Below, in pieces: positions 1 to 64,000 of a stretch of DNA of 64,000 bases. Each line of letters begins with the position of its first letter. Positions within the stretch are counted from its first letter, which is position 1. Under the pieces are notes generated by a model. It made no database searches. It saw only the letters and a list, made by a program, of their open reading frames with translations, and was not told the DNA's origin. The DNA is from Lentisphaeria bacterium. Lineage in GTDB: Bacteria; Verrucomicrobiota; Lentisphaeria; JABSQK01; JAWLHB01. Location: positions 1 through 64,000 of the forward strand of contig JAWLHB010000035.1 in NCBI GenBank assembly GCA_041690595.1, read 5' to 3'. The translations under genes were made by a program, and so were the position numbers.

Positions 1-79
1 TCACTATTTCGCCAGAAATGAAACCGCTTGAGCCTGTGGTCCGCACAAAAGGCTCAAAAATCGCCATTTCAGCCGTCAC

Positions 80-1504
80 TTATGCTGAAGTTGGGCTAGT
101 GTGCATGAAGTTCCACTTCGTGAAAACGTGCGTCATGGACGGTCCACTCACAAATAACGGAATGCTGTTGGGTTGCGGCGCAGTCTCCCACGGCGATATG
201 CTCTTCATTCCCGTCAAGTTGTAATCCAGAAGTCGCAGATCGCCCTTCGCAACCTCTGCCAGCAGGCGACCATAGAGGGCCTGAAACGATTCCGAGAAGT
301 CCCGATTTCCCAGCTCTGCATCCTGGCACCATTCATCGTGCGAATCCGTCAGATACGCCACCGGCTGCCAGTCGATTGCATGCCCAGCTCGTGAGAGGGC
401 GTCCACGCACCAGCGATAATCCACCCACTCTGCCCACCCGAAGGGGAGCGGCTCCGGGCGCAGCCGAAACTCCGGCAGTTGAGCAAGCGCCCAGATGGCC
501 GCCTGGCCCTGAGTCGTGGCGCCATAGTACTGATCCAGGCTGTTTACGTAGCCGAAGGTTGGCGCCTTGGCCAGTGGAAACCGATTCCAACCCTCCTCCT
601 CCCCGATCGAACGGGCCACTACGGAGATGCCGGCTGCATTCCCGGATTCCAGGAGTGCCAGATTCCACTTGGCCAGTTCCTGGAACAGCCACCATCTGGA
701 ACTGGAAGTCTCTTTCTGCCCCATCTGATCGATAGTCTCCTGATGGCTCTGCACCATGCGTTCCCAGATCCGGGCGCTCTTTGTCAACTGGTACATCCAA
801 AGCAGATCGACCCTCAGCAGTCGAGGCTCCTCTTCCATCGCCAGGATGAGTTCCTCGTCCACCTCCCCGAGTTTCTGCGAGAGCAACAGAGCGAAGCGCC
901 ATGAATGCCCACTGTAGCCGGCAACGAGGCGCCCATCCTGAAGAATCGAACGCCTCAACAAGGTCCACATTCGGCGAGCGTCCTTCTCGTCTAAGTCTCC
1001 AATATAGGGACGCAGGAACTCACACAAACTATTGATAAAGTACCGATAGTGCAGGCACGGCAGATCCGACCCGAGGAGACGGTAGAATGCCTCGATCTCC
1101 GCCGAAAGCACAATGGGCATCTTGTCGTCGGCAACGGTTGCGTTCTTATCCAGCAGATCATTGAGAAAATTGGTCGAGGAGATCAGATACCGGTCGGTGA
1201 GCCCCGCATAATCGGCTTGATGCATCGTCCAGGTTCCAATAACATCGTCCACAAGCACTTGAGGATCGACGTAGAGCCTGAGCACGGTAATATCCCCCTG
1301 AGGCTGGCATGGATTCAACCTCCTTCCACCTATGTAAGGCCGCTCCCCTGCACCCCGAGTATACCCAATAGAGGAAGCAACAATACTTTCGCCAGCCTCA
1401 TCGAGGTACGACCAGAGCGCCCCAGGCGAATCAAACTCAACGACTATCAGCTGCTCGGCATGGGCGACGGCAATGGTGAGCAACATGACGAGGATCAGTC
1501 TCAC
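80..1504 (-). CDS. Hypothetical secreted protein
   Basis: Long ORF. GTG at 1504 follows GGAG and opens a signal-peptide-like VRLILVMLLTIAVAHA. No family motif recognised; visibly lower GC than downstream genes. Confidence 0.6.
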   Translation of the reverse strand: MRLILVMLLTIAVAHAEQLIVVEFDSPGALWSYLDEAGESIVASSIGYTRGAGERPYIGGRRLNPCQPQGDITVLRLYVDPQVLVDDVIGTWTMHQADYAGLTDRYLISSTNFLNDLLDKNATVADDKMPIVLSAEIEAFYRLLGSDLPCLHYRYFINSLCEFLRPYIGDLDEKDARRMWTLLRRSILQDGRLVAGYSGHSWRFALLLSQKLGEVDEELILAMEEEPRLLRVDLLWMYQLTKSARIWERMVQSHQETIDQMGQKETSSSRWWLFQELAKWNLALLESGNAAGISVVARSIGEEEGWNRFPLAKAPTFGYVNSLDQYYGATTQGQAAIWALAQLPEFRLRPEPLPFGWAEWVDYRWCVDALSRAGHAIDWQPVAYLTDSHDEWCQDAELGNRDFSESFQALYGRLLAEVAKGDLRLLDYNLTGMKSISPWETAPQPNSIPLFVSGPSMTHVFTKWNFMHTSPTSA

Positions 1505-2005
1505 ATGGCACTCCGGGGTGACAGACTTTGAAGAATGACAGGATTCAGCATAAGGATAGCCGCGAAATTCCACCTGTCCAGCGAGACTCGGAGACGCGGG
1601 CGCGGCTGGCCGCTGAGCAACGGCCGGAACGTGACCGATGAGGGAGACGAGGGGAAGGGAGGGGGCAAGGCGTTGGGGAGGGGCAACGCGAATGCTGTGC
1701 CACTCAGGCGAGTGGCGTTTCCTTGGCTGGGCCAGCGGGAGAAGCTAGAGCTGCATTGCCGTAGGGAGGCTGTCGAGGTGATCGAATGAATCACCAAATC
1801 GATTCCGTCGAATCCGTCGAGAGCGAGCCCCGTGTGAAGGGCTACGGCCCTAATTTGGGCCGTTGTCCCCTACGGCCTTTTCTTTGAGCGGCCCAGCGGT
1901 GGGGGGCACCGGCAATTTTTCTGGGTGGCTTTCATCTTCTGGGAAGGGGGTGCATACTACGTAAACGCGTGGCATAACCCTTTCTGGTGGTAGATGGAGG
2001 CAACG

Positions 2006-3121
2006 ATGAGCAAGAAGCGCACAGTGGCGATCCTTTGCGGTGGACAGTCGGCGGAGCACGAAGTGTCCCTGCAGTCGGCGTATGGGGTGGTGGGGGCGAT
2101 CGATCGGTCGAAATACCAGGTGATCGTGATCGGGATCGATCAGGGAGGGCAGTGGATGGCCTTTCCGCCAGACCATTTCGTGGTGCATGCCAACAATCCG
2201 GAGGAGATCGCCTTGCGGGCGGATGGGGCGCTGGTGGTGCTGGTGCCAACGCCGCATGGACCGCGGCTGCGCCGACTGGACGGTACGGGCGAGGAGGTCA
2301 TCATTGACGCGGTCTTCCCGGTGCTGCATGGAACCTTCGCGGAGGACGGAACGGTGCAGGGGCTGCTGAAGCTGGTCGGGATGCCTTTCGTGGGGGCGGG
2401 CGTACTGGGGTCGGCGGTGGGCATGGACAAGGATGTGATGAAGCGGCTGCTGCGGGACGCGGGGCTGCCGATTCCGCCGTTCCTGGTCTTCACGCGGGAA
2501 GCGAAGGAGCGGATCAGTTTTCTGGCGGTGGAGGCGGCGCTGGGCCTGCCGGTCTTTGTGAAACCGTGCAACCTGGGATCATCGGTTGGCATTCACAAAG
2601 TGCAGACTTCCGCGGATCTGGCGATTGCGGTCGATGATGCCTTTCAGTATGATCGCAAGATCATCATCGAGAGCTTCGTGAAAGGGCGTGAGATCGAGTG
2701 TGCGGTGCTGGGCAATCGGATGGCGTCGGCTTCAGTGCCGGGTGAGGTGAAGCCTTCGGACAAGCATGGCCACTATTCGTACGAGGCAAAGTACTTGGAC
2801 CCGAACGGCGCCTCGCTGCATATTCCGGCGGAGCTGCCCGAGGAGACGGCGGAGCGGGTTCGCGAACTCGCGGTCAAGGTCTTCCAGGTGTTGGATTGCG
2901 AGGGGCTTGGCCGGGTGGATCTCTTCCTGAAGGAGGACGGCGAGCTGATCGTGAACGAGATCAACACGCTCCCGGGCTTCACTCCGATCAGCATGTATCC
3001 AAAGCTCTGGGAGGCGAGCGGCCTGCCGTACACCAAGTTGATCGATCGCCTCTTCCAGTTGGCTTGGGAACGGGCAGCTGAAGAGAACGAGTTGGAGCGC
3101 TCCCTCCCGAAGCCACCTTGA
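2006..3121 (+). CDS. ddl: D-alanine--D-alanine ligase (DdlA-like)
   Basis: GGQSAEHEVSL, FPVLHGTFAEDGTVQG, MDKDVMK, FVKPCNLGSSVG, omega loop YSYEAKY, NEINTLPGFTPISMYP. GGAGG RBS before ATG 2006. Confidence 0.96.
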   Translation: MSKKRTVAILCGGQSAEHEVSLQSAYGVVGAIDRSKYQVIVIGIDQGGQWMAFPPDHFVVHANNPEEIALRADGALVVLVPTPHGPRLRRLDGTGEEVIIDAVFPVLHGTFAEDGTVQGLLKLVGMPFVGAGVLGSAVGMDKDVMKRLLRDAGLPIPPFLVFTREAKERISFLAVEAALGLPVFVKPCNLGSSVGIHKVQTSADLAIAVDDAFQYDRKIIIESFVKGREIECAVLGNRMASASVPGEVKPSDKHGHYSYEAKYLDPNGASLHIPAELPEETAERVRELAVKVFQVLDCEGLGRVDLFLKEDGELIVNEINTLPGFTPISMYPKLWEASGLPYTKLIDRLFQLAWERAAEENELERSLPKPP

Positions 3122-3135
3122 GCGCAAGGAGTGAC

Positions 3136-4083
3136 ATGGACGACGATCCACAACGGCAGGAGCCGGCGCCCGAGGAGAGCGATGGGGTCGAGGAGGAACT
3201 CTCCCCGCAGATCGTGCCGGTGCCGAGCGTACACAAGGCGAGGGAGTGGCTGACGGTGCTGGCGGCGGCGGATATCCCGGCTTTTCGGCGGCGACACCCG
3301 GAGCGCGGATGGGAGGTCGTGATCGCGGATGCGAAGGAGGTGGAGGCGGCGAGGCAGGAGTTGGCGGAGTATGAACGCGAGTCGCGCCACTGGCCGCCGG
3401 CGTGGACCTTGCCCGGGGATTCGGGGGAGCATCAGAGTGGGGCGAGCATCGGGGTCAGCTTCGCGCTGGCGTTGTTCTTCCTGATAACGGGGCCCTACTC
3501 GTCCCAGTCGCCCTGGTTTCAGACGGGCAGGACGGATGCGGAGCTGGTGCTGGGAGGCGAGTGGTGGCGGATCGTCACGGCGCTGACCCTGCATTCGGAT
3601 TTCGCGCACATGGCGGGCAACGCCATCGCGCTGGCGTTCATCGGGAGCGCCGTCTGTCGGCGGCTGGGCGAAGGGGCGGGATGGATGCTGATCCTGGGCA
3701 GCGGCATGCTGGGAAACCTGGCGACGGAGCTGAGCTATCGTACCACCCACGTGGCAGTCGGGGCCTCGACGGCCGTCTTCGGCGCGCTGGGGCTGCTCGC
3801 CGGAATTCGCCTGGCAGAGTACATATCGCGACGCGGACCGCTGACGTGGCGGGGGCTGGGGCTGCCGCTTCTGGTGGTGGCGGCGATGTTCAGCTTCATG
3901 GGGATGAGTCCGGGGGCGGACTTGATGGCTCACTTTTTCGGGGCGGTGGCGGGTGTCATTCTCGGAGTGCCGGGGATGTGGCTGATGCGCTGGCGCCAAC
4001 GGAATTCGTATCAACTGACAACTGGCGTGCTGGCGGCGGCGATCGTGGTGATGGCATGGACTGCCGGTTTCTACTTTACCTGA
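3136..4083 (+). CDS. Rhomboid-family intramembrane serine protease
   Basis: WWRIVTALTLH, HMAGN, catalytic GASTAVFG and AHFFG, several TM helices, soluble N-terminal extension. AAGGAG RBS. Confidence 0.9.
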   Translation: MDDDPQRQEPAPEESDGVEEELSPQIVPVPSVHKAREWLTVLAAADIPAFRRRHPERGWEVVIADAKEVEAARQELAEYERESRHWPPAWTLPGDSGEHQSGASIGVSFALALFFLITGPYSSQSPWFQTGRTDAELVLGGEWWRIVTALTLHSDFAHMAGNAIALAFIGSAVCRRLGEGAGWMLILGSGMLGNLATELSYRTTHVAVGASTAVFGALGLLAGIRLAEYISRRGPLTWRGLGLPLLVVAAMFSFMGMSPGADLMAHFFGAVAGVILGVPGMWLMRWRQRNSYQLTTGVLAAAIVVMAWTAGFYFT

Positions 4084-4096
4084 ACCCAAGAGGAGT

Positions 4097-5677
4097 ATGG
4101 CCATGAGCGCCAAGCCACTGCTGATCTTTCATATCGACCTCAACTTCACCTGCCTGCGCGAGGAGTACCTGGCGCACTGGATCGAGCGGCTCGCGGGGAT
4201 GGGATACAACGCGCTGCTGTGGGAGCTGGAGGACAAGGTGCAGTGGGAGCATTGCCCCGAGGTGGTCTGGCCCGAGGCGCTGAGCAAGACGAGTTTTCGG
4301 CGACTTCTGCGCCAGGCGGAGGCATTGGGTATGCGGAATATCCCGCTCCTGCAGACGATCGGCCACGCGGAGTACGTGCTCAAGCACAAGCGGTATGCGG
4401 GAATGCGCGAGCAGCCCGCCTTCATCGACTGCTACTGCACTTCCAAGCCCGAGGTGCGCACCTTCCTGAAGGCGTGGATCGAAGAGTTCCTCGACCTCTT
4501 CGGCGAGAGCCTGGAGTACTTTCATCTCGGTGGCGATGAGGCGTATCGCTTCGCATCCTGCCCGACCTGCAAGAGGGCCGCGGAGACGCGGGGGCGCAAT
4601 GCTCTCTACGCGGAGCATGTGGCGGAGCTGGCGGAGCCGATTCTGGCGAGGGGCGTGCGGCCCGGCATCTGGTGCGACATGGTCCTCGCCCATCCCGAGC
4701 AGATGGAGGCGATACCCGACACCTTCGTCATCTGGGACTGGAACTACTGGGACGGGGTGGAACCGCCTGAGAAGGTGCGGCTGTGGGGCGCGGGGCTGAA
4801 GGCGCCGGAGGCCATGACCGCCGCCGAGCGTGAAGCATGGCCCGACATCATGGACGAAGCCGGCAAGCTGGTTCCCTTCTACACCTCCGATTTCCTGCAG
4901 CGCAATGGTCGCGATACGATCATCAGCAGTGCCACGCGCAGCCATGGCGACTCCGTGGCCTGCGGGCAGCACAACGTCCACGCTCCGAACGTCACCGGCG
5001 CGGCCCGGAAGGCGGCGCGGCGGGGGATGCTGGGCACCTGCGTCACGAGTTGGGCGATCCGGCTGCACAATCTGGAGACGCAAGCGCCGTGGATCGACCT
5101 GGCCGCTCGCGGCTGGCGTCAACCCGAGGCGGATTTCGAGGCACTGCTGCACGACAGCGCGCAGGGCTGCTTCGGTCTGGATGGAACCGGCATCTTCGAG
5201 GCGATCGACGCTATCGGTACGCCGCTGCCGATGACCGTGACGCGGGAGGTGGGGTTGCAGGTGAACGGGCTCAAGGATCCGGTGCCGGCGCCGCCCGGCT
5301 ACCTGCGCGCCCTGTTGGCCGAATACGGGGCGGAGGGACTGTCGCGCAAGCGGGAGTCGCTGGTTCAAGGCATGGCGACGGTGCGGCGGGGCATGGCGAC
5401 CCTCCATGAGTTGATGCCACTGGCGACGCGGGGGCTGGACGATCTGCACGCTTGGAGCAAGGCCGGCCAGATGCAGCTCTGGATGGGTGCTCTCGGCCTG
5501 GCGGTGATCGATCATGCTTCTGGCGCGACCATCGACCTGCCTGCCTGGCAGGCCCTTGCGGAGAGCCTGCAGGTGGAGTATCGGAGCTGGTCGGAGCGCT
5601 GGCTGACACCCCAATCGGCCGCGCACACGGCCGCACTCGTCTTCGATCCCGTCCGGGAGTATCTCGCGCAGGCGTGA
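4097..5677 (+). CDS. Glycoside hydrolase family 20-like (beta-hexosaminidase-like)
   Basis: FHIDLN, IPLLQTIGHAEYVLKH, catalytic FHLGGDEA, IWCDM, WDWNY. No signal peptide. Confidence 0.8.
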   Translation: MAMSAKPLLIFHIDLNFTCLREEYLAHWIERLAGMGYNALLWELEDKVQWEHCPEVVWPEALSKTSFRRLLRQAEALGMRNIPLLQTIGHAEYVLKHKRYAGMREQPAFIDCYCTSKPEVRTFLKAWIEEFLDLFGESLEYFHLGGDEAYRFASCPTCKRAAETRGRNALYAEHVAELAEPILARGVRPGIWCDMVLAHPEQMEAIPDTFVIWDWNYWDGVEPPEKVRLWGAGLKAPEAMTAAEREAWPDIMDEAGKLVPFYTSDFLQRNGRDTIISSATRSHGDSVACGQHNVHAPNVTGAARKAARRGMLGTCVTSWAIRLHNLETQAPWIDLAARGWRQPEADFEALLHDSAQGCFGLDGTGIFEAIDAIGTPLPMTVTREVGLQVNGLKDPVPAPPGYLRALLAEYGAEGLSRKRESLVQGMATVRRGMATLHELMPLATRGLDDLHAWSKAGQMQLWMGALGLAVIDHASGATIDLPAWQALAESLQVEYRSWSERWLTPQSAAHTAALVFDPVREYLAQA

Positions 5678-6547
5678 TCAGCCGTCGATGTTGAAGAAAA
5701 TGCGCATGAGGTAACCGATGCCGAAGCTGACCGCCGCCACGGAGAGGCTGAGCAGCGTCATCTCGATGAAGCGGCGCTTGAACTTCAGATCCTGAGCGAC
5801 GGAGATGTAGTAGTTGAAGAGAAAGATGATGCCGATGGCAATGACAATGGAGCAGATCAAGGCGATGAAGGGCGTTTCCTGCATGAGAAGAAAGGGCATG
5901 ATCAGCGCCACAACCGTGATCAGGTAGGCGACACCGGTATAGATGGCGGCGCGCACCGGGCCTTTATCGTTGTCCTCCGTCTTGGTCGAGAGGTACTCGG
6001 AGGCGCCCATCGAGAGGGCGGCCGCGATGCCGGTAACGGTGCCGACCATGGCGATGAGGCGGCCATCCTGAAGAGCCAGCGTGAGGCCGGCCAGGGCGCC
6101 CGTAAGCTCGACCAGCGCATCGTTGATGCCGAGAACGACGGAGCCGGTATACTTCAGGAGGTCTTCATCGAACATGCCGAGCAGCGTATCCTCGTGCTCC
6201 TGTTCTTCACGGGCCATTTCGCCCGCCTCCACGGGACTCTCCAGGAACTGGTCGTAATCGTGCTGGGCACCGGCTTCGCCCCGTTCCATGAGCTTGATGC
6301 CGAAGGTGACGCCGAAGATGCGGGCGATCCAGAAAAAGAGGAAAATGCGCCAGCGATCCGGCTTGACCGCGACGCCCGAGATCTCCATCCAGACCCGGTA
6401 ATGGCGAAGCTCATCCTCGGCGATTCGGTTGAGGACGTTGCGGTTGTTTTCGTCCTTCATGAGCCTGGCCAGGCGCTTGTAAACATGATATTCGGTGATC
6501 TCATTGCGCTGGAAGGCGCGCACCCGGAGTCGAGTCTCGTCATTCAT
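5678..6547 (-). CDS. Rubrerythrin/ferritin-like domain fused to VIT1/CCC1 iron transporter
   Basis: N-terminal EITE...EDELRH and EEQEHE di-iron-like motifs; C-terminal VLGINDALVELTGALAG, ALSMGASEYLS and TM helices. Confidence 0.9.
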   Translation of the reverse strand: MNDETRLRVRAFQRNEITEYHVYKRLARLMKDENNRNVLNRIAEDELRHYRVWMEISGVAVKPDRWRIFLFFWIARIFGVTFGIKLMERGEAGAQHDYDQFLESPVEAGEMAREEQEHEDTLLGMFDEDLLKYTGSVVLGINDALVELTGALAGLTLALQDGRLIAMVGTVTGIAAALSMGASEYLSTKTEDNDKGPVRAAIYTGVAYLITVVALIMPFLLMQETPFIALICSIVIAIGIIFLFNYYISVAQDLKFKRRFIEMTLLSLSVAAVSFGIGYLMRIFFNIDG

Positions 6548-6739
6548 GGGGAAAGTGCAATCCTCTGCTAGCTCACGTTGAAACGTGCAATGTGTCTCGA
6601 CTTGACCGCAAAGTCAAGAGGGTGCCGTTCCCCGCATCCCCTGACGGAGAAGACGCCCGCGCTCACGCGTTGCCCGCGGGGGGCATTCGCGCTATTGGTA
6701 ATGATCCTTCATCGTATCCGCCTGAACAGAGGAGTGGGC

Positions 6740-8245
6740 ATGGACGCATCGAGCGAGCTGAGAGTACGCCTTCGGGAAATTGACGATCTGGAGAAATGTG
6801 CCGCCCTCCTTTACTGGGATCAGGCGACGAAGATGCCGGCCGCCGCGGCAGAGAGTCGCGGCCGTCGCATGGGCATGCTGCAGTGCCTCGCGCACGACCG
6901 CCTTACGGATCCGAAGCTGGCCAGGCTCCTGCACCGCGCGGAGCAGAACGCCGGCGCCGGGGATGAAGCGCTGCTGCGCATTGCCCGGCGGGATATCGAG
7001 CGCGCCACCCGCATTCCCAGGCAGCTGGTCGATGCCATGACGGAGCATCAGGCCAAGGCTTACATGGTCTGGACGCAGGCGCGGCCGGCCAATGACTTTG
7101 CTACCCTGGCGCCGATATTGCGGAAGACCCTCGATCTGACGCGCCGCAAGGTCGATTGCTTTCCCGCGGCCGAACATCCACTCGATCCGCTTATCGATGA
7201 GGCGGATCCGGGAATGACCGCCGGGCAGGTACGCCATCTTTTCGAGCGTTTCCGCACCAGGCTCGTGCCGTTGATCGCCGCCATCGCCGAAAAACCGCCC
7301 ATCGACGACAGTTGCCTGAAGGGCCATTTTCCAGCCTTCCTTCAGCTTGCCGCCGCGGAGGATATCATTCGCGAGCTGGGCTACGATTTCGACCGCGGGC
7401 GAAGCGATCCGACGCATCATCCTTTCATGATCCGGCTCGACGCTCACGACATCCGCATCACCACCCGCGTGAACGAAGCGTTCCTGCGTGAAGGCATTTT
7501 CGGCACCATTCATGAAGCCGGGCATGCCATCTACGAGCAGGGGATCGATCCCGCGCTGGAGGGCACCCCGCTGGCCACCGGCACCTCCTGCGGCGTCCAT
7601 GAGAGCCAATCCCGCCTCTGGGAGAACCTGATCGGCAGAAGCCGTCCCTTCTGGCACCATTTCTACCCGCTGCTGGCAAAGGTTTTTCCAGCGCAACTGG
7701 CGGCTGTTCCCGAGGAACGTTTTCATCGCGCCATCAACCGCGTGCAGCCATCGCTTATTCGGGTGGATGCAGACGAACTCACCTACAATCTGCACATCAT
7801 GATCCGATTCGATCTCGAGGATGCGCTGCTCAGTGACACCCTGAGCATCGACGAGCTGCCGGAAGCGTGGAACGCGCGCTACGCCGCGGACCTTGGGGTG
7901 ACGCCGCCGGATTTTCGCGATGGGGTCCTGCAGGATGTGCATTGGTTCGTGCACACGATCGGCGGCTATTTCCAGGGATATGCTCTGGGCAACCTGATCG
8001 GGGCGCAGCTTCTGGCGACAGCCAGACAGATCATGCCCGATCTCGACGAGGATCTGGCCGCCGGTCGCTTCGCGCCATTGCGCGCGTGGCTCACCGAAGC
8101 CGTCTACCGTCATGGACGCGGCCGCGATCCACACGACTTGGTCCAGGAGGTCACCGGAAAGCCCCTCGACATCGACGATTATGTGACCTACGCCCGCTCC
8201 AAGTACGCGGAGCTTTACGGGCTTCAGCCCGAAGCGTTCAGCTGA
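6740..8245 (+). CDS. Carboxypeptidase family M32 (Taq-like)
   Basis: LYWDQ, HPF, DIRITTR, HEAGH zinc motif, HESQS, IRVDADE, GVLQDVHW. GAGGAG RBS before 6740. Confidence 0.95.
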   Translation: MDASSELRVRLREIDDLEKCAALLYWDQATKMPAAAAESRGRRMGMLQCLAHDRLTDPKLARLLHRAEQNAGAGDEALLRIARRDIERATRIPRQLVDAMTEHQAKAYMVWTQARPANDFATLAPILRKTLDLTRRKVDCFPAAEHPLDPLIDEADPGMTAGQVRHLFERFRTRLVPLIAAIAEKPPIDDSCLKGHFPAFLQLAAAEDIIRELGYDFDRGRSDPTHHPFMIRLDAHDIRITTRVNEAFLREGIFGTIHEAGHAIYEQGIDPALEGTPLATGTSCGVHESQSRLWENLIGRSRPFWHHFYPLLAKVFPAQLAAVPEERFHRAINRVQPSLIRVDADELTYNLHIMIRFDLEDALLSDTLSIDELPEAWNARYAADLGVTPPDFRDGVLQDVHWFVHTIGGYFQGYALGNLIGAQLLATARQIMPDLDEDLAAGRFAPLRAWLTEAVYRHGRGRDPHDLVQEVTGKPLDIDDYVTYARSKYAELYGLQPEAFS

Positions 8246-8366
8246 CGGGGCGTTGTGGCGGCGCTGGCATTCCGGCTCCGGGCCGGTACCTTTCTCTCCG
8301 TTTGCCGAGGGGACCGGCGGTCTCTCGGGGTATCTATTCACCACATGCGTGCGGAGAGAGAGGCGG

Positions 8367-9296
8367 ATGGGCAGGATGCTTGGATTCATGCAGCGGCATT
8401 TCTGGTTGCCCATGGCGCTGGCGCTGGTGGGAGGCTTGCTGCTGCCGGGGATCGGCGAAGAGCTGAAGCCCACCTTCAAGCCGGCTCTCCTGATCATCCT
8501 GACTCTGGTCTTCACGCGGATCGACCTGCTCGAGGTGCTTCACCACATCCGCAATCCAAGGCTGATGGCGTACCTGCTGGTGGCGAAGCTGGTGGTGATC
8601 CCGCTGCTGCTCTACATGGTGCTGCTGCCTCTGGCTCCCGCCATGGCGATTGGCGTGCTGCTCCTGGCAGCGGCGCCTCCGGCCGCCTCCGCGCCCGTCT
8701 TCTGTGACCTTGTGCGGGGCAATACGGCCCTGTGCGTCTCCTTCTACATACTCTGCTACCTGGTGGCCCCGTTCACGGTGACGGCGGTCATGGGCGTCAC
8801 CGGCCTGGCATCGTTGGATCTGACTGGGCTCTTTCGGTCGATCACGCTGCTCATCTTTCTGCCCATGCTCATTGCGCTGATGGGCAAGCGCTGGTGCCCC
8901 CGGCTGATTGCCCGGACCCGCGACCACTACGGTGGCATCAATCTGCTGGTGGTCACCTACCTGATCTTCGCGGTGGTCTCCGCGTTGGCCTCCAGGATGC
9001 GGCAGGATCTGGTCTCCGTCGCGGGCATCGTGATCGTACTCTACCTGGTCTTCGCCCTCCTGCACGGCATCGGCTACCTGCTGGTGAAGTGGCGCCCCCC
9101 AGCCGATCGGCTGGCAGTCTCCGTCGCCACCGCTTACATGAACACTGCACTGGCGGTGGTGCTGGCGATCGACTTCTTCCCGCCCGAGGTGGTCGTGGTC
9201 GCGGTCGCCTCGGAAGTGCCCTGGTGCACCATGCTGGGGCCCTTCAAATGGCTGCACCACCGCCTCTCCTTTCGCCATGTCGAGCAGCCTTCCTGA
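8367..9296 (+). CDS. Bile acid:sodium symporter (BASS) family transporter
   Basis: About 9-10 hydrophobic segments, GVLLLAAAPPA, RGNTAL, YMNTALA. Start uncertain (8367, 8376 or 8388). Confidence 0.8.
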   Translation: MGRMLGFMQRHFWLPMALALVGGLLLPGIGEELKPTFKPALLIILTLVFTRIDLLEVLHHIRNPRLMAYLLVAKLVVIPLLLYMVLLPLAPAMAIGVLLLAAAPPAASAPVFCDLVRGNTALCVSFYILCYLVAPFTVTAVMGVTGLASLDLTGLFRSITLLIFLPMLIALMGKRWCPRLIARTRDHYGGINLLVVTYLIFAVVSALASRMRQDLVSVAGIVIVLYLVFALLHGIGYLLVKWRPPADRLAVSVATAYMNTALAVVLAIDFFPPEVVVVAVASEVPWCTMLGPFKWLHHRLSFRHVEQPS

Positions 9297-9315
9297 CCGC
9301 GGCGCCTGCGAGGGG

Positions 9316-12195
9316 TCATTGCCGGGGCACGATCTCGTACTGGAGCACGATCGGCGCCTCGCGCGTCACGGTCGATGGCAACACAACCTCCACGCGGTTG
9401 AACTGCACCAGATTGCGCACCAGCATGCCGCTCCGACAGAGGCGCAGTGGCCGCGCTTTGTCCAGCACGATCTCGACCCCCTGGCCGGCGTCGTTACGGA
9501 CCGCAATGGTCTGGCTCTCCGCCGTGCTCAATGCCGTCGTCATGCCTTCCGGAAGGCCATCGGGCTGAGGAAGCTGCAGCTCCTCACCGGCATCTATCGT
9601 CGAACCGGTCGTCTTGGCGGCTCCACCCAGCAGGGGGATGTTCTCGATCAGGTCGCCCAGCTCGGCCACGGCTTCGCTCGTGGACAGTTCGAGAGTGACC
9701 TGCAGCCGGTCGTCGAGGAAGCGATAGGTGCGTGAGTAGTCGATCGGCTGCCCCTCGATCCGCCCGGTCACCACCAGCGTGCCGGCAGCCTCATCCAAGG
9801 TGTAGCCTGTGGCCATGTAGTCTTCCCACCAGCGCAGCCCCTCCATGTCGATGGCCACCAGGCCATGGTGCGCGAAGGGAGTGATGTTACCGGCCAGCAT
9901 GGCGTTGCCGTACGCGGGTGTCCAGAACAAACTGAGGCCGCCGCCCACAAGTGGGTTGACCGCATGAATGTTGTAATAGAGTGACCATGGGTCGGTCGGC
10001 GTATTCTCCGCATGGCCAGGCAGAGGGTGCCGAAAGATCTCGCGACCGCGAATGTACCACTGGTGGGGCACGGGTTTGCCGACATAGATGGCGGTGTAGT
10101 AGGTTGGCCGCTTGATGGCGATCAGCTCGTTGCCGAGATTGCGAATGAACGGCTTCGACTCCATGGCCGGGAACTGGCCCTTTGCGGGGCTCTCGGTCCA
10201 GTGCTGGAACCGAGGCGTCGTGAGGTCGAGCGAGCGGGGCTCGGGGAGTGGTTCCGCGAGGCGCTGGCGAATGGTGGCCAATGCCGCTTCCTGCTCCTCG
10301 GCCGTCGGCGGCTGATACCAGACGCCAACCTCTGGAAGGAGATCATCCAGAATTCCCCTGGCGCCGCTGTATTGCTCGTTGTGCACGCCGTCAGGAGTCC
10401 GGTGGGCGAAGTTGGATGCGCCAATGGGCCGACCACCGGGCTCGGGACCGACCGTATGATTGAAGAAGTAATAGGACTTGCGGATGGCGTCGAGGAAAGC
10501 GCGGTCGCCGCTGAGCCGATAGTAAAGCGCCATGTGAAAATGCTGCATGCCGCAGTAGGTGGCGTCAGGGCCGCAGTTCTCGATGAAGTAGCCTGCCGGC
10601 GAGGCCGAGCGAGCAAAGCGTTGCGCATAGCGCCGTGCCAGCGCCTCGTAACGCGGATCGCCACTCCCTTCCGCAAAGGAGTGCCAACCGACCAGGTAGT
10701 GCGAGCTTTGGTTCATCGCCGAGACCATGTTGTCAGGCAGGTGCCGGTCGATGACATGGCGCAGTGCCTCGGTCCATAGCTTGCGCACCTCCTCCGGCAT
10801 GTGAGGCGCCGCCATGGCGAACTCGGGGAACGCCTTCTTGGCGACAACAAACCCCATCATTCCCGGATAGCTGTCCAGATCGGCGCCGACGCCGCGAAAG
10901 ACTTCGTCCTCGCCAAGCGTCATCAGGTCGCGCAAGGCAGATGCGGCGGCGCGATACCGCAGCTCGTCGCGGCCGTGCCAGGGGTTCAGGGGCGTGTCGA
11001 ATGTAGCCACTTCCGCCAGTACGGCAGCGGCGTTGGTATTGGGCGAAGCCCCCGCCCACAGACCCGGGACCGAACGCAGGCGATCCCAGCGATTCTCCGG
11101 CGGCGCCAACTCCTGCTTCTCCTTCCAGCCCTTCCAGACCATCGCTCCGCTCCAGTGGCTCTGGGGATCAAGATTCTGCTCCCGCAGCGCCGCGGCCACC
11201 GCGGGAAAGAGGCCATAAATGTGCAGCAGCTTCTCGTTCCGGACGGGGGCTGCTTCCCAGGCAGCGACATCCGGCTGCCACAAGGCGAGCAACTCCGCCG
11301 TATCCCCCACTTTTTCCGGGGCCAGCAGGCTGGGCAGGATCTCCGCGATGTGACGCTGGAACTTGTGGCTGACGACAGTCCCATCTTCCAGCACTTCGAC
11401 GGAGGCCTTCAGTTCTCTCGCGGTCGCCTCATCCGGGCACAGGATAACCGGCATGCCCGCGGCCGAGAATTTCCATTTGCCGGGCTGCGGAAACGCGAGC
11501 GTCCAGACTACATCCGTGCGCTCAATCGGCAAATCGGCGGTGGACTGCTCGCCAGACGTAGCGGTGGGAAAGAGCTGCTGCCCCTTGTCGTCGGTCACCG
11601 TCACCCCTTCGCCCCGGATGCTCAGCACTTCCGCATGAGGCGGAATGTAGATGAACATCTTCTCCACCTGCACGTCCCATGGATGGAACAGCCCGTTCTG
11701 GAAGGAGACTCCATAGCGCACGGGCGCATCGAAGTCGAGGTCGATGGTCGTGTTGTTCGACCCGGCCGTCACCCGCAACTGGTGTACGCCGGTGCCGGCG
11801 AAGGTCAGATCCAGATCCGCCAGGAGATCCCCCTGTGCCACGATCGTATCGGGTATGCTGATCGGGATCCCCCAGATTTCGCCGCTGCCTGGTCCGAGAG
11901 TATCGCGCATCTGGCCGGGCTCCAGATACTGCCAGTAGCTGAGGCGCTCTTCCTGATCGAAGGTGCGGATCATCAGCCGGTCCCCCTCCTGCCGCCATCC
12001 CCGACGCGCGGTCAACCTGCAGCCGGTAGTCTCCGCCTCCGTCACCAGGTACAGCGACATCGCTGGAGACGGACGAAACGGCCCCAGTTCCATCTCCTTT
12101 CCAGATGCCGTGTCGGCCATCGCCGATACCGCCACAAAGAGCGCAAAGATCCCCGATAGGAGGGGCCGCCACTTGATTTGCCGATGCTGCATCAT
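9316..12195 (-). CDS. Large secreted hypothetical protein, possibly glycan-active with a helical central domain
   Basis: AAGGAG RBS, signal peptide ending SAMA, helical core with NQSSHY and GYFIENCGPDATY. Last gene of the glycan operon. Confidence 0.65.
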   Translation of the reverse strand: MMQHRQIKWRPLLSGIFALFVAVSAMADTASGKEMELGPFRPSPAMSLYLVTEAETTGCRLTARRGWRQEGDRLMIRTFDQEERLSYWQYLEPGQMRDTLGPGSGEIWGIPISIPDTIVAQGDLLADLDLTFAGTGVHQLRVTAGSNNTTIDLDFDAPVRYGVSFQNGLFHPWDVQVEKMFIYIPPHAEVLSIRGEGVTVTDDKGQQLFPTATSGEQSTADLPIERTDVVWTLAFPQPGKWKFSAAGMPVILCPDEATARELKASVEVLEDGTVVSHKFQRHIAEILPSLLAPEKVGDTAELLALWQPDVAAWEAAPVRNEKLLHIYGLFPAVAAALREQNLDPQSHWSGAMVWKGWKEKQELAPPENRWDRLRSVPGLWAGASPNTNAAAVLAEVATFDTPLNPWHGRDELRYRAAASALRDLMTLGEDEVFRGVGADLDSYPGMMGFVVAKKAFPEFAMAAPHMPEEVRKLWTEALRHVIDRHLPDNMVSAMNQSSHYLVGWHSFAEGSGDPRYEALARRYAQRFARSASPAGYFIENCGPDATYCGMQHFHMALYYRLSGDRAFLDAIRKSYYFFNHTVGPEPGGRPIGASNFAHRTPDGVHNEQYSGARGILDDLLPEVGVWYQPPTAEEQEAALATIRQRLAEPLPEPRSLDLTTPRFQHWTESPAKGQFPAMESKPFIRNLGNELIAIKRPTYYTAIYVGKPVPHQWYIRGREIFRHPLPGHAENTPTDPWSLYYNIHAVNPLVGGGLSLFWTPAYGNAMLAGNITPFAHHGLVAIDMEGLRWWEDYMATGYTLDEAAGTLVVTGRIEGQPIDYSRTYRFLDDRLQVTLELSTSEAVAELGDLIENIPLLGGAAKTTGSTIDAGEELQLPQPDGLPEGMTTALSTAESQTIAVRNDAGQGVEIVLDKARPLRLCRSGMLVRNLVQFNRVEVVLPSTVTREAPIVLQYEIVPRQ

Positions 12196-12222
12196 GATCT
12201 CCTTAAACATTGATTCTCAGTT

Positions 12223-13932
12223 TCACCAATCGACTTCGCTGACGATGAGGCGACAGAGCCGAAAACAGGCCATCGCCTTTTCACTCATACAGCGAATGCC
12301 GATACTTGTCTGGCCGCACTCATCAAGCTGAACGACCCCCACTCGTTCCCGGCGAAAGCGCACTCGGCCACAGAATCTCCCGCCAGTGCAGAGCACCGGG
12401 AATGGCAGACAAACAGTGCCAACAGACAGCTCGAACTCCGTCTCGTCCGCCTCCGGCAGACACTCGTACTCCGCACCGACCAGATAGCTGCCCGGCCGGA
12501 CAACCTGAATATCCCAGGCTGCCGTGGCGCCCGCTTGCCATCCGTCGACCACATCCGTGTGATGCCAGTCACCAAATCTCTCCATCCACTGTACTTTGCC
12601 GAGCCGACACCCTTCCAAAACGGCAAATGGGGCTTCCAGGCAGTTCGAGATGCCGGGGTGAAGCAGCCAACTCTGGACGGTGGCCGCGGCCACGCGTTCA
12701 GCCGCGATCTCGATCACGGTGGCAATGGGATCACGCAGCTCCCGCGGCAGTGCGATGATCAGCTTCCCCTGATCGAGGTGGTGCGGCAAAACCGCTCCCG
12801 TTGTCAGTTCACGGACAGATTTCACCTGATCGCCGACCCCGGCGACCCACAGCGTATCGTCTTCCGGCCAATTCAGGATGTGCAGGTAATGGATCCCCGG
12901 CCGTGACGTGCTGCATCCCCATGCGTGCAGCGGTATCGCCCCCCGAACGGTGCCAAAAATGCTCGTCCCATTTCGCTTGAGCCATTCGCCGGCGCGTCGC
13001 AGCATCTTGGCTGAAGCCTGTGGAATGGCACCCCGACCATCCGGCCCGACATTGAGTACATAGTTGCCCCCCATGCTGGCGATACGTATCAGCCGGCCAA
13101 CCACCTCTTTCGTGCTTTTCCAATCGTGATCCGCCGTGGCAAATCCCCACGTATCGTTATGGGTATCGATGGATTCCCAGAGGCCATCCGGAGCAACCAG
13201 CGGCACCTCCTGATCGCCCAGAGTCGCATAGTCTCCGTAGCCATTGCCGATCCGGCTGTTCACCAGACACCCCGGCTGCAAGTCGCGAACCCGCTGATAC
13301 AGCGCTTGCGAGTCTTCGGCCGAAATGGTGCCTGGGGTATCGAACCAGATCATGGCCACGGGACCATAACGCGTCAGCAATTCTTCTATCTGGGGAAGCG
13401 CCTTCTCTCGCAGATAGCGGCCAAAATCCCCCCGCTCGGGAAAATTCCAATCGTTGCCGGCGCCATCGGGCTCGTGCCAGTCCTGGAACTGCGAATAATA
13501 GAAGCCCAACCGGATTCCCCCGCGATGGCAGGCATCCGCAAGTTCGGCAATCGGATCTCGCGCGAATGGTGTCGCCTCACAGATATTGAAGGCACTGGCG
13601 CTGGACGAAAACATGGCAAAGCCGTCGTGGTGCTTCGTCGTGATGATGATGTACCGCATGCCGGCCTCCCTGGCCAGCCGTACCCATTCGTCAGCATCGA
13701 ACTCGACAGGATTGAACTGCCCTGCCAGCCCCGCGTACTGATCCACCGGTATGCGGGCCCGCCGCATCAGCCATTCCGAAATGCCAAACCACCGCTTCCC
13801 TCCCCATTCGCCGGCCGCCTGCGAGTACAGACCCCAGTGAATGAAAAGACCGAATCTGTCCGCGGCAAACCACGCTCCTCGCTCCGCGTCGGCAGTGGTG
13901 CGCACTGCACTCTCGCCCCACATCTCCGCCAT
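12223..13932 (-). CDS. Alpha-L-fucosidase (GH29) with C-terminal beta-sandwich domain
   Basis: RFGLFIHWGLYS, TTKHHDGF, nucleophile IWFD, VNSRIG, LNVGPDGRG. GGAGG RBS before 13932; alternative start 14010 overlaps the upstream stop. Confidence 0.92.
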   Translation of the reverse strand: MAEMWGESAVRTTADAERGAWFAADRFGLFIHWGLYSQAAGEWGGKRWFGISEWLMRRARIPVDQYAGLAGQFNPVEFDADEWVRLAREAGMRYIIITTKHHDGFAMFSSSASAFNICEATPFARDPIAELADACHRGGIRLGFYYSQFQDWHEPDGAGNDWNFPERGDFGRYLREKALPQIEELLTRYGPVAMIWFDTPGTISAEDSQALYQRVRDLQPGCLVNSRIGNGYGDYATLGDQEVPLVAPDGLWESIDTHNDTWGFATADHDWKSTKEVVGRLIRIASMGGNYVLNVGPDGRGAIPQASAKMLRRAGEWLKRNGTSIFGTVRGAIPLHAWGCSTSRPGIHYLHILNWPEDDTLWVAGVGDQVKSVRELTTGAVLPHHLDQGKLIIALPRELRDPIATVIEIAAERVAAATVQSWLLHPGISNCLEAPFAVLEGCRLGKVQWMERFGDWHHTDVVDGWQAGATAAWDIQVVRPGSYLVGAEYECLPEADETEFELSVGTVCLPFPVLCTGGRFCGRVRFRRERVGVVQLDECGQTSIGIRCMSEKAMACFRLCRLIVSEVDW

Positions 13933-14009
13933 GTCGTCCTCCTGGAACGGAGGTGCACCGCCCGCGGACAGCTCGTCAGACCAGTAAGGCATCGCACACC
14001 CATCGCCCA

Positions 14010-15023
14010 TCACTGGATCGCCTCCCCCAACGCCGCCAGCTGGCGCAGGCTGGCCTCGGGAATCTGACCGTCGGGCGTTACTGGATGATCCCAGCTCACA
14101 ACACCCTCCCAGCCGTTGACATAGCGAGTATACGCCACCACCAGCTCATCGCTGAAGCGCGGCCGTGGATTGCACCAGCATCCGCCCAGGAAGGTGAGGA
14201 GGTGGTATTGCGCGCCCTTCACCCAGCGTCCCACCGGCAGCACGCATGGCTCCTCGCCATTGGTCGGCAACGTGTTGGAGATTTCGCCACCAGTATAGTC
14301 TTCATATTCGGTGACGCAGACGATCGGGTTGCGGACACCGCTGTTGAACGCGACCAGGCTGTCGGGGTTGCCCGCCTTCATGGCCTCCGCAAACGAGCGG
14401 AAATTCGGCCCATCGGCATGGCGGTACATCTTGTCCGCCGCATAGCAGCCGTCGATCCACCAGCCATGCACCTGCTTGCCCCAACGCAGCGACCATTCCC
14501 GGATGACAGCCTCCCAATTCTGCTGGAACTCTGACAGCCGTTCATCGGTACCCACACTATCTTCCGCGGCGTAGCGCCCTTTCGGAAAGCCCAGGATGCC
14601 GCTGTCCCAGGATGGCGTGCAACGCAGCCGCACGATCGCCTCCGCATCGTTGCACGGAGCCGCCGACGGCAGATAGACGAGGAGGCGAACACCCTGCTTC
14701 GTGCAGGCCGCCGCCAGTTCACCGACCAGATCGCGCTGGGACAGCCGACTCGGCTTGCGGCCGACAAGGCCATCGTACGTCGCGTTGGGGGAACAGAAAT
14801 AACCGGAGTTCTGGCCGATGGTCAGGAAGCTGTAGCGGCAGCCGACGCTCGCCAGCGTGGCGGCATAGCGGTCCACGTCGAAAGAGTCGACGCGCCGGTT
14901 CCATTCCTCCGGGGTCATCTCTACCGGCTCAGTGCAACTGGGCTGATCGGCAAGGTAATGGGCGAAGTTGCCCCACCGTGCATCCCGCAACCAATCGGTA
15001 TTCGCGCGCTTCCACTCGCTCAT
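14010..15023 (-). CDS. GH29/GH107-like (clan GH-R) single-domain fucosidase or fucanase-like protein
   Basis: DWLRDARWG, RDLVGELAAACTKQGVRLLVY, WSLRWGKQVHGWWIDGCY, AGNPDSLVAFN, EDYTGGE. Lacks the GH29 KHHDGF motif. Confidence 0.7.
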   Translation of the reverse strand: MSEWKRANTDWLRDARWGNFAHYLADQPSCTEPVEMTPEEWNRRVDSFDVDRYAATLASVGCRYSFLTIGQNSGYFCSPNATYDGLVGRKPSRLSQRDLVGELAAACTKQGVRLLVYLPSAAPCNDAEAIVRLRCTPSWDSGILGFPKGRYAAEDSVGTDERLSEFQQNWEAVIREWSLRWGKQVHGWWIDGCYAADKMYRHADGPNFRSFAEAMKAGNPDSLVAFNSGVRNPIVCVTEYEDYTGGEISNTLPTNGEEPCVLPVGRWVKGAQYHLLTFLGGCWCNPRPRFSDELVVAYTRYVNGWEGVVSWDHPVTPDGQIPEASLRQLAALGEAIQ

Positions 15024-18000
15024 TCGTTCTCACTCCTTTGGAACCACCGCCATTCCGAGGCCACATCGACCTTCAGCCCCGGACGGATGGCATGAATGAC
15101 AAACCAGTCCCCCTGAACGACCCCAGCCTTCTGGAGGTCAGGCGCCCCCGTGAACTCGATGGTAACGCCGCCCCGGCCGCCGCTCATGGGCTGCGTACTC
15201 TTGATCGTATAATGAAGGTTCTTCTCCGGAAACCACACCCCCATGCCGTCGTACCAGGGGTTGTTCGAATGCTTGGACATGGGCCGTGGCGTCCGTAGCG
15301 TTCCGGGCTTGTCCGGCAGGATGTCGAAGACGTCGTGCCAGCTCTCGATGAAGGGCGCATGGTCCTGCAGATCGAGACGCACGAGACCGCCCGGGAGATT
15401 GGTGACCTTCTCGATCCTGTAGCCTTCGTTGCCCCATTCACGCAGGTCGCTCTCCACCTGGATCAGGAGTTGGCGCCCATGGAGCGCCTCCCCCTCCGGC
15501 CACCGCGTGTCGCTCCTGACGATCAGTGCGCTTTCGTGCCGGGTGCCGGTAAGGTCGCCAATGATATCGACGATATCCCCGCCCAGATCGTCGGCAAAGT
15601 GCTCGTCCAACCCGGCGCCGCGCAGGAAGCTCCCGCGGCAGATCTCCACCTGCGCCAGCTTTCCGTTGGCATCACGGCGGATGAGAGCATAACGGGCATC
15701 GGTCTGAGTGCCGTCGGGCAGGCTCAGCGCGCCGCGAGCCGACTGGTAGAGCACGACGTCCGTCGCACCGTCCGCGAAAGTCAGCTTGACCGCCATCCTG
15801 TCGCGTTTCATACCTTCCAGACTGTTCACATCGAGGAGTTCCGCGGCGCGGATGAACGATTCCTCGCCCTCCCGGAAGCCCTCCAGGATGTGGATGAAGA
15901 GGCTTTCGCGCATCGGGTCCTTGCCATCTGCCGTGGAGCCGCGGCGTTCAATGAGGAAATCGAGGCCCTTCTCGAAGGCCACATACCCATCCGTCTGCCT
16001 TCCTTCCGGGAGCGGCTGCCGAAGTCGGGCGATCCACGGCCCCTTGGCGCTGATCAGCTCGAACCGCTCGCTATCCTGCTGAACCACGCCGACGCTGTTG
16101 AAGCCCATCAGGCGCAGCCGCACCTTCCCGTCATCCTCCGGCATCGGGCGCACGAAGCTGCCGTCTGCTTTCCGCGGCGCATAGGCGGCAAAATCGGTCT
16201 TCCAGATGATCTCCCAGGCATCGGCGGAAGGTTGATGACGTTCCACTTGGCCTACCTGGCGCAGGTAGGAGACATCCGTCCCGCGGTGCTTGCCGCCGCC
16301 CGGCAGCACCTCTTCCAAGTTATCCGCCTGGGCCGCGACTTCCGGCAAGACGGCGCCGACACGCTCGGCCCAGGCGCTGTTGAAGAGCGTGTGTTCCGCG
16401 CCGCCGGCCAGCTTCAGCAGATCGAGGGCGTACGGGCGCCCCTCCGGCGTCTCGATGCCAATCAGCGTGCGGCGAAACTCCATGCCGATCTCGCTCTTGA
16501 CGCCAACCTGCGGCCAGGCATAGCGGTCCTGTACGTCGAGGATCTGGAAATCGGCACCGGGGGTGCCGGCCGCCTCGCCCCCCTTGAAGGTGATCACTTC
16601 GCCATAGCCGCGATCGTCGCTGCCCCATCCGAGTCCCGTACCTTTGCCGTCGACATTCGGGGTATTGTGGCAGAGGGAACTGTGCGTGTAATCCCATGAC
16701 CAGCTGGGATTGCGATTGTCGGCACTCATGATTCGGCGGGGGAAGTCCATGGCGGCCAACGCCTGGAACTCGGGCCGATTCCAGTCGAACTGCGGTGACC
16801 ACCACCAGCAGGCGTAGCCACCGTGGCGCATCACCGGAATGCCATCGACCCAGGACTCGATGCTCAACGCATCCTGGCCGTTGTGCAAGGTGGCCCGCGT
16901 GTAGTCCATGGCGATCTCCAGGCGGCGATCCGGCCCGCCGACGCGCAGAATGCCGACGCCATAGTCCGCCCAGTTGCGGCTGCCGATGGCTTCTCGTTTC
17001 CGCTTGGTGTCGGCCGGCGGCAATCCGTAGACCGGCCAGGCAGCGATGTGTTGATCGCCAAACTCCAGCGGCAGCCCCCGCACGGTGGCCTGGTTCATCT
17101 CCTTGATTCCGCGCACGGCGGTCTGGTAGAAGGGATGCTCCTGGATAAAACCCGGCTGAAACCGCAGCCACCCGTCCGCTTTGGCCAGATAGGGCAGGAA
17201 GTAACCGCCGGGCATCGCCATGTAGTTGGGAGCCCCCTCGCCGTTCAGCCCATCGCGATAGGTGTGGTTGTATAGCGTTACCTCGTGCGCCGCGCTGAAC
17301 ATCTTCGCAAGCAGCTCGTCCTCGGCCAGAACCGCCATCAGGATCATCTCGATGTAGATGGCATCCTGATAATTCGTCTGCAGCTTCTGCGAGAAGACGC
17401 TCTTGAAGGTCAGGCAGAGTTCACGGATCAGCTTGTCCGTGATCTTCCGGTCCAACGCTTCGGGATCCCCATGGTTCTCGATCGAGACCTGCCGGAAGGC
17501 GGGATGGTGCCTCGCCAGCGCAAAAGGCTCCGCCCAGATATGCTCCTTCCCCATGTTCAGCCAGCCGCGGTTGAAATTGGGGAACCGTCTGTTCCACGGC
17601 CCGAGCGGGCCGACCGAAAAGACGTTCGGTCGCGGAGACGCCTCCCACTCGGCGCGGCTGAGCGGCAGGATCTCGTTGCGGTAAACCAGGGGCAGCCCGT
17701 AATACGTGTCGGCCACCGCGTCGAGAAGCACCGCGAGCTTGTGCACATTCACGGGATCGCCCGTCTTCTGGTAGGCTTCGGCGAACGTGACGATGCGTGC
17801 GCCACCGATGTCCAGCCAGCGGCGCTGGTCGAAGAGCGTCTTCACGAACAACTCCCAGACCACCCCATCCTGGTCCGTATAGATGGTGCAGGGTACCTTG
17901 GCGACGGTATCGTCCAAATGCAGGAAGCCAACCTCCTCCGTCGCGTGCAACTGGTAGCCACCGGGTGCATCCTGTGCGCGCCCGTAAAGCTCGGTCTTGC

Positions 18001-18466
18001 AGCAGCTTGTTGTGCCATGCCAGTCATTCTCCCGGTCGAATACCAGCGACAGTGACTGCGACTGGCAGAACGGGCAGTAGGAGATCATGGCGTTAGCCGC
18101 CGCATCCTTCCGGGTCGGGGTTCCGCCGCGCACCCGCGCCAGCGGCGCCAGGTGACGCGGGAAATCCGCCAGCAGCTCGTCATCGGTCGGCGCCGATTCC
18201 GCATACCGCTTGTATCGTTCGGCCGCTGTCAGCTCCGACGGATTCTCCCGTTCCCAGCTTTCCACCTGCTGCCGCGTCCATTCCGCGAAGAGACTCTCCC
18301 GATTCAAATCGGGGATCTTCCGTCCGGGGATCAGGGCGGCCACCCTGGCTGCGCGGTCAGGGGAATTCCAGTTGTCTTCCGGCGTCTGCTGTGCGAATGT
18401 GCTCTGGATCATCATGGCTCCCGTCGTGAGCGCGGCAATCAGATACTGTCGCGTTGAGGTGATCAT
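15020..18466 (-). CDS. Large secreted heparinase II/III-like polysaccharide lyase candidate
   Basis: Signal peptide ending TFA, DGLNGEGAPNY, YGVGILRVG, HNGQDALS, CHNTPNVDG. ATGA overlaps at both ends. Confidence 0.7.
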   Translation of the reverse strand: MITSTRQYLIAALTTGAMMIQSTFAQQTPEDNWNSPDRAARVAALIPGRKIPDLNRESLFAEWTRQQVESWERENPSELTAAERYKRYAESAPTDDELLADFPRHLAPLARVRGGTPTRKDAAANAMISYCPFCQSQSLSLVFDRENDWHGTTSCCKTELYGRAQDAPGGYQLHATEEVGFLHLDDTVAKVPCTIYTDQDGVVWELFVKTLFDQRRWLDIGGARIVTFAEAYQKTGDPVNVHKLAVLLDAVADTYYGLPLVYRNEILPLSRAEWEASPRPNVFSVGPLGPWNRRFPNFNRGWLNMGKEHIWAEPFALARHHPAFRQVSIENHGDPEALDRKITDKLIRELCLTFKSVFSQKLQTNYQDAIYIEMILMAVLAEDELLAKMFSAAHEVTLYNHTYRDGLNGEGAPNYMAMPGGYFLPYLAKADGWLRFQPGFIQEHPFYQTAVRGIKEMNQATVRGLPLEFGDQHIAAWPVYGLPPADTKRKREAIGSRNWADYGVGILRVGGPDRRLEIAMDYTRATLHNGQDALSIESWVDGIPVMRHGGYACWWWSPQFDWNRPEFQALAAMDFPRRIMSADNRNPSWSWDYTHSSLCHNTPNVDGKGTGLGWGSDDRGYGEVITFKGGEAAGTPGADFQILDVQDRYAWPQVGVKSEIGMEFRRTLIGIETPEGRPYALDLLKLAGGAEHTLFNSAWAERVGAVLPEVAAQADNLEEVLPGGGKHRGTDVSYLRQVGQVERHQPSADAWEIIWKTDFAAYAPRKADGSFVRPMPEDDGKVRLRLMGFNSVGVVQQDSERFELISAKGPWIARLRQPLPEGRQTDGYVAFEKGLDFLIERRGSTADGKDPMRESLFIHILEGFREGEESFIRAAELLDVNSLEGMKRDRMAVKLTFADGATDVVLYQSARGALSLPDGTQTDARYALIRRDANGKLAQVEICRGSFLRGAGLDEHFADDLGGDIVDIIGDLTGTRHESALIVRSDTRWPEGEALHGRQLLIQVESDLREWGNEGYRIEKVTNLPGGLVRLDLQDHAPFIESWHDVFDILPDKPGTLRTPRPMSKHSNNPWYDGMGVWFPEKNLHYTIKSTQPMSGGRGGVTIEFTGAPDLQKAGVVQGDWFVIHAIRPGLKVDVASEWRWFQRSENE

Positions 18467-20208
18467 GCCGTCGGTTGCCCGTCTCTGGCCAGGCGGACGC
18501 CACAGATCGTGGGGCCCCGGTCGGCGGCGGTATCCAGTTCCTCCAACTCCAGCTTCAGCACCTGCTCACCTGCCGATTCCATGACGATTTCACCCAGATC
18601 CGCTTCCGCCACATGCCAGCGGTTGACCGTCTCATCCTCGATGATATCCTTGCGTCCGACCAGCCCCGAGGCCGAGCCGCTGCCGGCAAGAACGCGCATG
18701 CGGTGGTTGCCATACAGCTCCCGCTTATGCACCTCACGATGCCCCTTGGCACTCTCGCGATCCATGAAGAGCTGTACGTTCACGCGGAAGGTTCCCGGCT
18801 CACGCAGCCGGAAGCTCCACTGCGCCGTATCGCCCGCCTCTTTCCAGCCGCTGATGTCGCCGGCCCGCTCCACCTTCATATGGCCGGGAATGCTCGCCAG
18901 GTAGGCGGGCAAGACCAAGCTGCCGTCCGGCTGCTGGGCCGGCAGCGGATCGACCTCCGGCTCGCCTCGCAGATCCAGCGCCACCACGGTGATCCCTTCC
19001 GCCGGAGCCTGCGCCGGGAGTGACAGGCGCAGCAGACGATGGCCCGTCGCCTCGTCATGCTCCTGCACGAAGGGGACCAGCTCCCGCCCATCCGCCAACA
19101 GCCGTACACCCAGTACCTCGCTGCGCAGCCCGGCAAGGGCAAAGTCCGCCCCCGGCCATTTGAAGAAGTGCAGATACAGGTGGCCCGACTTGCAGGTTAC
19201 CCGCCCCCATGGAAAATCGCAGGGGAAGGGATTCTGGCGGGTGCCGTAGATGCTTTCGCCGTTTGTCTTCAGCCATGCACCAACCGCCTCCAACCGCTCG
19301 ACGCTGGGCGCTGGAATCACGCCGCGATCAGTCGGCCCGACATTGAGCAGGTAATTCACCCCCTTCGAGGCGCACTGCACCAGCAGCCGCAGCAGATAGT
19401 CGACCGACTTCCAGTTGTGGTCGTAATGCTTGAAGCCCCAGGTGTCGTTGAGGGTTGCCGGCGTCTCCCAGTCCCCTTTGACCGTCCCTGCCGGGATCTG
19501 ATTATCGCCAAGGCTGCCATAGTCGCCGCAATCGTGGCCCACGCGCCCGCTCACCAGGCACTCCGGCTGCAGGCTGTGCACGTAGTTGCGCAGATCCATG
19601 CTCTGTTCCCTGGTGATCGTCGCCGGTACGTCGAACCAGATCAGTCCGATCGCACCGTAATTGGTCAACAGCTCACGCAGTTGGGGCTTGACCTTCTCCT
19701 CCAGGTAGCTCTCGAACAGCCCCTCAGCGGGTGGCAGCGACTTGCCGTTGGCGTCGACCCTGTCCCAGTGCATGCCACCTCCTTCCGCCTCCCAGTCGAG
19801 ATCCTGCGAGTAGTAGAAGCAGAGCCGCACGTCATACTTGTGGCAGGCTTCGGCCAGCGCCTTCATGGGGTCGCGGGCATATGGCGTTGCATCGACGATG
19901 TTGTAGGGATGGGCCGACTTGAACATCGCAAAGCCGTCGTGATGCTTGGCGGTGATCACCAGGTACTTCATCCCGGCCTCGTGCGCCACCTTCACCCAGG
20001 CATCCGCATCGAACTCCTCCGGGTTGAAGCGGTCAGCCAGCTTCGCATAGTCCGCCAGTGGAATCTTGCCGATGTGCATGATCCACTCGCCGATGTTCGG
20101 CACACGCTTGCCTTCCCACTCGCCCGCCGCCACCGCGTAAAGGCCCCAATGGATGAACATCCCGAACCGCGCCTCGCGCCACCACCCGATCGAATTGGAC
20201 TCTGTCAT
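18463..20208 (-). CDS. Alpha-L-fucosidase (GH29) with C-terminal beta-sandwich domain
   Basis: WWREARFGMFIHWGLY, TAKHHDGF, IWFD, VSGRVG, WETPATLNDTWG, NYLLNVGP. Start set at MTESNS. Confidence 0.93.
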   Translation of the reverse strand: MTESNSIGWWREARFGMFIHWGLYAVAAGEWEGKRVPNIGEWIMHIGKIPLADYAKLADRFNPEEFDADAWVKVAHEAGMKYLVITAKHHDGFAMFKSAHPYNIVDATPYARDPMKALAEACHKYDVRLCFYYSQDLDWEAEGGGMHWDRVDANGKSLPPAEGLFESYLEEKVKPQLRELLTNYGAIGLIWFDVPATITREQSMDLRNYVHSLQPECLVSGRVGHDCGDYGSLGDNQIPAGTVKGDWETPATLNDTWGFKHYDHNWKSVDYLLRLLVQCASKGVNYLLNVGPTDRGVIPAPSVERLEAVGAWLKTNGESIYGTRQNPFPCDFPWGRVTCKSGHLYLHFFKWPGADFALAGLRSEVLGVRLLADGRELVPFVQEHDEATGHRLLRLSLPAQAPAEGITVVALDLRGEPEVDPLPAQQPDGSLVLPAYLASIPGHMKVERAGDISGWKEAGDTAQWSFRLREPGTFRVNVQLFMDRESAKGHREVHKRELYGNHRMRVLAGSGSASGLVGRKDIIEDETVNRWHVAEADLGEIVMESAGEQVLKLELEELDTAADRGPTICGVRLARDGQPTA

Positions 20209-20225
20209 GAATATGCTTCCCCTCG

Positions 20226-21434
20226 TTAATGAAAGTATTGCTGCTCTCTTGAGTCGCCAAGGAGCGTATGTATCCGAACCGTAGCTCGGCGATAGCACTC
20301 GGCAACCCGCTCCAGCGCATTCAGCCGAAGTTCCTGGGCGCCCACATAGTCGCCGTGCACCTGCATCAGGGCGTCGAGAATCGTTGTGCCGCTGACCCGA
20401 TCGATGTCGAAGGACCACGCGCCCAAACCGAGGTCCTCATACATCTGTCCCTTGATCGTATCCGTCGGCTGGCGCACATAGAAGGCGGGAGTGCCGTTCG
20501 CCAGCGCAATGATGGGGCTGTGGCATTCACAGCTGATCACCGTGTGTGCCTGACTGTAGACATAAGCCGCTTCGTCCGAGCGCCAGAAGGTCGCGCGCTT
20601 GCGCACATAGGGCCGAACGTCCTCCGGGAGCGGGTCGATCAGCAACTCGTCCATGATCTCCAGCTGATACGTCATCTCCGGGCAAACGAGTACGGGGAGC
20701 CCGGTCTCGCGCACCCAGCCTACGATTACCTCCCGCAGCTTCGCGTGATCCGTTTCGGCATGTTCGGCATTGGTGGATTCAACCAACTGGATGCGCTCTT
20801 GGTTCCACTGCACACCTTCGTTCATCGTGTGATAGGGCGTGTAGCGCAAGCGCGGCACCACACAGATGAACTGCCGCTCCTGAAGCCCCGCCTCTTTCAG
20901 AAAAGCCGTGCCCTTGGCCTCGTCGAGCAGGTCAAACATGAAGGTGCCGTCCGGTGCAAAGTCGATCACCGGCTCAGTCACTCCCGATGCCTCCAGCACC
21001 CGTTGCGATGCCGTCTCGCGTGTGTAGACAAAGGATGCCGTGTTCAGCAGCTCGCGCAGGGCCTCGTCCACCTTCTCGATAGTCACGCCGAAGGTGCCGA
21101 AAGGCTTGCCCGTCGTCTGCTGCCAGACCCGCAGATCCTGGCTGGCCACCACGGATGGTCCCGATCCATGGAGCATCAGATCCACCTCGGGGAAGAGCTC
21201 CCGCGCGGCAAGCGGATCGGTGATGAACCGGACCTTGGGGAAAGCGCGCTGAAGCATCGTGTCGACCCCGCGGTCGTCCTTCATCAGCCACGCGATGATT
21301 TGCGCATCCGGCAGGTACTGCTCGAGCACCCGCAGCACCCCTGGCGTGTGCGTGATATCCCCGATGTTGACGGTCTGCCAGCCCGACCGCAGCATGATTG
21401 TGGGCCCGTCAGCCCCGTCTCTCTTCATCCCCAT
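20226..21434 (-). CDS. Polysaccharide pyruvyl transferase family protein
   Basis: WQTVNIGD, HGSGP, YTRETAS, FAPDGTF, CECHSPIIALANGTP. Confidence 0.8.
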   Translation of the reverse strand: MGMKRDGADGPTIMLRSGWQTVNIGDITHTPGVLRVLEQYLPDAQIIAWLMKDDRGVDTMLQRAFPKVRFITDPLAARELFPEVDLMLHGSGPSVVASQDLRVWQQTTGKPFGTFGVTIEKVDEALRELLNTASFVYTRETASQRVLEASGVTEPVIDFAPDGTFMFDLLDEAKGTAFLKEAGLQERQFICVVPRLRYTPYHTMNEGVQWNQERIQLVESTNAEHAETDHAKLREVIVGWVRETGLPVLVCPEMTYQLEIMDELLIDPLPEDVRPYVRKRATFWRSDEAAYVYSQAHTVISCECHSPIIALANGTPAFYVRQPTDTIKGQMYEDLGLGAWSFDIDRVSGTTILDALMQVHGDYVGAQELRLNALERVAECYRRATVRIHTLLGDSREQQYFH

Positions 21435-21456
21435 TGACTCCTGAATTTGGCGGTGT

Positions 21457-24400
21457 TCAGCGTATGGAAAATTGCAGGGTGCCGCGGCCGCTACGGAGGC
21501 TGTCGCGTGGCACGATCACCGTGCCGCCTCCTGCCGGTTCCTTTAGCATGACAACGGTATCGCGCTGGTCCGCCAGAATCCATGCATCGACAAGTTCCAT
21601 CGGCATTGTCAACGCAAAGGCACCAGTGCTCTGCACGTCCAACTCCAGGGTGCCATCGGCATTACGCGTACCGCTGCAGGCAAAGCGGGAGGGAATGGAG
21701 ACACGGTCGCCTGCCTGAATGCTGTAGACGATAAAGGGGTCCCCCTTGACCACCGCCCCGGCTGGCGGCTCGTCCTCGGTGGTGAAGACCGAGCGCTCGG
21801 TGCGCACCAGCGCCGTTTCGAAACCACTGCGCGGGAAGCGGATACGCCGCCCCGATACATTATCCTGGTTCATGATGTGATGGAATTGAAAATCCTGCTC
21901 GAACTTGCGCGCATCGTCTGGATCGCTCTTCAGGATACGCGCGCGCTGAAGGATGAAGGGGGGCGCACCGGCCAGATCCACTCGCCAGCGCCCTTCGCCC
22001 AGATCGGCAATCCCAGCGATCGTATAAACCGACTGCCCGTGTGGGGTCGGCTGATGCCACACGTAGACGAAGTGTCCGTTGAGCGTACCATCCGTCGGCA
22101 ATGGCCTGGTCGACCGGACAATCAGGGCGCTCCGGCGCGGATTTCCCGTCAGGTCGCCATCGACATCCGTCAGCGTCATCTCCCAGCCTGGCTCAAGCTT
22201 CACCCCCCACCCATCGGCCTGAAAGTCGCTGCCATCGACGAGGGTCAGGCGATTGGCCGCCGGGAAAACCGCACCCATGCGGCCGGTCAGCATGGTGCTC
22301 CCCGCGGCCAGCTTCCCGCCCTCCAGCGTGGAGGCGAAGAGCCCCGTACTTCCATCGTCCATGGTCAGCCTGACCACCGCCCCGCCGCCATCCGCCAGCG
22401 GCTGAAGATCCAGAATGTCGGCCTGCGCCAGTTGGGCCGCCTGTTCCGGCAGGCGTGCTTCGACCACGGAGACGAAGGTGGATTCAAGGCCCGGCTGATC
22501 CGCTTCCCGAGAAAGGATGCGCACATCGATGGCGTCCTTCAACCCCACCGTCCTTGTCATGGACTGGCCGCTGTCGGGATCGGTGATGAGGAGCCCGCCG
22601 GGCCATGGCGCTTTAGCTGCGATCAGCTCCCCGGCGGCAGGTGAGCCAGCTACCTTCGTCCACATGCCAAGCTGCACATCATGGAGGAGTCGCGGCCAGT
22701 TGCCATCGTTCTGTCGGTAGCCTTCCGGCTCAGGAAAGGTGCGCCCCGGCTGGATCATCCAATCGCTCTTCCAGCTCTGCTCCGGCAGCGGATAGCGGGT
22801 CAGGCCAGTGATCATGCGACCAGCCCTGGCATAGTGATGAAGGGATTTTCCCGTCAGTCGGTCGTAGTTCAGCTTGAGCCCGCGATACTGGGTCCAGTTG
22901 TCCACATCGAGCGGCTCGCCATTCTTCGGCATCTCTTCGGGTCGTTCGGCCGGTATGCGCCAGAAGAGATCGTGGCGCTGTCCACCGCGAATGCGCAGCA
23001 GATCGAGCACCACGGGGCTGCCGCCCGGCAGGGTGATCAGGGCGACCTGCCGTTGGTAGATATCGACCGGGTTTGGTCGCCCAGCAAAGAGGGAAGCTGC
23101 TCCCGCGTCGACAAACTGCGCCCACCACCCCGGTTCCGCCATGTTGCCCGCGCCGGCATAAGCGTAGAGTTGGGAGGGAACGGTCTTGTGGTACCAGTCG
23201 TCCACCATGGCCACGTTGTGGGCTTCGGGCTTGTCGGCGTAGCCCCACTTCCACGGGCCCCAGCGATCCGTGTCTTCGTTTGGCAGGCCAATAAGCTCAT
23301 AGCCCATGCGCAGTTCCGACCACGGCGCCTTATCCGCTTCGATGAAGCCAATGCAATAGCCGAAATCGGGCAGGCAATCCACGCCCTCGAAAAAGAGCTG
23401 GTAGCTCAGCCGGTCCAGGTGCGCGTGTTGCGCTGCATTCTGATGATTGACGATCAGCTCGAGACGACGCCCCTCGGCTCCGCCACGCAACGCGGTCATG
23501 CCATAGATGGGAAGGCTGAGACTTGCCTCGTGCGTCTCGTACGGGAGCTGATCCGGGTCGGGGCCAGGCCCACCGCCGCGGAAGATCAGCGCATGCTGAT
23601 CCGCGTGTTTGCTGACAATGCCGTAGAGTGTGTCGATCGGCTGATGGCCCAGGTTGTCAATGGTTTCCATGAGCGGGTAACGCTCTTTGAGATCCACGCC
23701 GCCGAAGAAGCTGTGCAGCCAACTGAATCCGAGGATGCCGCTCTGGGTCATCACGGCGTAGTTGAAGGCGGCATCGGCAGCCATGCCGTCGGCCGACCAG
23801 TTGTTGTACATGTACAGCTCCACCAGTTCGAGGCCTTTGCTGAACAGCTCGATATTGCGGAAGGCAATGCCGGCTTTGACCGCTCCCTGGATGTAGGCAT
23901 ATGAGGTGTTGCCGGTCGTGGGTGGTGTGGCCAGCGCGAGGAACTCCATCTCTTTCAGGCATCCCTCCCGGAACCTCCCTTCCCACGCCGCGGGATCGCC
24001 GTATTTCGCAGTGCTCCACGCGAGGGTCTCCGGCTGGTCGCGTATCAGGTCGAAGGCGCCGGCTATCCACCCTATTTGCACCATGACGCCATCCGTCCAG
24101 GCGCTGACACCACCGTGCAGCTTGGCGAAGCTGAAATCGTAAATGTCGCGATACCAGAAGGGATAATCGGCCCGGTCGCGAACATGAATAAATGGCTGCT
24201 CGGCGGTGATCGAGCGATACTCCTCGGCCGTCAGGTAGCCGGTACCGGCCCGATTACGCGCAAAACCATGGGCTTTGGCACCGATGTACAGGGGCAGGCC
24301 GGGATAGACCTCGGCCAGCCGGTCGAGGACCGCCGCCAGTGTCGCCACCGCCTCCCGATTGTTGTTGTAGATGATGGCCGCCGTCAGATCCGGGATGACT

Positions 24401-25071
24401 CGATTCACGATGATGTTCAACCGGCAACGCCAGACCTCCCCTGCCGGGCAGAACCAGTTCTTCCGCGCCGAACCGACTTCCGGCCCCGCCTCACGAAACT
24501 CCTCGGCGACGAAGAAGCGGTACGCATGGACGGTGCCGTCGAGATGAGGGATCTCTTCGGTGTGATTGGGCTTCGCCGCATAGTCTGCCGGCATGTCCGC
24601 TTCATGCGCGTAGATCACCGCCTCCGTTCCAGCTTCCCGCGCCTGAAAAGGGCTGCTCAGGAACTCTTCATCGGTCATCACCGCCCCGGCAAAAAGCTTG
24701 CCGGTAAAGGGAGACAGACCGATCGTCGTCGGATTACCGCCGTTGCCGGCGCAGCTGACCGGGGCGAAATCGCTGATCAGCTCTGCCCAACGCTCCAGCG
24801 GAACGCTGATCCATTTTGCTGCGTCTTGCGGCACGGAGCGATACATGAACTGCCGGTATCCGCCAAATCGTGCCGTTTCCCCCTTCAGCTTCGCGATCAG
24901 CTCGGGCGGGTAGACCCGGGAAGGCAGACGGTAGGTGGCGCCCGCCCCCGGCATCTGAGCCACCAAGCTCTCGTCGTCCAGGGAAAGCGCTCCTTCGGCG
25001 CTGTGCAGCCGCATCGACACCATCGCCAGCATCAACATGGCCACTGCCAGCCGGGAGACGGTTTGCCTCAT
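21457..25071 (-). CDS. Large secreted heparinase II/III-like polysaccharide lyase candidate (paralog of 15020-18466)
   Basis: Signal peptide [49 protein letters not shown] 25071 overlaps the pilin stop (ATGA). Confidence 0.72.
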
Positions 25072-25802
25072 TGTCCGGGCCATCCCCACGGCGCATTGCG
25101 GAGCCATCCTTGCGGCCCGTCATATTGATTGGGATTGAAGAGCGCCACCTGCGTGCTTGCTCCCACATGGCCATCGGCAAAGGCCAGGTTGACCTGGTTG
25201 CCGTGCTGCGCCCAGATATTGCCGCCGGTCAACGCGTTGTTGACGGCAAAGGTCCATCCAGGATAGCTCACGCTGTTCCACGTGTCGAGAAAGTAGATGG
25301 CTTCGGAGGGTTTTCGAATCTCCCCGGCCTTTCGATACGCCGGCCGGCTGCCCCAGTGTGTGCCGCCCATGTTGTACTGAGGCATGCCGTACTGCGGGGC
25401 GAGCTGATAGAGGAGCTTCTCGCTCCTGGAGGGGCAGCGCAGGAGGCTCTTGTCCCGATACTTCACCGGAAAGGTCGCCCAATAGCCCGGCGCCATTTCC
25501 GGCATTCCCAGTTCTTCCCGCATCAGGTACGGAAACCAGTTGTTCTTTGATGTATCCCACGGGTTGACGTTGAGGTCGAAACGATCCACGCCAGTCGAGC
25601 GGAACGGGCAGATCCAACCATCATAGGCTTCCTGATACAGGATGCCCACCAGCGCAAGCTGCTTGAGGTTCGTTGCACAGCTGATCTGCCTCGCCTTATC
25701 CCGCGCCCGCGACAAGGCAGGCAGCAGCAGCGACGCAAGGATGGCGATTATCGCCACCACCACCAGCAACTCGATCAGTGTAAAACAGCGATGCCTATGC
25801 AT
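25068..25802 (-). CDS. Prepilin-type N-terminal cleavage/methylation + H-X9-DG domain protein (DUF1559-like)
   Basis: [40 protein letters not shown]-terminal [22 protein letters not shown]. Confidence 0.92.
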
Positions 25803-25813
25803 GGCGATCCTCC

Positions 25814-26917
25814 TCATGGTTTGTTCTTTTGGCAGGCGACGCTTTCGCCTTCCACCAGTTGGGCCTCGAATTGAAGACTCATGGCTACCGCCGACGGGTC
25901 GGCCAGCCGGCGCTCGATCAGCTCCGGAATCGCCCGACCAATCGTGTACATCGGCAGCTTGACGGCGGTGAGTTGTGGAGTGGATTGACGGGAGATCGCC
26001 GTTCCACCATAGCAGATCATCGACATGTCACGTGGAACCTGAATCCCGCGTTCCCGCAGCACGTCGAGCAGGGTGACCCCCATATAGTCAGTCGGTATCA
26101 CGATCGCGGTAGGCGCTGGATCGAGCGTACCCAGCTTGTCGAGACCCCGCGTGACCGCCTCCGTGAGGCTGTCGCGCTGCCAGTTCCGCTCGAACATCAC
26201 TACCCGCGCCAGCCCGGGCACATTGACGGTGCCGGCCAGGTAAGTCCATGCGGCATAGCGTGGCCCGTGAATCGATACCGCCGAGCGGTCAATCCCATGC
26301 GCCTTCTCGAACTGCTGCGTTGGCACCCACAGCGGCACATTCCTATCCTCCAGCCCCAGCCAAAGGATGTGCCGGTGTCCGTGGGTCGACAGGTATTCGT
26401 AGACCATGGCCGCCGAACGCAACTCATTGCTGTAGACGGCGTCGATGCCACGGTGGAAATCGTAGGATGCGCCATAGATGACCGGGCCGCGTTTCGCCAG
26501 CTCAGTCAGCCAGCTTCCCGGCAGCTCGCTGCGCAGCACCAAGCCACTCGCCTTCTGCGCGTCCCATGCCGCCAAGATGCCTTCCAAGCTGTGGTCCGAG
26601 ATAAATTCCACGCTCCCAGCATTCATGGAGAGGCGCGCTTCCATGCCCCGCAGCAGCTCCCGGCTCAACTCATCATCCCCAGAGAGGTGCGGCCCCGTCA
26701 CCACCAAGAGCTTCAGGCCCGGCTCCGTTTTGCCCCAATGCCGCGGTGGCGCCAGGAGGCCGTGGTGCTTGTCCGTGTAGCCGAGTTCGGTGGCTGCCTG
26801 GCGCACACGCTTCCGGGTGGCTTCGTTCACGCGGCCGACACCACGCAGAGCCCGGGAGACCGTCATCTGGCTCATCCCCACTGCATCGGCAATGTCTTTC
26901 AGCGTTGTCGAGGTCAT
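25814..26917 (-). CDS. LacI-family transcriptional regulator
   Basis: [23 protein letters not shown]...[29 protein letters not shown]. Confidence 0.92.
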
Positions 26918-26938
26918 CTCCGTCCCGCTCCTTATTAG

Positions 26939-27036
26939 TGTTAGTCTATCACAACACTACTCCCCCTTCAAGCCCAATATCTCCGTATTCAGCCTATAAA
27001 CCGAAAAAATATGGCTGATTCTTGTGATAAACTAAC
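26939..27036. promoter_or_regulatory. Pair of inverted LacI-like operator sites in an AT-rich promoter region
   Basis: GTTAGTCTATCACAA (26940-26954) and TTGTGATAAACTAAC (27022-27036) are reverse complements at 14/15 positions, immediately upstream of the lacI-type gene. Confidence 0.65.
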
Positions 27037-27090
27037 TCTTGCTTCGGGTGCAACAGAGGATGCACCGTCGCCTCGTCGTGCCTGGGGCAC

Positions 27091-27165
27091 GGTGAAAACC
27101 CGGTCCCAATCGGCAGGATGGGTCACATCCGCCCGGATGGCCTGCACGCCGAGGCGTTTCGCCGT
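27091..27165 (-). pseudogene. Short-chain dehydrogenase (SDR)-like fragment
   Basis: Minus frame reads TAKRLGVQAIRADVTHPADWDRVFT, resembling the SDR ...ADVT... segment. No start, TGxxxGIG or YxxxK nearby. Confidence 0.45.
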
Positions 27166-27306
27166 CGGTCCGGCTCACGCGGCTTCCACAGCCAGAGGAT
27201 GTCGTCCTCACCGCCGTTGGGCAGGCAGTGGGATGTGGTCCACCCCGCGTGCCCCTCGTCAGGTCTTGTCGGAGGCTCGGAACAACGTCGCCCATTCGTC
27301 ATTTCG

Positions 27307-28275
27307 TCACCCTGGCTCGCGCGGCAAAGCGCAATTGGCTGGCGGGGTCCACTCCCGCACTGTGTCTTCCCAAGCCTGGATGTTTTCAGCCGGGATTCCG
27401 TCGGGCCAGTGGCGGTAGGTGTCGGCGATCAACCAGCCTTCGTCCGCGCGGCCCAGGTTCAGAATCCGGACCGATTCCTCTCGCACCTGCTCGACGGTGG
27501 CTGTCGGCAGAAAAGCCTGAATGTCGGGCATGATGGACAAGGTCAGGCGGTCCCGAGCCGCGGCGTAGATGCGCTCGAGCCCCATGCAGGCGGGTTGCTG
27601 AACCTGCAAGATGTCGAGCCCGATTTCGGCCAGGTCCGCCATGATGTCGAGCGTGTTGCCGCACGAGTGCATGAAGTTCGCGATGCCCATCTCGTGGCAA
27701 CGGCCGAACAGCCGGGCATAGCGCGGCTTAAAAAACTGGCGCCACTTCACTGGGGAGATCATCAGTCCGTGCTGAGTGCCCCAGTCGTCCATGTGCATGA
27801 TGCAGTCGATACCCACCGCGCCCAAGCGCTCGACCTCCGCCATGTGGTACTCCAGTATCCGGTCGGCGAAGATTGCCATCTCCCCGGGATACTCGCAAAG
27901 CCACACCATGGCGTTTTCCATCCCGCAGATGAAGTGCATGCGCTCCCAAAGCGTCGCACCCAGACAGACCATCGACCAATGCTCGACGGTGGCGGCAGCC
28001 TCCTCGGCGATCCCTTCCCAGCGTTCCGCCCGCAACGGATCGGGAATGGGGAAGGCCCGCAGTTGCTCGATGGTGGAAACGGGGTGACTCCGTTCGCCAT
28101 GCACCCAGCCGTCACGGCGTCTCGCCTTCACCCCCCAGTCATCCACCGTCCATCCGTCCGATAATGCACGGGCGCCGCCCTTCAGCCCCACGCTGCGGAA
28201 ATCGTCGTATAGCGTTGGAACCCGGTCGGGCGGCAGGTGCCGCACAGCGGCCTGAACACGTTGTTTCGAGTTCAT
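27307..28275 (-). CDS. Uroporphyrinogen decarboxylase / MtaA-CmuA-like family protein
   Basis: MNSKQRV...PDRVP, DDWGV, GMENAM, MDDWGTQHGLMISP, MHSCGN, IPAENI. Confidence 0.85.
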   Translation of the reverse strand: MNSKQRVQAAVRHLPPDRVPTLYDDFRSVGLKGGARALSDGWTVDDWGVKARRRDGWVHGERSHPVSTIEQLRAFPIPDPLRAERWEGIAEEAAATVEHWSMVCLGATLWERMHFICGMENAMVWLCEYPGEMAIFADRILEYHMAEVERLGAVGIDCIMHMDDWGTQHGLMISPVKWRQFFKPRYARLFGRCHEMGIANFMHSCGNTLDIMADLAEIGLDILQVQQPACMGLERIYAAARDRLTLSIMPDIQAFLPTATVEQVREESVRILNLGRADEGWLIADTYRHWPDGIPAENIQAWEDTVREWTPPANCALPREPG

Positions 28276-28315
28276 GCTTCTCATCGATCCTAGTTTTCTT
28301 CATGTTCATGCTTAT

Positions 28316-28377
28316 GTCCCCGCGGTCGCTGGTGAACAGGACCATGGTGTTGCCAACAGCTCATGCCGATCAAGTGC
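28316..28377 (-). pseudogene. Sulfatase-like fragment with a frameshift
   Basis: ALDRHELL, then a 2-nt remnant codon, then NTMVLFTSDRGD, matching the sulfatase motif (L..NT.v.FTSDHG). Confidence 0.55.
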
Positions 28378-28430
28378 GGCTTCCTCGCCTTCCAGGCAGC
28401 GGATCGTTTCAGGCTTCATTGGGGTACACT

Positions 28431-29753
28431 TCATGGCTCTTCGTCTGCCCGCCACTGGGGATACTCCGGCAGTTCAAGCGTGTCGGAGGAAACTTGGATC
28501 CCGTTCGCATCCGTCACCATCGCATAAGCCACTATCTGCTCCCCTTCCGCGGGAGCCGGTAGGACGGCACGCCAGGCGCCGTCGGTTTCGGACGCCTCGA
28601 TTTCCCGCCAGGGTTCGATGGATCCGATGGGCGTGCGGATTTGACGCTTGAACTTGAAGTCGGCCAACGGCATGCGCTTGACCCAGAACGAAACGTCAGC
28701 GATAGGCACGGAACCCGAGACCTGCGCCGAAAGCTCCACCGTGGCGCCGTTCATGGCGACGGTGGGCGGCTGCACCGTCGGCCAGGCCGGGGCGAGCCCG
28801 AAGACGGATTGGAAATGGCTCAAGGGGATTTTCCAATTGCCCACCTGGCTGTGATTGTCGTTCGGCAGCATCAGGAGTTGCTTAGGATTCGTCATGGCCC
28901 GGTATGTTTGCAGCACCATGGGCATCCAGAAGAAATGGTCATCGGTTCCCGACAGCATGAGCACGTTCGCCTTCACCTGGTTCAGACGATGCTTCGAATC
29001 GAAGATGGCGGTCCAGGCTTCCTGTTCCTCCCGGGGGCACAGCGTCATGCCAATCACATAGCCGCCCATGCGATAGGCGGGCATGGTCAGAAACCCGCAG
29101 CCATACTTGACGGCCGCCGCCTTGAAGGCGGGCTCGTGGCCGAGCGACACCAAGGTCAGAAACGCCCCGGCCGAAGCGCCCGCGATGCAGAGCCGGTCAG
29201 CATCCACCTCCGGCCGGCTTTGCAGAAACTGAACCGACCGGCGGACGAACAGGACGCCATTGCGCATTGCGCTTGTTTCGGGATTGCTGGTATACTTGCG
29301 TTTGATTGGCACGCCGTTCGCGTCCTTCACTTGAACCTGCATGTTGCCGGGACTGTCGAATTCAGAATACGGCGGCTCGCGCGTGGGGGTCGGGCCGCAC
29401 CAATCGATGGCCAGGCAGCAGAACCCGTTGCCGGCATACGCAATGGCGGTGGCCGGCGAGAGCTTGTTCAGTCCGGCCCCGTGCAAATCCAGCACAGCCG
29501 GGTACCGTCCCTCCTTCTCCGGCCGCGCGTAGAAGCCGTGAATCCTGGTGGCTTTCCCGTTGAACGGCGCCCCATCCATAAAAAATTCGAGGACCCTGAC
29601 CCCGTCCGTCACTGTCGCGGAGAGCACATCCACGTTCAGCGGCAGCGTCTTGACATCAGGGACATCGAAAAAACCGTCGGGTGCGGCGCTGAGGCTTCCC
29701 GCCAGGCAAACGAGGGTGGCGGCCAGGAGGCCGAATGCAATCTTCTTGTTCAT
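28431..29753 (-). CDS. Secreted alpha/beta hydrolase (acetylxylan esterase / dienelactone hydrolase-like)
   Basis: Signal peptide ending SLSA, PAVLDLHG, nucleophile elbow GASAG, GTDD, NDNH triad pattern. Confidence 0.8.
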   Translation of the reverse strand: MNKKIAFGLLAATLVCLAGSLSAAPDGFFDVPDVKTLPLNVDVLSATVTDGVRVLEFFMDGAPFNGKATRIHGFYARPEKEGRYPAVLDLHGAGLNKLSPATAIAYAGNGFCCLAIDWCGPTPTREPPYSEFDSPGNMQVQVKDANGVPIKRKYTSNPETSAMRNGVLFVRRSVQFLQSRPEVDADRLCIAGASAGAFLTLVSLGHEPAFKAAAVKYGCGFLTMPAYRMGGYVIGMTLCPREEQEAWTAIFDSKHRLNQVKANVLMLSGTDDHFFWMPMVLQTYRAMTNPKQLLMLPNDNHSQVGNWKIPLSHFQSVFGLAPAWPTVQPPTVAMNGATVELSAQVSGSVPIADVSFWVKRMPLADFKFKRQIRTPIGSIEPWREIEASETDGAWRAVLPAPAEGEQIVAYAMVTDANGIQVSSDTLELPEYPQWRADEEP

Positions 29754-29785
29754 GGTTCTACTCCCCATCTTCGTGTTTCTGCTGT

Positions 29786-30025
29786 TTAGTCTGCTATCCA
29801 TTCATGCGAACCACGTTGCTGACGGGATTCTATAAGCCTTTTCCCCTGAAAAGCAACATAGGTACCATCAATGATGATCGCGGCTATCGGCATATTCTGC
29901 CGAAGCCGGACAAGAGCGATTCTCGCATCGCTGCTGATGTTCAACAGGGTGTTCTCAGCGGATTGTTCGACATCCGGCCGATTGAACGCCAGCAACACCA
30001 CGACGTTTGTCAGGCCAGGACAATC
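29786..30025 (-). pseudogene. Possible 3' remnant of a heparinase II/III-like gene
   Basis: SDARIALVRLRQNMPIAAIIIDGTYVAFQG resembles TDARYALIRRDANGKLAQVEICRGSFLRG in 15020-18466. In-frame TAA just upstream; lower GC. Confidence 0.35.
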
Positions 30026-30184
30026 TTACGGCTGAAAAACCACTGGGCGAACGGGCTCGCGTCATGGCCGGCACGGGCATTCCCTTCTTCCTGGGATAGA
30101 GCATGACGGCTTAGATGGTTGCCTGTCGCCCCCCCAACTATCCTTCCCACCTGCTCTCGCCATTTCGGACATCATCCGAGTGCG

Positions 30185-31429
30185 TTACCTGGGGGGCGCT
30201 TGCAGGCGGTCGGCGACGAAGCGGCGGCCGGTGATGACGTACTTACCATCCTCCAGCTTATCGTCGGTGATCTGGCAGTCGCGCAGGCGGTAGCCGGCGT
30301 TGCCGGTGACGGTGATGCCGGTATCGGGATTGGAGAAGCAGCGGAAGCGCGTGTTTTCGAATGTGAGGAAGGTGGGGACATCGTTGTCGCTGCCGGTCAG
30401 CTCGGCGATGGCGCCACAGACCATGGAGGAACTGACCTGGACGTTGGCACCTGGGCCAAGGACGAAAAGCGGGGTATGCGGATCACCATCCGGCGGGAAG
30501 ACGCGCGAGGCGGTGCTCATGAAGCCCGTCATCTGAATGTTGATCTCGCCGGAAGCGCGCAGGGCGACGGTGCGTACTTTCGGGTTCCGGGAGTTCTGCT
30601 CGGGGCGTACCATGTCGAGCACAAAGACACCGGAGTTAATCCCGGTATTCCGGAGGTTGAAGACGGTGTCCGTGTGGTGGGTGTTGACCAGCGAAGTGGA
30701 GAGAAAGCCTCCGCCGTCGAAGTCGAAGGCGGTACCCACATAGCCAAAGTCCGTGCGGATGAAGGAGAAGCAGAGATTCTGGGTGGCGCGTGACTTGACG
30801 CCGGTCTCGAGGTGGGCAAAGACGAGACCGATGAAGGTGCCCAGATCGCCATTGTACTTGGAGTCGTCTCCAAGCAGGATACCCGTATCGGCATTGAGCA
30901 GCCTGACAAGCTCGAAGTGGAAGCCGGTCCCGGCGCGCTGCCCGTACTGCTTGACCCAACGTGGATGCTCGGCATTGGCATCATCGGCGGAATTGAGGCG
31001 GATCAAGGCGGCAGCCTTGTCGCCGCCATGGAGCGTGAGGTTGCGCAACTGGAGGTTCTTGTGCGCACGGCAATCGATCAGGATACCGCCTTCCGCACCG
31101 TCCCACTGGAGCGTGGTGGACATGCGGCTGCCAAAGGCACCGCCGATGCCGCCGCTGCCATGGATAATAAGGTTGTCCGCTTCCGGCAGGAGCAGGAGCG
31201 TCTCGGTAATGCGGTAGATGCCGGGCGGCAGGGCGATCTGGCGATGCGGCGACGACTGCTCCGGAGTGAGCGTCGTGGCGGCGGCGATGGTTCGCCGAAT
31301 GGCGCCCGTGTCGTCGGCTATGCCATCACCAATGGCGCCGAAGTCTTTGGGATTGAGCCAGAATGGGTCGGCGGCGCTGGTCCCGATGGCGAGCAGGACG
31401 GTGAACAGCAGGATGGCGCGATGAATCAT
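30185..31429 (-). CDS. Secreted right-handed beta-helix protein (pectate lyase superfamily / GH28-related)
   Basis: Signal peptide ending TSAA, NPKDFGAIGDGIADDT, LPPGIYRITETL, LRNLTLHG. GAGGAG RBS. Confidence 0.8.
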   Translation of the reverse strand: MIHRAILLFTVLLAIGTSAADPFWLNPKDFGAIGDGIADDTGAIRRTIAAATTLTPEQSSPHRQIALPPGIYRITETLLLLPEADNLIIHGSGGIGGAFGSRMSTTLQWDGAEGGILIDCRAHKNLQLRNLTLHGGDKAAALIRLNSADDANAEHPRWVKQYGQRAGTGFHFELVRLLNADTGILLGDDSKYNGDLGTFIGLVFAHLETGVKSRATQNLCFSFIRTDFGYVGTAFDFDGGGFLSTSLVNTHHTDTVFNLRNTGINSGVFVLDMVRPEQNSRNPKVRTVALRASGEINIQMTGFMSTASRVFPPDGDPHTPLFVLGPGANVQVSSSMVCGAIAELTGSDNDVPTFLTFENTRFRCFSNPDTGITVTGNAGYRLRDCQITDDKLEDGKYVITGRRFVADRLQAPPR

Positions 31430-31445
31430 GACTTCTCCTCTTGGT

Positions 31446-32186
31446 TTAGTAGCGAACGGCCCAACGTTTCTTGTTGGTGGTGCTGAACTGGTACGTCCAG
31501 CCGGCAACGGTTTCACGCCGCTCTCCCGAGACATGACTGTCCGCGAAGAGCAGGTTGATCCGACCTTGATGTTGCGGATAAAAGGAAGAGCCCTGCATCG
31601 GCCAGACGGCAGGATAGACGAGCCGCTGAAGGTTCGGATTGTGCGGGTTATAGGCGGCGGGATAATTGCCGGTACAGTCCCCCGCATAGACCAGAATGTC
31701 GGCGCGCTGGACGTCCGACTGACGCTGGTGAGCATAAGCAAATCCATCGTTGTTCGGATAGCTGTAGACGTTAATGCCGATGGTCTGAACCGCGGTCAGG
31801 CTTGACTGAAAATTCGCATCGTTGGGGTCGGTCCGCTCTTTGAGGATGGCGATGTTCTGCCCGAGCCCGTTCTCCGGCGCCGAGGGGCACACCCAATAGA
31901 GTCCACTGCCGATATGGGGTATGAGCACCGAAACCCAGCGCTGCGCCATGCCGGTATTGGCCGAACTCTGCACCCAGCCTGGAATCCGGCCATCCTGTTC
32001 GTCCGAATAGAGTGCGACTGACATGCCGATCTGCTTGAGATTGTTGGAGCAGATTGCCTGCTTGCTGCGCGCTCGGGCCTTGCCAAGCGCGGGAAGCAAC
32101 ATGCTGGCCAGAATGGCTATTATCGCGACGACGACCAGCAGCTCGATCAGCGTGAATCGATGAAGGCGTCCGTGACAGCTTTTCAT
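31446..32186 (-). CDS. Prepilin-type N-terminal cleavage/methylation + H-X9-DG-like domain protein (DS variant)
   Basis: [59 protein letters not shown] overlap with the regulator stop. Confidence 0.92.
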   Translation of the reverse strand: MKSCHGRLHRFTLIELLVVVAIIAILASMLLPALGKARARSKQAICSNNLKQIGMSVALYSDEQDGRIPGWVQSSANTGMAQRWVSVLIPHIGSGLYWVCPSAPENGLGQNIAILKERTDPNDANFQSSLTAVQTIGINVYSYPNNDGFAYAHQRQSDVQRADILVYAGDCTGNYPAAYNPHNPNLQRLVYPAVWPMQGSSFYPQHQGRINLLFADSHVSGERRETVAGWTYQFSTTNKKRWAVRY

Positions 32187-33244
32187 GGGGTTCCCTCTTC
32201 TGGTGGTATGCATGTGAAAGCGATTTGTGTGACAACAGGTTCATGATTGGCCATGCCAAAGCATCTATCGACAATATCCAGAGCGCTGCTCAGCAGGTCC
32301 GCGGTTTCGTAACGAAGCTGAATCACACTGGCGAACGCATCAGCAAGCTGTCCCGTCCCCGTGGCGATGGCGAGCTTCATCTCCGCGGCGTCTTTGCCCA
32401 TGCCCTGCCTTCCCAGCAGGACGCCCAGTCCGACCAGATCGTCGGGTATCAGCAACCCCTCCGGCAGCTCCCCTCCCGCCAACTCCCTGATGATCCGACG
32501 GCCACTCGATACCGCCCTTTGCGGCGCAAAACTCGCCCCCATCAATCGCCAGGTTACTCCATCCCCCGGACTCTCTTCAACCAGGGCGGCGCCATCCTCG
32601 TCATGTGGCGGCACCAGCACCAGGATGCGGCCACAGCCGGCCGCCTGCAACTGCTGTACCCCCAGCAGGTACATCTGTCGCCGGTCCAGTTTCACGCGAT
32701 TGACCTCGCTGGGACCGTTGATGCTGACCACGGGCAATGACCACCTTTGCAGCCACTCCACCAGTCCGATCATGCAGGACGGATGATTCACCAGCAGACC
32801 CTTTACGCGCCGGTCGAGCAGCATTTGCCGCAAGTTGTCGGGCACCATCCGCTCGGCCTCCGCCACCGTATCGATGCGACCGGTCGGCAGGTGAAAGATT
32901 TCCGCGCGGCCGTTGCGACCGTGCGCCTGTTCCAGAAACTCCCCGCTCAGATGCGCGTCGGTGATCGTGGGGATGCGACTTGCGTGCTGGGTGATCAACA
33001 CGTAGCAGGGAGCCTCCTGCCGCGCGATCACCTCGGTTCCCGTCGCCCGTGAGATGGCTACAAGCCCCTCGCGGGCAAGGGAGCGGTAGGCTTTGAGCAC
33101 GGTGACATGGCTCACTCCCGGGACGCGATCGCTGGGCGGCAACTTGCTGCCGTGCGGGCATTGGCCACTCGCGATTCGACGGCGAAAGTGCTCCGCCACC
33201 TGCTCGGCCAACGGCCCGGCTCCCGCTTTGATCGGTACATCCAT
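32183..33244 (-). CDS. GntR-family regulator with LacI-type sugar-binding domain
   Basis: QVAEHFRRRIASG...GSKLP...VSHVTVLKAYRSLAREGLV...GTEV, followed by a periplasmic-binding-like domain (GCGRIL, PEGLLIPDD). Confidence 0.82.
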   Translation of the reverse strand: MDVPIKAGAGPLAEQVAEHFRRRIASGQCPHGSKLPPSDRVPGVSHVTVLKAYRSLAREGLVAISRATGTEVIARQEAPCYVLITQHASRIPTITDAHLSGEFLEQAHGRNGRAEIFHLPTGRIDTVAEAERMVPDNLRQMLLDRRVKGLLVNHPSCMIGLVEWLQRWSLPVVSINGPSEVNRVKLDRRQMYLLGVQQLQAAGCGRILVLVPPHDEDGAALVEESPGDGVTWRLMGASFAPQRAVSSGRRIIRELAGGELPEGLLIPDDLVGLGVLLGRQGMGKDAAEMKLAIATGTGQLADAFASVIQLRYETADLLSSALDIVDRCFGMANHEPVVTQIAFTCIPPEEGTP

Positions 33245-33361
33245 CGCATGCTCCCTGTGCTTTAGGTTAGTTTAGTTTATGAATTCGGTGCGGTCAAATC
33301 CTTCTCAGAGATTTTATCTCTCAATTCCGGGAAGGCAGGCAGATGCACCCGGCAATGCACC

Positions 33362-34783
33362 TCAAGGGGTGGTGGGGCGCTCGGATTCCGGGATGGTCAC
33401 GATGGTGACGGATGGGTGGCCGAACGAGTCGACGACAGGCTTGTTGGTGAAAGCACCGTTCTGGACAATCAGCAGGAAGGAACCGTCGGCGGAGATCTCC
33501 ATGCCGTAGACGTGGCTGCCGCACCAGTAGCCGTACTTTTCGAAGAGCAGATCCTGAAACCAGCAGATGACCTTCCGGCGGCCGGTACGGGTGTCGTACT
33601 GCACGATGGGGGAGCGCCGCTTTTCCTTGCCGGCGCCCGGCTGGTAGTAGACGTAGCGGCCGGTGGGATCGATGGCGAGCTGCTTGGTGTCGCGGCCGCG
33701 GTCCCAGTCGACGCCCAGGCTCTCGATGCGGGGGCCTTCGGCGCTCGCCTGGAAGCGGAAGAAGGCGCCATTGCGGGTGGTCCAGTAGTACCAGCCTTCG
33801 GCATCGGGGCGGGAAGTGTGGCCGCGCAACTGGGATTGCTCGCCGGTATGGGGATTGAGGGGAACGGTGATTTCGGTTCGGGTGAAGCGGTTGAGTTCGG
33901 GGTCGAAGCTCATCAGCCGGAAGGGCTTTTCGCTTTCGTCCATTCCCCAGAAGATGCCGGTCTCGACATCGCAGAGCATGGAACGCTGCCACCAGATCCA
34001 GCCGTTGGGGGGATAGCCGGCGAAGCGGACCTGCTTCCGATCGATGTCCCAGGTGAGGATGGTATGGGCTTCGCCGGTTCCGACAAGGCGACCGCGGCGG
34101 GTGTCGACGGTGAAACAGGGAAGGCTGTTTCCGACGAGCGGCACGCCCCAGTTGGCAGCTTCACCGGTGTGGGTATTGTAGCTGAAGAGCCAGCTGCCGC
34201 GGTAGCCGGCGGCATACCAGTCATCGGTGGGCTTGACGCCGAAATGGGTGGCGCCCCAGAGTGTGCCGTCAGCCATGATACCCATGTGGCCGTGGACTTT
34301 GCCGTCGGTGTACATCTCGTCGTTCCAGCCGAGTACCTGATCGAGATCGAGGATCTTGCGAACGCCATCATCGCCGGGACGATACTCGTAAAGGTTGATG
34401 TGGCAACCTTTGCCGAGATGATCGCTGGCGGCGAAGAAGAAGCGGCCATCAGGCCCGCGTGTAACCTCTGCCCAATTTGCCCAGCAGGCCATGTACTGAT
34501 CGGCGCCGGAGAAGAACTCGGGCACCAGATCGGGCAGAATCTGCAGGCTGACGGTCGGGGGCGTCGTCGCGATGTCAAAGCTCTCGAGGATGACCTCATC
34601 GGGAGGCCGCAGCAGCTCGGGCCCGCTCTCGACGATGAGGGTGTCGCGGCCGCGGATGCGGGCAGTATCGGAGGCCTCCACCAACGCCTTGCGCTTCTGC
34701 TCTTTCGCGCTCAGCTCGGCGGCGGTGATCGTGACGGCCGGCAGCAGGAGCGCGAGCATCAGAAGAGAGAAGGCAGATTTCAT
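33362..34783 (-). CDS. Secreted hypothetical protein, probable beta-propeller
   Basis: Signal peptide MKSAFSLLMLALLLPAVTITA; repeated blade-like segments (GPDGRFFF, ADGTLWG, DPTGRYVYY, SADGSFLLI). Confidence 0.65.
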   Translation of the reverse strand: MKSAFSLLMLALLLPAVTITAAELSAKEQKRKALVEASDTARIRGRDTLIVESGPELLRPPDEVILESFDIATTPPTVSLQILPDLVPEFFSGADQYMACWANWAEVTRGPDGRFFFAASDHLGKGCHINLYEYRPGDDGVRKILDLDQVLGWNDEMYTDGKVHGHMGIMADGTLWGATHFGVKPTDDWYAAGYRGSWLFSYNTHTGEAANWGVPLVGNSLPCFTVDTRRGRLVGTGEAHTILTWDIDRKQVRFAGYPPNGWIWWQRSMLCDVETGIFWGMDESEKPFRLMSFDPELNRFTRTEITVPLNPHTGEQSQLRGHTSRPDAEGWYYWTTRNGAFFRFQASAEGPRIESLGVDWDRGRDTKQLAIDPTGRYVYYQPGAGKEKRRSPIVQYDTRTGRRKVICWFQDLLFEKYGYWCGSHVYGMEISADGSFLLIVQNGAFTNKPVVDSFGHPSVTIVTIPESERPTTP

Positions 34784-34791
34784 GAGGATGA

Positions 34792-35814
34792 TCAGTCGCT
34801 GAGGTGGATGAGGATCTTGGTGATGGGGCCGGGATTGTCGCTCCACTGGCGGAGCATGTCACCGGCCTGATCGGGAGGAACTTCGCGGGAGATGATGGCA
34901 TCGACGGGCACGCAGCCGCTTTCCAGCATGGTGATCACCTGGCGGAAGTCCGCCGGCGTGGCATTTCGTGAACCAAGGATGTCCAACTCTTTCTGGACGA
35001 AGTACTTCGATTCGTAGTCGACCGGCTTCCGGGCATAACCAATATAGACGACTCGCCCGGCGAAAGCGACCTCCTCGACGGCGGCGCGAAAGGTTTGCGG
35101 CAGGCCGATGGCCTCGATGATGACGTTCGGCCCGTCACCGCCGGTCAAGGCCTGGAGGCGTTCGTGAAAATCTTCGGTGGCGCTGTTGACGCTCTCCGCG
35201 GCTCCTGCCTGGCGGGCGATACCGAGCTTCGCATTGTCGATGTCGACGGCAATGACGCGAGCTTTCCGCCACGCCGCTCCGGCGATAGCGCCAAGGCCGA
35301 TGGCCCCGCAGCCCAGAACGCAGACCGTATCCTCGGCGGTGACGCGACCACGATCGACGGCATGGCAACCGACGGTGAGTGGCTCGACCAGGGCCAGCTC
35401 GCGCAGGCTGAGCCGGGGTGAGCTGAAAAGCTTCCGCCAGGGGACGACCAGGCGCTCCGTGAGGGCGCCGTCGCGCTGTACACCCAGCGTCTGATTGTCG
35501 CGGCAGCAGTTGTAGCGACCAGCGCGGCAGGCGGAACATGCGCCGCAACTGGTATACGGCGAGAGGGTGACAGCCATCCCCGGCTTCCACTCGGCCGGCA
35601 CGTCGAGCCCCACGGCTTCGATAACGCCGCTGATTTCATGGCCGGGGATGCGGGGATAGACGACCATGGGATTGAGACCACGGAAGGTGTTGAGATCCGA
35701 GCCGCAGTAGCCGACATAGGCCACCCGCAACATGACGGAGTCGGCCTGGAGGTTCGGTTCAGCGATCGTCGCCTGCTCGACAACGCCTGGAGAGAGGATG
35801 CGCATGGCCTTCAT
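34792..35814 (-). CDS. Zinc-binding alcohol dehydrogenase (sugar-acid dehydrogenase, YjjN/LgoD-like)
   Basis: [47 protein letters not shown]. Confidence 0.9.
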
Positions 35815-36020
35815 GATACGGAAAGCTCCACGTGAGGTAGTGATGATGCCCGGCGAGCTGCCCCACACAGTGGCGCCGGCTCCACCACTCGTCAAGCTCA
35901 AGCAACCTCACGGAAAGAGTTGGCAGGCAAGGGGGCTTCGGTTACATTAGCCACAGGGGAGCCTGCTCGATCATCCATTCAGCAGGCAGCGCAACCAATC
36001 AGCCAACGGGAGGTTATGAA

Positions 36021-36527
36021 ATGGCTCGCCACCAGAAGAGTATCGAGTTGTTGAACAAGGCTGTCGCGGACGAACTTGCGGCAGTCCACCAGTACATGTA
36101 TTTCCACTTTCACTGCGACGATCAGGGCTACGATCCGCTGGCCACCCTCTTCAAGCGGACCGCCATCGAGGAGATGCTCCATGTCGAGAAGCTTGCCGAA
36201 CGCATCCTTTTCCTGAAGGGCGATGTCGTCATGGTGACCGCCGAGCCCGTCAAGGCCATCACCGACGTCAAGGAAATGCTGGACTGCGCGAAGGGCATGG
36301 AAGATGAGAGCGCGCGCACCTACAACCAGTGGGCCAATGAGTGCGGCGCCAATGCCGATGCCATCAGCAAGCGCCTCTTCGAGGATCTGGTCGCCGATGA
36401 AGAGCGTCACTTCGACCAATACGAAGTGCAGGGCGACAACCTGGAGAAGTTCGGGGCGCAGTACCTGGCGCTGCAGTCGATGGAGCGCGGCAAGGCGATG
36501 GCTGCCGGCATGCCCCCAGCCGAATAG
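36021..36527 (+). CDS. bfr: Bacterioferritin
   Basis: DELAAVHQY, EEMLH (ferroxidase Glu/His and haem Met), ERILFL, DEERH. GGAGG RBS. Confidence 0.9.
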   Translation: MARHQKSIELLNKAVADELAAVHQYMYFHFHCDDQGYDPLATLFKRTAIEEMLHVEKLAERILFLKGDVVMVTAEPVKAITDVKEMLDCAKGMEDESARTYNQWANECGANADAISKRLFEDLVADEERHFDQYEVQGDNLEKFGAQYLALQSMERGKAMAAGMPPAE

Positions 36528-36643
36528 GCAGCCCGAGGCTCGCAGAGTGCGGGAGGTTATCTGGAAGTGTGGCAGTTCGGTGCTGGTACAGGTATAGTGA
36601 CGACCTGTACCCTTTCAACTTCCCCGCTTCCGGAGATCTCCCC

Positions 36644-38956
36644 ATGCTGCGATGCCTCCTGCTGTCCGCCACCGCCGCTCTCCTCTTCCTCGCCGGCTGC
36701 CTGACCCCCTCGGTGCCGACGCCTCGCGAGACCGAATCGCCGGTCGTGAGTGGAACCGGCGACGCGTACATCGGCCTCTCCGTACGCGAGTACGACAAGG
36801 ACGGTGTCGTCGTTGGCTGGATTCTGCCCGGCCCTCTCGAAGGGACCGGCTTCCGTTCCCCCTACCTTACTCGCGGCGACATCATTCTCGAGGTCGACGG
36901 CGTTGTGGTAAAGGATCCTGAGCACTTTTCCGACCTCATCAAGGCGCACCGGCCGGGGGAGACGGTCACCCTCATGATCAATCGGACAGAGGCGGATATC
37001 AACGCCGCGGTTCCCACTCCCGGCGCCGCGATCAACGTCCAGGAACTGCCCGTCACGCTCGTTGACAAGGAATTGTGGACGGGGCCCATCTTCGCGGATA
37101 CCCCCGCTTCCCGCACCCTGCCCGAGATAGTTGCGGAGCCGCCCCCCCTGGAGAAGTACCTTCGCGGCCAACTCGAAGAGCAGGGCATCATGACCGAGGT
37201 GCAGACGCTGCTCGATCTCTTCATCGAGACGGTGGAGGAGCGCGGCGGCTTCCACATGCTCAGCCGCGTGCGTCACGGCTTCGAGTACCCGATGCAGTTC
37301 CCTCAGCTCTGCCGTTTCATCACCGATCCGCTGGCCGACCTGAACCGCGATCCCCGCCAACTGCTGGTGCATGCCGCCAACAACCTCGACGTCGCGCCCC
37401 CGCCTCTGGCCGAGGCCCTGTCGTTGGAGGAGCCCACCGGTGCACTCGCCGAGCTGGCCATCGCCATGGAGCAGGCGCACCTCGCCAACGAGCAGGCCTT
37501 CGCCCAACTCACTCCCGAGGAACTTGCCGCCCTGCCCGGCGCCATTGACGGGTATATGCAGACCCTCTCCGTCTACAGCGACGATCCACTCAAGGTCATC
37601 CGTGCCATGCGTGCCACGACCCGCATCGACTTCGCGGCCCTCTTTGCGGCAGCCGGCCATCTTGCCGGAGTCATGGCGAAAGGCGTCGCCCCACCCGCGG
37701 AGTCCCCGGTCGTGCCCCTGCCAAAGGCCCTCAAGGGCCTCGTCACCGGCGACATTCTGGCGGCGGTCCAGGTCAACGGGCGCTGGTATGTCTATGGTGG
37801 CGTTGGCGACAACACTTATGACGCGAGCAAGCTGGACGTCATCATCGATGCGGGGGGCAACGACACCTACACCTACAGCGAGAGTGAACGGCCCCGGCTG
37901 CAGGTCATCGTCGATCTGGCCGGCAACGACGTTTACAGCGGCGATCCCATCGGCCCAGCCTCGGCGACGCTTGGCGTGAGCCTGCTGGTGGATCACGGCG
38001 GCAATGACCGATACAGCGGCACCATTCGCACCGGCGGCAGCTGCCTCGCCGGGATTGCCGTTCTTCTCGACTATGCCGGCAACGATACCTACACCGGCAA
38101 CACCTGGTCGCTCGGCTCCGGCTTCTACGGCTTGGGCGCCATCGTCGATCTCGGGGGCAGTGACACCTACTGGTCGCATCATGCCTCGCAGGCCATCGGC
38201 GGCCCACTTGGCTTTGGGCTCATCCACGACCGCGGCGGCAACGACCTCTACCGCGCCAATGGTCCGACCGGTTCCGGCTATGGTACGCCCGCCGTCTATT
38301 ACGGCCTCAGCCAGGGCGTCGGTTTCGGCGCGCGCGGCTTCGACAGCGGCGGCATCGGCGTCCTGCAGGATATTGGGGGAGCGGACCGCTATGAGGCGGG
38401 CGAGTTCAGCCAGGGCGGCGGCTACTTCTGGGGGCTGGGGATTCTTGACGAGCATCATGGGGACGATCTCTACTACGGCAATCGCTACGGGCAGGGCTTC
38501 GGCTGCCACCAGGCGTTGGGTGCTCTGCTGGACCGCAATGGCAACGACACCTACTGGGCCATGACCGCCGCCACGCAGGGCGCCGGCTGGGACATCGGCA
38601 TGGGGCTGCTGGAAGATATGCAGGGCAACGACACCTATCGCGCCCCCGGCCTCAGCCAGGGTGGCGCCGCCATGCAGGCCATCGCCTGGCTCATCGATTG
38701 GCAGGGCACCGATCACTACCAGGCCGCTGCTCGCGGCACCCAGGGCAGCGGCGCCGGCAACTCCTACCACTACGATCGCACCAAGGCCATGAGTTGGGGT
38801 TTCTTCCTCGATGCCGGCGGCACCACCGACTTCTACGCCACCGACCGCCAGAACGGCCAGACCCTCAAGACTGGCAGTCTCAACGAGGAGCATCCCGAGA
38901 ACAGCTTCCTCCACGGCCTCTTCATCGACACCGCCGAACCGCTCACGTTTCCCTAG
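36644..38956 (+). CDS. Lipoprotein with PDZ domain and Gly-rich DxxGxDxY repeat region
   Basis: Lipobox LAGC, PDZ-like YIGL...RGDIILEVDG...GETVTLMINR, about 12 D-x-x-G-(N/D/S/T/A)-D-x-Y repeats. Confidence 0.75.
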   Translation: MLRCLLLSATAALLFLAGCLTPSVPTPRETESPVVSGTGDAYIGLSVREYDKDGVVVGWILPGPLEGTGFRSPYLTRGDIILEVDGVVVKDPEHFSDLIKAHRPGETVTLMINRTEADINAAVPTPGAAINVQELPVTLVDKELWTGPIFADTPASRTLPEIVAEPPPLEKYLRGQLEEQGIMTEVQTLLDLFIETVEERGGFHMLSRVRHGFEYPMQFPQLCRFITDPLADLNRDPRQLLVHAANNLDVAPPPLAEALSLEEPTGALAELAIAMEQAHLANEQAFAQLTPEELAALPGAIDGYMQTLSVYSDDPLKVIRAMRATTRIDFAALFAAAGHLAGVMAKGVAPPAESPVVPLPKALKGLVTGDILAAVQVNGRWYVYGGVGDNTYDASKLDVIIDAGGNDTYTYSESERPRLQVIVDLAGNDVYSGDPIGPASATLGVSLLVDHGGNDRYSGTIRTGGSCLAGIAVLLDYAGNDTYTGNTWSLGSGFYGLGAIVDLGGSDTYWSHHASQAIGGPLGFGLIHDRGGNDLYRANGPTGSGYGTPAVYYGLSQGVGFGARGFDSGGIGVLQDIGGADRYEAGEFSQGGGYFWGLGILDEHHGDDLYYGNRYGQGFGCHQALGALLDRNGNDTYWAMTAATQGAGWDIGMGLLEDMQGNDTYRAPGLSQGGAAMQAIAWLIDWQGTDHYQAAARGTQGSGAGNSYHYDRTKAMSWGFFLDAGGTTDFYATDRQNGQTLKTGSLNEEHPENSFLHGLFIDTAEPLTFP

Positions 38957-39039
38957 ATAGTACGGCGCGAGGTAGCCCGCTTGAGCCAGACCGGCCACCA
39001 GCCGGCTGGCGCCTCTCACTCCCTATACAGGTGTTTCTC

Positions 39040-40011
39040 ATGACCGACCCCATCATCACCGGTTCCTGGATTGACGTTGTTCATCTCAATGCCCGCGAAG
39101 GGGTTTACTGGAACCGCATGACGCTCGCCTATTCGGATGAGGACTGGGCGGTGCTGCTTCGTCACCTGCGGCGAGATCTCGGCATCGAGATTCTCATCCT
39201 CCAGAACCTTGTCTCCCATGGCCTCGCCATCTATCCCTCGCGGATCTACACGCAGCAATGGCAGACGCGCAACTGCGCGGATCCGCTGGGTGCGATCATG
39301 CGGGCCGCCTCCACCGAAGGCATCGCCATGTATATCGGGGTCGGCGCTTCCCCCAGCGGTATCGCCGAGGAAGCCCGCGAACTGAAAGCCGTGTCCGAGG
39401 AGATCCTCGCGCGCTATGGCGACGAAGCCTCCTTCACCGGCTGGTACATGACGACCGAGATGTACTTCGAGCAGGGGCTCTTGATGCCGGACCAGATTGC
39501 TCGCGGCGCCGCCCTCTCCGAGGTCTGGCAGGCGCTCACGCCCGATCTGCCGCGCCTCGGTTCCCCCTTCTTCCTCGGCGGCAATTGCTACGTCGCCTCC
39601 GAAGAGCGGCTCGTGGAGGAGTTGAAGCGCCTGGGGCTTACCGTTATTGCCTATCAGGATGGGGTCGGCTGTGGTTCGGGCCGCGCCACACCTGTTCCTC
39701 CCGAGAACAACCGCCGCCTCTATGCCGCCCTACGCGCCGCCCATGATCGCGCCGGGGTTACGCTCTGGGCCAACACGGAAGCCTTTGTCTTCGAAAACGC
39801 AATTTGGGCTCAGCCGCTGCTGCCCGCTCCCTTCGAACGGCTGCGCCGCCAGATCGAGGAAGCCGCCCCCCATGTGGACCGGATCGTTTCGTACACGGTC
39901 CCTGGCCTGCTGACCTCTCAAACCATCTGCCCCGACCTTGGCGCCCCCGCCACCGAAAGCCTCTACCAGGAGTATCGCCGCTACCTCCAGAAACTGCGAC
40001 CGTCCGCATGA
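39040..40011 (+). CDS. DUF4434-like putative glycoside hydrolase (TIM barrel)
   Basis: ITGSWID, LGIEILILQ, SFTGWYMTTE, YQDGVG, LWANTEAF, PAPFERLRRQI. Confidence 0.7.
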   Translation: MTDPIITGSWIDVVHLNAREGVYWNRMTLAYSDEDWAVLLRHLRRDLGIEILILQNLVSHGLAIYPSRIYTQQWQTRNCADPLGAIMRAASTEGIAMYIGVGASPSGIAEEARELKAVSEEILARYGDEASFTGWYMTTEMYFEQGLLMPDQIARGAALSEVWQALTPDLPRLGSPFFLGGNCYVASEERLVEELKRLGLTVIAYQDGVGCGSGRATPVPPENNRRLYAALRAAHDRAGVTLWANTEAFVFENAIWAQPLLPAPFERLRRQIEEAAPHVDRIVSYTVPGLLTSQTICPDLGAPATESLYQEYRRYLQKLRPSA

Positions 40012-40027
40012 TGCCGGCGGCAGGCGG

Positions 40028-41266
40028 TCAGGTGGGGGACCAGGCTTCCTGCTCGAGCCAGCCGTGGGCGATGGTGGCGGCAAGCTCGGGAGCGAAGGGG
40101 AAGGCGGGATGAGTCTGGAGCCAGCTTTGGGCGCGTTCGAGGGCGTGGGAGGAGAGGGGCGTGAGGAGATTGCGCAGGCGCAGAATAGTCGGGCGGTCAC
40201 AGCGCCAGAGGGTCAGCGGATGGATGGCATGAAGCTGGGCGGCGATACACAGGCCGGCGAGGTCGGTGTCGCCCCAGTGTCGTAGGCGACAGGATGAAGG
40301 GAGCAGCTCGACGAGGCGACAGACGGCGGCGTTGGGGAAGCCGGCGGTATAGATGGTGAGCCCTGGTTGGGCTTCGCGGGCCAGGCGGCAGAAGGGCGTC
40401 TCATTCTCGCAGGTCAACGCTGTCTCCGCGGGAAGTTCGACCTGCTCGATGTCGCGGAGGTTGTCCCAGCTGAGGGTGGCGGTCTGGCCAGCTTGCCAGA
40501 GCTGAGAGATCCAGTCGAAGCGGCGACCGCCGAGGGTATAGACGAGTGGGCCGAAGAGGGTGACCTTGATGGCGGTGGGGTTATCGACGACCTGGAATCT
40601 GGAGAGGAGCGTCCCGCGATCCGCCTCGGGATCGTCGGCGAGAATGGCCAGCCAGTCAGTGACGAGGGTTCGCAGGTCGCCGGGGCGTAGGGCCTTGCTG
40701 TCGCCGGCGAAACGAGCGGCGAGTTCCGCGCCAGCGATTGGCTGGCGGTTTCCGGCAAGAAATCGGACGATCTCACCGGCGAGGAAGAGCTGTCGACGCA
40801 GGGAGTCGAGGCCGCCGGCGCGGGCGCGCCGTTCCCAGGCTTCGGGAGCGGCTTCCAGGCTGTCGGCAATCGGGATCAGATCGGGGAAGGCAAGGCGCCA
40901 GCTGGCGAGCAGATCGGCGGTGCCAACTGCCAGATGACGGCGCTCCGCGGACCGGTTGCGGCGGGTGCGCCCAAGGGTTGCGTAGAGGGCGGCAATCCAC
41001 GCTTGGCGCTGAGCGGCGTCAAGGTTCTGGAAGATGGCGTTGAAACGCAGGGTGACCCTGCCGGCGCGGCTGACGGCGACTGCCTTGACGGGAAAGATGC
41101 CCTGGAGGCTGCCGAGGCGGGGGCCGAGGTCGGCGCGCTCCCCTATGGTCATGGTACCGGAGAGATCGCCCGCCTTGTCGCAGCGGTCGGCGATCTGTTC
41201 GAGCAGGGGGCGCAAGTCCGGGGTCGTGGCGAGCAAGTGTTCCAGGATCTTGGCGATCTCGCTCAC
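40028..41266 (-). CDS. jetD: Wadjet JetD-like TOPRIM nuclease (DUF2399 / TIGR02679-like)
   Basis: LAARFAGDSKAL, TOPRIM Glu in CENETPF, YTAGFP, HWGDTDLAG (DxD), LEQE. GTGA overlap with jetC. Confidence 0.85.
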   Translation of the reverse strand: MSEIAKILEHLLATTPDLRPLLEQIADRCDKAGDLSGTMTIGERADLGPRLGSLQGIFPVKAVAVSRAGRVTLRFNAIFQNLDAAQRQAWIAALYATLGRTRRNRSAERRHLAVGTADLLASWRLAFPDLIPIADSLEAAPEAWERRARAGGLDSLRRQLFLAGEIVRFLAGNRQPIAGAELAARFAGDSKALRPGDLRTLVTDWLAILADDPEADRGTLLSRFQVVDNPTAIKVTLFGPLVYTLGGRRFDWISQLWQAGQTATLSWDNLRDIEQVELPAETALTCENETPFCRLAREAQPGLTIYTAGFPNAAVCRLVELLPSSCRLRHWGDTDLAGLCIAAQLHAIHPLTLWRCDRPTILRLRNLLTPLSSHALERAQSWLQTHPAFPFAPELAATIAHGWLEQEAWSPT

Positions 41267-44200
41267 GCCTCATCCTCGAAGGCAATGGGTTTCGTTTCGG
41301 TTTGATACTCGCCGAGGAGCTCCGGCTGGGGAAAGGCCGCTTCATTGCGGTAGTTGTAGGGGAAGAGGTGGACGCGATAGTTCTCGTCCTTGACGATCAG
41401 CAGCGTGGTCGACGAGCGGATCTCCTGCTTGACGCCGTCCTGATCGGGTGACGCGACGAAGAGTTGCAGGCCAAGGTCGGAGGCAAAGCCGAGGAGCTGG
41501 TCGCGGCGACCGCTGTCGATGCCGTAGAAGGCCTCGTCGAAGAGGAGTACCGGCAGCTTGAGCTGGTTGCCGGTATAGTGGAAGTCGGCGATGGTGAGGA
41601 TGAGCAGGTAGTTGGGGACGGCCTGCTCGCCGCCGGAGCCGAGGCTCTTGGTGCGGCGGTCGATGACGATGCCGTCGTCGTTGACGGAGGCGACGGCCAG
41701 CTCGTAGTGGAACCAGTTGCGGTAGTCGAGGAGATCCGGGATTTCGCCGGGGGCGGTCTCCTTGATCTCGCGCCGATGCTCGTCGAAGAAGTGGCGGAGA
41801 TCCTCGCCGGTTTTCGGGTCGAAGATGTTGAATTCTCGGACGATGCGGACGAGGTGGCGGGTCTGGTCGTTCTCGCGCAGTTGGAAGCGGTAGCGGTGGC
41901 TGCCGAACTGGCGGTCGACCAGCAGGCGGTTAATGCGTTTGAGCATGTCGTCGAGCTTGCTGACGTGCTCGCGGAAGAAGCGCAGCAGCTCGTTCATGAC
42001 GACCTGGCGGAAGAGTTCGCTGGTCTTGTCGTTGATGATGCTCTGCTGTTCGGCGACGGTCTGCTCCTGGCCGGTGCACAGCTCGGCAACGGGAACGGAG
42101 CGGCGGTCGCGCAGCTCATTGCTCTTTTCGTTGTAGTAGAGGCCGTACTGGCTGCCGTAGGTGGGGTGACGCGCACGTTCGCGAATCATCGTCTGTTGCT
42201 GCGTCTCCACCCCCTCGGAGCGTCGGCGCTCGGCGGCGATGGCGTCCACGGAGCGGAACTGGACCCCTTTCCAAGTGCGCAGGACATAGTAGTCGATATC
42301 TGCGATGGTTGGATCCAGAGCGCGAAGCTCCTCGGCGGCGCTCTCCCGTTCAGCGGTGAGGCGAACCTTTTCCTCGCTCGACTCTCTGCTTTTCGTCGCC
42401 AGCTCCTCCAGGCGCAGCTTGTGCATGCCGAGACTCTGCTGATGGTCATCGGCTCGACTGCGCTCCCCTTCGAGCTTGCGCTCCAAGGCGCCGATCTGCT
42501 GATCGAGCCGGTCGAGGCCTTCTTTCGCGATCATGGCCCGGATATCGACGAGGCGCTGGCGGCGATGGGCAATCTCGTCGGCAACGGCTTGCTGGCGGCG
42601 TCGTGCATCGTCGTGGCGCGAGGCGGAGAAGGTCGCCTGACGACTGATGTCGATGACGCCGTGGGACGCGCGGACAGATGCCGGCAGGTCGATACTCAGC
42701 AGGTTGAGAAGGGTATCCAGATTCTCCGCGGCACTCTGGAGCTCCCGCCGCCGGCGCTCCAGCTCCCGCTGCTGACGGTTATTCTCCTTGACCTGCGCTT
42801 CCAACTCGCGGATCTGCCGCCGCAGCGCCTCGCGACGACTTTCGGCGCCGATCAGGCGGGCCGGCGGGGCCGCCAGCCGCCGCACGTGAGCGCGAAAGCT
42901 GAGGAGCTTGTGCGAGAGGTAGTCGCTCACTTCGGGGCCATGATCGCTGTGCATTTCGGTGGCGAGGCAGGCCAGGGCGCGCGGATCGCTGTGGGCGATG
43001 TCGAAGTGCTGGCGCATCCAGTCCGGCAGGGGTTTGTCGCCAGTGACGGGTCGGGCGAGGCGCAAGCCGGGGAAGTCGCGGAATAGGGCCGCGCGGGCGG
43101 GCTCGAGTTCGTCCTCACGCACGATGAAGGTGGCCAGGATTTCTTCGCCGATCAGCTCCTCGATGGTGGCCTGGATGGTGCGAGTGAGCCCCGGCTGCCA
43201 TTCGAGCCCTTCGTAGAGGGGGACGGCCGTCACCATCGCCTTGCGCAACGCGTCGGAGGCCTCGCTGAAGCCGGGCAGATCCGGAGCGGCCTCCTCCTGG
43301 TCGCGCCACTGCTGGAGCTGAAGCTGCATGCCGGCAAGCTGCTTCTGCAACTCGTCGCGCTCGCGATCCAGCAGGGTGAGTTGTCCGCTCAGCTCGCGCT
43401 GATGCCGATTCGCTTCCGTCTGCACCGGGGCGGGCTCCAGCTCGATCAGGGCCTGTTCGGGTTCTTCCAGCCGAAGGGCCGCGGCGAGAGCCTCGATGAT
43501 GTCGCCGATGGAGAACGGGAGGGTGGGAGCGAGGCGGCTCAGCTCCTGATGCAGCTTGCGGCCGCTGCTCGCAACGCCCAGGCGCTCCTGGAGCAGGCGG
43601 CGCGTCATCTCGCGCATGGCGAGCTCCGCGGCTTTGGTTTCGCGTTCATGTTCGCTCAGCGTTTCTTCCAGACGGCTTACTTCGCCGGAGAGTTCCTTCT
43701 CCTGGCGGACCAGGCCGCTTGCATCGCGACTTCTGAGATCCGCCAGCCGCTCGTTCATGCGGCGCTGCTCCTGATGGGAGCTCTCGATCAGCTGCAGCAA
43801 GGCCTCCTGCTCCGTGGTCAACCTCGTTGTCTCTTCTCCGATGCGGATCATCTCCGCTTCGATGCGTTCCAGGCGCAGGTGCCGGTCGAGCCACGTGTAG
43901 CGCTTCTGCTCGAGGCGACAGCGAGTGACGTCGTCGACCAGCTTGGCCAGATCCTGCAGCCATTCGAGCCGCTTCCGCAGCTCCTGCAGCTCCGCCTGGC
44001 TCTGATCGAGGGAGGTGAGCGCCTCGATGATCCGCTGAAAGATCTCGCGCGAAGGCTCCGGCAGGAGGCGGCGGAAGAGTTCGTGGTAATCTCCGGCGCT
44101 GGCGACAATTTCGCGGTAGGCCTTGCCCATACCGAGGAGACGGCAACTTTCCTGGAAGCGGTCGTCGCCACCGAAGAAGCGCTCGGCCAGTTCCTTCTCG

Positions 44201-44727
44201 TAGGCGCCGATCGTGCCGAAGTAGCCGCTGGAGAGGTGCTGGCGGAGTTCCTCGCCAGTCGCGGCACGCGTGCCGTGCAGGTCGTCGATCGTGAAGGGAA
44301 TCTCTTCGAGGGGGCATTCGCGGATGACGCCCCAGCGCTTGACGGGTTCATCCATGGCGCGGGTGCTGATGCCTACCGCCACGGTGGTGGGCTTGCCCTG
44401 TCGTCCGGCGATTTCCAGTGCGGCGTAGGTAATGCCGCCGGTCTTGTTGAGGGGCCCGGTGTCGACGTTGTAGCGCATGACGATGCCCTGCATGCGCCGT
44501 CCGCCATCGCGCCGTCCGGCGATGCGGGCCGCGGCGTTGAACTCCATGCGCCCGGCGGTGAGCACGTAGTGGATCGCGTCGAGGACGGTCGTCTTGCCGC
44601 AGGCGTTATCGCCGAGCAGGAAGAGGTGGCCGCCATTTTTCAACTCGATAGTCTCGTTGACGAAGTTGTGGAAGTTGATCAGCCGGATGCGGCGGATCTC
44701 ATAGAAGGTCTGTTTCGCTGGAGGCAT
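41263..44727 (-). CDS. jetC: Wadjet JetC-like SMC ATPase (TIGR02680-like)
   Basis: RLINFHNF, Walker A GDNACGKTT, long coiled coils with a central hinge, LDYRNWF, signature GSGGEQ, Walker B LLFDEAF. Confidence 0.9.
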   Translation of the reverse strand: MPPAKQTFYEIRRIRLINFHNFVNETIELKNGGHLFLLGDNACGKTTVLDAIHYVLTAGRMEFNAAARIAGRRDGGRRMQGIVMRYNVDTGPLNKTGGITYAALEIAGRQGKPTTVAVGISTRAMDEPVKRWGVIRECPLEEIPFTIDDLHGTRAATGEELRQHLSSGYFGTIGAYEKELAERFFGGDDRFQESCRLLGMGKAYREIVASAGDYHELFRRLLPEPSREIFQRIIEALTSLDQSQAELQELRKRLEWLQDLAKLVDDVTRCRLEQKRYTWLDRHLRLERIEAEMIRIGEETTRLTTEQEALLQLIESSHQEQRRMNERLADLRSRDASGLVRQEKELSGEVSRLEETLSEHERETKAAELAMREMTRRLLQERLGVASSGRKLHQELSRLAPTLPFSIGDIIEALAAALRLEEPEQALIELEPAPVQTEANRHQRELSGQLTLLDRERDELQKQLAGMQLQLQQWRDQEEAAPDLPGFSEASDALRKAMVTAVPLYEGLEWQPGLTRTIQATIEELIGEEILATFIVREDELEPARAALFRDFPGLRLARPVTGDKPLPDWMRQHFDIAHSDPRALACLATEMHSDHGPEVSDYLSHKLLSFRAHVRRLAAPPARLIGAESRREALRRQIRELEAQVKENNRQQRELERRRRELQSAAENLDTLLNLLSIDLPASVRASHGVIDISRQATFSASRHDDARRRQQAVADEIAHRRQRLVDIRAMIAKEGLDRLDQQIGALERKLEGERSRADDHQQSLGMHKLRLEELATKSRESSEEKVRLTAERESAAEELRALDPTIADIDYYVLRTWKGVQFRSVDAIAAERRRSEGVETQQQTMIRERARHPTYGSQYGLYYNEKSNELRDRRSVPVAELCTGQEQTVAEQQSIINDKTSELFRQVVMNELLRFFREHVSKLDDMLKRINRLLVDRQFGSHRYRFQLRENDQTRHLVRIVREFNIFDPKTGEDLRHFFDEHRREIKETAPGEIPDLLDYRNWFHYELAVASVNDDGIVIDRRTKSLGSGGEQAVPNYLLILTIADFHYTGNQLKLPVLLFDEAFYGIDSGRRDQLLGFASDLGLQLFVASPDQDGVKQEIRSSTTLLIVKDENYRVHLFPYNYRNEAAFPQPELLGEYQTETKPIAFEDEA

Positions 44728-45379
44728 CGTCGGCCATGGTGCTGGTATCGTCCGCCGGCTGGACAGCCTGGGCGAGACGGGTGCTGTTGTAGTGGTAGAG
44801 GGCGGGCAGGGCTTCGAAGATGACGTCGTCATCGTTGATGGCGAGATCCGCCGGGGGCTTCTCCTTTTTCACCAGGCGGTACTTTTCGAGACTGGGGAAG
44901 ATCTCGCGGAGGATGCGGCGCACGCCGTCCTCCGAGTATTGATCGGCTTTGTCCGGGTAGAGGTCGTGAAAGCGGCGATGGGCGGCATGGAGAAAGTCGC
45001 CGAAGCGGAAGCGCAGATTCTCGAGGTCATCGGCGCCCATGTCATTCTCTTCGAGCTGGTGTTCGTAGAACTCGAGGAGCATCATGAAAGCGAGGCATTC
45101 GTCGCGCTTGCGGAAGCCGAAGAGTTCACGGTTTGCTTCGGTGATGGCGGGATTGTACCAGCGCTCTTTGTAGACTCGGGCGCACTTCTGGTCGAGCAGG
45201 AGCGTCCACCCGTAATAGTCCTGGAAGAAGCGCATGAATTGCTGCTGATAGCGCCGCAGGAAGAAGAAGAGATCCTCGTGATCGGTGCGGTAGAAATAGG
45301 GGGTCTCGACGAGGATGTTGAGTACCGCGCGGACATTGTCCGCTTGGCGTTCGAGGAGGGTCGAGAGATCGTCAGCCAT
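44699..45379 (-). CDS. jetB: Wadjet JetB-like kite protein (DUF2398 / TIGR02678-like)
   Basis: About 226 aa between the kleisin-like and SMC genes; LVETPYF, FQDYYGWTL, ARVYK, ALPALYHY; overlaps both neighbours. Confidence 0.78.
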   Translation of the reverse strand: MADDLSTLLERQADNVRAVLNILVETPYFYRTDHEDLFFFLRRYQQQFMRFFQDYYGWTLLLDQKCARVYKERWYNPAITEANRELFGFRKRDECLAFMMLLEFYEHQLEENDMGADDLENLRFRFGDFLHAAHRRFHDLYPDKADQYSEDGVRRILREIFPSLEKYRLVKKEKPPADLAINDDDVIFEALPALYHYNSTRLAQAVQPADDTSTMADDASSETDLL

Positions 45380-46904
45380 GGAGATGCCTCTGCAGTTCAA
45401 GTTCGCGGAAGTCGAGCTGACGCTCATCCTCGAGGGCGATGATGGCCGGTTCATCGAGGCTGCGCAGGACGAAGTCGATGCGCTGAAGGCGCCGGCCGCG
45501 GTTCAGCAGTCCCGCCTTGGAAAGCTCGATCACCTGCACCAAGTCCGCCAGGCTTTCGAAGCGCCCGTGGGAGAGTTTCGCGGGCGGTGACTGACCGGCG
45601 AGGATCTTGGCTTCCAGCCAGGCTTTGAGCTGCTCGAGGCGCGCTTCGTCCAAGGATCGGACGGGCTTGTCGCCAGCGGGTTTCGAGGCCAGATAGACGG
45701 GGGGCTGAGCCTGGCGCGGGGCGTGGCGGCGGGGCTGGTCGGGGTCGGCTTTAGAGAATTCATCCCAGTAGTGGGGGTCGCCGCGCATCTGGGCCGGAGC
45801 CAGCAGCTCGCGCAGGAAGCGGCTGGGCACCTCCATCTCCGGCAAGGTTGCCATTTCGCGCAGCCGAGCGCGGAGATCGTCCAGCCGGGTGCTTTTGCGT
45901 TCGAGTTCGCGCAGGTGGGCGTGGAGCTTGCGCCAGACATCGATCGCTGTCTGATTGATGCGCCGGCAGAGGCGGTCGAGGGTGCCGTGCTCGCGATAGA
46001 AGGCGTCGAGTTGTTCAGGGACATGGCCGAGGTTGAGGGCGCCGCGGCCGCGGTAGAGATGGGGGCTGCTCTTGCGTTCGCTCTCCATGGCCGCCAGGCA
46101 GTTGCCCAGCTTTTCGCGCATGCGGTCGGTCAGCAGTCTTTCGATGTTCGGCAGGGCGTCCCGACGCAGCTTCTCGACCTGCATCAGGAACTTCTCCACG
46201 TAGTGGTCCAGTTCGTCGAGGATCTGGCGTACCTCGGCCAGCTCGTAAGCACCGAGCAGGAAACTCAACATGCGGGCATTGAAGGTGCCCAGTCCATCAT
46301 TGACCTGATAGGTGACATCGGCGACCTTGTGCAACTGATAAAGAATCCGGCGCGCATCGTCAACGTCGGCATTGACGGATTCGGCGCGATGGAGCAATCG
46401 CAGCAGCTCCCGCAGCGAACCGCACAGCTCCTCGAGGAGGTCGCGCGTGTCGTCGCCGGTCGCCTCGTAGTCCTCTTCGAGTCGTTCTTCGAGCCACTGC
46501 AGGAAGGCAGCGCATTCATCCGTCAGGCGATAGCGGAACTTGGCTTTGCGCTGATCGCGATAGCCGCGCAGACGCTGCTTCTCGATGCGGCATTCGACCA
46601 GCTTCCACGCCTGGAGCTGGTTGATGTCATCGCGAAAGCGCTCGAAGGTGTACGGCTCCGCGTCACCTGCTTCCTGTGCCGGCACCACGGCGTTGAAGAT
46701 GTCTTCGTAGAGAGGCTCCAGTTCGTGCTCGCGGCGAAAGATCAGGAGTCGAAAGAGGATGTGGATATAGGGCACCGCCCGTTCCGCCGCCAGCAGCTGC
46801 CCCAGAGCCGCGTTGCGGTTCGTGACCAGCAGCGCTGCCTCTCCCCTGTGGTAGCCGGTGAGATAGTCGTCACCCAGCAAGCTCGGTTTGTATTCTTTCT
46901 CCAC
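45372..46904 (-). CDS. jetA: Wadjet JetA-like kleisin (DUF2397 / TIGR02677-like)
   Basis: LLAAERAVPYIHIL, DINQLQAWKLV, FRYRLT winged-helix N-terminus, helical body; first of a four-gene SMC operon. GGAGG RBS before GTG 46904. Confidence 0.8.
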   Translation of the reverse strand: MEKEYKPSLLGDDYLTGYHRGEAALLVTNRNAALGQLLAAERAVPYIHILFRLLIFRREHELEPLYEDIFNAVVPAQEAGDAEPYTFERFRDDINQLQAWKLVECRIEKQRLRGYRDQRKAKFRYRLTDECAAFLQWLEERLEEDYEATGDDTRDLLEELCGSLRELLRLLHRAESVNADVDDARRILYQLHKVADVTYQVNDGLGTFNARMLSFLLGAYELAEVRQILDELDHYVEKFLMQVEKLRRDALPNIERLLTDRMREKLGNCLAAMESERKSSPHLYRGRGALNLGHVPEQLDAFYREHGTLDRLCRRINQTAIDVWRKLHAHLRELERKSTRLDDLRARLREMATLPEMEVPSRFLRELLAPAQMRGDPHYWDEFSKADPDQPRRHAPRQAQPPVYLASKPAGDKPVRSLDEARLEQLKAWLEAKILAGQSPPAKLSHGRFESLADLVQVIELSKAGLLNRGRRLQRIDFVLRSLDEPAIIALEDERQLDFRELELQRHLHG

Positions 46905-46991
46905 CGTTGCCTCCAGAAGTCTGCGTTCTTCGCACGTCAAAGCGAGGATAGTGTACACGCTCAACTCGCTCCAGCCAAGCGCATTGGTGAG

Positions 46992-49340
46992 TTACGGTTG
47001 GGGTGGGGGATGAAGGCGGAAGCTGTGGGTGGCGGGGGGCTTGACGGTGAGGGTGATGGTGTTGACGGGGCCGAAGGGGGTATCGTCGTCGGTGCCGAGG
47101 GGCTGGACCATGAAGGTGCCGGGAAGGTGGATGGTGTGGTCGCCGCCGCGGGCGGTGTGGAGGGAGACAAAGTCGGCGGAGGCATGGATGACGGCGTCCT
47201 CTTCGGACCAGACGTGGCAGCCTGCGTGGCGCGCGGCTTCGCGCAGGAGCTGGGGCGGCATCGGCACGGCGGGGCTGAAGATGACGGAGTGGTCGGCGAA
47301 GTCATGGATGAAGGGACCGGGACGGTCGAAGAAGTAGTAGTAGAAGGCGGCGCCGAGGGGAGTGACGGAGGTGCCGGCGGGGAGGCGCTGGGCTTTGGGG
47401 ACGAGGAGTGGGCCGAAGGGATAGGTATCGCCGTAGGTCATGGTGGGGAGGCGGTCGGAGATGGGGTGGCCATGGTCCTGGAGGATGACGCGGCGATTGG
47501 TGGTCTTGTCGATCAGCTCCATCTCGACGCCGAAGAGGCGGGTGGCGGCGTCGGCGCTCAGGCCGCTTTCCGTGTTGATGCCGGTGGCGGGGCCGAAGAT
47601 GGCGACATGCCCGCGGGTGAGGATCTTGTCGCGGAGCAGCCGTTCGGTCTCGGCATCGATGCGGAAGAGGTTGGGGAAGAGGTAGCATTTGTAGTCAGGG
47701 AAGTTGGGGAGGGCGAGGTCGGAGAGGAGGTGGATGCGATAGGGGATGCCGCAGAGGGCGAGTCCTTCCTCGAGCTGGCGCTGGAGGGCAATGTGCTGAT
47801 AGCCGGAAGAGAAGTCTTCGTAAAGGGGTGAGTTGTCGTCGACGACAAGGCAGATGGCATCGGTGGTTGGCTCCCAACGGCTGACGCCGGTATCGGATAT
47901 GAGGGCGACCTGGCGCTTCATGACCTCGACGATGGGGGGCTCGTGATACCACCAGTTGCCGGCGAAGACGGAGCAGTAGTAGAACATCTGGTTGCGGGAG
48001 AGGGCCCATGCGAGGGTGCGGTCGAAGCCGGCCTTGACTTCGGGCTGAGTGAGGAAGGCGCCGGCATCGGGGATGAGGGTTCCTTCGGGGCGGTACTTGC
48101 TGGCGAGGTCGCGGTTGACCCAGGTGCGCATGTCGGCTTCCATGAAGTTGACTTTGCCGCGGAGAGTGAGGCTGTCGGTGAGCCCTTCCGCTTCCCAGGC
48201 GTAGCCCATGGCGCGGTTGTAGTACATGCCGGGGGTCTGGATCATGTCGAGCCCGGGATGGTCGAGGAGAGGAGCGGCGCCGAGTTCGCCGGTGGCGAGC
48301 ATGATGGCGGCATAGGTGTCGAGGGGGTTGTCGGCCCAGTCGGCTTCGAAGCTGGCGTTGTGGAGCCAGCCGAGCATGTGCTGCTTGAGGTTGTCGGCAC
48401 CTTTGAGCACGGGGCGCGCGGCGGTGGCGGTCTGAAGGGCGGTGAAGGCGGCGGACCAGTAGCGGTGCCAGAGTTGCTTCTGGAGCAGGAAGTAGTCGAG
48501 TTCGCGCTGGACGAGGGCGGGTTCCGGCCAATGCTTGAGGTGGAGCTCCTGCTTTTTGGCGAACCAGCCATCGCGCGTGGGAACTGTGACGTTGGCGAGG
48601 GTGACAGCGGGCTCCCGCCAGGCATGCTGGAGGGCTGCATCGGTTTCGTACTTTTCCGCGGCGAAGACTCTGAAGGCATCCTGCATGACGGGGCTGTCGT
48701 CGAAGAGTTCGTTGAAGAGGGCGACTTCGGTGGCGCCTTCGCCAAAGACGAAGAGGGTGTAGCCGACAATGCGGTTGCGCCATGGCTGTCGCTCGCACCA
48801 GGCGACGGTGTCGCGGATGGTCTGTTCGGCGGCGGCGAGAGCGTCGGCGGAGGCGAGGGAGGGAAGGATGCCCTTGCCGTCCTTCAGCATGCCGCCGCCA
48901 TGGGCGTTGATGGTGGGATAATGATCGGGGTGCGCGGCGCGCCAGGCGGTATCGGGAATGATGCTGAAGCGCATGATGAAGCGGGCATCGGGAGCGAGCT
49001 GGAGCATGCCGGCGACCTGTTCGGGCCAGGAGTGCGGCCGCGGCTCGACGACGGGTTCGCCATCGAGGGAGGTGAAAGGATTGTCCCAGTAGCCGGCCCT
49101 TTCGGTTGCCCAGAGGGGGAGCTGGAAGAGGCGGATCCCTGCCTCGACGGGCGGCTGCTGCTTGGGCTTCCAGGCTGCGACGGAGTGATCGACGCCCATG
49201 CTGAAGGCTGCCCAGGGAATGACGTCGCCGGTCGATGCCTGGATGACGGTGCGACCCTCGCGCTGGACGAGAGCGTAGGAGACGAGATCGTCCGCCCGAG
49301 TGAGGGGCAGGCAGGCGATGAGGAGGAGGAGAATGCGCAT
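46992..49340 (-). CDS. Secreted GH42-like (beta-galactosidase-like) protein
   Basis: Signal peptide ending TRA, AGIRLF, PSLAS, IVGY...GEGATE, MEADMRT, and a trimerisation-like domain YKCYLFPNLF. Confidence 0.55.
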   Translation of the reverse strand: MRILLLLIACLPLTRADDLVSYALVQREGRTVIQASTGDVIPWAAFSMGVDHSVAAWKPKQQPPVEAGIRLFQLPLWATERAGYWDNPFTSLDGEPVVEPRPHSWPEQVAGMLQLAPDARFIMRFSIIPDTAWRAAHPDHYPTINAHGGGMLKDGKGILPSLASADALAAAEQTIRDTVAWCERQPWRNRIVGYTLFVFGEGATEVALFNELFDDSPVMQDAFRVFAAEKYETDAALQHAWREPAVTLANVTVPTRDGWFAKKQELHLKHWPEPALVQRELDYFLLQKQLWHRYWSAAFTALQTATAARPVLKGADNLKQHMLGWLHNASFEADWADNPLDTYAAIMLATGELGAAPLLDHPGLDMIQTPGMYYNRAMGYAWEAEGLTDSLTLRGKVNFMEADMRTWVNRDLASKYRPEGTLIPDAGAFLTQPEVKAGFDRTLAWALSRNQMFYYCSVFAGNWWYHEPPIVEVMKRQVALISDTGVSRWEPTTDAICLVVDDNSPLYEDFSSGYQHIALQRQLEEGLALCGIPYRIHLLSDLALPNFPDYKCYLFPNLFRIDAETERLLRDKILTRGHVAIFGPATGINTESGLSADAATRLFGVEMELIDKTTNRRVILQDHGHPISDRLPTMTYGDTYPFGPLLVPKAQRLPAGTSVTPLGAAFYYYFFDRPGPFIHDFADHSVIFSPAVPMPPQLLREAARHAGCHVWSEEDAVIHASADFVSLHTARGGDHTIHLPGTFMVQPLGTDDDTPFGPVNTITLTVKPPATHSFRLHPPPQP

Positions 49341-49504
49341 GGTGAACTCCAGGGTGTGGTGTGGCGCCTGCTTCAAAGAGTACCGCGGCAACGGAAGCGG
49401 TCAAGCGCATCCGGCATCGTGCTTGTATGGCAGGCGAATGGCGAGTAGACTTTGAGAGGGCATGAAGTCTGGTGGCTGCGAAAACGCGAAAGGGTAGAAG
49501 GGTA

Positions 49505-52402
49505 ATGGAGACGATCAAGTTGTTGTGCGTGCGGGATGCGGAGGCGCTGGGGAAGCGAATGATGACGGCGACGGGCGCGTATCGCCGGCATCTGGAGCAC
49601 CTGTTGTGGGTTGCCCGGCACTGGCCGGAGCACGAGGCGTACCTCTTGGAACGTTTGCACGTGGTGCCGGAAGGGCTGGTTCGCCCGATGGTGCGTCCGG
49701 ACGAAACGGCCTACTGCTGCCTGGCGTGGTTGCTGACGGGCGAACGCTCCATGGCCGAGCAGGCCCGCGAACGGCTCCTGGCGCTGGCCGATAGCGTCGA
49801 GGTGCGGGAGCGTGGCGAATGGACGCAGACGCATACTTGGTGCGATGCCTTTCCTTTCGGTCGCTGGCTGATCCTGTACGACTGGGTCTGGGACAGCGGT
49901 GTCTTCAGCGAGGCGGATCATGCGCGGCTCAAGGAGCGTTTCCTGCATTACCTCTGGGTGCATCCGTATCAACGGATGAAGGCGCGGCCGATCGAGTTGA
50001 CGAGTGGCAACAATCAGAACGCGGCGATGGCATTGGCGTGCGCGGTGGGCGGGTATCTGTACGGAGTCAAGCGCGGGCACGATCCGCGAGCGGGGCAGTT
50101 GCTGGAGCAGGCCGCCCCGCATCTGGTGGAGTTCGTGACGGCCTTCCCCGCCGGTGGCTACAGCTACGAAGGATCCACGTACATGGGGGCGGTAAATGCC
50201 TACATGCTGCCGCTGGCGCTGGAGGTGGCCGAAGCGATCACCGGCGTGGACCTCTTCGATAGCCGCGCCGGAGAGACGTGCGCCTCGCCCCGTGAAGTCT
50301 TCCACGCCATCATGCGCCTGGCATGCCCGAGCGGGCTGACCCTGCCGTGGGACAATTACGGCTACGAGCCCGCGCGCTTTACCTCCGCCGCGGCTTACCT
50401 GGCCCAGCGCACCGGTGACGATGCGGCGCTGGCCTTTCTCGACCGGCAGGGGAGCATCGAACGGCCGAGTCACAGCGGCTGGGGATTCGATCAGCGCCTG
50501 TGGACGCTCCTCTTCTGGCCCCAGGCGCTGCACAGCACCGCGGCCGACTTCGACTTCAACATCGCTGCCCCCAGCCTCGGCGCGGGGATGGCCGGACCGG
50601 AACAGCGTCTCTTTGCCTACCAGATGTGGGACAAGTGCCACTTTCCGCCCGGGCGCGCGCAATTCAATCCCAACAACCTCATCCTCGAGTACGACGGGGC
50701 GCCACTGCTGGTCGACGGGCGCGCCATCGAGCTGCCGAAGCAGGAACATTTTCAGCTCCCGAAGTACAGCTTCATGCGTCCGGACACCAACGTGGTGTCG
50801 AGTTTCGGCGGCGGCACGGTCGGCGCGCACAACTGCATCTTCTTCGACGGGGAGGAGGAGTATGCGCCGCATCGCTCGGCGGAGGGGTGTCTCCTCGCAT
50901 CGGATTATGTTGAGGGGGCCGCGCTGGTCGAGGCGGATGTGACAGACAACTATCAGCCGCGTTATGACGTGACGGTGGTGCGGCGCGCAACGCTGGTCGT
51001 GGGCGATGAGTTGGTCGTGGTGCGGGATCGGATCGTGGCGGAAAGCTCGCACCGGGTCAGTTGGCGGGCGCATCTGCGTGGCGGCGATCTGGCGGTCGAG
51101 GGTGGATATGCGCAACTGACGGCCGCGGACCGAACCCGGCTGCAACTGTGCGCCATCGATGGCCGGGAGTGGACGCACCGGCGCTTTGAGGATTCCGAAC
51201 GGATAACCCGAAGCGATGGAAATCTGGAGGGGATCTGCCATGAGTTGACAACGACCAGCGAGGGCCGGGAGCTGGATCTGATGACGGTGCTGGTGCCCTC
51301 CGCGGGGTTGGCGCCCTGGATCCCGTTGCAGGAGAGCCTGGAATGGCGTTGGGCAGCGGATATGGAGGCGGCCGAAGCGCTTCGGCGCGACTGGCCGGGT
51401 GGCGAAGCTCTGGATGCCGCACGTGGTGGCTGGTTTTACACGACGAACGAGCATCGGCCGGGGGTGGGCGTCTATCGCACTCGGTTCACGCTGGAGGCGG
51501 AGGTGCCGGCGGGGGTGGTGCTGCGGGTGCCGCAACTGTTGCGCAGCTCGGTGGTGCATGTCAACGACGTGGCGTACCCGATCGAGATCGGGTGGGAAGG
51601 CAATCCGTTGCTGCCGCATCTTCTGGCGATCGGTCCATCCCTGCGCAAGGGGGAGAACACGATCGACCTGCTGATTCCGTCGACGCTTGAGTTCTCGTTC
51701 TTTGGGCGATTGGAGCTGCTGGCGGCGACGGCCGAAGCGCCGCGGCTGCGCTGCGAGCGGCAGGAGCCGTCGCGGCTGGTGGTGGAGGCGCTTGGCCGCA
51801 CCTGGCGTATCGACTGGCGCGACGATGTGGTGCTGGTACAGGTGGACAACGACGTTGAGCTTCGCCTCGACCCCACCGCGCAGCGCAAATTGCCCCCAGT
51901 TGTGCTGAAGGATGCGCCCGCGCCAACGGCCGCCACGCAGTTGGCTCATGAGGCGGTGGCAAGGCAGGCTCCCATGCGCCCGCGCCCGGAGGCCGACCTT
52001 CTGCGCGATGTGCGCGGTTCCGAGTGGCTGGTGCAGCTCGCGGCGCTGGAGGAAGCGCTTCATGCGCCCACACAGCCGCTCGCCGAAGCGGCGCTCGAGC
52101 TGCTCGACTGGGAGATGGCGCATCACGATACCCTTGCGAAGCGGGCCGGTGACGATATCTGCTGGTATCGGCTGAAGGCCGCCGCCGCGCATCTGCTCGG
52201 CGCCGCCCGTTGCGAGGCCGCCGTTGACAGACTGGGCAAGCTGCTGCTGGGGAAGGACTTCTATCCTGCCCGGGTAGCCGCTGCCCAGGCATTGAGCGCC
52301 ATCGGCACTCCCGCGGCAAGGGAGTTCCTGCGTCAGGTATCTGTCAGCGACGAGGTCAACACCTGGCTCACCGCCAGGAAAGGGCTGGAGCAGGAAGTCT
52401 AG
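49505..52402 (+). CDS. Heparinase II/III-like protein with an extra beta-sandwich and C-terminal HEAT repeats
   Basis: Helical N-terminus with NNQN and GGYSYEGSTY, AHNCIFFDG, VVRDRI, GVGVYRTRFTL...LRKGENTI, HEAT-like AAAHLLG and AAAQALSAIG. No signal peptide. Confidence 0.65.
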   Translation: METIKLLCVRDAEALGKRMMTATGAYRRHLEHLLWVARHWPEHEAYLLERLHVVPEGLVRPMVRPDETAYCCLAWLLTGERSMAEQARERLLALADSVEVRERGEWTQTHTWCDAFPFGRWLILYDWVWDSGVFSEADHARLKERFLHYLWVHPYQRMKARPIELTSGNNQNAAMALACAVGGYLYGVKRGHDPRAGQLLEQAAPHLVEFVTAFPAGGYSYEGSTYMGAVNAYMLPLALEVAEAITGVDLFDSRAGETCASPREVFHAIMRLACPSGLTLPWDNYGYEPARFTSAAAYLAQRTGDDAALAFLDRQGSIERPSHSGWGFDQRLWTLLFWPQALHSTAADFDFNIAAPSLGAGMAGPEQRLFAYQMWDKCHFPPGRAQFNPNNLILEYDGAPLLVDGRAIELPKQEHFQLPKYSFMRPDTNVVSSFGGGTVGAHNCIFFDGEEEYAPHRSAEGCLLASDYVEGAALVEADVTDNYQPRYDVTVVRRATLVVGDELVVVRDRIVAESSHRVSWRAHLRGGDLAVEGGYAQLTAADRTRLQLCAIDGREWTHRRFEDSERITRSDGNLEGICHELTTTSEGRELDLMTVLVPSAGLAPWIPLQESLEWRWAADMEAAEALRRDWPGGEALDAARGGWFYTTNEHRPGVGVYRTRFTLEAEVPAGVVLRVPQLLRSSVVHVNDVAYPIEIGWEGNPLLPHLLAIGPSLRKGENTIDLLIPSTLEFSFFGRLELLAATAEAPRLRCERQEPSRLVVEALGRTWRIDWRDDVVLVQVDNDVELRLDPTAQRKLPPVVLKDAPAPTAATQLAHEAVARQAPMRPRPEADLLRDVRGSEWLVQLAALEEALHAPTQPLAEAALELLDWEMAHHDTLAKRAGDDICWYRLKAAAAHLLGAARCEAAVDRLGKLLLGKDFYPARVAAAQALSAIGTPAAREFLRQVSVSDEVNTWLTARKGLEQEV

Positions 52403-53022
52403 TCGTTGGGATCGAGGCCGTGGACCCGCTTCTCGATGTTTTCGAGGAGTTCCTGAAAGGACCTGCGCTCGAGGATGCTGCTGAACTGGTCGCGATAGTT
52501 TGAGACCAGGCGGACCCCTTCGACCTTGATGTCGTAGACCTGCCAGTTTCCACCCTTCAGATGCAGGCTGTAGTCGATACTGATGGTGGTTTTCTTTTGC
52601 GTGTCCCGCTCGACCATGTCGACGAGGGTGGTGACCAGTGCCTTGTCGTCCCGGCTCTTTTCGCCGATCATGCGGATGGTGACATCGGTCCTGTCACGGT
52701 TGTAGCCATCGAGGCTGTCCATGTAACTGGCTTCGAGAAGCTGGCCAAAGAGGTCGACGAAGGTGCGCTGATCTTCGATGGTTTGCAGTTGCCAATGACG
52801 GCCGAGGCAGCGCTTTGCCATCTCATCCCAATCGAAGTAGACGTCGACGGTATGGCGCACGCTCTTCCGCCTTTCGGCCTTGTGTTCGTCACCTTGTCTG
52901 GCTGGATCGGTGAGGGCCTCCAGTACCTCTCGAGTACCGTCCTGAACGACGTCGCTGGGGCTCTTGGGGGCCGCCGAGGCATGAATGCCGAGGAGGAGGA
53001 TGAGGGTGATCAGGTATCGCAT
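52399..53022 (-). CDS. mlaC: MlaC/Ttg2D phospholipid-binding periplasmic protein
   Basis: Signal peptide, FDWDEMAKRCLGRHW, WQVYDIKVEGVRLVSNYRDQF. Confidence 0.9.
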   Translation of the reverse strand: MRYLITLILLLGIHASAAPKSPSDVVQDGTREVLEALTDPARQGDEHKAERRKSVRHTVDVYFDWDEMAKRCLGRHWQLQTIEDQRTFVDLFGQLLEASYMDSLDGYNRDRTDVTIRMIGEKSRDDKALVTTLVDMVERDTQKKTTISIDYSLHLKGGNWQVYDIKVEGVRLVSNYRDQFSSILERRSFQELLENIEKRVHGLDPND

Positions 53023-53056
53023 GGAATGATCCTCTTTATGAAGGGTGGTAAAGGGA

Positions 53057-53503
53057 CTATTGATCGGAGACGTCGCCAAAGGCAAATTTACCGATGAGAT
53101 CTTCGAGGTCGATGGCGGACTGGGTTTCCCACATCTCGGCGCCGGGCTCCAGATACTTATCGGATCCGCCGGGGCTGATGGCGAGGAACTTCTCGCCGAT
53201 CAATCCGCGTGTCTTGACGGCGACGATGGCATCTTCGCGGATCCGAACGTCGGGAGTGATGATCATCTCTACCCGTGCCTCGTGTCCACTGAGAGTGATG
53301 GACCTGACCCTGCCGATCTCGACGCCGGCAATCGTCACACTGGCGCCGGTGCGCAGACCGCCGCAGTTGGCGAACTCCGCGTGGATTGGGTACCCCTTGT
53401 CGCCGACCTCCATGCGTCCGAGGCGTACGGAGAGCCAGGCGAGGCAGAGAATGCCGATGATGCCGAATATGCCGACCGCGAGTTCCACGTGTTTTCTATG
53501 CAT
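53057..53503 (-). CDS. mlaD: MlaD (MCE domain) lipid asymmetry maintenance protein
   Basis: ELAVGIF TM anchor, GGLRTGASVTIAGVEIGRV, TRGLIGEKFLAISPGG. Confidence 0.93.
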   Translation of the reverse strand: MHRKHVELAVGIFGIIGILCLAWLSVRLGRMEVGDKGYPIHAEFANCGGLRTGASVTIAGVEIGRVRSITLSGHEARVEMIITPDVRIREDAIVAVKTRGLIGEKFLAISPGGSDKYLEPGAEMWETQSAIDLEDLIGKFAFGDVSDQ

Positions 53504-53507
53504 GCCT

Positions 53508-54281
53508 TTATTCCGTTGAGTAGGTTGCTACCGCTTCCGCGGTAATTTGAGTCACTTGACCATCGAGAAGTTCGCGGACAAAGGGCTCATCGCTCCTGCG
53601 CAGCTCCTCCGGTTTGCCCGTGATCAGGATCCGCCCTTCATGAAGAATAGCGGCCCGAGTGGCGATGGCGAGACTCTCCTGGATGTGGTGCGTGATCATG
53701 ATGCCGGCGAAGCCAAGACGCTGCTGGCAGTCACGGATAAGCTTCAGAATGGAGCGGGCGATGATCGGATCCAACCCCGTGGTCGGCTCATCGAAGAGGA
53801 CCAGTTCGGGCTCCATGACCAGCGTTCTGGCGAGGGCAGCGCGTTTGAGCATGCCGCCGCTCAACTGGGAGGGCAGCTTCTGTTCGGCGCCCGTCAGGCT
53901 CACGAGGGAGAGTTGCTCCAGCACCCGCGCCTTCACCTCGCGCTCGGAGAGCTTCAACTTTTCGCGCAGGGGAAAGGCGACGTTGTCGAAAATCGTCAGC
54001 GAATCGAAGAGAGCGCCGCCCTGAAAGACAAAGCCGAGGCGCATGCGCACCTGCCGCAGCTCGCGCCGCGACAGCGACGACAGATCCTTCCCATCGACCC
54101 GGACGGAACCATGATCGGGAAGCAGCAGCCCCGCGATGTGCTTGAGCGTCACGCTCTTGCCTTCGCCGCTGCGCCCCATGAGCAGCAGCAGCTCTCCGCG
54201 CTCCACCGTCAGGGATACGGAACGCAGAACCGGTACGCCGTCGAAGGCCTTGGCAATGTTTTGGAGTTCAATGAAGGACAT
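53508..54281 (-). CDS. mlaF: MlaF ABC transporter ATP-binding protein
   Basis: GRSGEGKS, FQGGALFDS, LSGGM, LFDEPTTGLDP. Confidence 0.93.
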   Translation of the reverse strand: MSFIELQNIAKAFDGVPVLRSVSLTVERGELLLLMGRSGEGKSVTLKHIAGLLLPDHGSVRVDGKDLSSLSRRELRQVRMRLGFVFQGGALFDSLTIFDNVAFPLREKLKLSEREVKARVLEQLSLVSLTGAEQKLPSQLSGGMLKRAALARTLVMEPELVLFDEPTTGLDPIIARSILKLIRDCQQRLGFAGIMITHHIQESLAIATRAAILHEGRILITGKPEELRRSDEPFVRELLDGQVTQITAEAVATYSTE

Positions 54282-54283
54282 GG

Positions 54284-55078
54284 TCAGAACAACAATAGGG
54301 TCATGAAGTAATCCCAGACCAGAATCAGCACCGAGGAGATAACCACCGCTTCGGTAGTCGCCTTGCTGACCCCTTCCGAGGTGCGCGCGCTGTTAAAGCC
54401 CTTGTAGCAGGAAACCCAGGTGATGATCACGCCGAAGGAGATTGCCTTGTACATGCCGCCCAGGATGTCGCTCATCTCCACGTAGCTGACCATCTCGCCG
54501 AAATAGGTGCCGGCACTCACGTCCAGCATGCGCACGCCGACGAGGTAGCCGCCGAAGATACCGATGGCGTCGAAGAGGGCCACCAGCAGCGGCATGCAGA
54601 TCAGGCTCGCAATCAAACATGGCGAGACGAGGTAGCGGAATGGATTCAGCCCCATCAGTTCGATCGCATCGATCTGCTCACCCGTGCGCATCACCCCGAT
54701 CTCCGCGGCGATGGCGGAACCTGCCCGCCCCGTCACCATCAGTGCCGCGATCACCGGCCCAAGTTCCCGGATCAGGGAAAGGCCGACCAGCGGCCCCAGA
54801 AAGGCATCGGATCCGAAGCGGCTGAGCGCCTGGTAACCCTGCAGGGCGAGCACCATCCCCGTAAAGATGCCCGTGAGCATGATGACGATCAGCGATTGGA
54901 AGCCAATGAACGAGATCCGGTACAGAATGCTTCGCAGCTTCCATGGCGGCGTGGCCGTCACCATCACCATCTCGATGAAAAAGAGACTCATGGCGCCAAT
55001 GGCCTCGACGCCGCGCCTCAGCCATCGACCGAAAAGCTGCACGCGTGCCAATACGAAATTCTGGTACTGATCAGGCAT
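54284..55078 (-). CDS. mlaE: MlaE ABC transporter permease
   Basis: GMVLALQG, RELGPV, GRAGSAIAAEIGVM, EQIDAIELMG, GVSKATT. Confidence 0.94.
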   Translation of the reverse strand: MPDQYQNFVLARVQLFGRWLRRGVEAIGAMSLFFIEMVMVTATPPWKLRSILYRISFIGFQSLIVIMLTGIFTGMVLALQGYQALSRFGSDAFLGPLVGLSLIRELGPVIAALMVTGRAGSAIAAEIGVMRTGEQIDAIELMGLNPFRYLVSPCLIASLICMPLLVALFDAIGIFGGYLVGVRMLDVSAGTYFGEMVSYVEMSDILGGMYKAISFGVIITWVSCYKGFNSARTSEGVSKATTEAVVISSVLILVWDYFMTLLLF

Positions 55079-55282
55079 AATAAGGAGGCTTTTGCCAGGA
55101 CTGTTGGGCTAGGGCTTCATTAAAGTCGGACAACATACTACGCTTTGCGGGAATTGGAACCGTGACCTCCGCAATATAAGTGAGGGAGCAAGCGCCTGAC
55201 ACGCCGGAAGATCGCCTGCTTCCCCCGGGAAACAGCTCTTTCAGCCTGGACATCACGGCGAAGCGATCACCAGTTCGCGCTC

Positions 55283-57664
55283 TTATGTCAGCTTCATGAC
55301 GCGGCCATCGCGGGAGGAGAGGGAGAGGCTGTAGCCGTCGCGGAGGGCGGCCGCGGTGGTGGTGGAGAGGGCCTCGTCGCGCAGGAGATCGCGCGGCTTG
55401 ATCGTGTCGCGTGGAGGGGGGAGGCCCAGTGCCTCCCAGTCGAGGGTAAGAGTACAGCTCGTCTCCTGAGGGTGGAAGTTGAGGAGCACAATGGAGAGTG
55501 CCCCCTGCCGCACACGGGCGAAGGCGAAAACGCCATCGTCGCTTACGTTGACGCCATCGAGAAGCAGGTCGCCGGATTTTAGCTCCGGATGGGCCATGCG
55601 GATCTTCCACTGGCGGCGAAGGTACTCCCAGTGCGCTTTCTCGTGCGGTGCGGGAGCATCGGCCGGCCGGGCGCGAAAGAAAGTCCAGAATTCGGGCTCG
55701 TTGCGAATCGGCTCATCTTGAGCGCCGGTGGCATACATGGAAAGGACTGGCATGCGGCCGCTGTAGAGGTTGAACAGGACTCGCGGCCGGACGCTGTCGC
55801 CCTGGGAACTGGCAGCATCGCCAACGACGTTGGAGACGCTTGCCCATGAACGGGCACCCGGAATCATTGAAAGGATCTCGTCGCGATGGAAGCGAGCTTC
55901 CTCTGTCGCGGTCAAAGGTGTGGTGCGGTAGGGCGGCAGTGGCGGAGGTGTCGCACCCGACCAGGTGTGGGTGAAATCGTTGACGGTTGCCATGCGATAG
56001 CCACCACCTTCGGTGAACGAAAAGAAGTCCGGATTGACCTGTCGTGCCAGACGGCGGGCTTCGCGCTGCAGATTGATGATCTCCAGGCTGATCTGGCCCG
56101 GCCAGGGGCGCAAAGCGTAGTTTGGCGGCATGGGGTTGAAGCTGTCGAAGAAGATGCCGTCCACGCCGTTTGCGGCCCAGTATGCCTGGTTGTGAAGCCA
56201 GAAGGTGCGCCAGCGCGGATGCGTGGTGTCCGCACCGATGGTGGCGCCGCCGAAGGGGGTATAGATCATCTCGTCGTCGACACCGGCGAGGTTGTCGAAC
56301 TTGGGGATCAGCTCATGGCCGGCGACATTCTCGGTTGCCTGGCGTTTGACGGGCCGGCGGAGGCGCACGAAGATCTCCGGCTTCTCCTTGTACATCGGAT
56401 CGAAGACGGTGAGACCATAGCCGGTAACCCAGGCGATGTCCTTCAGGCCACGCTCGTGGATGTAGTCGGTGAGGGCGCGGACCGCCTCTTCTCCGCCGTA
56501 GCTGGTGGTGAGCAGGTAGCGGGTGCCGTCACTTTGCGGCTGACAGCGGCTCATCCACGCCCGTGGCTCCACATCAATGGCGTCCAGCCAGGGTTTGCCC
56601 CACCAGATTGCGGTGCAACCCGCTTCCTTCATGGCATCGATGTAAGGCTTGAGCTTCTCGCAATGGCCGAGGCTGTGCAGCACGACGCCATGGGTGTTGC
56701 CCACGAAGAGTTCGTCGAGATGGGAAGCCGCATCGGTGGGCGGCCTGATGCCGTGCGTGTCGGCGAGCCAGTGGCGGTACTCGTCGAGCATGGTGCCGTA
56801 ATCGCCGGTGAAGGGAACGAGGTGCCAGGTTGCCACCTCCTGCCTTTCCCCGGGGCTCAGCCAGCGCGCCCACCAGACCTGAGCTGATATGCTCCCTGTG
56901 CGCTCCTGCTGATCCGCGCCGACGCGAACGTAGCAGAGGCAGCGGTCGTGGAGGACCGACAGGAGCAGGCCGCTACGCGCGGCATCGCTGTAGGCCATGA
57001 TGCAGGGCAAGACCGCCCCGTGATGGCCGGCCACCAGATTGATGGTTGTGGACCCCATCTCGGCAAAGCGGCCGCGATTGTAGAAGAACGGATAGCCGCA
57101 CGCCGGCGTTACATACTCCGTCGACTCGTAGTCGCCATCCATGCACAAACCTTGCAGCAGATAATCGACGCCTCCGGGGTTGACACCCCAATGGTAGAGA
57201 TCGCCGGCCACCGCCGTCTTACCAGCTGCTTCCCAATCCGGATAGCGATCGATCAGGAGATCGTGATCGGAGACGTTCCGCAGGGCGACGCGTTCCTCGA
57301 TCCATGGACTCTCCCCGCGCAGGGTGATGCTCCGCTCGATTCTCACTTCGGCGTCGCTTGCCGCGAACTCGAGACGGATCATTCCCTCTTCCTCCCAGCG
57401 AAAGATCGTGACCTCGGCCGCCCCCATCTCACTCATGCGGATATCATGTTCGCGTTCTTCGATCGTGGCGCTGGCGGCGATCACCAGGTCCGGCGCCGGC
57501 CCCCCCTGCCGGGCGTCCAGGAGCGTCACGCCGGAGCGGCGGTCGTGAAGATGAGTGAGGATGCCGCCGCGGGAAAGATCCCAGGCAACTTCGTATGCAG
57601 CGTGCGTGGCGGTGAGCAGATGCTCATGGGTGGAGATGGCGAGGCGAGCTGAAGACGTCATCAC
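55283..57664 (-). CDS. Putative glycoside hydrolase: N-terminal beta-sandwich, TIM barrel, amylase-type C-terminal domain
   Basis: AGCTAIW, YGGEEAVRALTDYIHERGLK, GVDGIFFDS, FTEG, VFAFAR...IVLLNF. No signal peptide. Confidence 0.6.
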   Translation of the reverse strand: MMTSSARLAISTHEHLLTATHAAYEVAWDLSRGGILTHLHDRRSGVTLLDARQGGPAPDLVIAASATIEEREHDIRMSEMGAAEVTIFRWEEEGMIRLEFAASDAEVRIERSITLRGESPWIEERVALRNVSDHDLLIDRYPDWEAAGKTAVAGDLYHWGVNPGGVDYLLQGLCMDGDYESTEYVTPACGYPFFYNRGRFAEMGSTTINLVAGHHGAVLPCIMAYSDAARSGLLLSVLHDRCLCYVRVGADQQERTGSISAQVWWARWLSPGERQEVATWHLVPFTGDYGTMLDEYRHWLADTHGIRPPTDAASHLDELFVGNTHGVVLHSLGHCEKLKPYIDAMKEAGCTAIWWGKPWLDAIDVEPRAWMSRCQPQSDGTRYLLTTSYGGEEAVRALTDYIHERGLKDIAWVTGYGLTVFDPMYKEKPEIFVRLRRPVKRQATENVAGHELIPKFDNLAGVDDEMIYTPFGGATIGADTTHPRWRTFWLHNQAYWAANGVDGIFFDSFNPMPPNYALRPWPGQISLEIINLQREARRLARQVNPDFFSFTEGGGYRMATVNDFTHTWSGATPPPLPPYRTTPLTATEEARFHRDEILSMIPGARSWASVSNVVGDAASSQGDSVRPRVLFNLYSGRMPVLSMYATGAQDEPIRNEPEFWTFFRARPADAPAPHEKAHWEYLRRQWKIRMAHPELKSGDLLLDGVNVSDDGVFAFARVRQGALSIVLLNFHPQETSCTLTLDWEALGLPPPRDTIKPRDLLRDEALSTTTAAALRDGYSLSLSSRDGRVMKLT

Positions 57665-57717
57665 GAAGACTCCCTTTGGTCAGTAGGCTCCCAGGTACGC
57701 TGCAAATTCACCTTTTT

Positions 57718-58905
57718 CTAGATGTCCAGCTCGCGTTTGACGGCGGCAAACTGCTCCAGTGCGAAAGCGAGATCCTCCTGGGTGTGCGCCGCGGACATCT
57801 GGGTGCGAATGCGTGCCTGGCCCTTGGGCACCACCGGAAAGAAGAAGCCGATCACGTAGACGCCGCGCTCCAGCAGCAGCTCGGCCATGCGCGTTGCCAG
57901 GTGCGCATCGCCCAGCATGATGGGGATGATGGGGTGTTCTCCCGGCACAATGTCGAAGCCGAGGCGGGCAAGCTCGGTGCGGAAGAGCCGGGTATTGGCG
58001 AAGAGGCGGTCCCGCAGTTCGGAACTCTCGGTCACCAGGTCGAGGGCCGCCAGGGAGGCGCCGGCGACCACTGGCGCCACGGAGTTGGAGAAGAGGTAGG
58101 GCCGCGAGCGCTGGCGCAGCAGCTCGATGATCTCGGGGCGTCCGCTGGTATAGCCGCCGCTGGCGCCGCCCAGAGCCTTGCCCAAGGTGCCGGTGATGAT
58201 GTCGACCCGGTCGAGGACGCCGCGATACTCGTGGGTGCCCCGGCCATTGGCGCCGAGGAATCCCACCGCGTGCGAATCGTCCACCATCACCAGAGCCTGG
58301 TAGCGTTCCGCGAGATCGCAGATTGCATCGAGCCTGGCGATGGTTCCGTCCATGGAGAAGACGCCGTCGGTAGCAATGAGCCGATGACGGGCGGAGGCCG
58401 CATTCTTGAGGGCCTGTTCCAACTCGCCCATGTTGCTGCTCGCATAGCGATAGCGCTGCGCCTTGCAGAGTCGGATGCCGTCGATGATGCTCGCGTGGTT
58501 GAGCTGGTCGGAGATGACGGCGTCTTCCGCGTCCAGCAGGGTCTCGAAGAGTCCGCCGTTGGCGTCGAAGCATGAGCTGTAGAGGATGGTGGCGCCGGTG
58601 CCCAGGAATTCGCTGAGCCGTTCTTCGAGCCGCAGATGCAGCGCCTGAGTGCCGCAGATAAAGCGGACGGACGCCATGCCGTACCCCCACTCCCGCAGGG
58701 TTGCCTGCGCCGCCTCGACCAGCCGCGGATGATTGGCCAACCCCAGATAGTTGTTGGCACAGAGGTTGAGGACCGGCCGCTCCCGTCCAACCTCCACCCG
58801 CGCGCTCTGCGGACTTCGCAGGACCCGCTCTGACTTGAACAAGCCGCTCTCGCGGATCTCGTCCAGTCGGCCATTCACGAAATCGCGATATGCCTGGTAC
58901 ATCAT
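57718..58905 (-). CDS. kbl: 2-amino-3-ketobutyrate CoA ligase (glycine C-acetyltransferase)
   Basis: [44 protein letters not shown] (PLP Lys), [11 protein letters not shown]. Confidence 0.97.
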
Positions 58906-59936
58906 GAATCGTGCTCCCAGTTGATGATCACCTTAAGGGCCTCGCCGGAGATCATGGCCGCAAAGGCCGCTTCGTACTCCGTGTAGTGAAAGCGATGGGT
59001 GATAACCGGGCTGATGTCGAGCCCGCTCTGCAGCATCACCGTCATCTTATACCATGTCTCGTACATCTCCCGTCCGTAAATACCTTTGATCGTCAGCATG
59101 TTGAAGATAACGATATTCCAGTCGATGGCGAAGGTTTTCGGCGGGATTCCGAGCATGGCGATCTTTGCTCCATGGCACATGTTCGCCAGCATGGCGTGGA
59201 AGGCATCGGGGTTGCCGGACATCTCGAGGCCGACGTCGAAGCCCTCGTGCATCTCCAGCTCTTTCTGTACCTGCTCGATGGTCTCGTTGCGCACATCGAC
59301 CACCCGCGTGGCGCCCATCTGCTTGGCGAGGTCGAGCCGTTTGGGATTGACATCGGTGACGACGACGTAGCGGGCGCCGGCGTGGCGAGCGACGGCGGTG
59401 GCCATGCAGCCGATCGGTCCGGCGCCGGTAATGAGCACATCCTCCCCGAGAACTGGGAAGGTGAGGGCCGTATGCACCGCGTTGCCGAAGGGGTCGAAGA
59501 GGGCGGCGATTTCGCGGTCGATACCGGGCTGATGATGCCACACGTTGGTCATCGGCAGAGAGAGGTACTCCGCGTAGGCTCCCGGCCGATTCACGCCAAC
59601 GCCCTTGGTGTCGTTGCAGAGGTGACGTCGTCCCGCCAGGCAGTTGCGGCATCGGCCGCAGACCACGTGGCCTTCGCCGCTGACCAGATCTCCGGGAAAG
59701 AAGTCCGACACGTTGGATCCCACCCGCTCGACCCGGCCTACAAACTCGTGGCCCACCACCATCGGCACCGGTATCGTTTTCCGCGCCCACTCGTCCCACT
59801 CATAGATGTGCACGTCTGTTCCGCAGATGGCCGTCTTCTCGATGCGGATCAGGACATCGTTGATTCCCACCGCCGGCTCGGGCACATCCTCCAGCCACAA
59901 GCCCCGGGCAGATTCCCGTTTAACTAGCGCTTTCAT
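58902..59936 (-). CDS. tdh: L-threonine 3-dehydrogenase
   Basis: [54 protein letters not shown]. Confidence 0.97.
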
Positions 59937-59969
59937 CCGCGGGCACTCCTTTCTTTTTTTACAGGATCC

Positions 59970-59998
59970 AGTATAGTGGAGAGTATATCCACTATACT
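59970..59998. promoter_or_regulatory. Palindromic operator between tdh and the divergent XRE regulator
   Basis: AGTATAGTGGA-N7-TCCACTATACT, perfect 11-bp inverted repeat in an AT-rich intergenic region. Confidence 0.7.
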
Positions 59999-60041
59999 AA
60001 AGCCAGTGACATCCACTTTACAAGACGTTTTGTGCAAGATA

Positions 60042-60638
60042 ATGGAAGACCTCCCAAGAAAACTGGACACCGATGCCGTTGTCGCCGCTGCTTCCACCGA
60101 AGTTTGCCGGCGCATCCGGGAGTTGCGCGCCGCCCGTGGCTGGCCGCTGGAACGTCTGGCGACGGCCAGTGGGGTCAGCCGCTCCATGCTCAGCCAGATC
60201 GAGCGTGAGCGCGCCAATCCCACCCTCGCCGTCACGCTGCGCATCGCACATGCTTTCGACATGACCCTCAGCGAGCTGGTGGAGTCGGGGGATCTGCCGC
60301 CGCGCATCGATGTCATTCGTGCCGACGATGAGCGGCATGTCTTCCGCTCGGACAACGACTGTCGGATCCGGACCCTCTCGCCGCTGAACCTGGAGAAGGA
60401 TGTGGAGTTCTACGAAGTGCGCCTGCGGCCGGGCGGCACGTTGCGCAGTGCGCCCCATTTCGAAGGGACGCGGGAATTCCTCACCGTCGAGAGCGGCCAG
60501 CTCCGCATTGAATCCGGCCCGACCCTCTCGGATCTTTGCCGAGGTGACTCCGCGAGCTATCGCGCCGATCTGCCGCATGCGATCGTCAACACTGGCGAGG
60601 GGGATGCGCTGATGTTTCTGGTCGTGATCTACGCGTGA
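60042..60638 (+). CDS. XRE-family HTH regulator with C-terminal cupin domain
   Basis: IRELRAARGWPLERLATASGVSRSMLSQIERERANPTL; cupin HFEGTRE...DLPHAIVN. Confidence 0.92.
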   Translation: MEDLPRKLDTDAVVAAASTEVCRRIRELRAARGWPLERLATASGVSRSMLSQIERERANPTLAVTLRIAHAFDMTLSELVESGDLPPRIDVIRADDERHVFRSDNDCRIRTLSPLNLEKDVEFYEVRLRPGGTLRSAPHFEGTREFLTVESGQLRIESGPTLSDLCRGDSASYRADLPHAIVNTGEGDALMFLVVIYA

Positions 60639-61469
60639 TCAACGCGGCCGCCAGGCCATGAAGCGCAGCTCATTGGAAATGCCCAGCCGACGCAGCGCGA
60701 ATTGCGCCAGGGCGCCGATCCCCCGCTGGCTGCCCCCGCCCAGTCGAGCCACCCGGACCACGTTCGTGAAGCCGCTTTCGCGCAGCAACGCCGCCAATCG
60801 CCGGCGATCGAAGAATTGGAGATGCGTCGGGTTGCTGTAGCAAAGGCTTCGCTCAGGGGCGCCGCCCAGCGACTGGTAGGAGAGCCGGTTCGGCACCGTC
60901 ACCAGAAAAAGCCCTCCCGGCACCAGCCGGTCGAAGATGGCGCGACATACCGCCCGTGGGTCCGCCACGTGTTCCAGCACCTGCAGCAGCGTAATGCACT
61001 CGAAGGTGCTCGGCAACTCGTGCAGTTCCTCCGCGGTGCCCGCCGGGATCTCGATTTCCGGCAGGGCGCGACGAAGATGCACGCATGCTTCGGGGGAGGA
61101 TTCGATCGCGGACAGCTTCAGCCGCGGCCACGCCGCATGCGCCGCGAGCAGAAATCCGCCGGTTCCCGCCCCCACATCGAGGAGCGTGCCGACGCTTTCC
61201 ATGTGTGGCGCCAGGTCCGCCACAATGCCCAGCCAGACGTCTTGGTTCTCCTCGATCCACGCGTCGATGCGCGGATCTTCCGGCGAGCTGTAGTAGCTTT
61301 CGCGATAATGAGCCGTCAAGGCCGCCGGGCTGTAGGTGCGCGCGTAGACGAAGCCGCATCCTCCGCACCGGACGATCTGTCGGTGATCGAGCTGGATGTA
61401 TGGCGTGCAGTCGGCACTCTCACAGAGCACACACCCCGTTCGAGTACACATGTCAGGAGCTTCATTCAT
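60639..61469 (-). CDS. Class I SAM-dependent methyltransferase with N-terminal zinc ribbon
   Basis: CVLC and CGGC, LLDVGAGTG, VLEHVADP, LVPGG, VPN, HLQFF. Confidence 0.85.
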   Translation of the reverse strand: MNEAPDMCTRTGCVLCESADCTPYIQLDHRQIVRCGGCGFVYARTYSPAALTAHYRESYYSSPEDPRIDAWIEENQDVWLGIVADLAPHMESVGTLLDVGAGTGGFLLAAHAAWPRLKLSAIESSPEACVHLRRALPEIEIPAGTAEELHELPSTFECITLLQVLEHVADPRAVCRAIFDRLVPGGLFLVTVPNRLSYQSLGGAPERSLCYSNPTHLQFFDRRRLAALLRESGFTNVVRVARLGGGSQRGIGALAQFALRRLGISNELRFMAWRPR

Positions 61470-61590
61470 GCCAAAACGTAGTTCCCACCGCCCCCAATAG
61501 CAACCACTCTTGTGGGAGTCGCCAAGGTGGTTTCCCCGCTTCACTTGGCATGGCTATGTACACGCAGATCGCCGAAATCTCGATTGCTGA

Positions 61591-62277
61591 TCATCTGCAT
61601 TCACCGAGAGCCTCCAGAGAGTTGACCCATTCACGGAAATGCCGGCATCTTTGCTTCAGCTTTGCGATGCCAACTCTCTCCAGAATGAGCGGACCCGCGT
61701 TTGGCTTATCGTACTCGGGGATGGCCAGCTCAATTCGCTTGGATGGCGCTGTCGTCGGGCCATCGTCGATCAGTTCAGGATTCATGCTGTTCGCGATTGC
61801 AGCCAGACTTGCTATTGCTGTTTCGTGTTCGAGATACTCCCAGTCCATGGCCCGCGGATCCGCGAAGAGCAGTGTCTCAAATTCGTGGAGCTGAATATAG
61901 GGGAGGAACCGGCTATCCGCAATATCCAGTTGCAACGCCTGCTCCAAATGGGCGACACGCGCATAGGGATCGAGAATTGTCCCTGCTTTGTCAGATCCGG
62001 GAAAATCCGCGGGCAGTGCGTACAGGTCAAACATGGTTGTGAAACGAACATCGGGCGACTTGCGCTCGAGCATCCAGTTACCAATGTCGCGCCTTACGGT
62101 TGTGTAGGCGTTCGACAGGCGGAATCCGCCCCGGAACTGGCGAGCAAGCCTGTTCTTCTTGCTGGTCAGGACAGATCGAGGCTCTGCCCACACGCCGAAC
62201 TGGCTAAGGTGAGGAGCCAGAACTCTCTTGACAAAGCGTTCTTCCGTCAAGCCTTCCGTCGTTACGCAAACGTTCAT
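61591..62277 (-). CDS. DUF4276-like (TOPRIM-like) protein
   Basis: TEGLTEERFV, FRGG, TTMFDLYALP, YIQLHEFETLLF, NPELIDDG...APSKR, CRHFREW. ATGA overlap with the upstream ATPase. Confidence 0.8.
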   Translation of the reverse strand: MNVCVTTEGLTEERFVKRVLAPHLSQFGVWAEPRSVLTSKKNRLARQFRGGFRLSNAYTTVRRDIGNWMLERKSPDVRFTTMFDLYALPADFPGSDKAGTILDPYARVAHLEQALQLDIADSRFLPYIQLHEFETLLFADPRAMDWEYLEHETAIASLAAIANSMNPELIDDGPTTAPSKRIELAIPEYDKPNAGPLILERVGIAKLKQRCRHFREWVNSLEALGECR

Positions 62278-63398
62278 GGTTTTCCCCCCAGAACGTTCTT
62301 CTCCCATAACTCGCTCAACGTATACTCCTGCAACCATGAGCCGAGTCTCTCCGCATCGAGCCGCTTCAACACACTCTTTGATTTGGGGTCGCGCTCGATG
62401 ATGACGATACTCTCCGGGTCGAATTCATCCACGAGTTGAGGCGATTGCGTCGACAAGATGACCTGCGAATGCTGGCAAGCTCGTTTCACCATAGCACAAA
62501 GCGCATTGAGTGCGGAGGGATGAAGCCCCAGTTCGGGCTCATCCAGAATAATGACGGCGGGAAGATCGCTGGGAGGCTGCAGCAGCAACGTTGTCAGAGC
62601 GATGAAACGCAGAGTACCGTCGGATAGCTGATGGGGGCCGAAGATGAGATCTGAGCCCATCTCGCGCCACTCAAGCATGATGTTGTTGTCCCGAAGTTTA
62701 AGCGGGTGCAGGTCGAAGTCGCCGAAAAGAGGAAAGGCCAGGCGTACATGCCGGACAATGCGTTCGTAATAGCTTCTGGTTTCTTTGTTCTCCCCCATGG
62801 CATGCAGGTAGGCCGCCAGATTTCCCGCATCGCTCCTCAAATACCTGTTGTCGTTGATGTAGCCACTTTGCCGAATCTTCGCCGAGGCGGATGTATCATG
62901 GAACTGGTAGACTCGGCAGTTGCCGATAATGCCACGCATCACCTTGCAGGTGTGGCTATCGGAATCAGCCAGTTGGCTTTCTTCCTTTCCCACATCCAAA
63001 TGGTGTTCTGACGGCTGAGGATGGTCTTTTCTGGAATAGTTCACGACCTCGCGCGTGAAGATCAACCGGTCTCTTGCGGCGTATGCCAGCGTTATCCCAT
63101 AGCTGCTCGTCGTATCTGAAGTCTCGAAAACCAGATCGACTGCACAGTGATTGGTCGTCTTCACTCCATAGTGGAGGAGGGCATCCGGCCCTCCCGATCG
63201 CCCTACAAACTCCGCAAGCCCCTGATTTGTCAGAAAGTTCAGCAGTTGGAAGAGCGACACCAGATTGCTCTTGCCCGAGCCATTGGCCCCGAGCAGCACC
63301 GTAACGTCGCCAACCTCCAGAGTCTGGGGCTCGGAGCCAAAAGACTTGTATCCGGATACAGTCACGGATTTCAACTTCGCTGGTTTCGTTTTGGCCAT
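62274..63398 (-). CDS. ABC/SMC-like ATPase (AAA_21 family)
   Basis: GYKSF, Walker A GANGSGKS, YQFHDTS, LSDGTLRF, Walker B IILDEPELGLHP, STQSP, LWEKNVLGG. Confidence 0.9.
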   Translation of the reverse strand: MAKTKPAKLKSVTVSGYKSFGSEPQTLEVGDVTVLLGANGSGKSNLVSLFQLLNFLTNQGLAEFVGRSGGPDALLHYGVKTTNHCAVDLVFETSDTTSSYGITLAYAARDRLIFTREVVNYSRKDHPQPSEHHLDVGKEESQLADSDSHTCKVMRGIIGNCRVYQFHDTSASAKIRQSGYINDNRYLRSDAGNLAAYLHAMGENKETRSYYERIVRHVRLAFPLFGDFDLHPLKLRDNNIMLEWREMGSDLIFGPHQLSDGTLRFIALTTLLLQPPSDLPAVIILDEPELGLHPSALNALCAMVKRACQHSQVILSTQSPQLVDEFDPESIVIIERDPKSKSVLKRLDAERLGSWLQEYTLSELWEKNVLGGKP

Positions 63399-63898
63399 CG
63401 TACCATCATCCTGTCTTGCGCCTTCTCACATGCGCTTGTGGAGTTCTCCTTACGAGGAGGGGGACCTTCCAAGTGTCGCCGTGGCGCTTGAGGTTGGTCT
63501 GCCGTCTGAGGTCATATGCAACTCCTGTTCCCCCGCTCAGTTGTGCGATGACGCTGCATTGATGTCTTACGGTAGCGCGACTTCACCACGGTACAAGACC
63601 GAGATGATCGCTGCTTTGATCGCCGCGGGGGGCGGTGTGGCGTCTGCGCCACTACCGCCACCTGTTCCTGGAAAGGGTGGCCACAAATGCGGGCATCTTC
63701 TGGCTATTCAGCGTGGCTCAATCCGGGGGCGCGGAGAGGGGCTGCAATCTGGCAGTTCAGCGGAGGGGGCAGGGAGCCTGGAATCCGCAGTGGGTGGGCT
63801 GGCGTTCGGCGTCTGCAATGCGGTGAGACAGCCTTGACTTTTGCGGGGGTGGGGGTATTGGTTCGGCTTGCCCAGAGCCCTATCACACAGGCGTCATC

Positions 63899-64000
63899 AT
63901 GACTCTACTTCCACCTACCCGATCACGACTTGTGCCCTGCATTGCCGCGTTGGCGGCGGTGCTGGTTTTCTCGCTGTCGGCCAATCTTCTGCCCGCGGCG
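63899..64000 (+). CDS. 5' end of a probable secreted protein (runs off the window)
   Basis: ATG at 63899 opens MTLLPPTRSRLVPCIAALAAVLVFSLSANLLPAA, signal-peptide-like, with no stop before the edge. Confidence 0.45.
   Translation, partial: MTLLPPTRSRLVPCIAALAAVLVFSLSANLLPAA

Follow-up and report, generated by a model that had tools for sequence, protein, structure and literature searches.

Relation to described glycan-utilization loci

The PULs of Bacteroidota are inducible loci in which a regulator, SusC/SusD, exported lyases and glycosidases are combined. For PVC bacteria, recognition and uptake of complex glycans in the absence of SusC/SusD are treated as an open question (PMC11131199, PMC11685898). 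The locus MUL2 (Amuc_1098-1102 in Akkermansia) has been tied to glycan attachment and uptake in Akkermansiaceae (PMC13174399). In Verruconatronum alginivorum, the alginate operon pgaptmp_000046-60 combines a 251-aa pseudopilin with LacI genes and lyases that carry a heparinase II/III domain (PMC13274419). This pseudopilin, pgaptmp_000050, has 67 homologues; its share of the proteome was 0.513% in alginate-grown cells and 0 in cells grown on mannose or sucrose (PMC13274419 Table S3, single replicates). No other protein of the operon was as abundant on alginate; the operon lyases (0.111 and 0.097), GspG (0.064) and a secretin (0.03) all ranked below it, and export of the alginases by a T2SS is favoured by the authors. 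DUF1559 represents a large PVC-specific expansion and is among the largest PVC families without a known function (PMC4807772); in the publications found to name DUF1559, neither a function nor a link to a glycan operon turned up.

The locus analysed here lies within a 64,000-nucleotide stretch of a Lentisphaeria contig (the window). Like a Bacteroidota PUL, it brings a regulator, a recognition slot, exported lyases and glycosidases together; in contrast to such a PUL, it contains no SusC/SusD or TonB receptor, a pilin occupies the recognition slot and control is of the one-component LacI/GntR type. The likeness to MUL2 consists in a glycan-linked pilus-type machine from the same GTDB phylum and in a syntenic locus on another contig of this genome (PMC13174399). 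However, the Amuc_1098-1102 gene set is missing from the window locus itself, and MUL2 is one conserved locus, whereas more than 170 variable pilins are spread here over sugar-regulated operons. The Verruconatronum operon differs in containing an SSF transporter, the kinship of its pilin to the window family rests on size and annotation, and a recurring regulator-pilin-enzyme cassette is not described in the part of that paper covered (PMC13274419). No description of this cassette was found in the mainly open-access literature searched. The cassette assigns each pilin a candidate substrate, namely that of the adjoining lyase, and a candidate machine.

Organization of the operon

Nine tightly packed ORFs on the minus strand occupy 9316..26917, the interval given in the initial annotation. 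The first gene encodes a LacI-family regulator of 367 aa (25814..26917; PF00356, 4e-15; PF13377, 3.5e-21) and is followed by the gene for an H-X9-DG/DUF1559 type IV pilin-like protein of 244 aa (25068..25802). Downstream lie the genes for giant 1, an exported lyase of 1204 aa with a predicted heparinase II/III/PL17-like fold (21457..25071), a polysaccharide pyruvyl-transferase homologue of 402 aa (20226..21434; PF04230, PS_pyruv_trans, 1.5e-14), a GH29 alpha-L-fucosidase-like protein (18463..20208; PF01120, Alpha_L_fucos, 6e-79), giant 2, an exported distant paralogue of giant 1 with 1148 aa (15020..18466), a short GH29/GH107-like glycosidase of 337 aa (14010..15023; PF01120, 1.3e-7), a further GH29 alpha-L-fucosidase-like protein (12223..13932; PF01120, 5.6e-82) and an exported 964-aa protein without a family match (9316..12210). 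After start correction, the eight intergenic gaps measure 11, -4, 22, 17, -4, -4, 77 and 12 nt, and the start of giant 1 overlaps the stop of the pilin gene (ATGA). With seven of eight gaps below 30 nt, the initial picture of nine co-oriented genes that mostly overlap or lie less than 30 nt apart was confirmed. The absence of a transporter gene from the operon also held, as none of the nine proteins matched a transporter family in Pfam; no transmembrane segment was found beyond residue 45 in any of them. N-terminal export signals, called with our own heuristic and by inspection of the N-termini, were restricted to the pilin, the two giants and the 964-aa protein; the three GH29-like enzymes and the pyruvyl-transferase homologue carry no signal peptide.

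Lyases and glycosidases

The AF2 model of giant 1 (pLDDT 92.9) was assigned by structure comparison to an (alpha/alpha)n toroid and a beta-supersandwich with extra C-terminal beta domains. It matched the PL17 lyase Alg17c in Foldseek (1e-18) and VIA (Z 29.0, rmsd 4.5, 575 aligned), and the earlier label 'heparinase-like' is thus borne out for giant 1 by its predicted PL17-like fold. Giant 2 is homologous to giant 1 over its length. Asn363, Tyr413 and His524 (mature numbering) are invariant in 29 of 29 rows of the giant-1 clade and 5 of 5 of the giant-2 clade, and by the precedent of PL12, PL15, PL17 and PL21 we take these residues of giant 1 to be its candidate catalytic triad. His524 aligns with the HxHxD motif of PL17 in a weak match (E 0.24). 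Giant 1 resembles the toroid lyases of PL17, PL15, PL39, PL12, PL21 and PL40 in its predicted fold and, tentatively, in the HxHxD motif and the conserved Asn/Tyr/His residues, but shares 9-16% identity with them and has approximately 270 extra C-terminal residues. The giants represent a lyase family without assignment to a known PL family.

Neither the two giants nor the 964-aa protein gave a match in Pfam or, by sequence, in the PDB. The top Atlas match of the 964-aa protein is unnamed (0.96) and heparinase and ulvan-lyase clusters follow at 0.86-0.87, which provides a weak lyase-like lead; an orthologue is present in locus L001 of another genome, together with two orthologues of the 337-aa protein. 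All three GH29-like proteins scored above the PF01120 cut-off of 25.2 (266, 32 and 276 bits), their activity being predicted from the family, and the 337-aa protein matched PDB chains of a GH29 fucosidase (2e-11) and a GH107 endofucoidanase (8e-4). The pyruvyl-transferase homologue remained far below the cut-off of the CsaB profile and had no sequence match in the PDB; we infer for it a possible part in catabolism.

The pilin

The pilin consists of the leader MHRHRC and a mature chain of 238 aa with Glu5, Cys36/Cys117 and His194-X9-Asp204-Gly205. It exceeded the cut-offs of PF07596 (29.0 vs 23.3 bits), PF07963 (29.4 vs 21.2) and TIGR02532 (20.9 vs 16.3). The H-X9-DG motif is present as His194, nine residues and Asp204-Gly205-His206; its His and Asp do not vary across the 127 rows. 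Domains above cut-off and the literal motif are thus shared with the DUF1559/SBP_bac_10 (PF07596) H-X9-DG family; in the definition that pairs TIGR04294 with TIGR02532, however, the window pilin itself did not match the 22-position TIGR04294 model at E 0.01, which 54 of 127 relatives do. The AF2 model (pLDDT 92.5) shows a helix at residues 2-53 (pLDDT >90) and a loop-rich head. All top 21 rows of the VIA comparison were pilins or pseudopilins, with generally low Z values (best row: Z 5.0, rmsd 3.3, 118 aligned, residues 1-216); Foldseek returned nothing at E 0.001, and a PDB profile search gave matches to pilin N-termini. The pilin heads are rich in W (3.8 vs 2.2%), Y (6.5 vs 3.4%) and N (6.5 vs 3.2%). 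When pilin residues 24-238 were modelled as a complex with residues 488-1179 of giant 1 alone, the score was 0.00, which speaks neither for nor against contact.

The window pilin lacks the Gly of a class III cleavage site and has Cys at position -1, so its processing by PilD is an assumption. Gly at -1 is present in 14 of the 173 such pilins of this genome and in none of 34 in a second genome (G008). Gly-1 is likewise missing from the core pseudopilins that are operon-linked in this genome, which suggests a relaxed PilD. The 'minor' pilin of the initial annotation was not supported: Glu5 is found in 173/173 pilins of the genome, and the published abundance in Verruconatronum is major-pilin-like (PMC13274419). 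A polymerising rather than a minor subunit would fit the abundance of the published pilin, which exceeds that of the lyases of its own operon (PMC13274419).

Genomic context of the pilin family

A LacI/GntR regulator lies directly 5' of 71 of 172 pilins, compared to 131 of 5318 other genes (2.5%); AraC regulators add little (3/173). Directly downstream, a co-oriented gene of at least 600 aa follows 84 of 173 pilins against a background of 14.3%. The same two features recur in 800 kb of the second genome, with a regulator at -1 for 11/34 pilins vs 16/508 genes and a large gene at +1 for 22/34 vs 59/508. The first downstream gene was predicted to be exported for 84 of 120 pilins (747 of 4332 in the background), and genes for polytopic membrane proteins are rarer near pilins (11/533 vs 213/4332). 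In a Pfam sample, 17 of 40 pilin neighbours were glycan-related by strict count, compared to 8 of 40 length-matched controls, an enrichment that is borderline by itself (p 0.053); the number rises to 22 of 40 when DUF4838 and DUF4861 are counted, and other functions were assigned to 5 neighbours vs 24 controls. The enrichment initially put forward as a test was found: in this genome, pilins are concentrated behind LacI/GntR regulators and ahead of large exported, often glycan-related genes. The regulator-pilin-enzyme layout is repeated dozens of times in the genome, and the window operon is one instance of this arrangement, which occurs far above chance.

The 173 pilins fall into 122 head types. 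A head of the window type accompanies giant 1 both in a paralogous locus (47%, 142 bits; runner-up 36) and in L001, where the regulator belongs to another family and the genes are ordered differently. The minimal unit common to the window locus and contig C28 is pilin plus lyase, and the operon LacI shares only 22% identity with the regulator found in the sister pilin-lyase locus. Head types are thus locus-specific, in line with the initial interpretation, and follow the adjoining lyase rather than the regulator; we rejected the idea that pilin and regulator move together, since regulator and head similarity are uncorrelated (rho 0.027, p 0.18, 2480 pairs). Where pilins with similar heads share flank genes (23 pairs), the products are always large, and in each pair at least one carries a predicted signal peptide; 14 of 24 head clusters have no flank gene in common. 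An obligate 1:1 pairing of pilin and lyase was likewise discarded: 14 of 20 distinct giant-homologue loci have no nearby pilin in the available flanks, several of which are incomplete, and among the 20 the same head type is present in L001 only. The ratio of pilins to exported proteins also varies, from 1:3 in the window operon to five pilins in L001. A head-only word search matched two proteins, both apparently from this genome. In a head-profile search of 201 genomes of the class, with at most 17 candidates scored in each, strong matches were confined to this genome (245 and 233 bits; next 81) and none was obtained in the four genomes with strong giant-1 homologues. Co-tracking of head and lyase is compatible with substrate binding, enzyme binding or co-duplication alike.

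Assembly machinery and TonB receptors

The search for a prepilin peptidase and a shared machine was successful, as the genome encodes a single PilD with both domains as well as PilB, PilC, PilT, PilM and secretins, all outside the operon. PilT scored above its cut-off and adjoins PilB and PilC. A MUL2-like locus on contig C2 (283506-291119) contains syntenic Amuc_1098-, 1100-, 1101- and 1102-like genes, with all four NCBIfam matches below equivalog cut-offs and no PDB sequence match for the Amuc_1102-like protein. One secretin-PilM-PilB operon is headed by a pilin of the family, and T2SS-like operons are located on contigs C53 and C28. Only four TonB receptors were found in the genome, all at a distance of 10-24 genes from any pilin, and none in five of five pilin-rich relatives, which carry 7-14 PilB/PilT-family ATPases each. 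This scarcity of TonB receptors is in line with the initial interpretation.

Possible functions of the pilin

Linkage, the shared machine, the scarcity of TonB receptors, the head types and the published substrate-specific induction of a same-sized pilin (PMC13274419) lend partial support to the initial interpretation of the locus as a PVC-type PUL, though not to a 'minor' pilin. The repeated layout, with a pilin gene but no transporter in a sugar-regulated operon, suggests that these bacteria may capture polysaccharides by substrate-matched pili rather than by the usual outer-membrane importers. For the window pilin, our preferred reading, held at slightly less than even probability, is that it captures glycans as a pilus subunit matched to the substrate. 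LacI would control a locus for a presumably acidic (uronate-containing), fucosylated polysaccharide. Upon induction, three Sec-exported proteins would be produced, two of them lyases cutting the polymer, and the cytoplasmic GH29-like enzymes would trim oligosaccharides after import. The single PilD would process the locus-specific type IV pilin, and the shared PilB/PilC/PilT/secretin machine, for which the MUL2-like locus and the operon headed by a family pilin are candidates, would polymerise it into a fibre, of which it is probably an abundant subunit. The variable, aromatic-rich head of the pilin may bind the target glycan and hold or pull the polymer to the envelope, perhaps with uptake driven by retraction; the pilin would then take a SusD-like recognition role without a TonB receptor. 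Co-induction with the substrate has been observed for a same-sized pilin of another member of the Verrucomicrobiota only (PMC13274419). The capture reading is weakened by the cytoplasmic GH29s, which require an importer in the inner membrane, absent from the locus, and by the giant-homologue loci without a nearby pilin and the head clusters without a common flank gene. If capture is true, it would constitute a novel principle of uptake and provide a rich source of glycan-binding modules. A wider and more doubtful proposal is TonB-independent import in Lentisphaeria and related PVC bacteria, in which operon-specific major pilins would be swapped on a shared retractile fibre to match the sugar sensed, and its retraction would pull the bound polymer through a secretin, as competence pili do with DNA; the approximately 170 paralogues would form a library of glycan-binding pilins, the pilus counterpart of SusC/SusD.

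Most of the same data are accounted for by a role in export or display, in which the pilin would be a client-specific helper in a T2SS-like pseudopilus or at a pilus tip and would recognise the adjoining large enzyme. The enzyme would be pushed through a secretin or shown on the fibre, degradation would be extracellular and products would enter by porins and shared transporters. The partners are indeed mostly large exported proteins (58/65 at lengths of at least 800 aa), as are all 23 common flank pairs, the unit common with C28 comprises just pilin and lyase, and contigs C53 and C28 carry T2SS-like operons. Yet a canonical T2SS serves many clients with one pseudopilin set, and a client-specific helper fits poorly with pilin-free giant-homologue loci (14/20) and with the varying ratios of pilins to exported proteins. 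Published data point both ways: T2SS export was proposed for the Verruconatronum alginases (PMC13274419) and a planctomycete with external degradation up-regulates its T2SS in response to fucoidan (PMC11685898), but the Verruconatronum pilin reaches about 5 times the level of the lyases and 8 times that of GspG (PMC13274419). We consider export or display a possibility of lesser weight; it would amount to an unusual client-specific secretion system.

An unpolymerised pilin, with the helix as inner-membrane anchor and a head that binds or senses periplasmic oligosaccharides for a shared importer or sensor, appears unlikely. The non-Gly residue at -1 in 159 of 173 pilins could mean that no cleavage takes place, the GH29s without signal peptides require inner-membrane import, and SSF, MFS and ABC systems are few in the genome. 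Against such an anchor stand the core pseudopilins that also lack Gly-1, indicating a relaxed PilD, the invariance of Glu5 and the long helix, the family member that heads a secretin-PilM-PilB operon and the regulators, which are one-component cytoplasmic sensors. Equally improbable, or slightly more so, is that the pilins have no glycan-specific function and serve surface variation (of antigens or phage receptors) or adhesion in general, being carried along in mobile catabolic modules whose promoters are convenient. Such hitch-hiking would explain the 122 head types, the many head clusters without common neighbours, the giants without pilins and the co-duplication of adjoining genes. It is difficult to reconcile with a fixed slot directly behind the regulator, overlapping stop and start codons, a genome-like GC3 (0.75 vs 0.77), a head type that stays with its lyase across genomes despite a new regulator family and gene order, and the published substrate-specific induction (PMC13274419).

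Regulatory region and flanking gene

The nearest paralogues of the LacI regulator (48% and 43% identity) head other pilin loci. The A+T-rich stretch 5' of LacI (26918..27010, minus strand) is, from its sequence, the likely promoter/operator. Scans of the region for sigma-70 promoters (5 vs 4.3) and terminators (9 vs 10.7) gave results at shuffle level, and the locus showed no clear palindrome that could serve as an operator. A recent foreign island was ruled out by the flat GC level and a GC3 of 0.75, close to the genome value of 0.77. Beyond the last operon gene, a BASS/SBF symporter gene (8376-9296, plus strand) is oriented convergently and ends 19 nt from it.

Gene content of the operon and its large lyase-like proteins

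The nine-gene, minus-strand operon proposed in the initial annotation (window 9316..26917) is present as described and contains no transporter gene. After gene starts were re-set by reference to ribosome-binding sites and to ATGA overlaps, intergenic gaps are 11, -4, 22, 17, -4, -4, 77 and 12 nt. Pfam identifies the LacI regulator, the N-methyl/DUF1559 protein, the pyruvyl-transferase homologue and three GH29-like proteins; a Pfam search of the three large proteins gave no match. A simple heuristic of our own, combined with inspection, predicted signal peptides on these three large proteins and on none of the GH29-like enzymes. The predicted structure of the first giant protein (giant 1; 1204 aa, 21457..25071; pLDDT 92.9) is closest to those of PL17 alginate lyases (Foldseek 1e-18; VIA Z 29.0, rmsd 4.5, 575 residues), followed by what we take to be PL40, PL39, PL12, PL15 and PL21 enzymes where entry titles omit these numbers. 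In the alignment, Asn363, Tyr413 and His524 are invariant in 29/29 rows of the giant 1 clade and in 5/5 rows of the clade of its 1148-aa paralogue (giant 2; 15020..18466). The lyase-like nature of the 964-aa protein is a weak lead. We infer that the target glycan of the operon is uronate-containing and fucosylated, and a single Pfam match suggests that it may be pyruvylated. A BASS/SBF-family symporter gene (8376-9296, plus strand) converges on the 3' end of the operon, 19 nt from its last gene, and belongs to an opposite-strand unit with a co-oriented carboxypeptidase Taq gene.

Linkage of pilins to regulators and exported proteins

The window pilin (25068..25802, 244 aa) belongs to the DUF1559/H-X9-DG family. 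In the source genome (G000; 8.1 Mb, 97% complete, 5586 genes by our own gene caller), 186 ORFs match the pilin N-terminal profile, and the 173 called genes at E <1e-20 were kept while 13 were dropped. A LacI/GntR-type regulator lies directly upstream of 71/172 pilins (65 co-oriented) versus 131/5318 other genes, and 65 of the 147 regulators have a pilin as the directly following gene. A co-oriented gene of at least 600 aa directly follows 84/173 pilins, against a background of 14.3%. Both enrichments recur in a second genome, G008 (regulator upstream of 11/34 pilins versus 16/508 genes, large gene downstream of 22/34 versus 59/508), sampled as two 400-kb blocks picked by round position, in which some pilin matches were known beforehand. 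The first non-pilin downstream gene in G000 is predicted to be exported in 84/120 cases versus 747/4332, and polytopic membrane genes are rarer near pilins (11/533 versus 213/4332). When a random 40 of 110 partner genes were compared with 40 length-matched controls, GH, PL, CBM, sulfatase or lectin families were matched by 17/40, or 22/40 counting DUF4838 and DUF4861, versus 8/40 controls (p = 0.053 strict, 0.002 broad); other functions were matched by 5/40 versus 24/40 (p = 2e-5), and 13/40 versus 8/40 had no family match. Among GntR-type HTH regulators of G000, 93/106 carry a LacI-type sugar-binding domain, a hybrid family that is expanded alongside the pilins.

Correspondence of head type and neighbouring lyase

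The pilin head closest to that of the window pilin is encoded on another contig, C28 (47% identity, 142 bits; next best 36 bits), where the pilin precedes the closest giant 1 paralogue (920 bits). This sister locus consists of LacI, pilin and lyase only, and its LacI is 22% identical to that of the window, whose own closest paralogues neighbour homologues of the 964-aa protein and unrelated pilins. The operon is thus mosaic, with pilin and lyase moving jointly. The Victivallales locus L001 combines in a single run a GntR regulator, a giant 1 orthologue (53%), five pilins, an orthologue of the 964-aa protein and two short GH29/GH107-like glycosidases of the 337-aa type. Four of its five tandem pilins (L001:13559-17411) carry the head type of the window pilin and are clearly diverged from each other in the alignment, which is local head diversification inside one locus. 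Across G000, homologous flank genes recur within 10/24 head clusters (permutation mean 0.7, maximum 4 in 1000), in a comparison that covered small flank genes less completely; each of the 23 shared flank pairs consists of large proteins, at least one of them with a predicted signal peptide.

Strict pilin-lyase pairing was rejected, as 14/24 head clusters have no common flank gene and only 6/20 distinct giant-homologue loci show a pilin, several of the other 14 being truncated by contig ends. These 20 loci comprise L001 and L016-L035, omitting the duplicate L034 and seven short-match loci (L036-L042); among them the window head type occurs in L001 only. The giant 1 orthologue is fragmented at L017:6855-8658 in genome G160 (frameshifted or misassembled).

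Pilin structure, assembly machines and transporters

The AF2 model of the window pilin (pLDDT 92.5) has a helix at residues 2-53 and a loop-rich head. A Foldseek search with it found nothing significant, and the top 21 VIA rows are type IV pilins and pseudopilins with a best Z of 5.0; at so low a value the head counts at most as a distant pilin fold. All 173 family pilins of G000 have Glu5 and a Cys around position 36; their heads are enriched in Trp, Tyr, Asn and Gly and represent 122 types. Gly at -1 is rare (14/173 in G000, 0/34 in G008), also in operon-linked pseudopilins; the residue is mostly Arg, Lys, Ser, Ala or Asn, core pseudopilins included (G000 genome-wide, 800 kb of G008), so PilD specificity is probably relaxed in this lineage. 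Several short family pilins (~160 aa) in tandem at C28:84339-92867 and C32:1-2264 carry canonical Gly-1 (KKG/F, RVG/F, RDG/F), and a C28 pair adjoins an O-antigen-ligase/TPR gene (Wzy_C); these may be housekeeping, glycosylated major pilins.

Candidate components of the shared machine assumed in the initial annotation were found elsewhere in G000: a single PilD with both domains, 6 secretin matches, 19 ATPase matches over cut-off, a PilB-PilB-PilT-PilC cluster and T2SS-like operons. An operon at C7:125517-133481, headed by a family pilin followed by secretin, PilM-like and PilB/GspE-like genes, is a direct genetic link between the pilin family and one machine. Another locus is syntenic with Akkermansia Amuc_1098/1100/1101/1102, with matches below equivalog cut-offs; PMC13174399 describes this MUL2 locus as a pilus-type attachment locus required in mul-dependent mucin uptake. 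G000 encodes four TonB-dependent receptors, each 10 to 24 genes away from any pilin, 2 SSF genes, 1 MFS_2 match over cut-off and 31 ABC-permease matches. Five relatives (96-99% complete), chosen for being pilin-rich and not independent, gave no PF00593 match and have 7-14 PilB/PilT-family ATPases each.

Possible roles of the pilin

The recurring regulator-pilin-enzyme cassette is not described in the literature searched, which largely excluded subscription papers and bioRxiv supplements. The nearest published report is PMC13274419, in which a 251-aa pseudopilin with 67 homologues (likened to the present family by size and annotation) sits in an alginate-induced operon. In these proteomes, with a single replicate per condition and a signal-peptide column apparently shifted in late rows, it reaches 0.513% of the proteome with alginate and is at 0 with mannose or sucrose, being the most abundant of rows 46-60 and exceeding GspG (0.064) and a secretin (0.03). 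By our own tally, 51 of all 89 'PILIN' rows are pilins of 200-280 aa (GspJ/PilV/FimT annotations excluded): one stands at 0.9-1.8% under every condition, another is the alginate pseudopilin, a third reaches 0.033% solely on sucrose, and the other 48 do not exceed 0.016% or are undetected. A 129-aa pseudopilin adjoining PilT is likewise alginate-induced (0.222 versus 0.006). That alginate operon has an SSF transporter, unlike the transporter-free window operon, which functions like a PUL yet is not a SusC/SusD PUL.

Together these results describe a type IV pilin that is specific to its locus, presumably under the control of the regulator, corresponds to the exported lyase encoded next to it and would rely on a common machine. 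We tentatively favour the reading that it would act as an abundant fibre subunit binding the substrate of the lyase. This reading draws on the published major-pilin-like abundance, on Glu5 being invariant, on a variable head with many aromatic residues, on the presence of retraction motors and on the lack of TonB receptors; glycan binding itself is putative. A helper in export or display, the somewhat less likely alternative, would account equally well for the linkage to large exported proteins, and the computed results fit both readings; T2SS export is a suggestion of the authors of PMC13274419. An unpolymerised anchor is less likely still, as is function-neutral variation of the pilins, the least probable reading. 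The initial interpretation of a substrate-specific minor pilin is partly supported; 'minor' is probably wrong given the invariant Glu5 and the abundance of the alginate pseudopilin.

Neighbouring and other genome features

A second minus-strand cassette lies just upstream of the operon, with genes for a GntR regulator (32183-33244), a pilin (31446-32186), a pectate-lyase-like exported protein (30185-31429), an acetyl-xylan-esterase-like protein (28431-29753) and a URO-D-like protein (27307-28275); two further regulator-pilin pairs are found on the same contig outside the window (C35:74301-78316). No member of a 75-member paralogue family of G000, whose N-terminus appears sulfatase-like by its motif, has a predicted signal peptide, so many glycan-trimming steps look cytoplasmic, and despite this recognisable sugar importers are few. 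The window also contains, by Pfam, a minus-strand Wadjet-type (JetABCD-like) cluster (40028-46904; DUF2397, DUF2398, SMC-like ATPase, JetD_C/DUF2399), MlaC/MlaF/MlaE lipid-transport genes (52399-54991) and a pair encoding DUF4276 and an AAA_21 ATPase (61591-63398).
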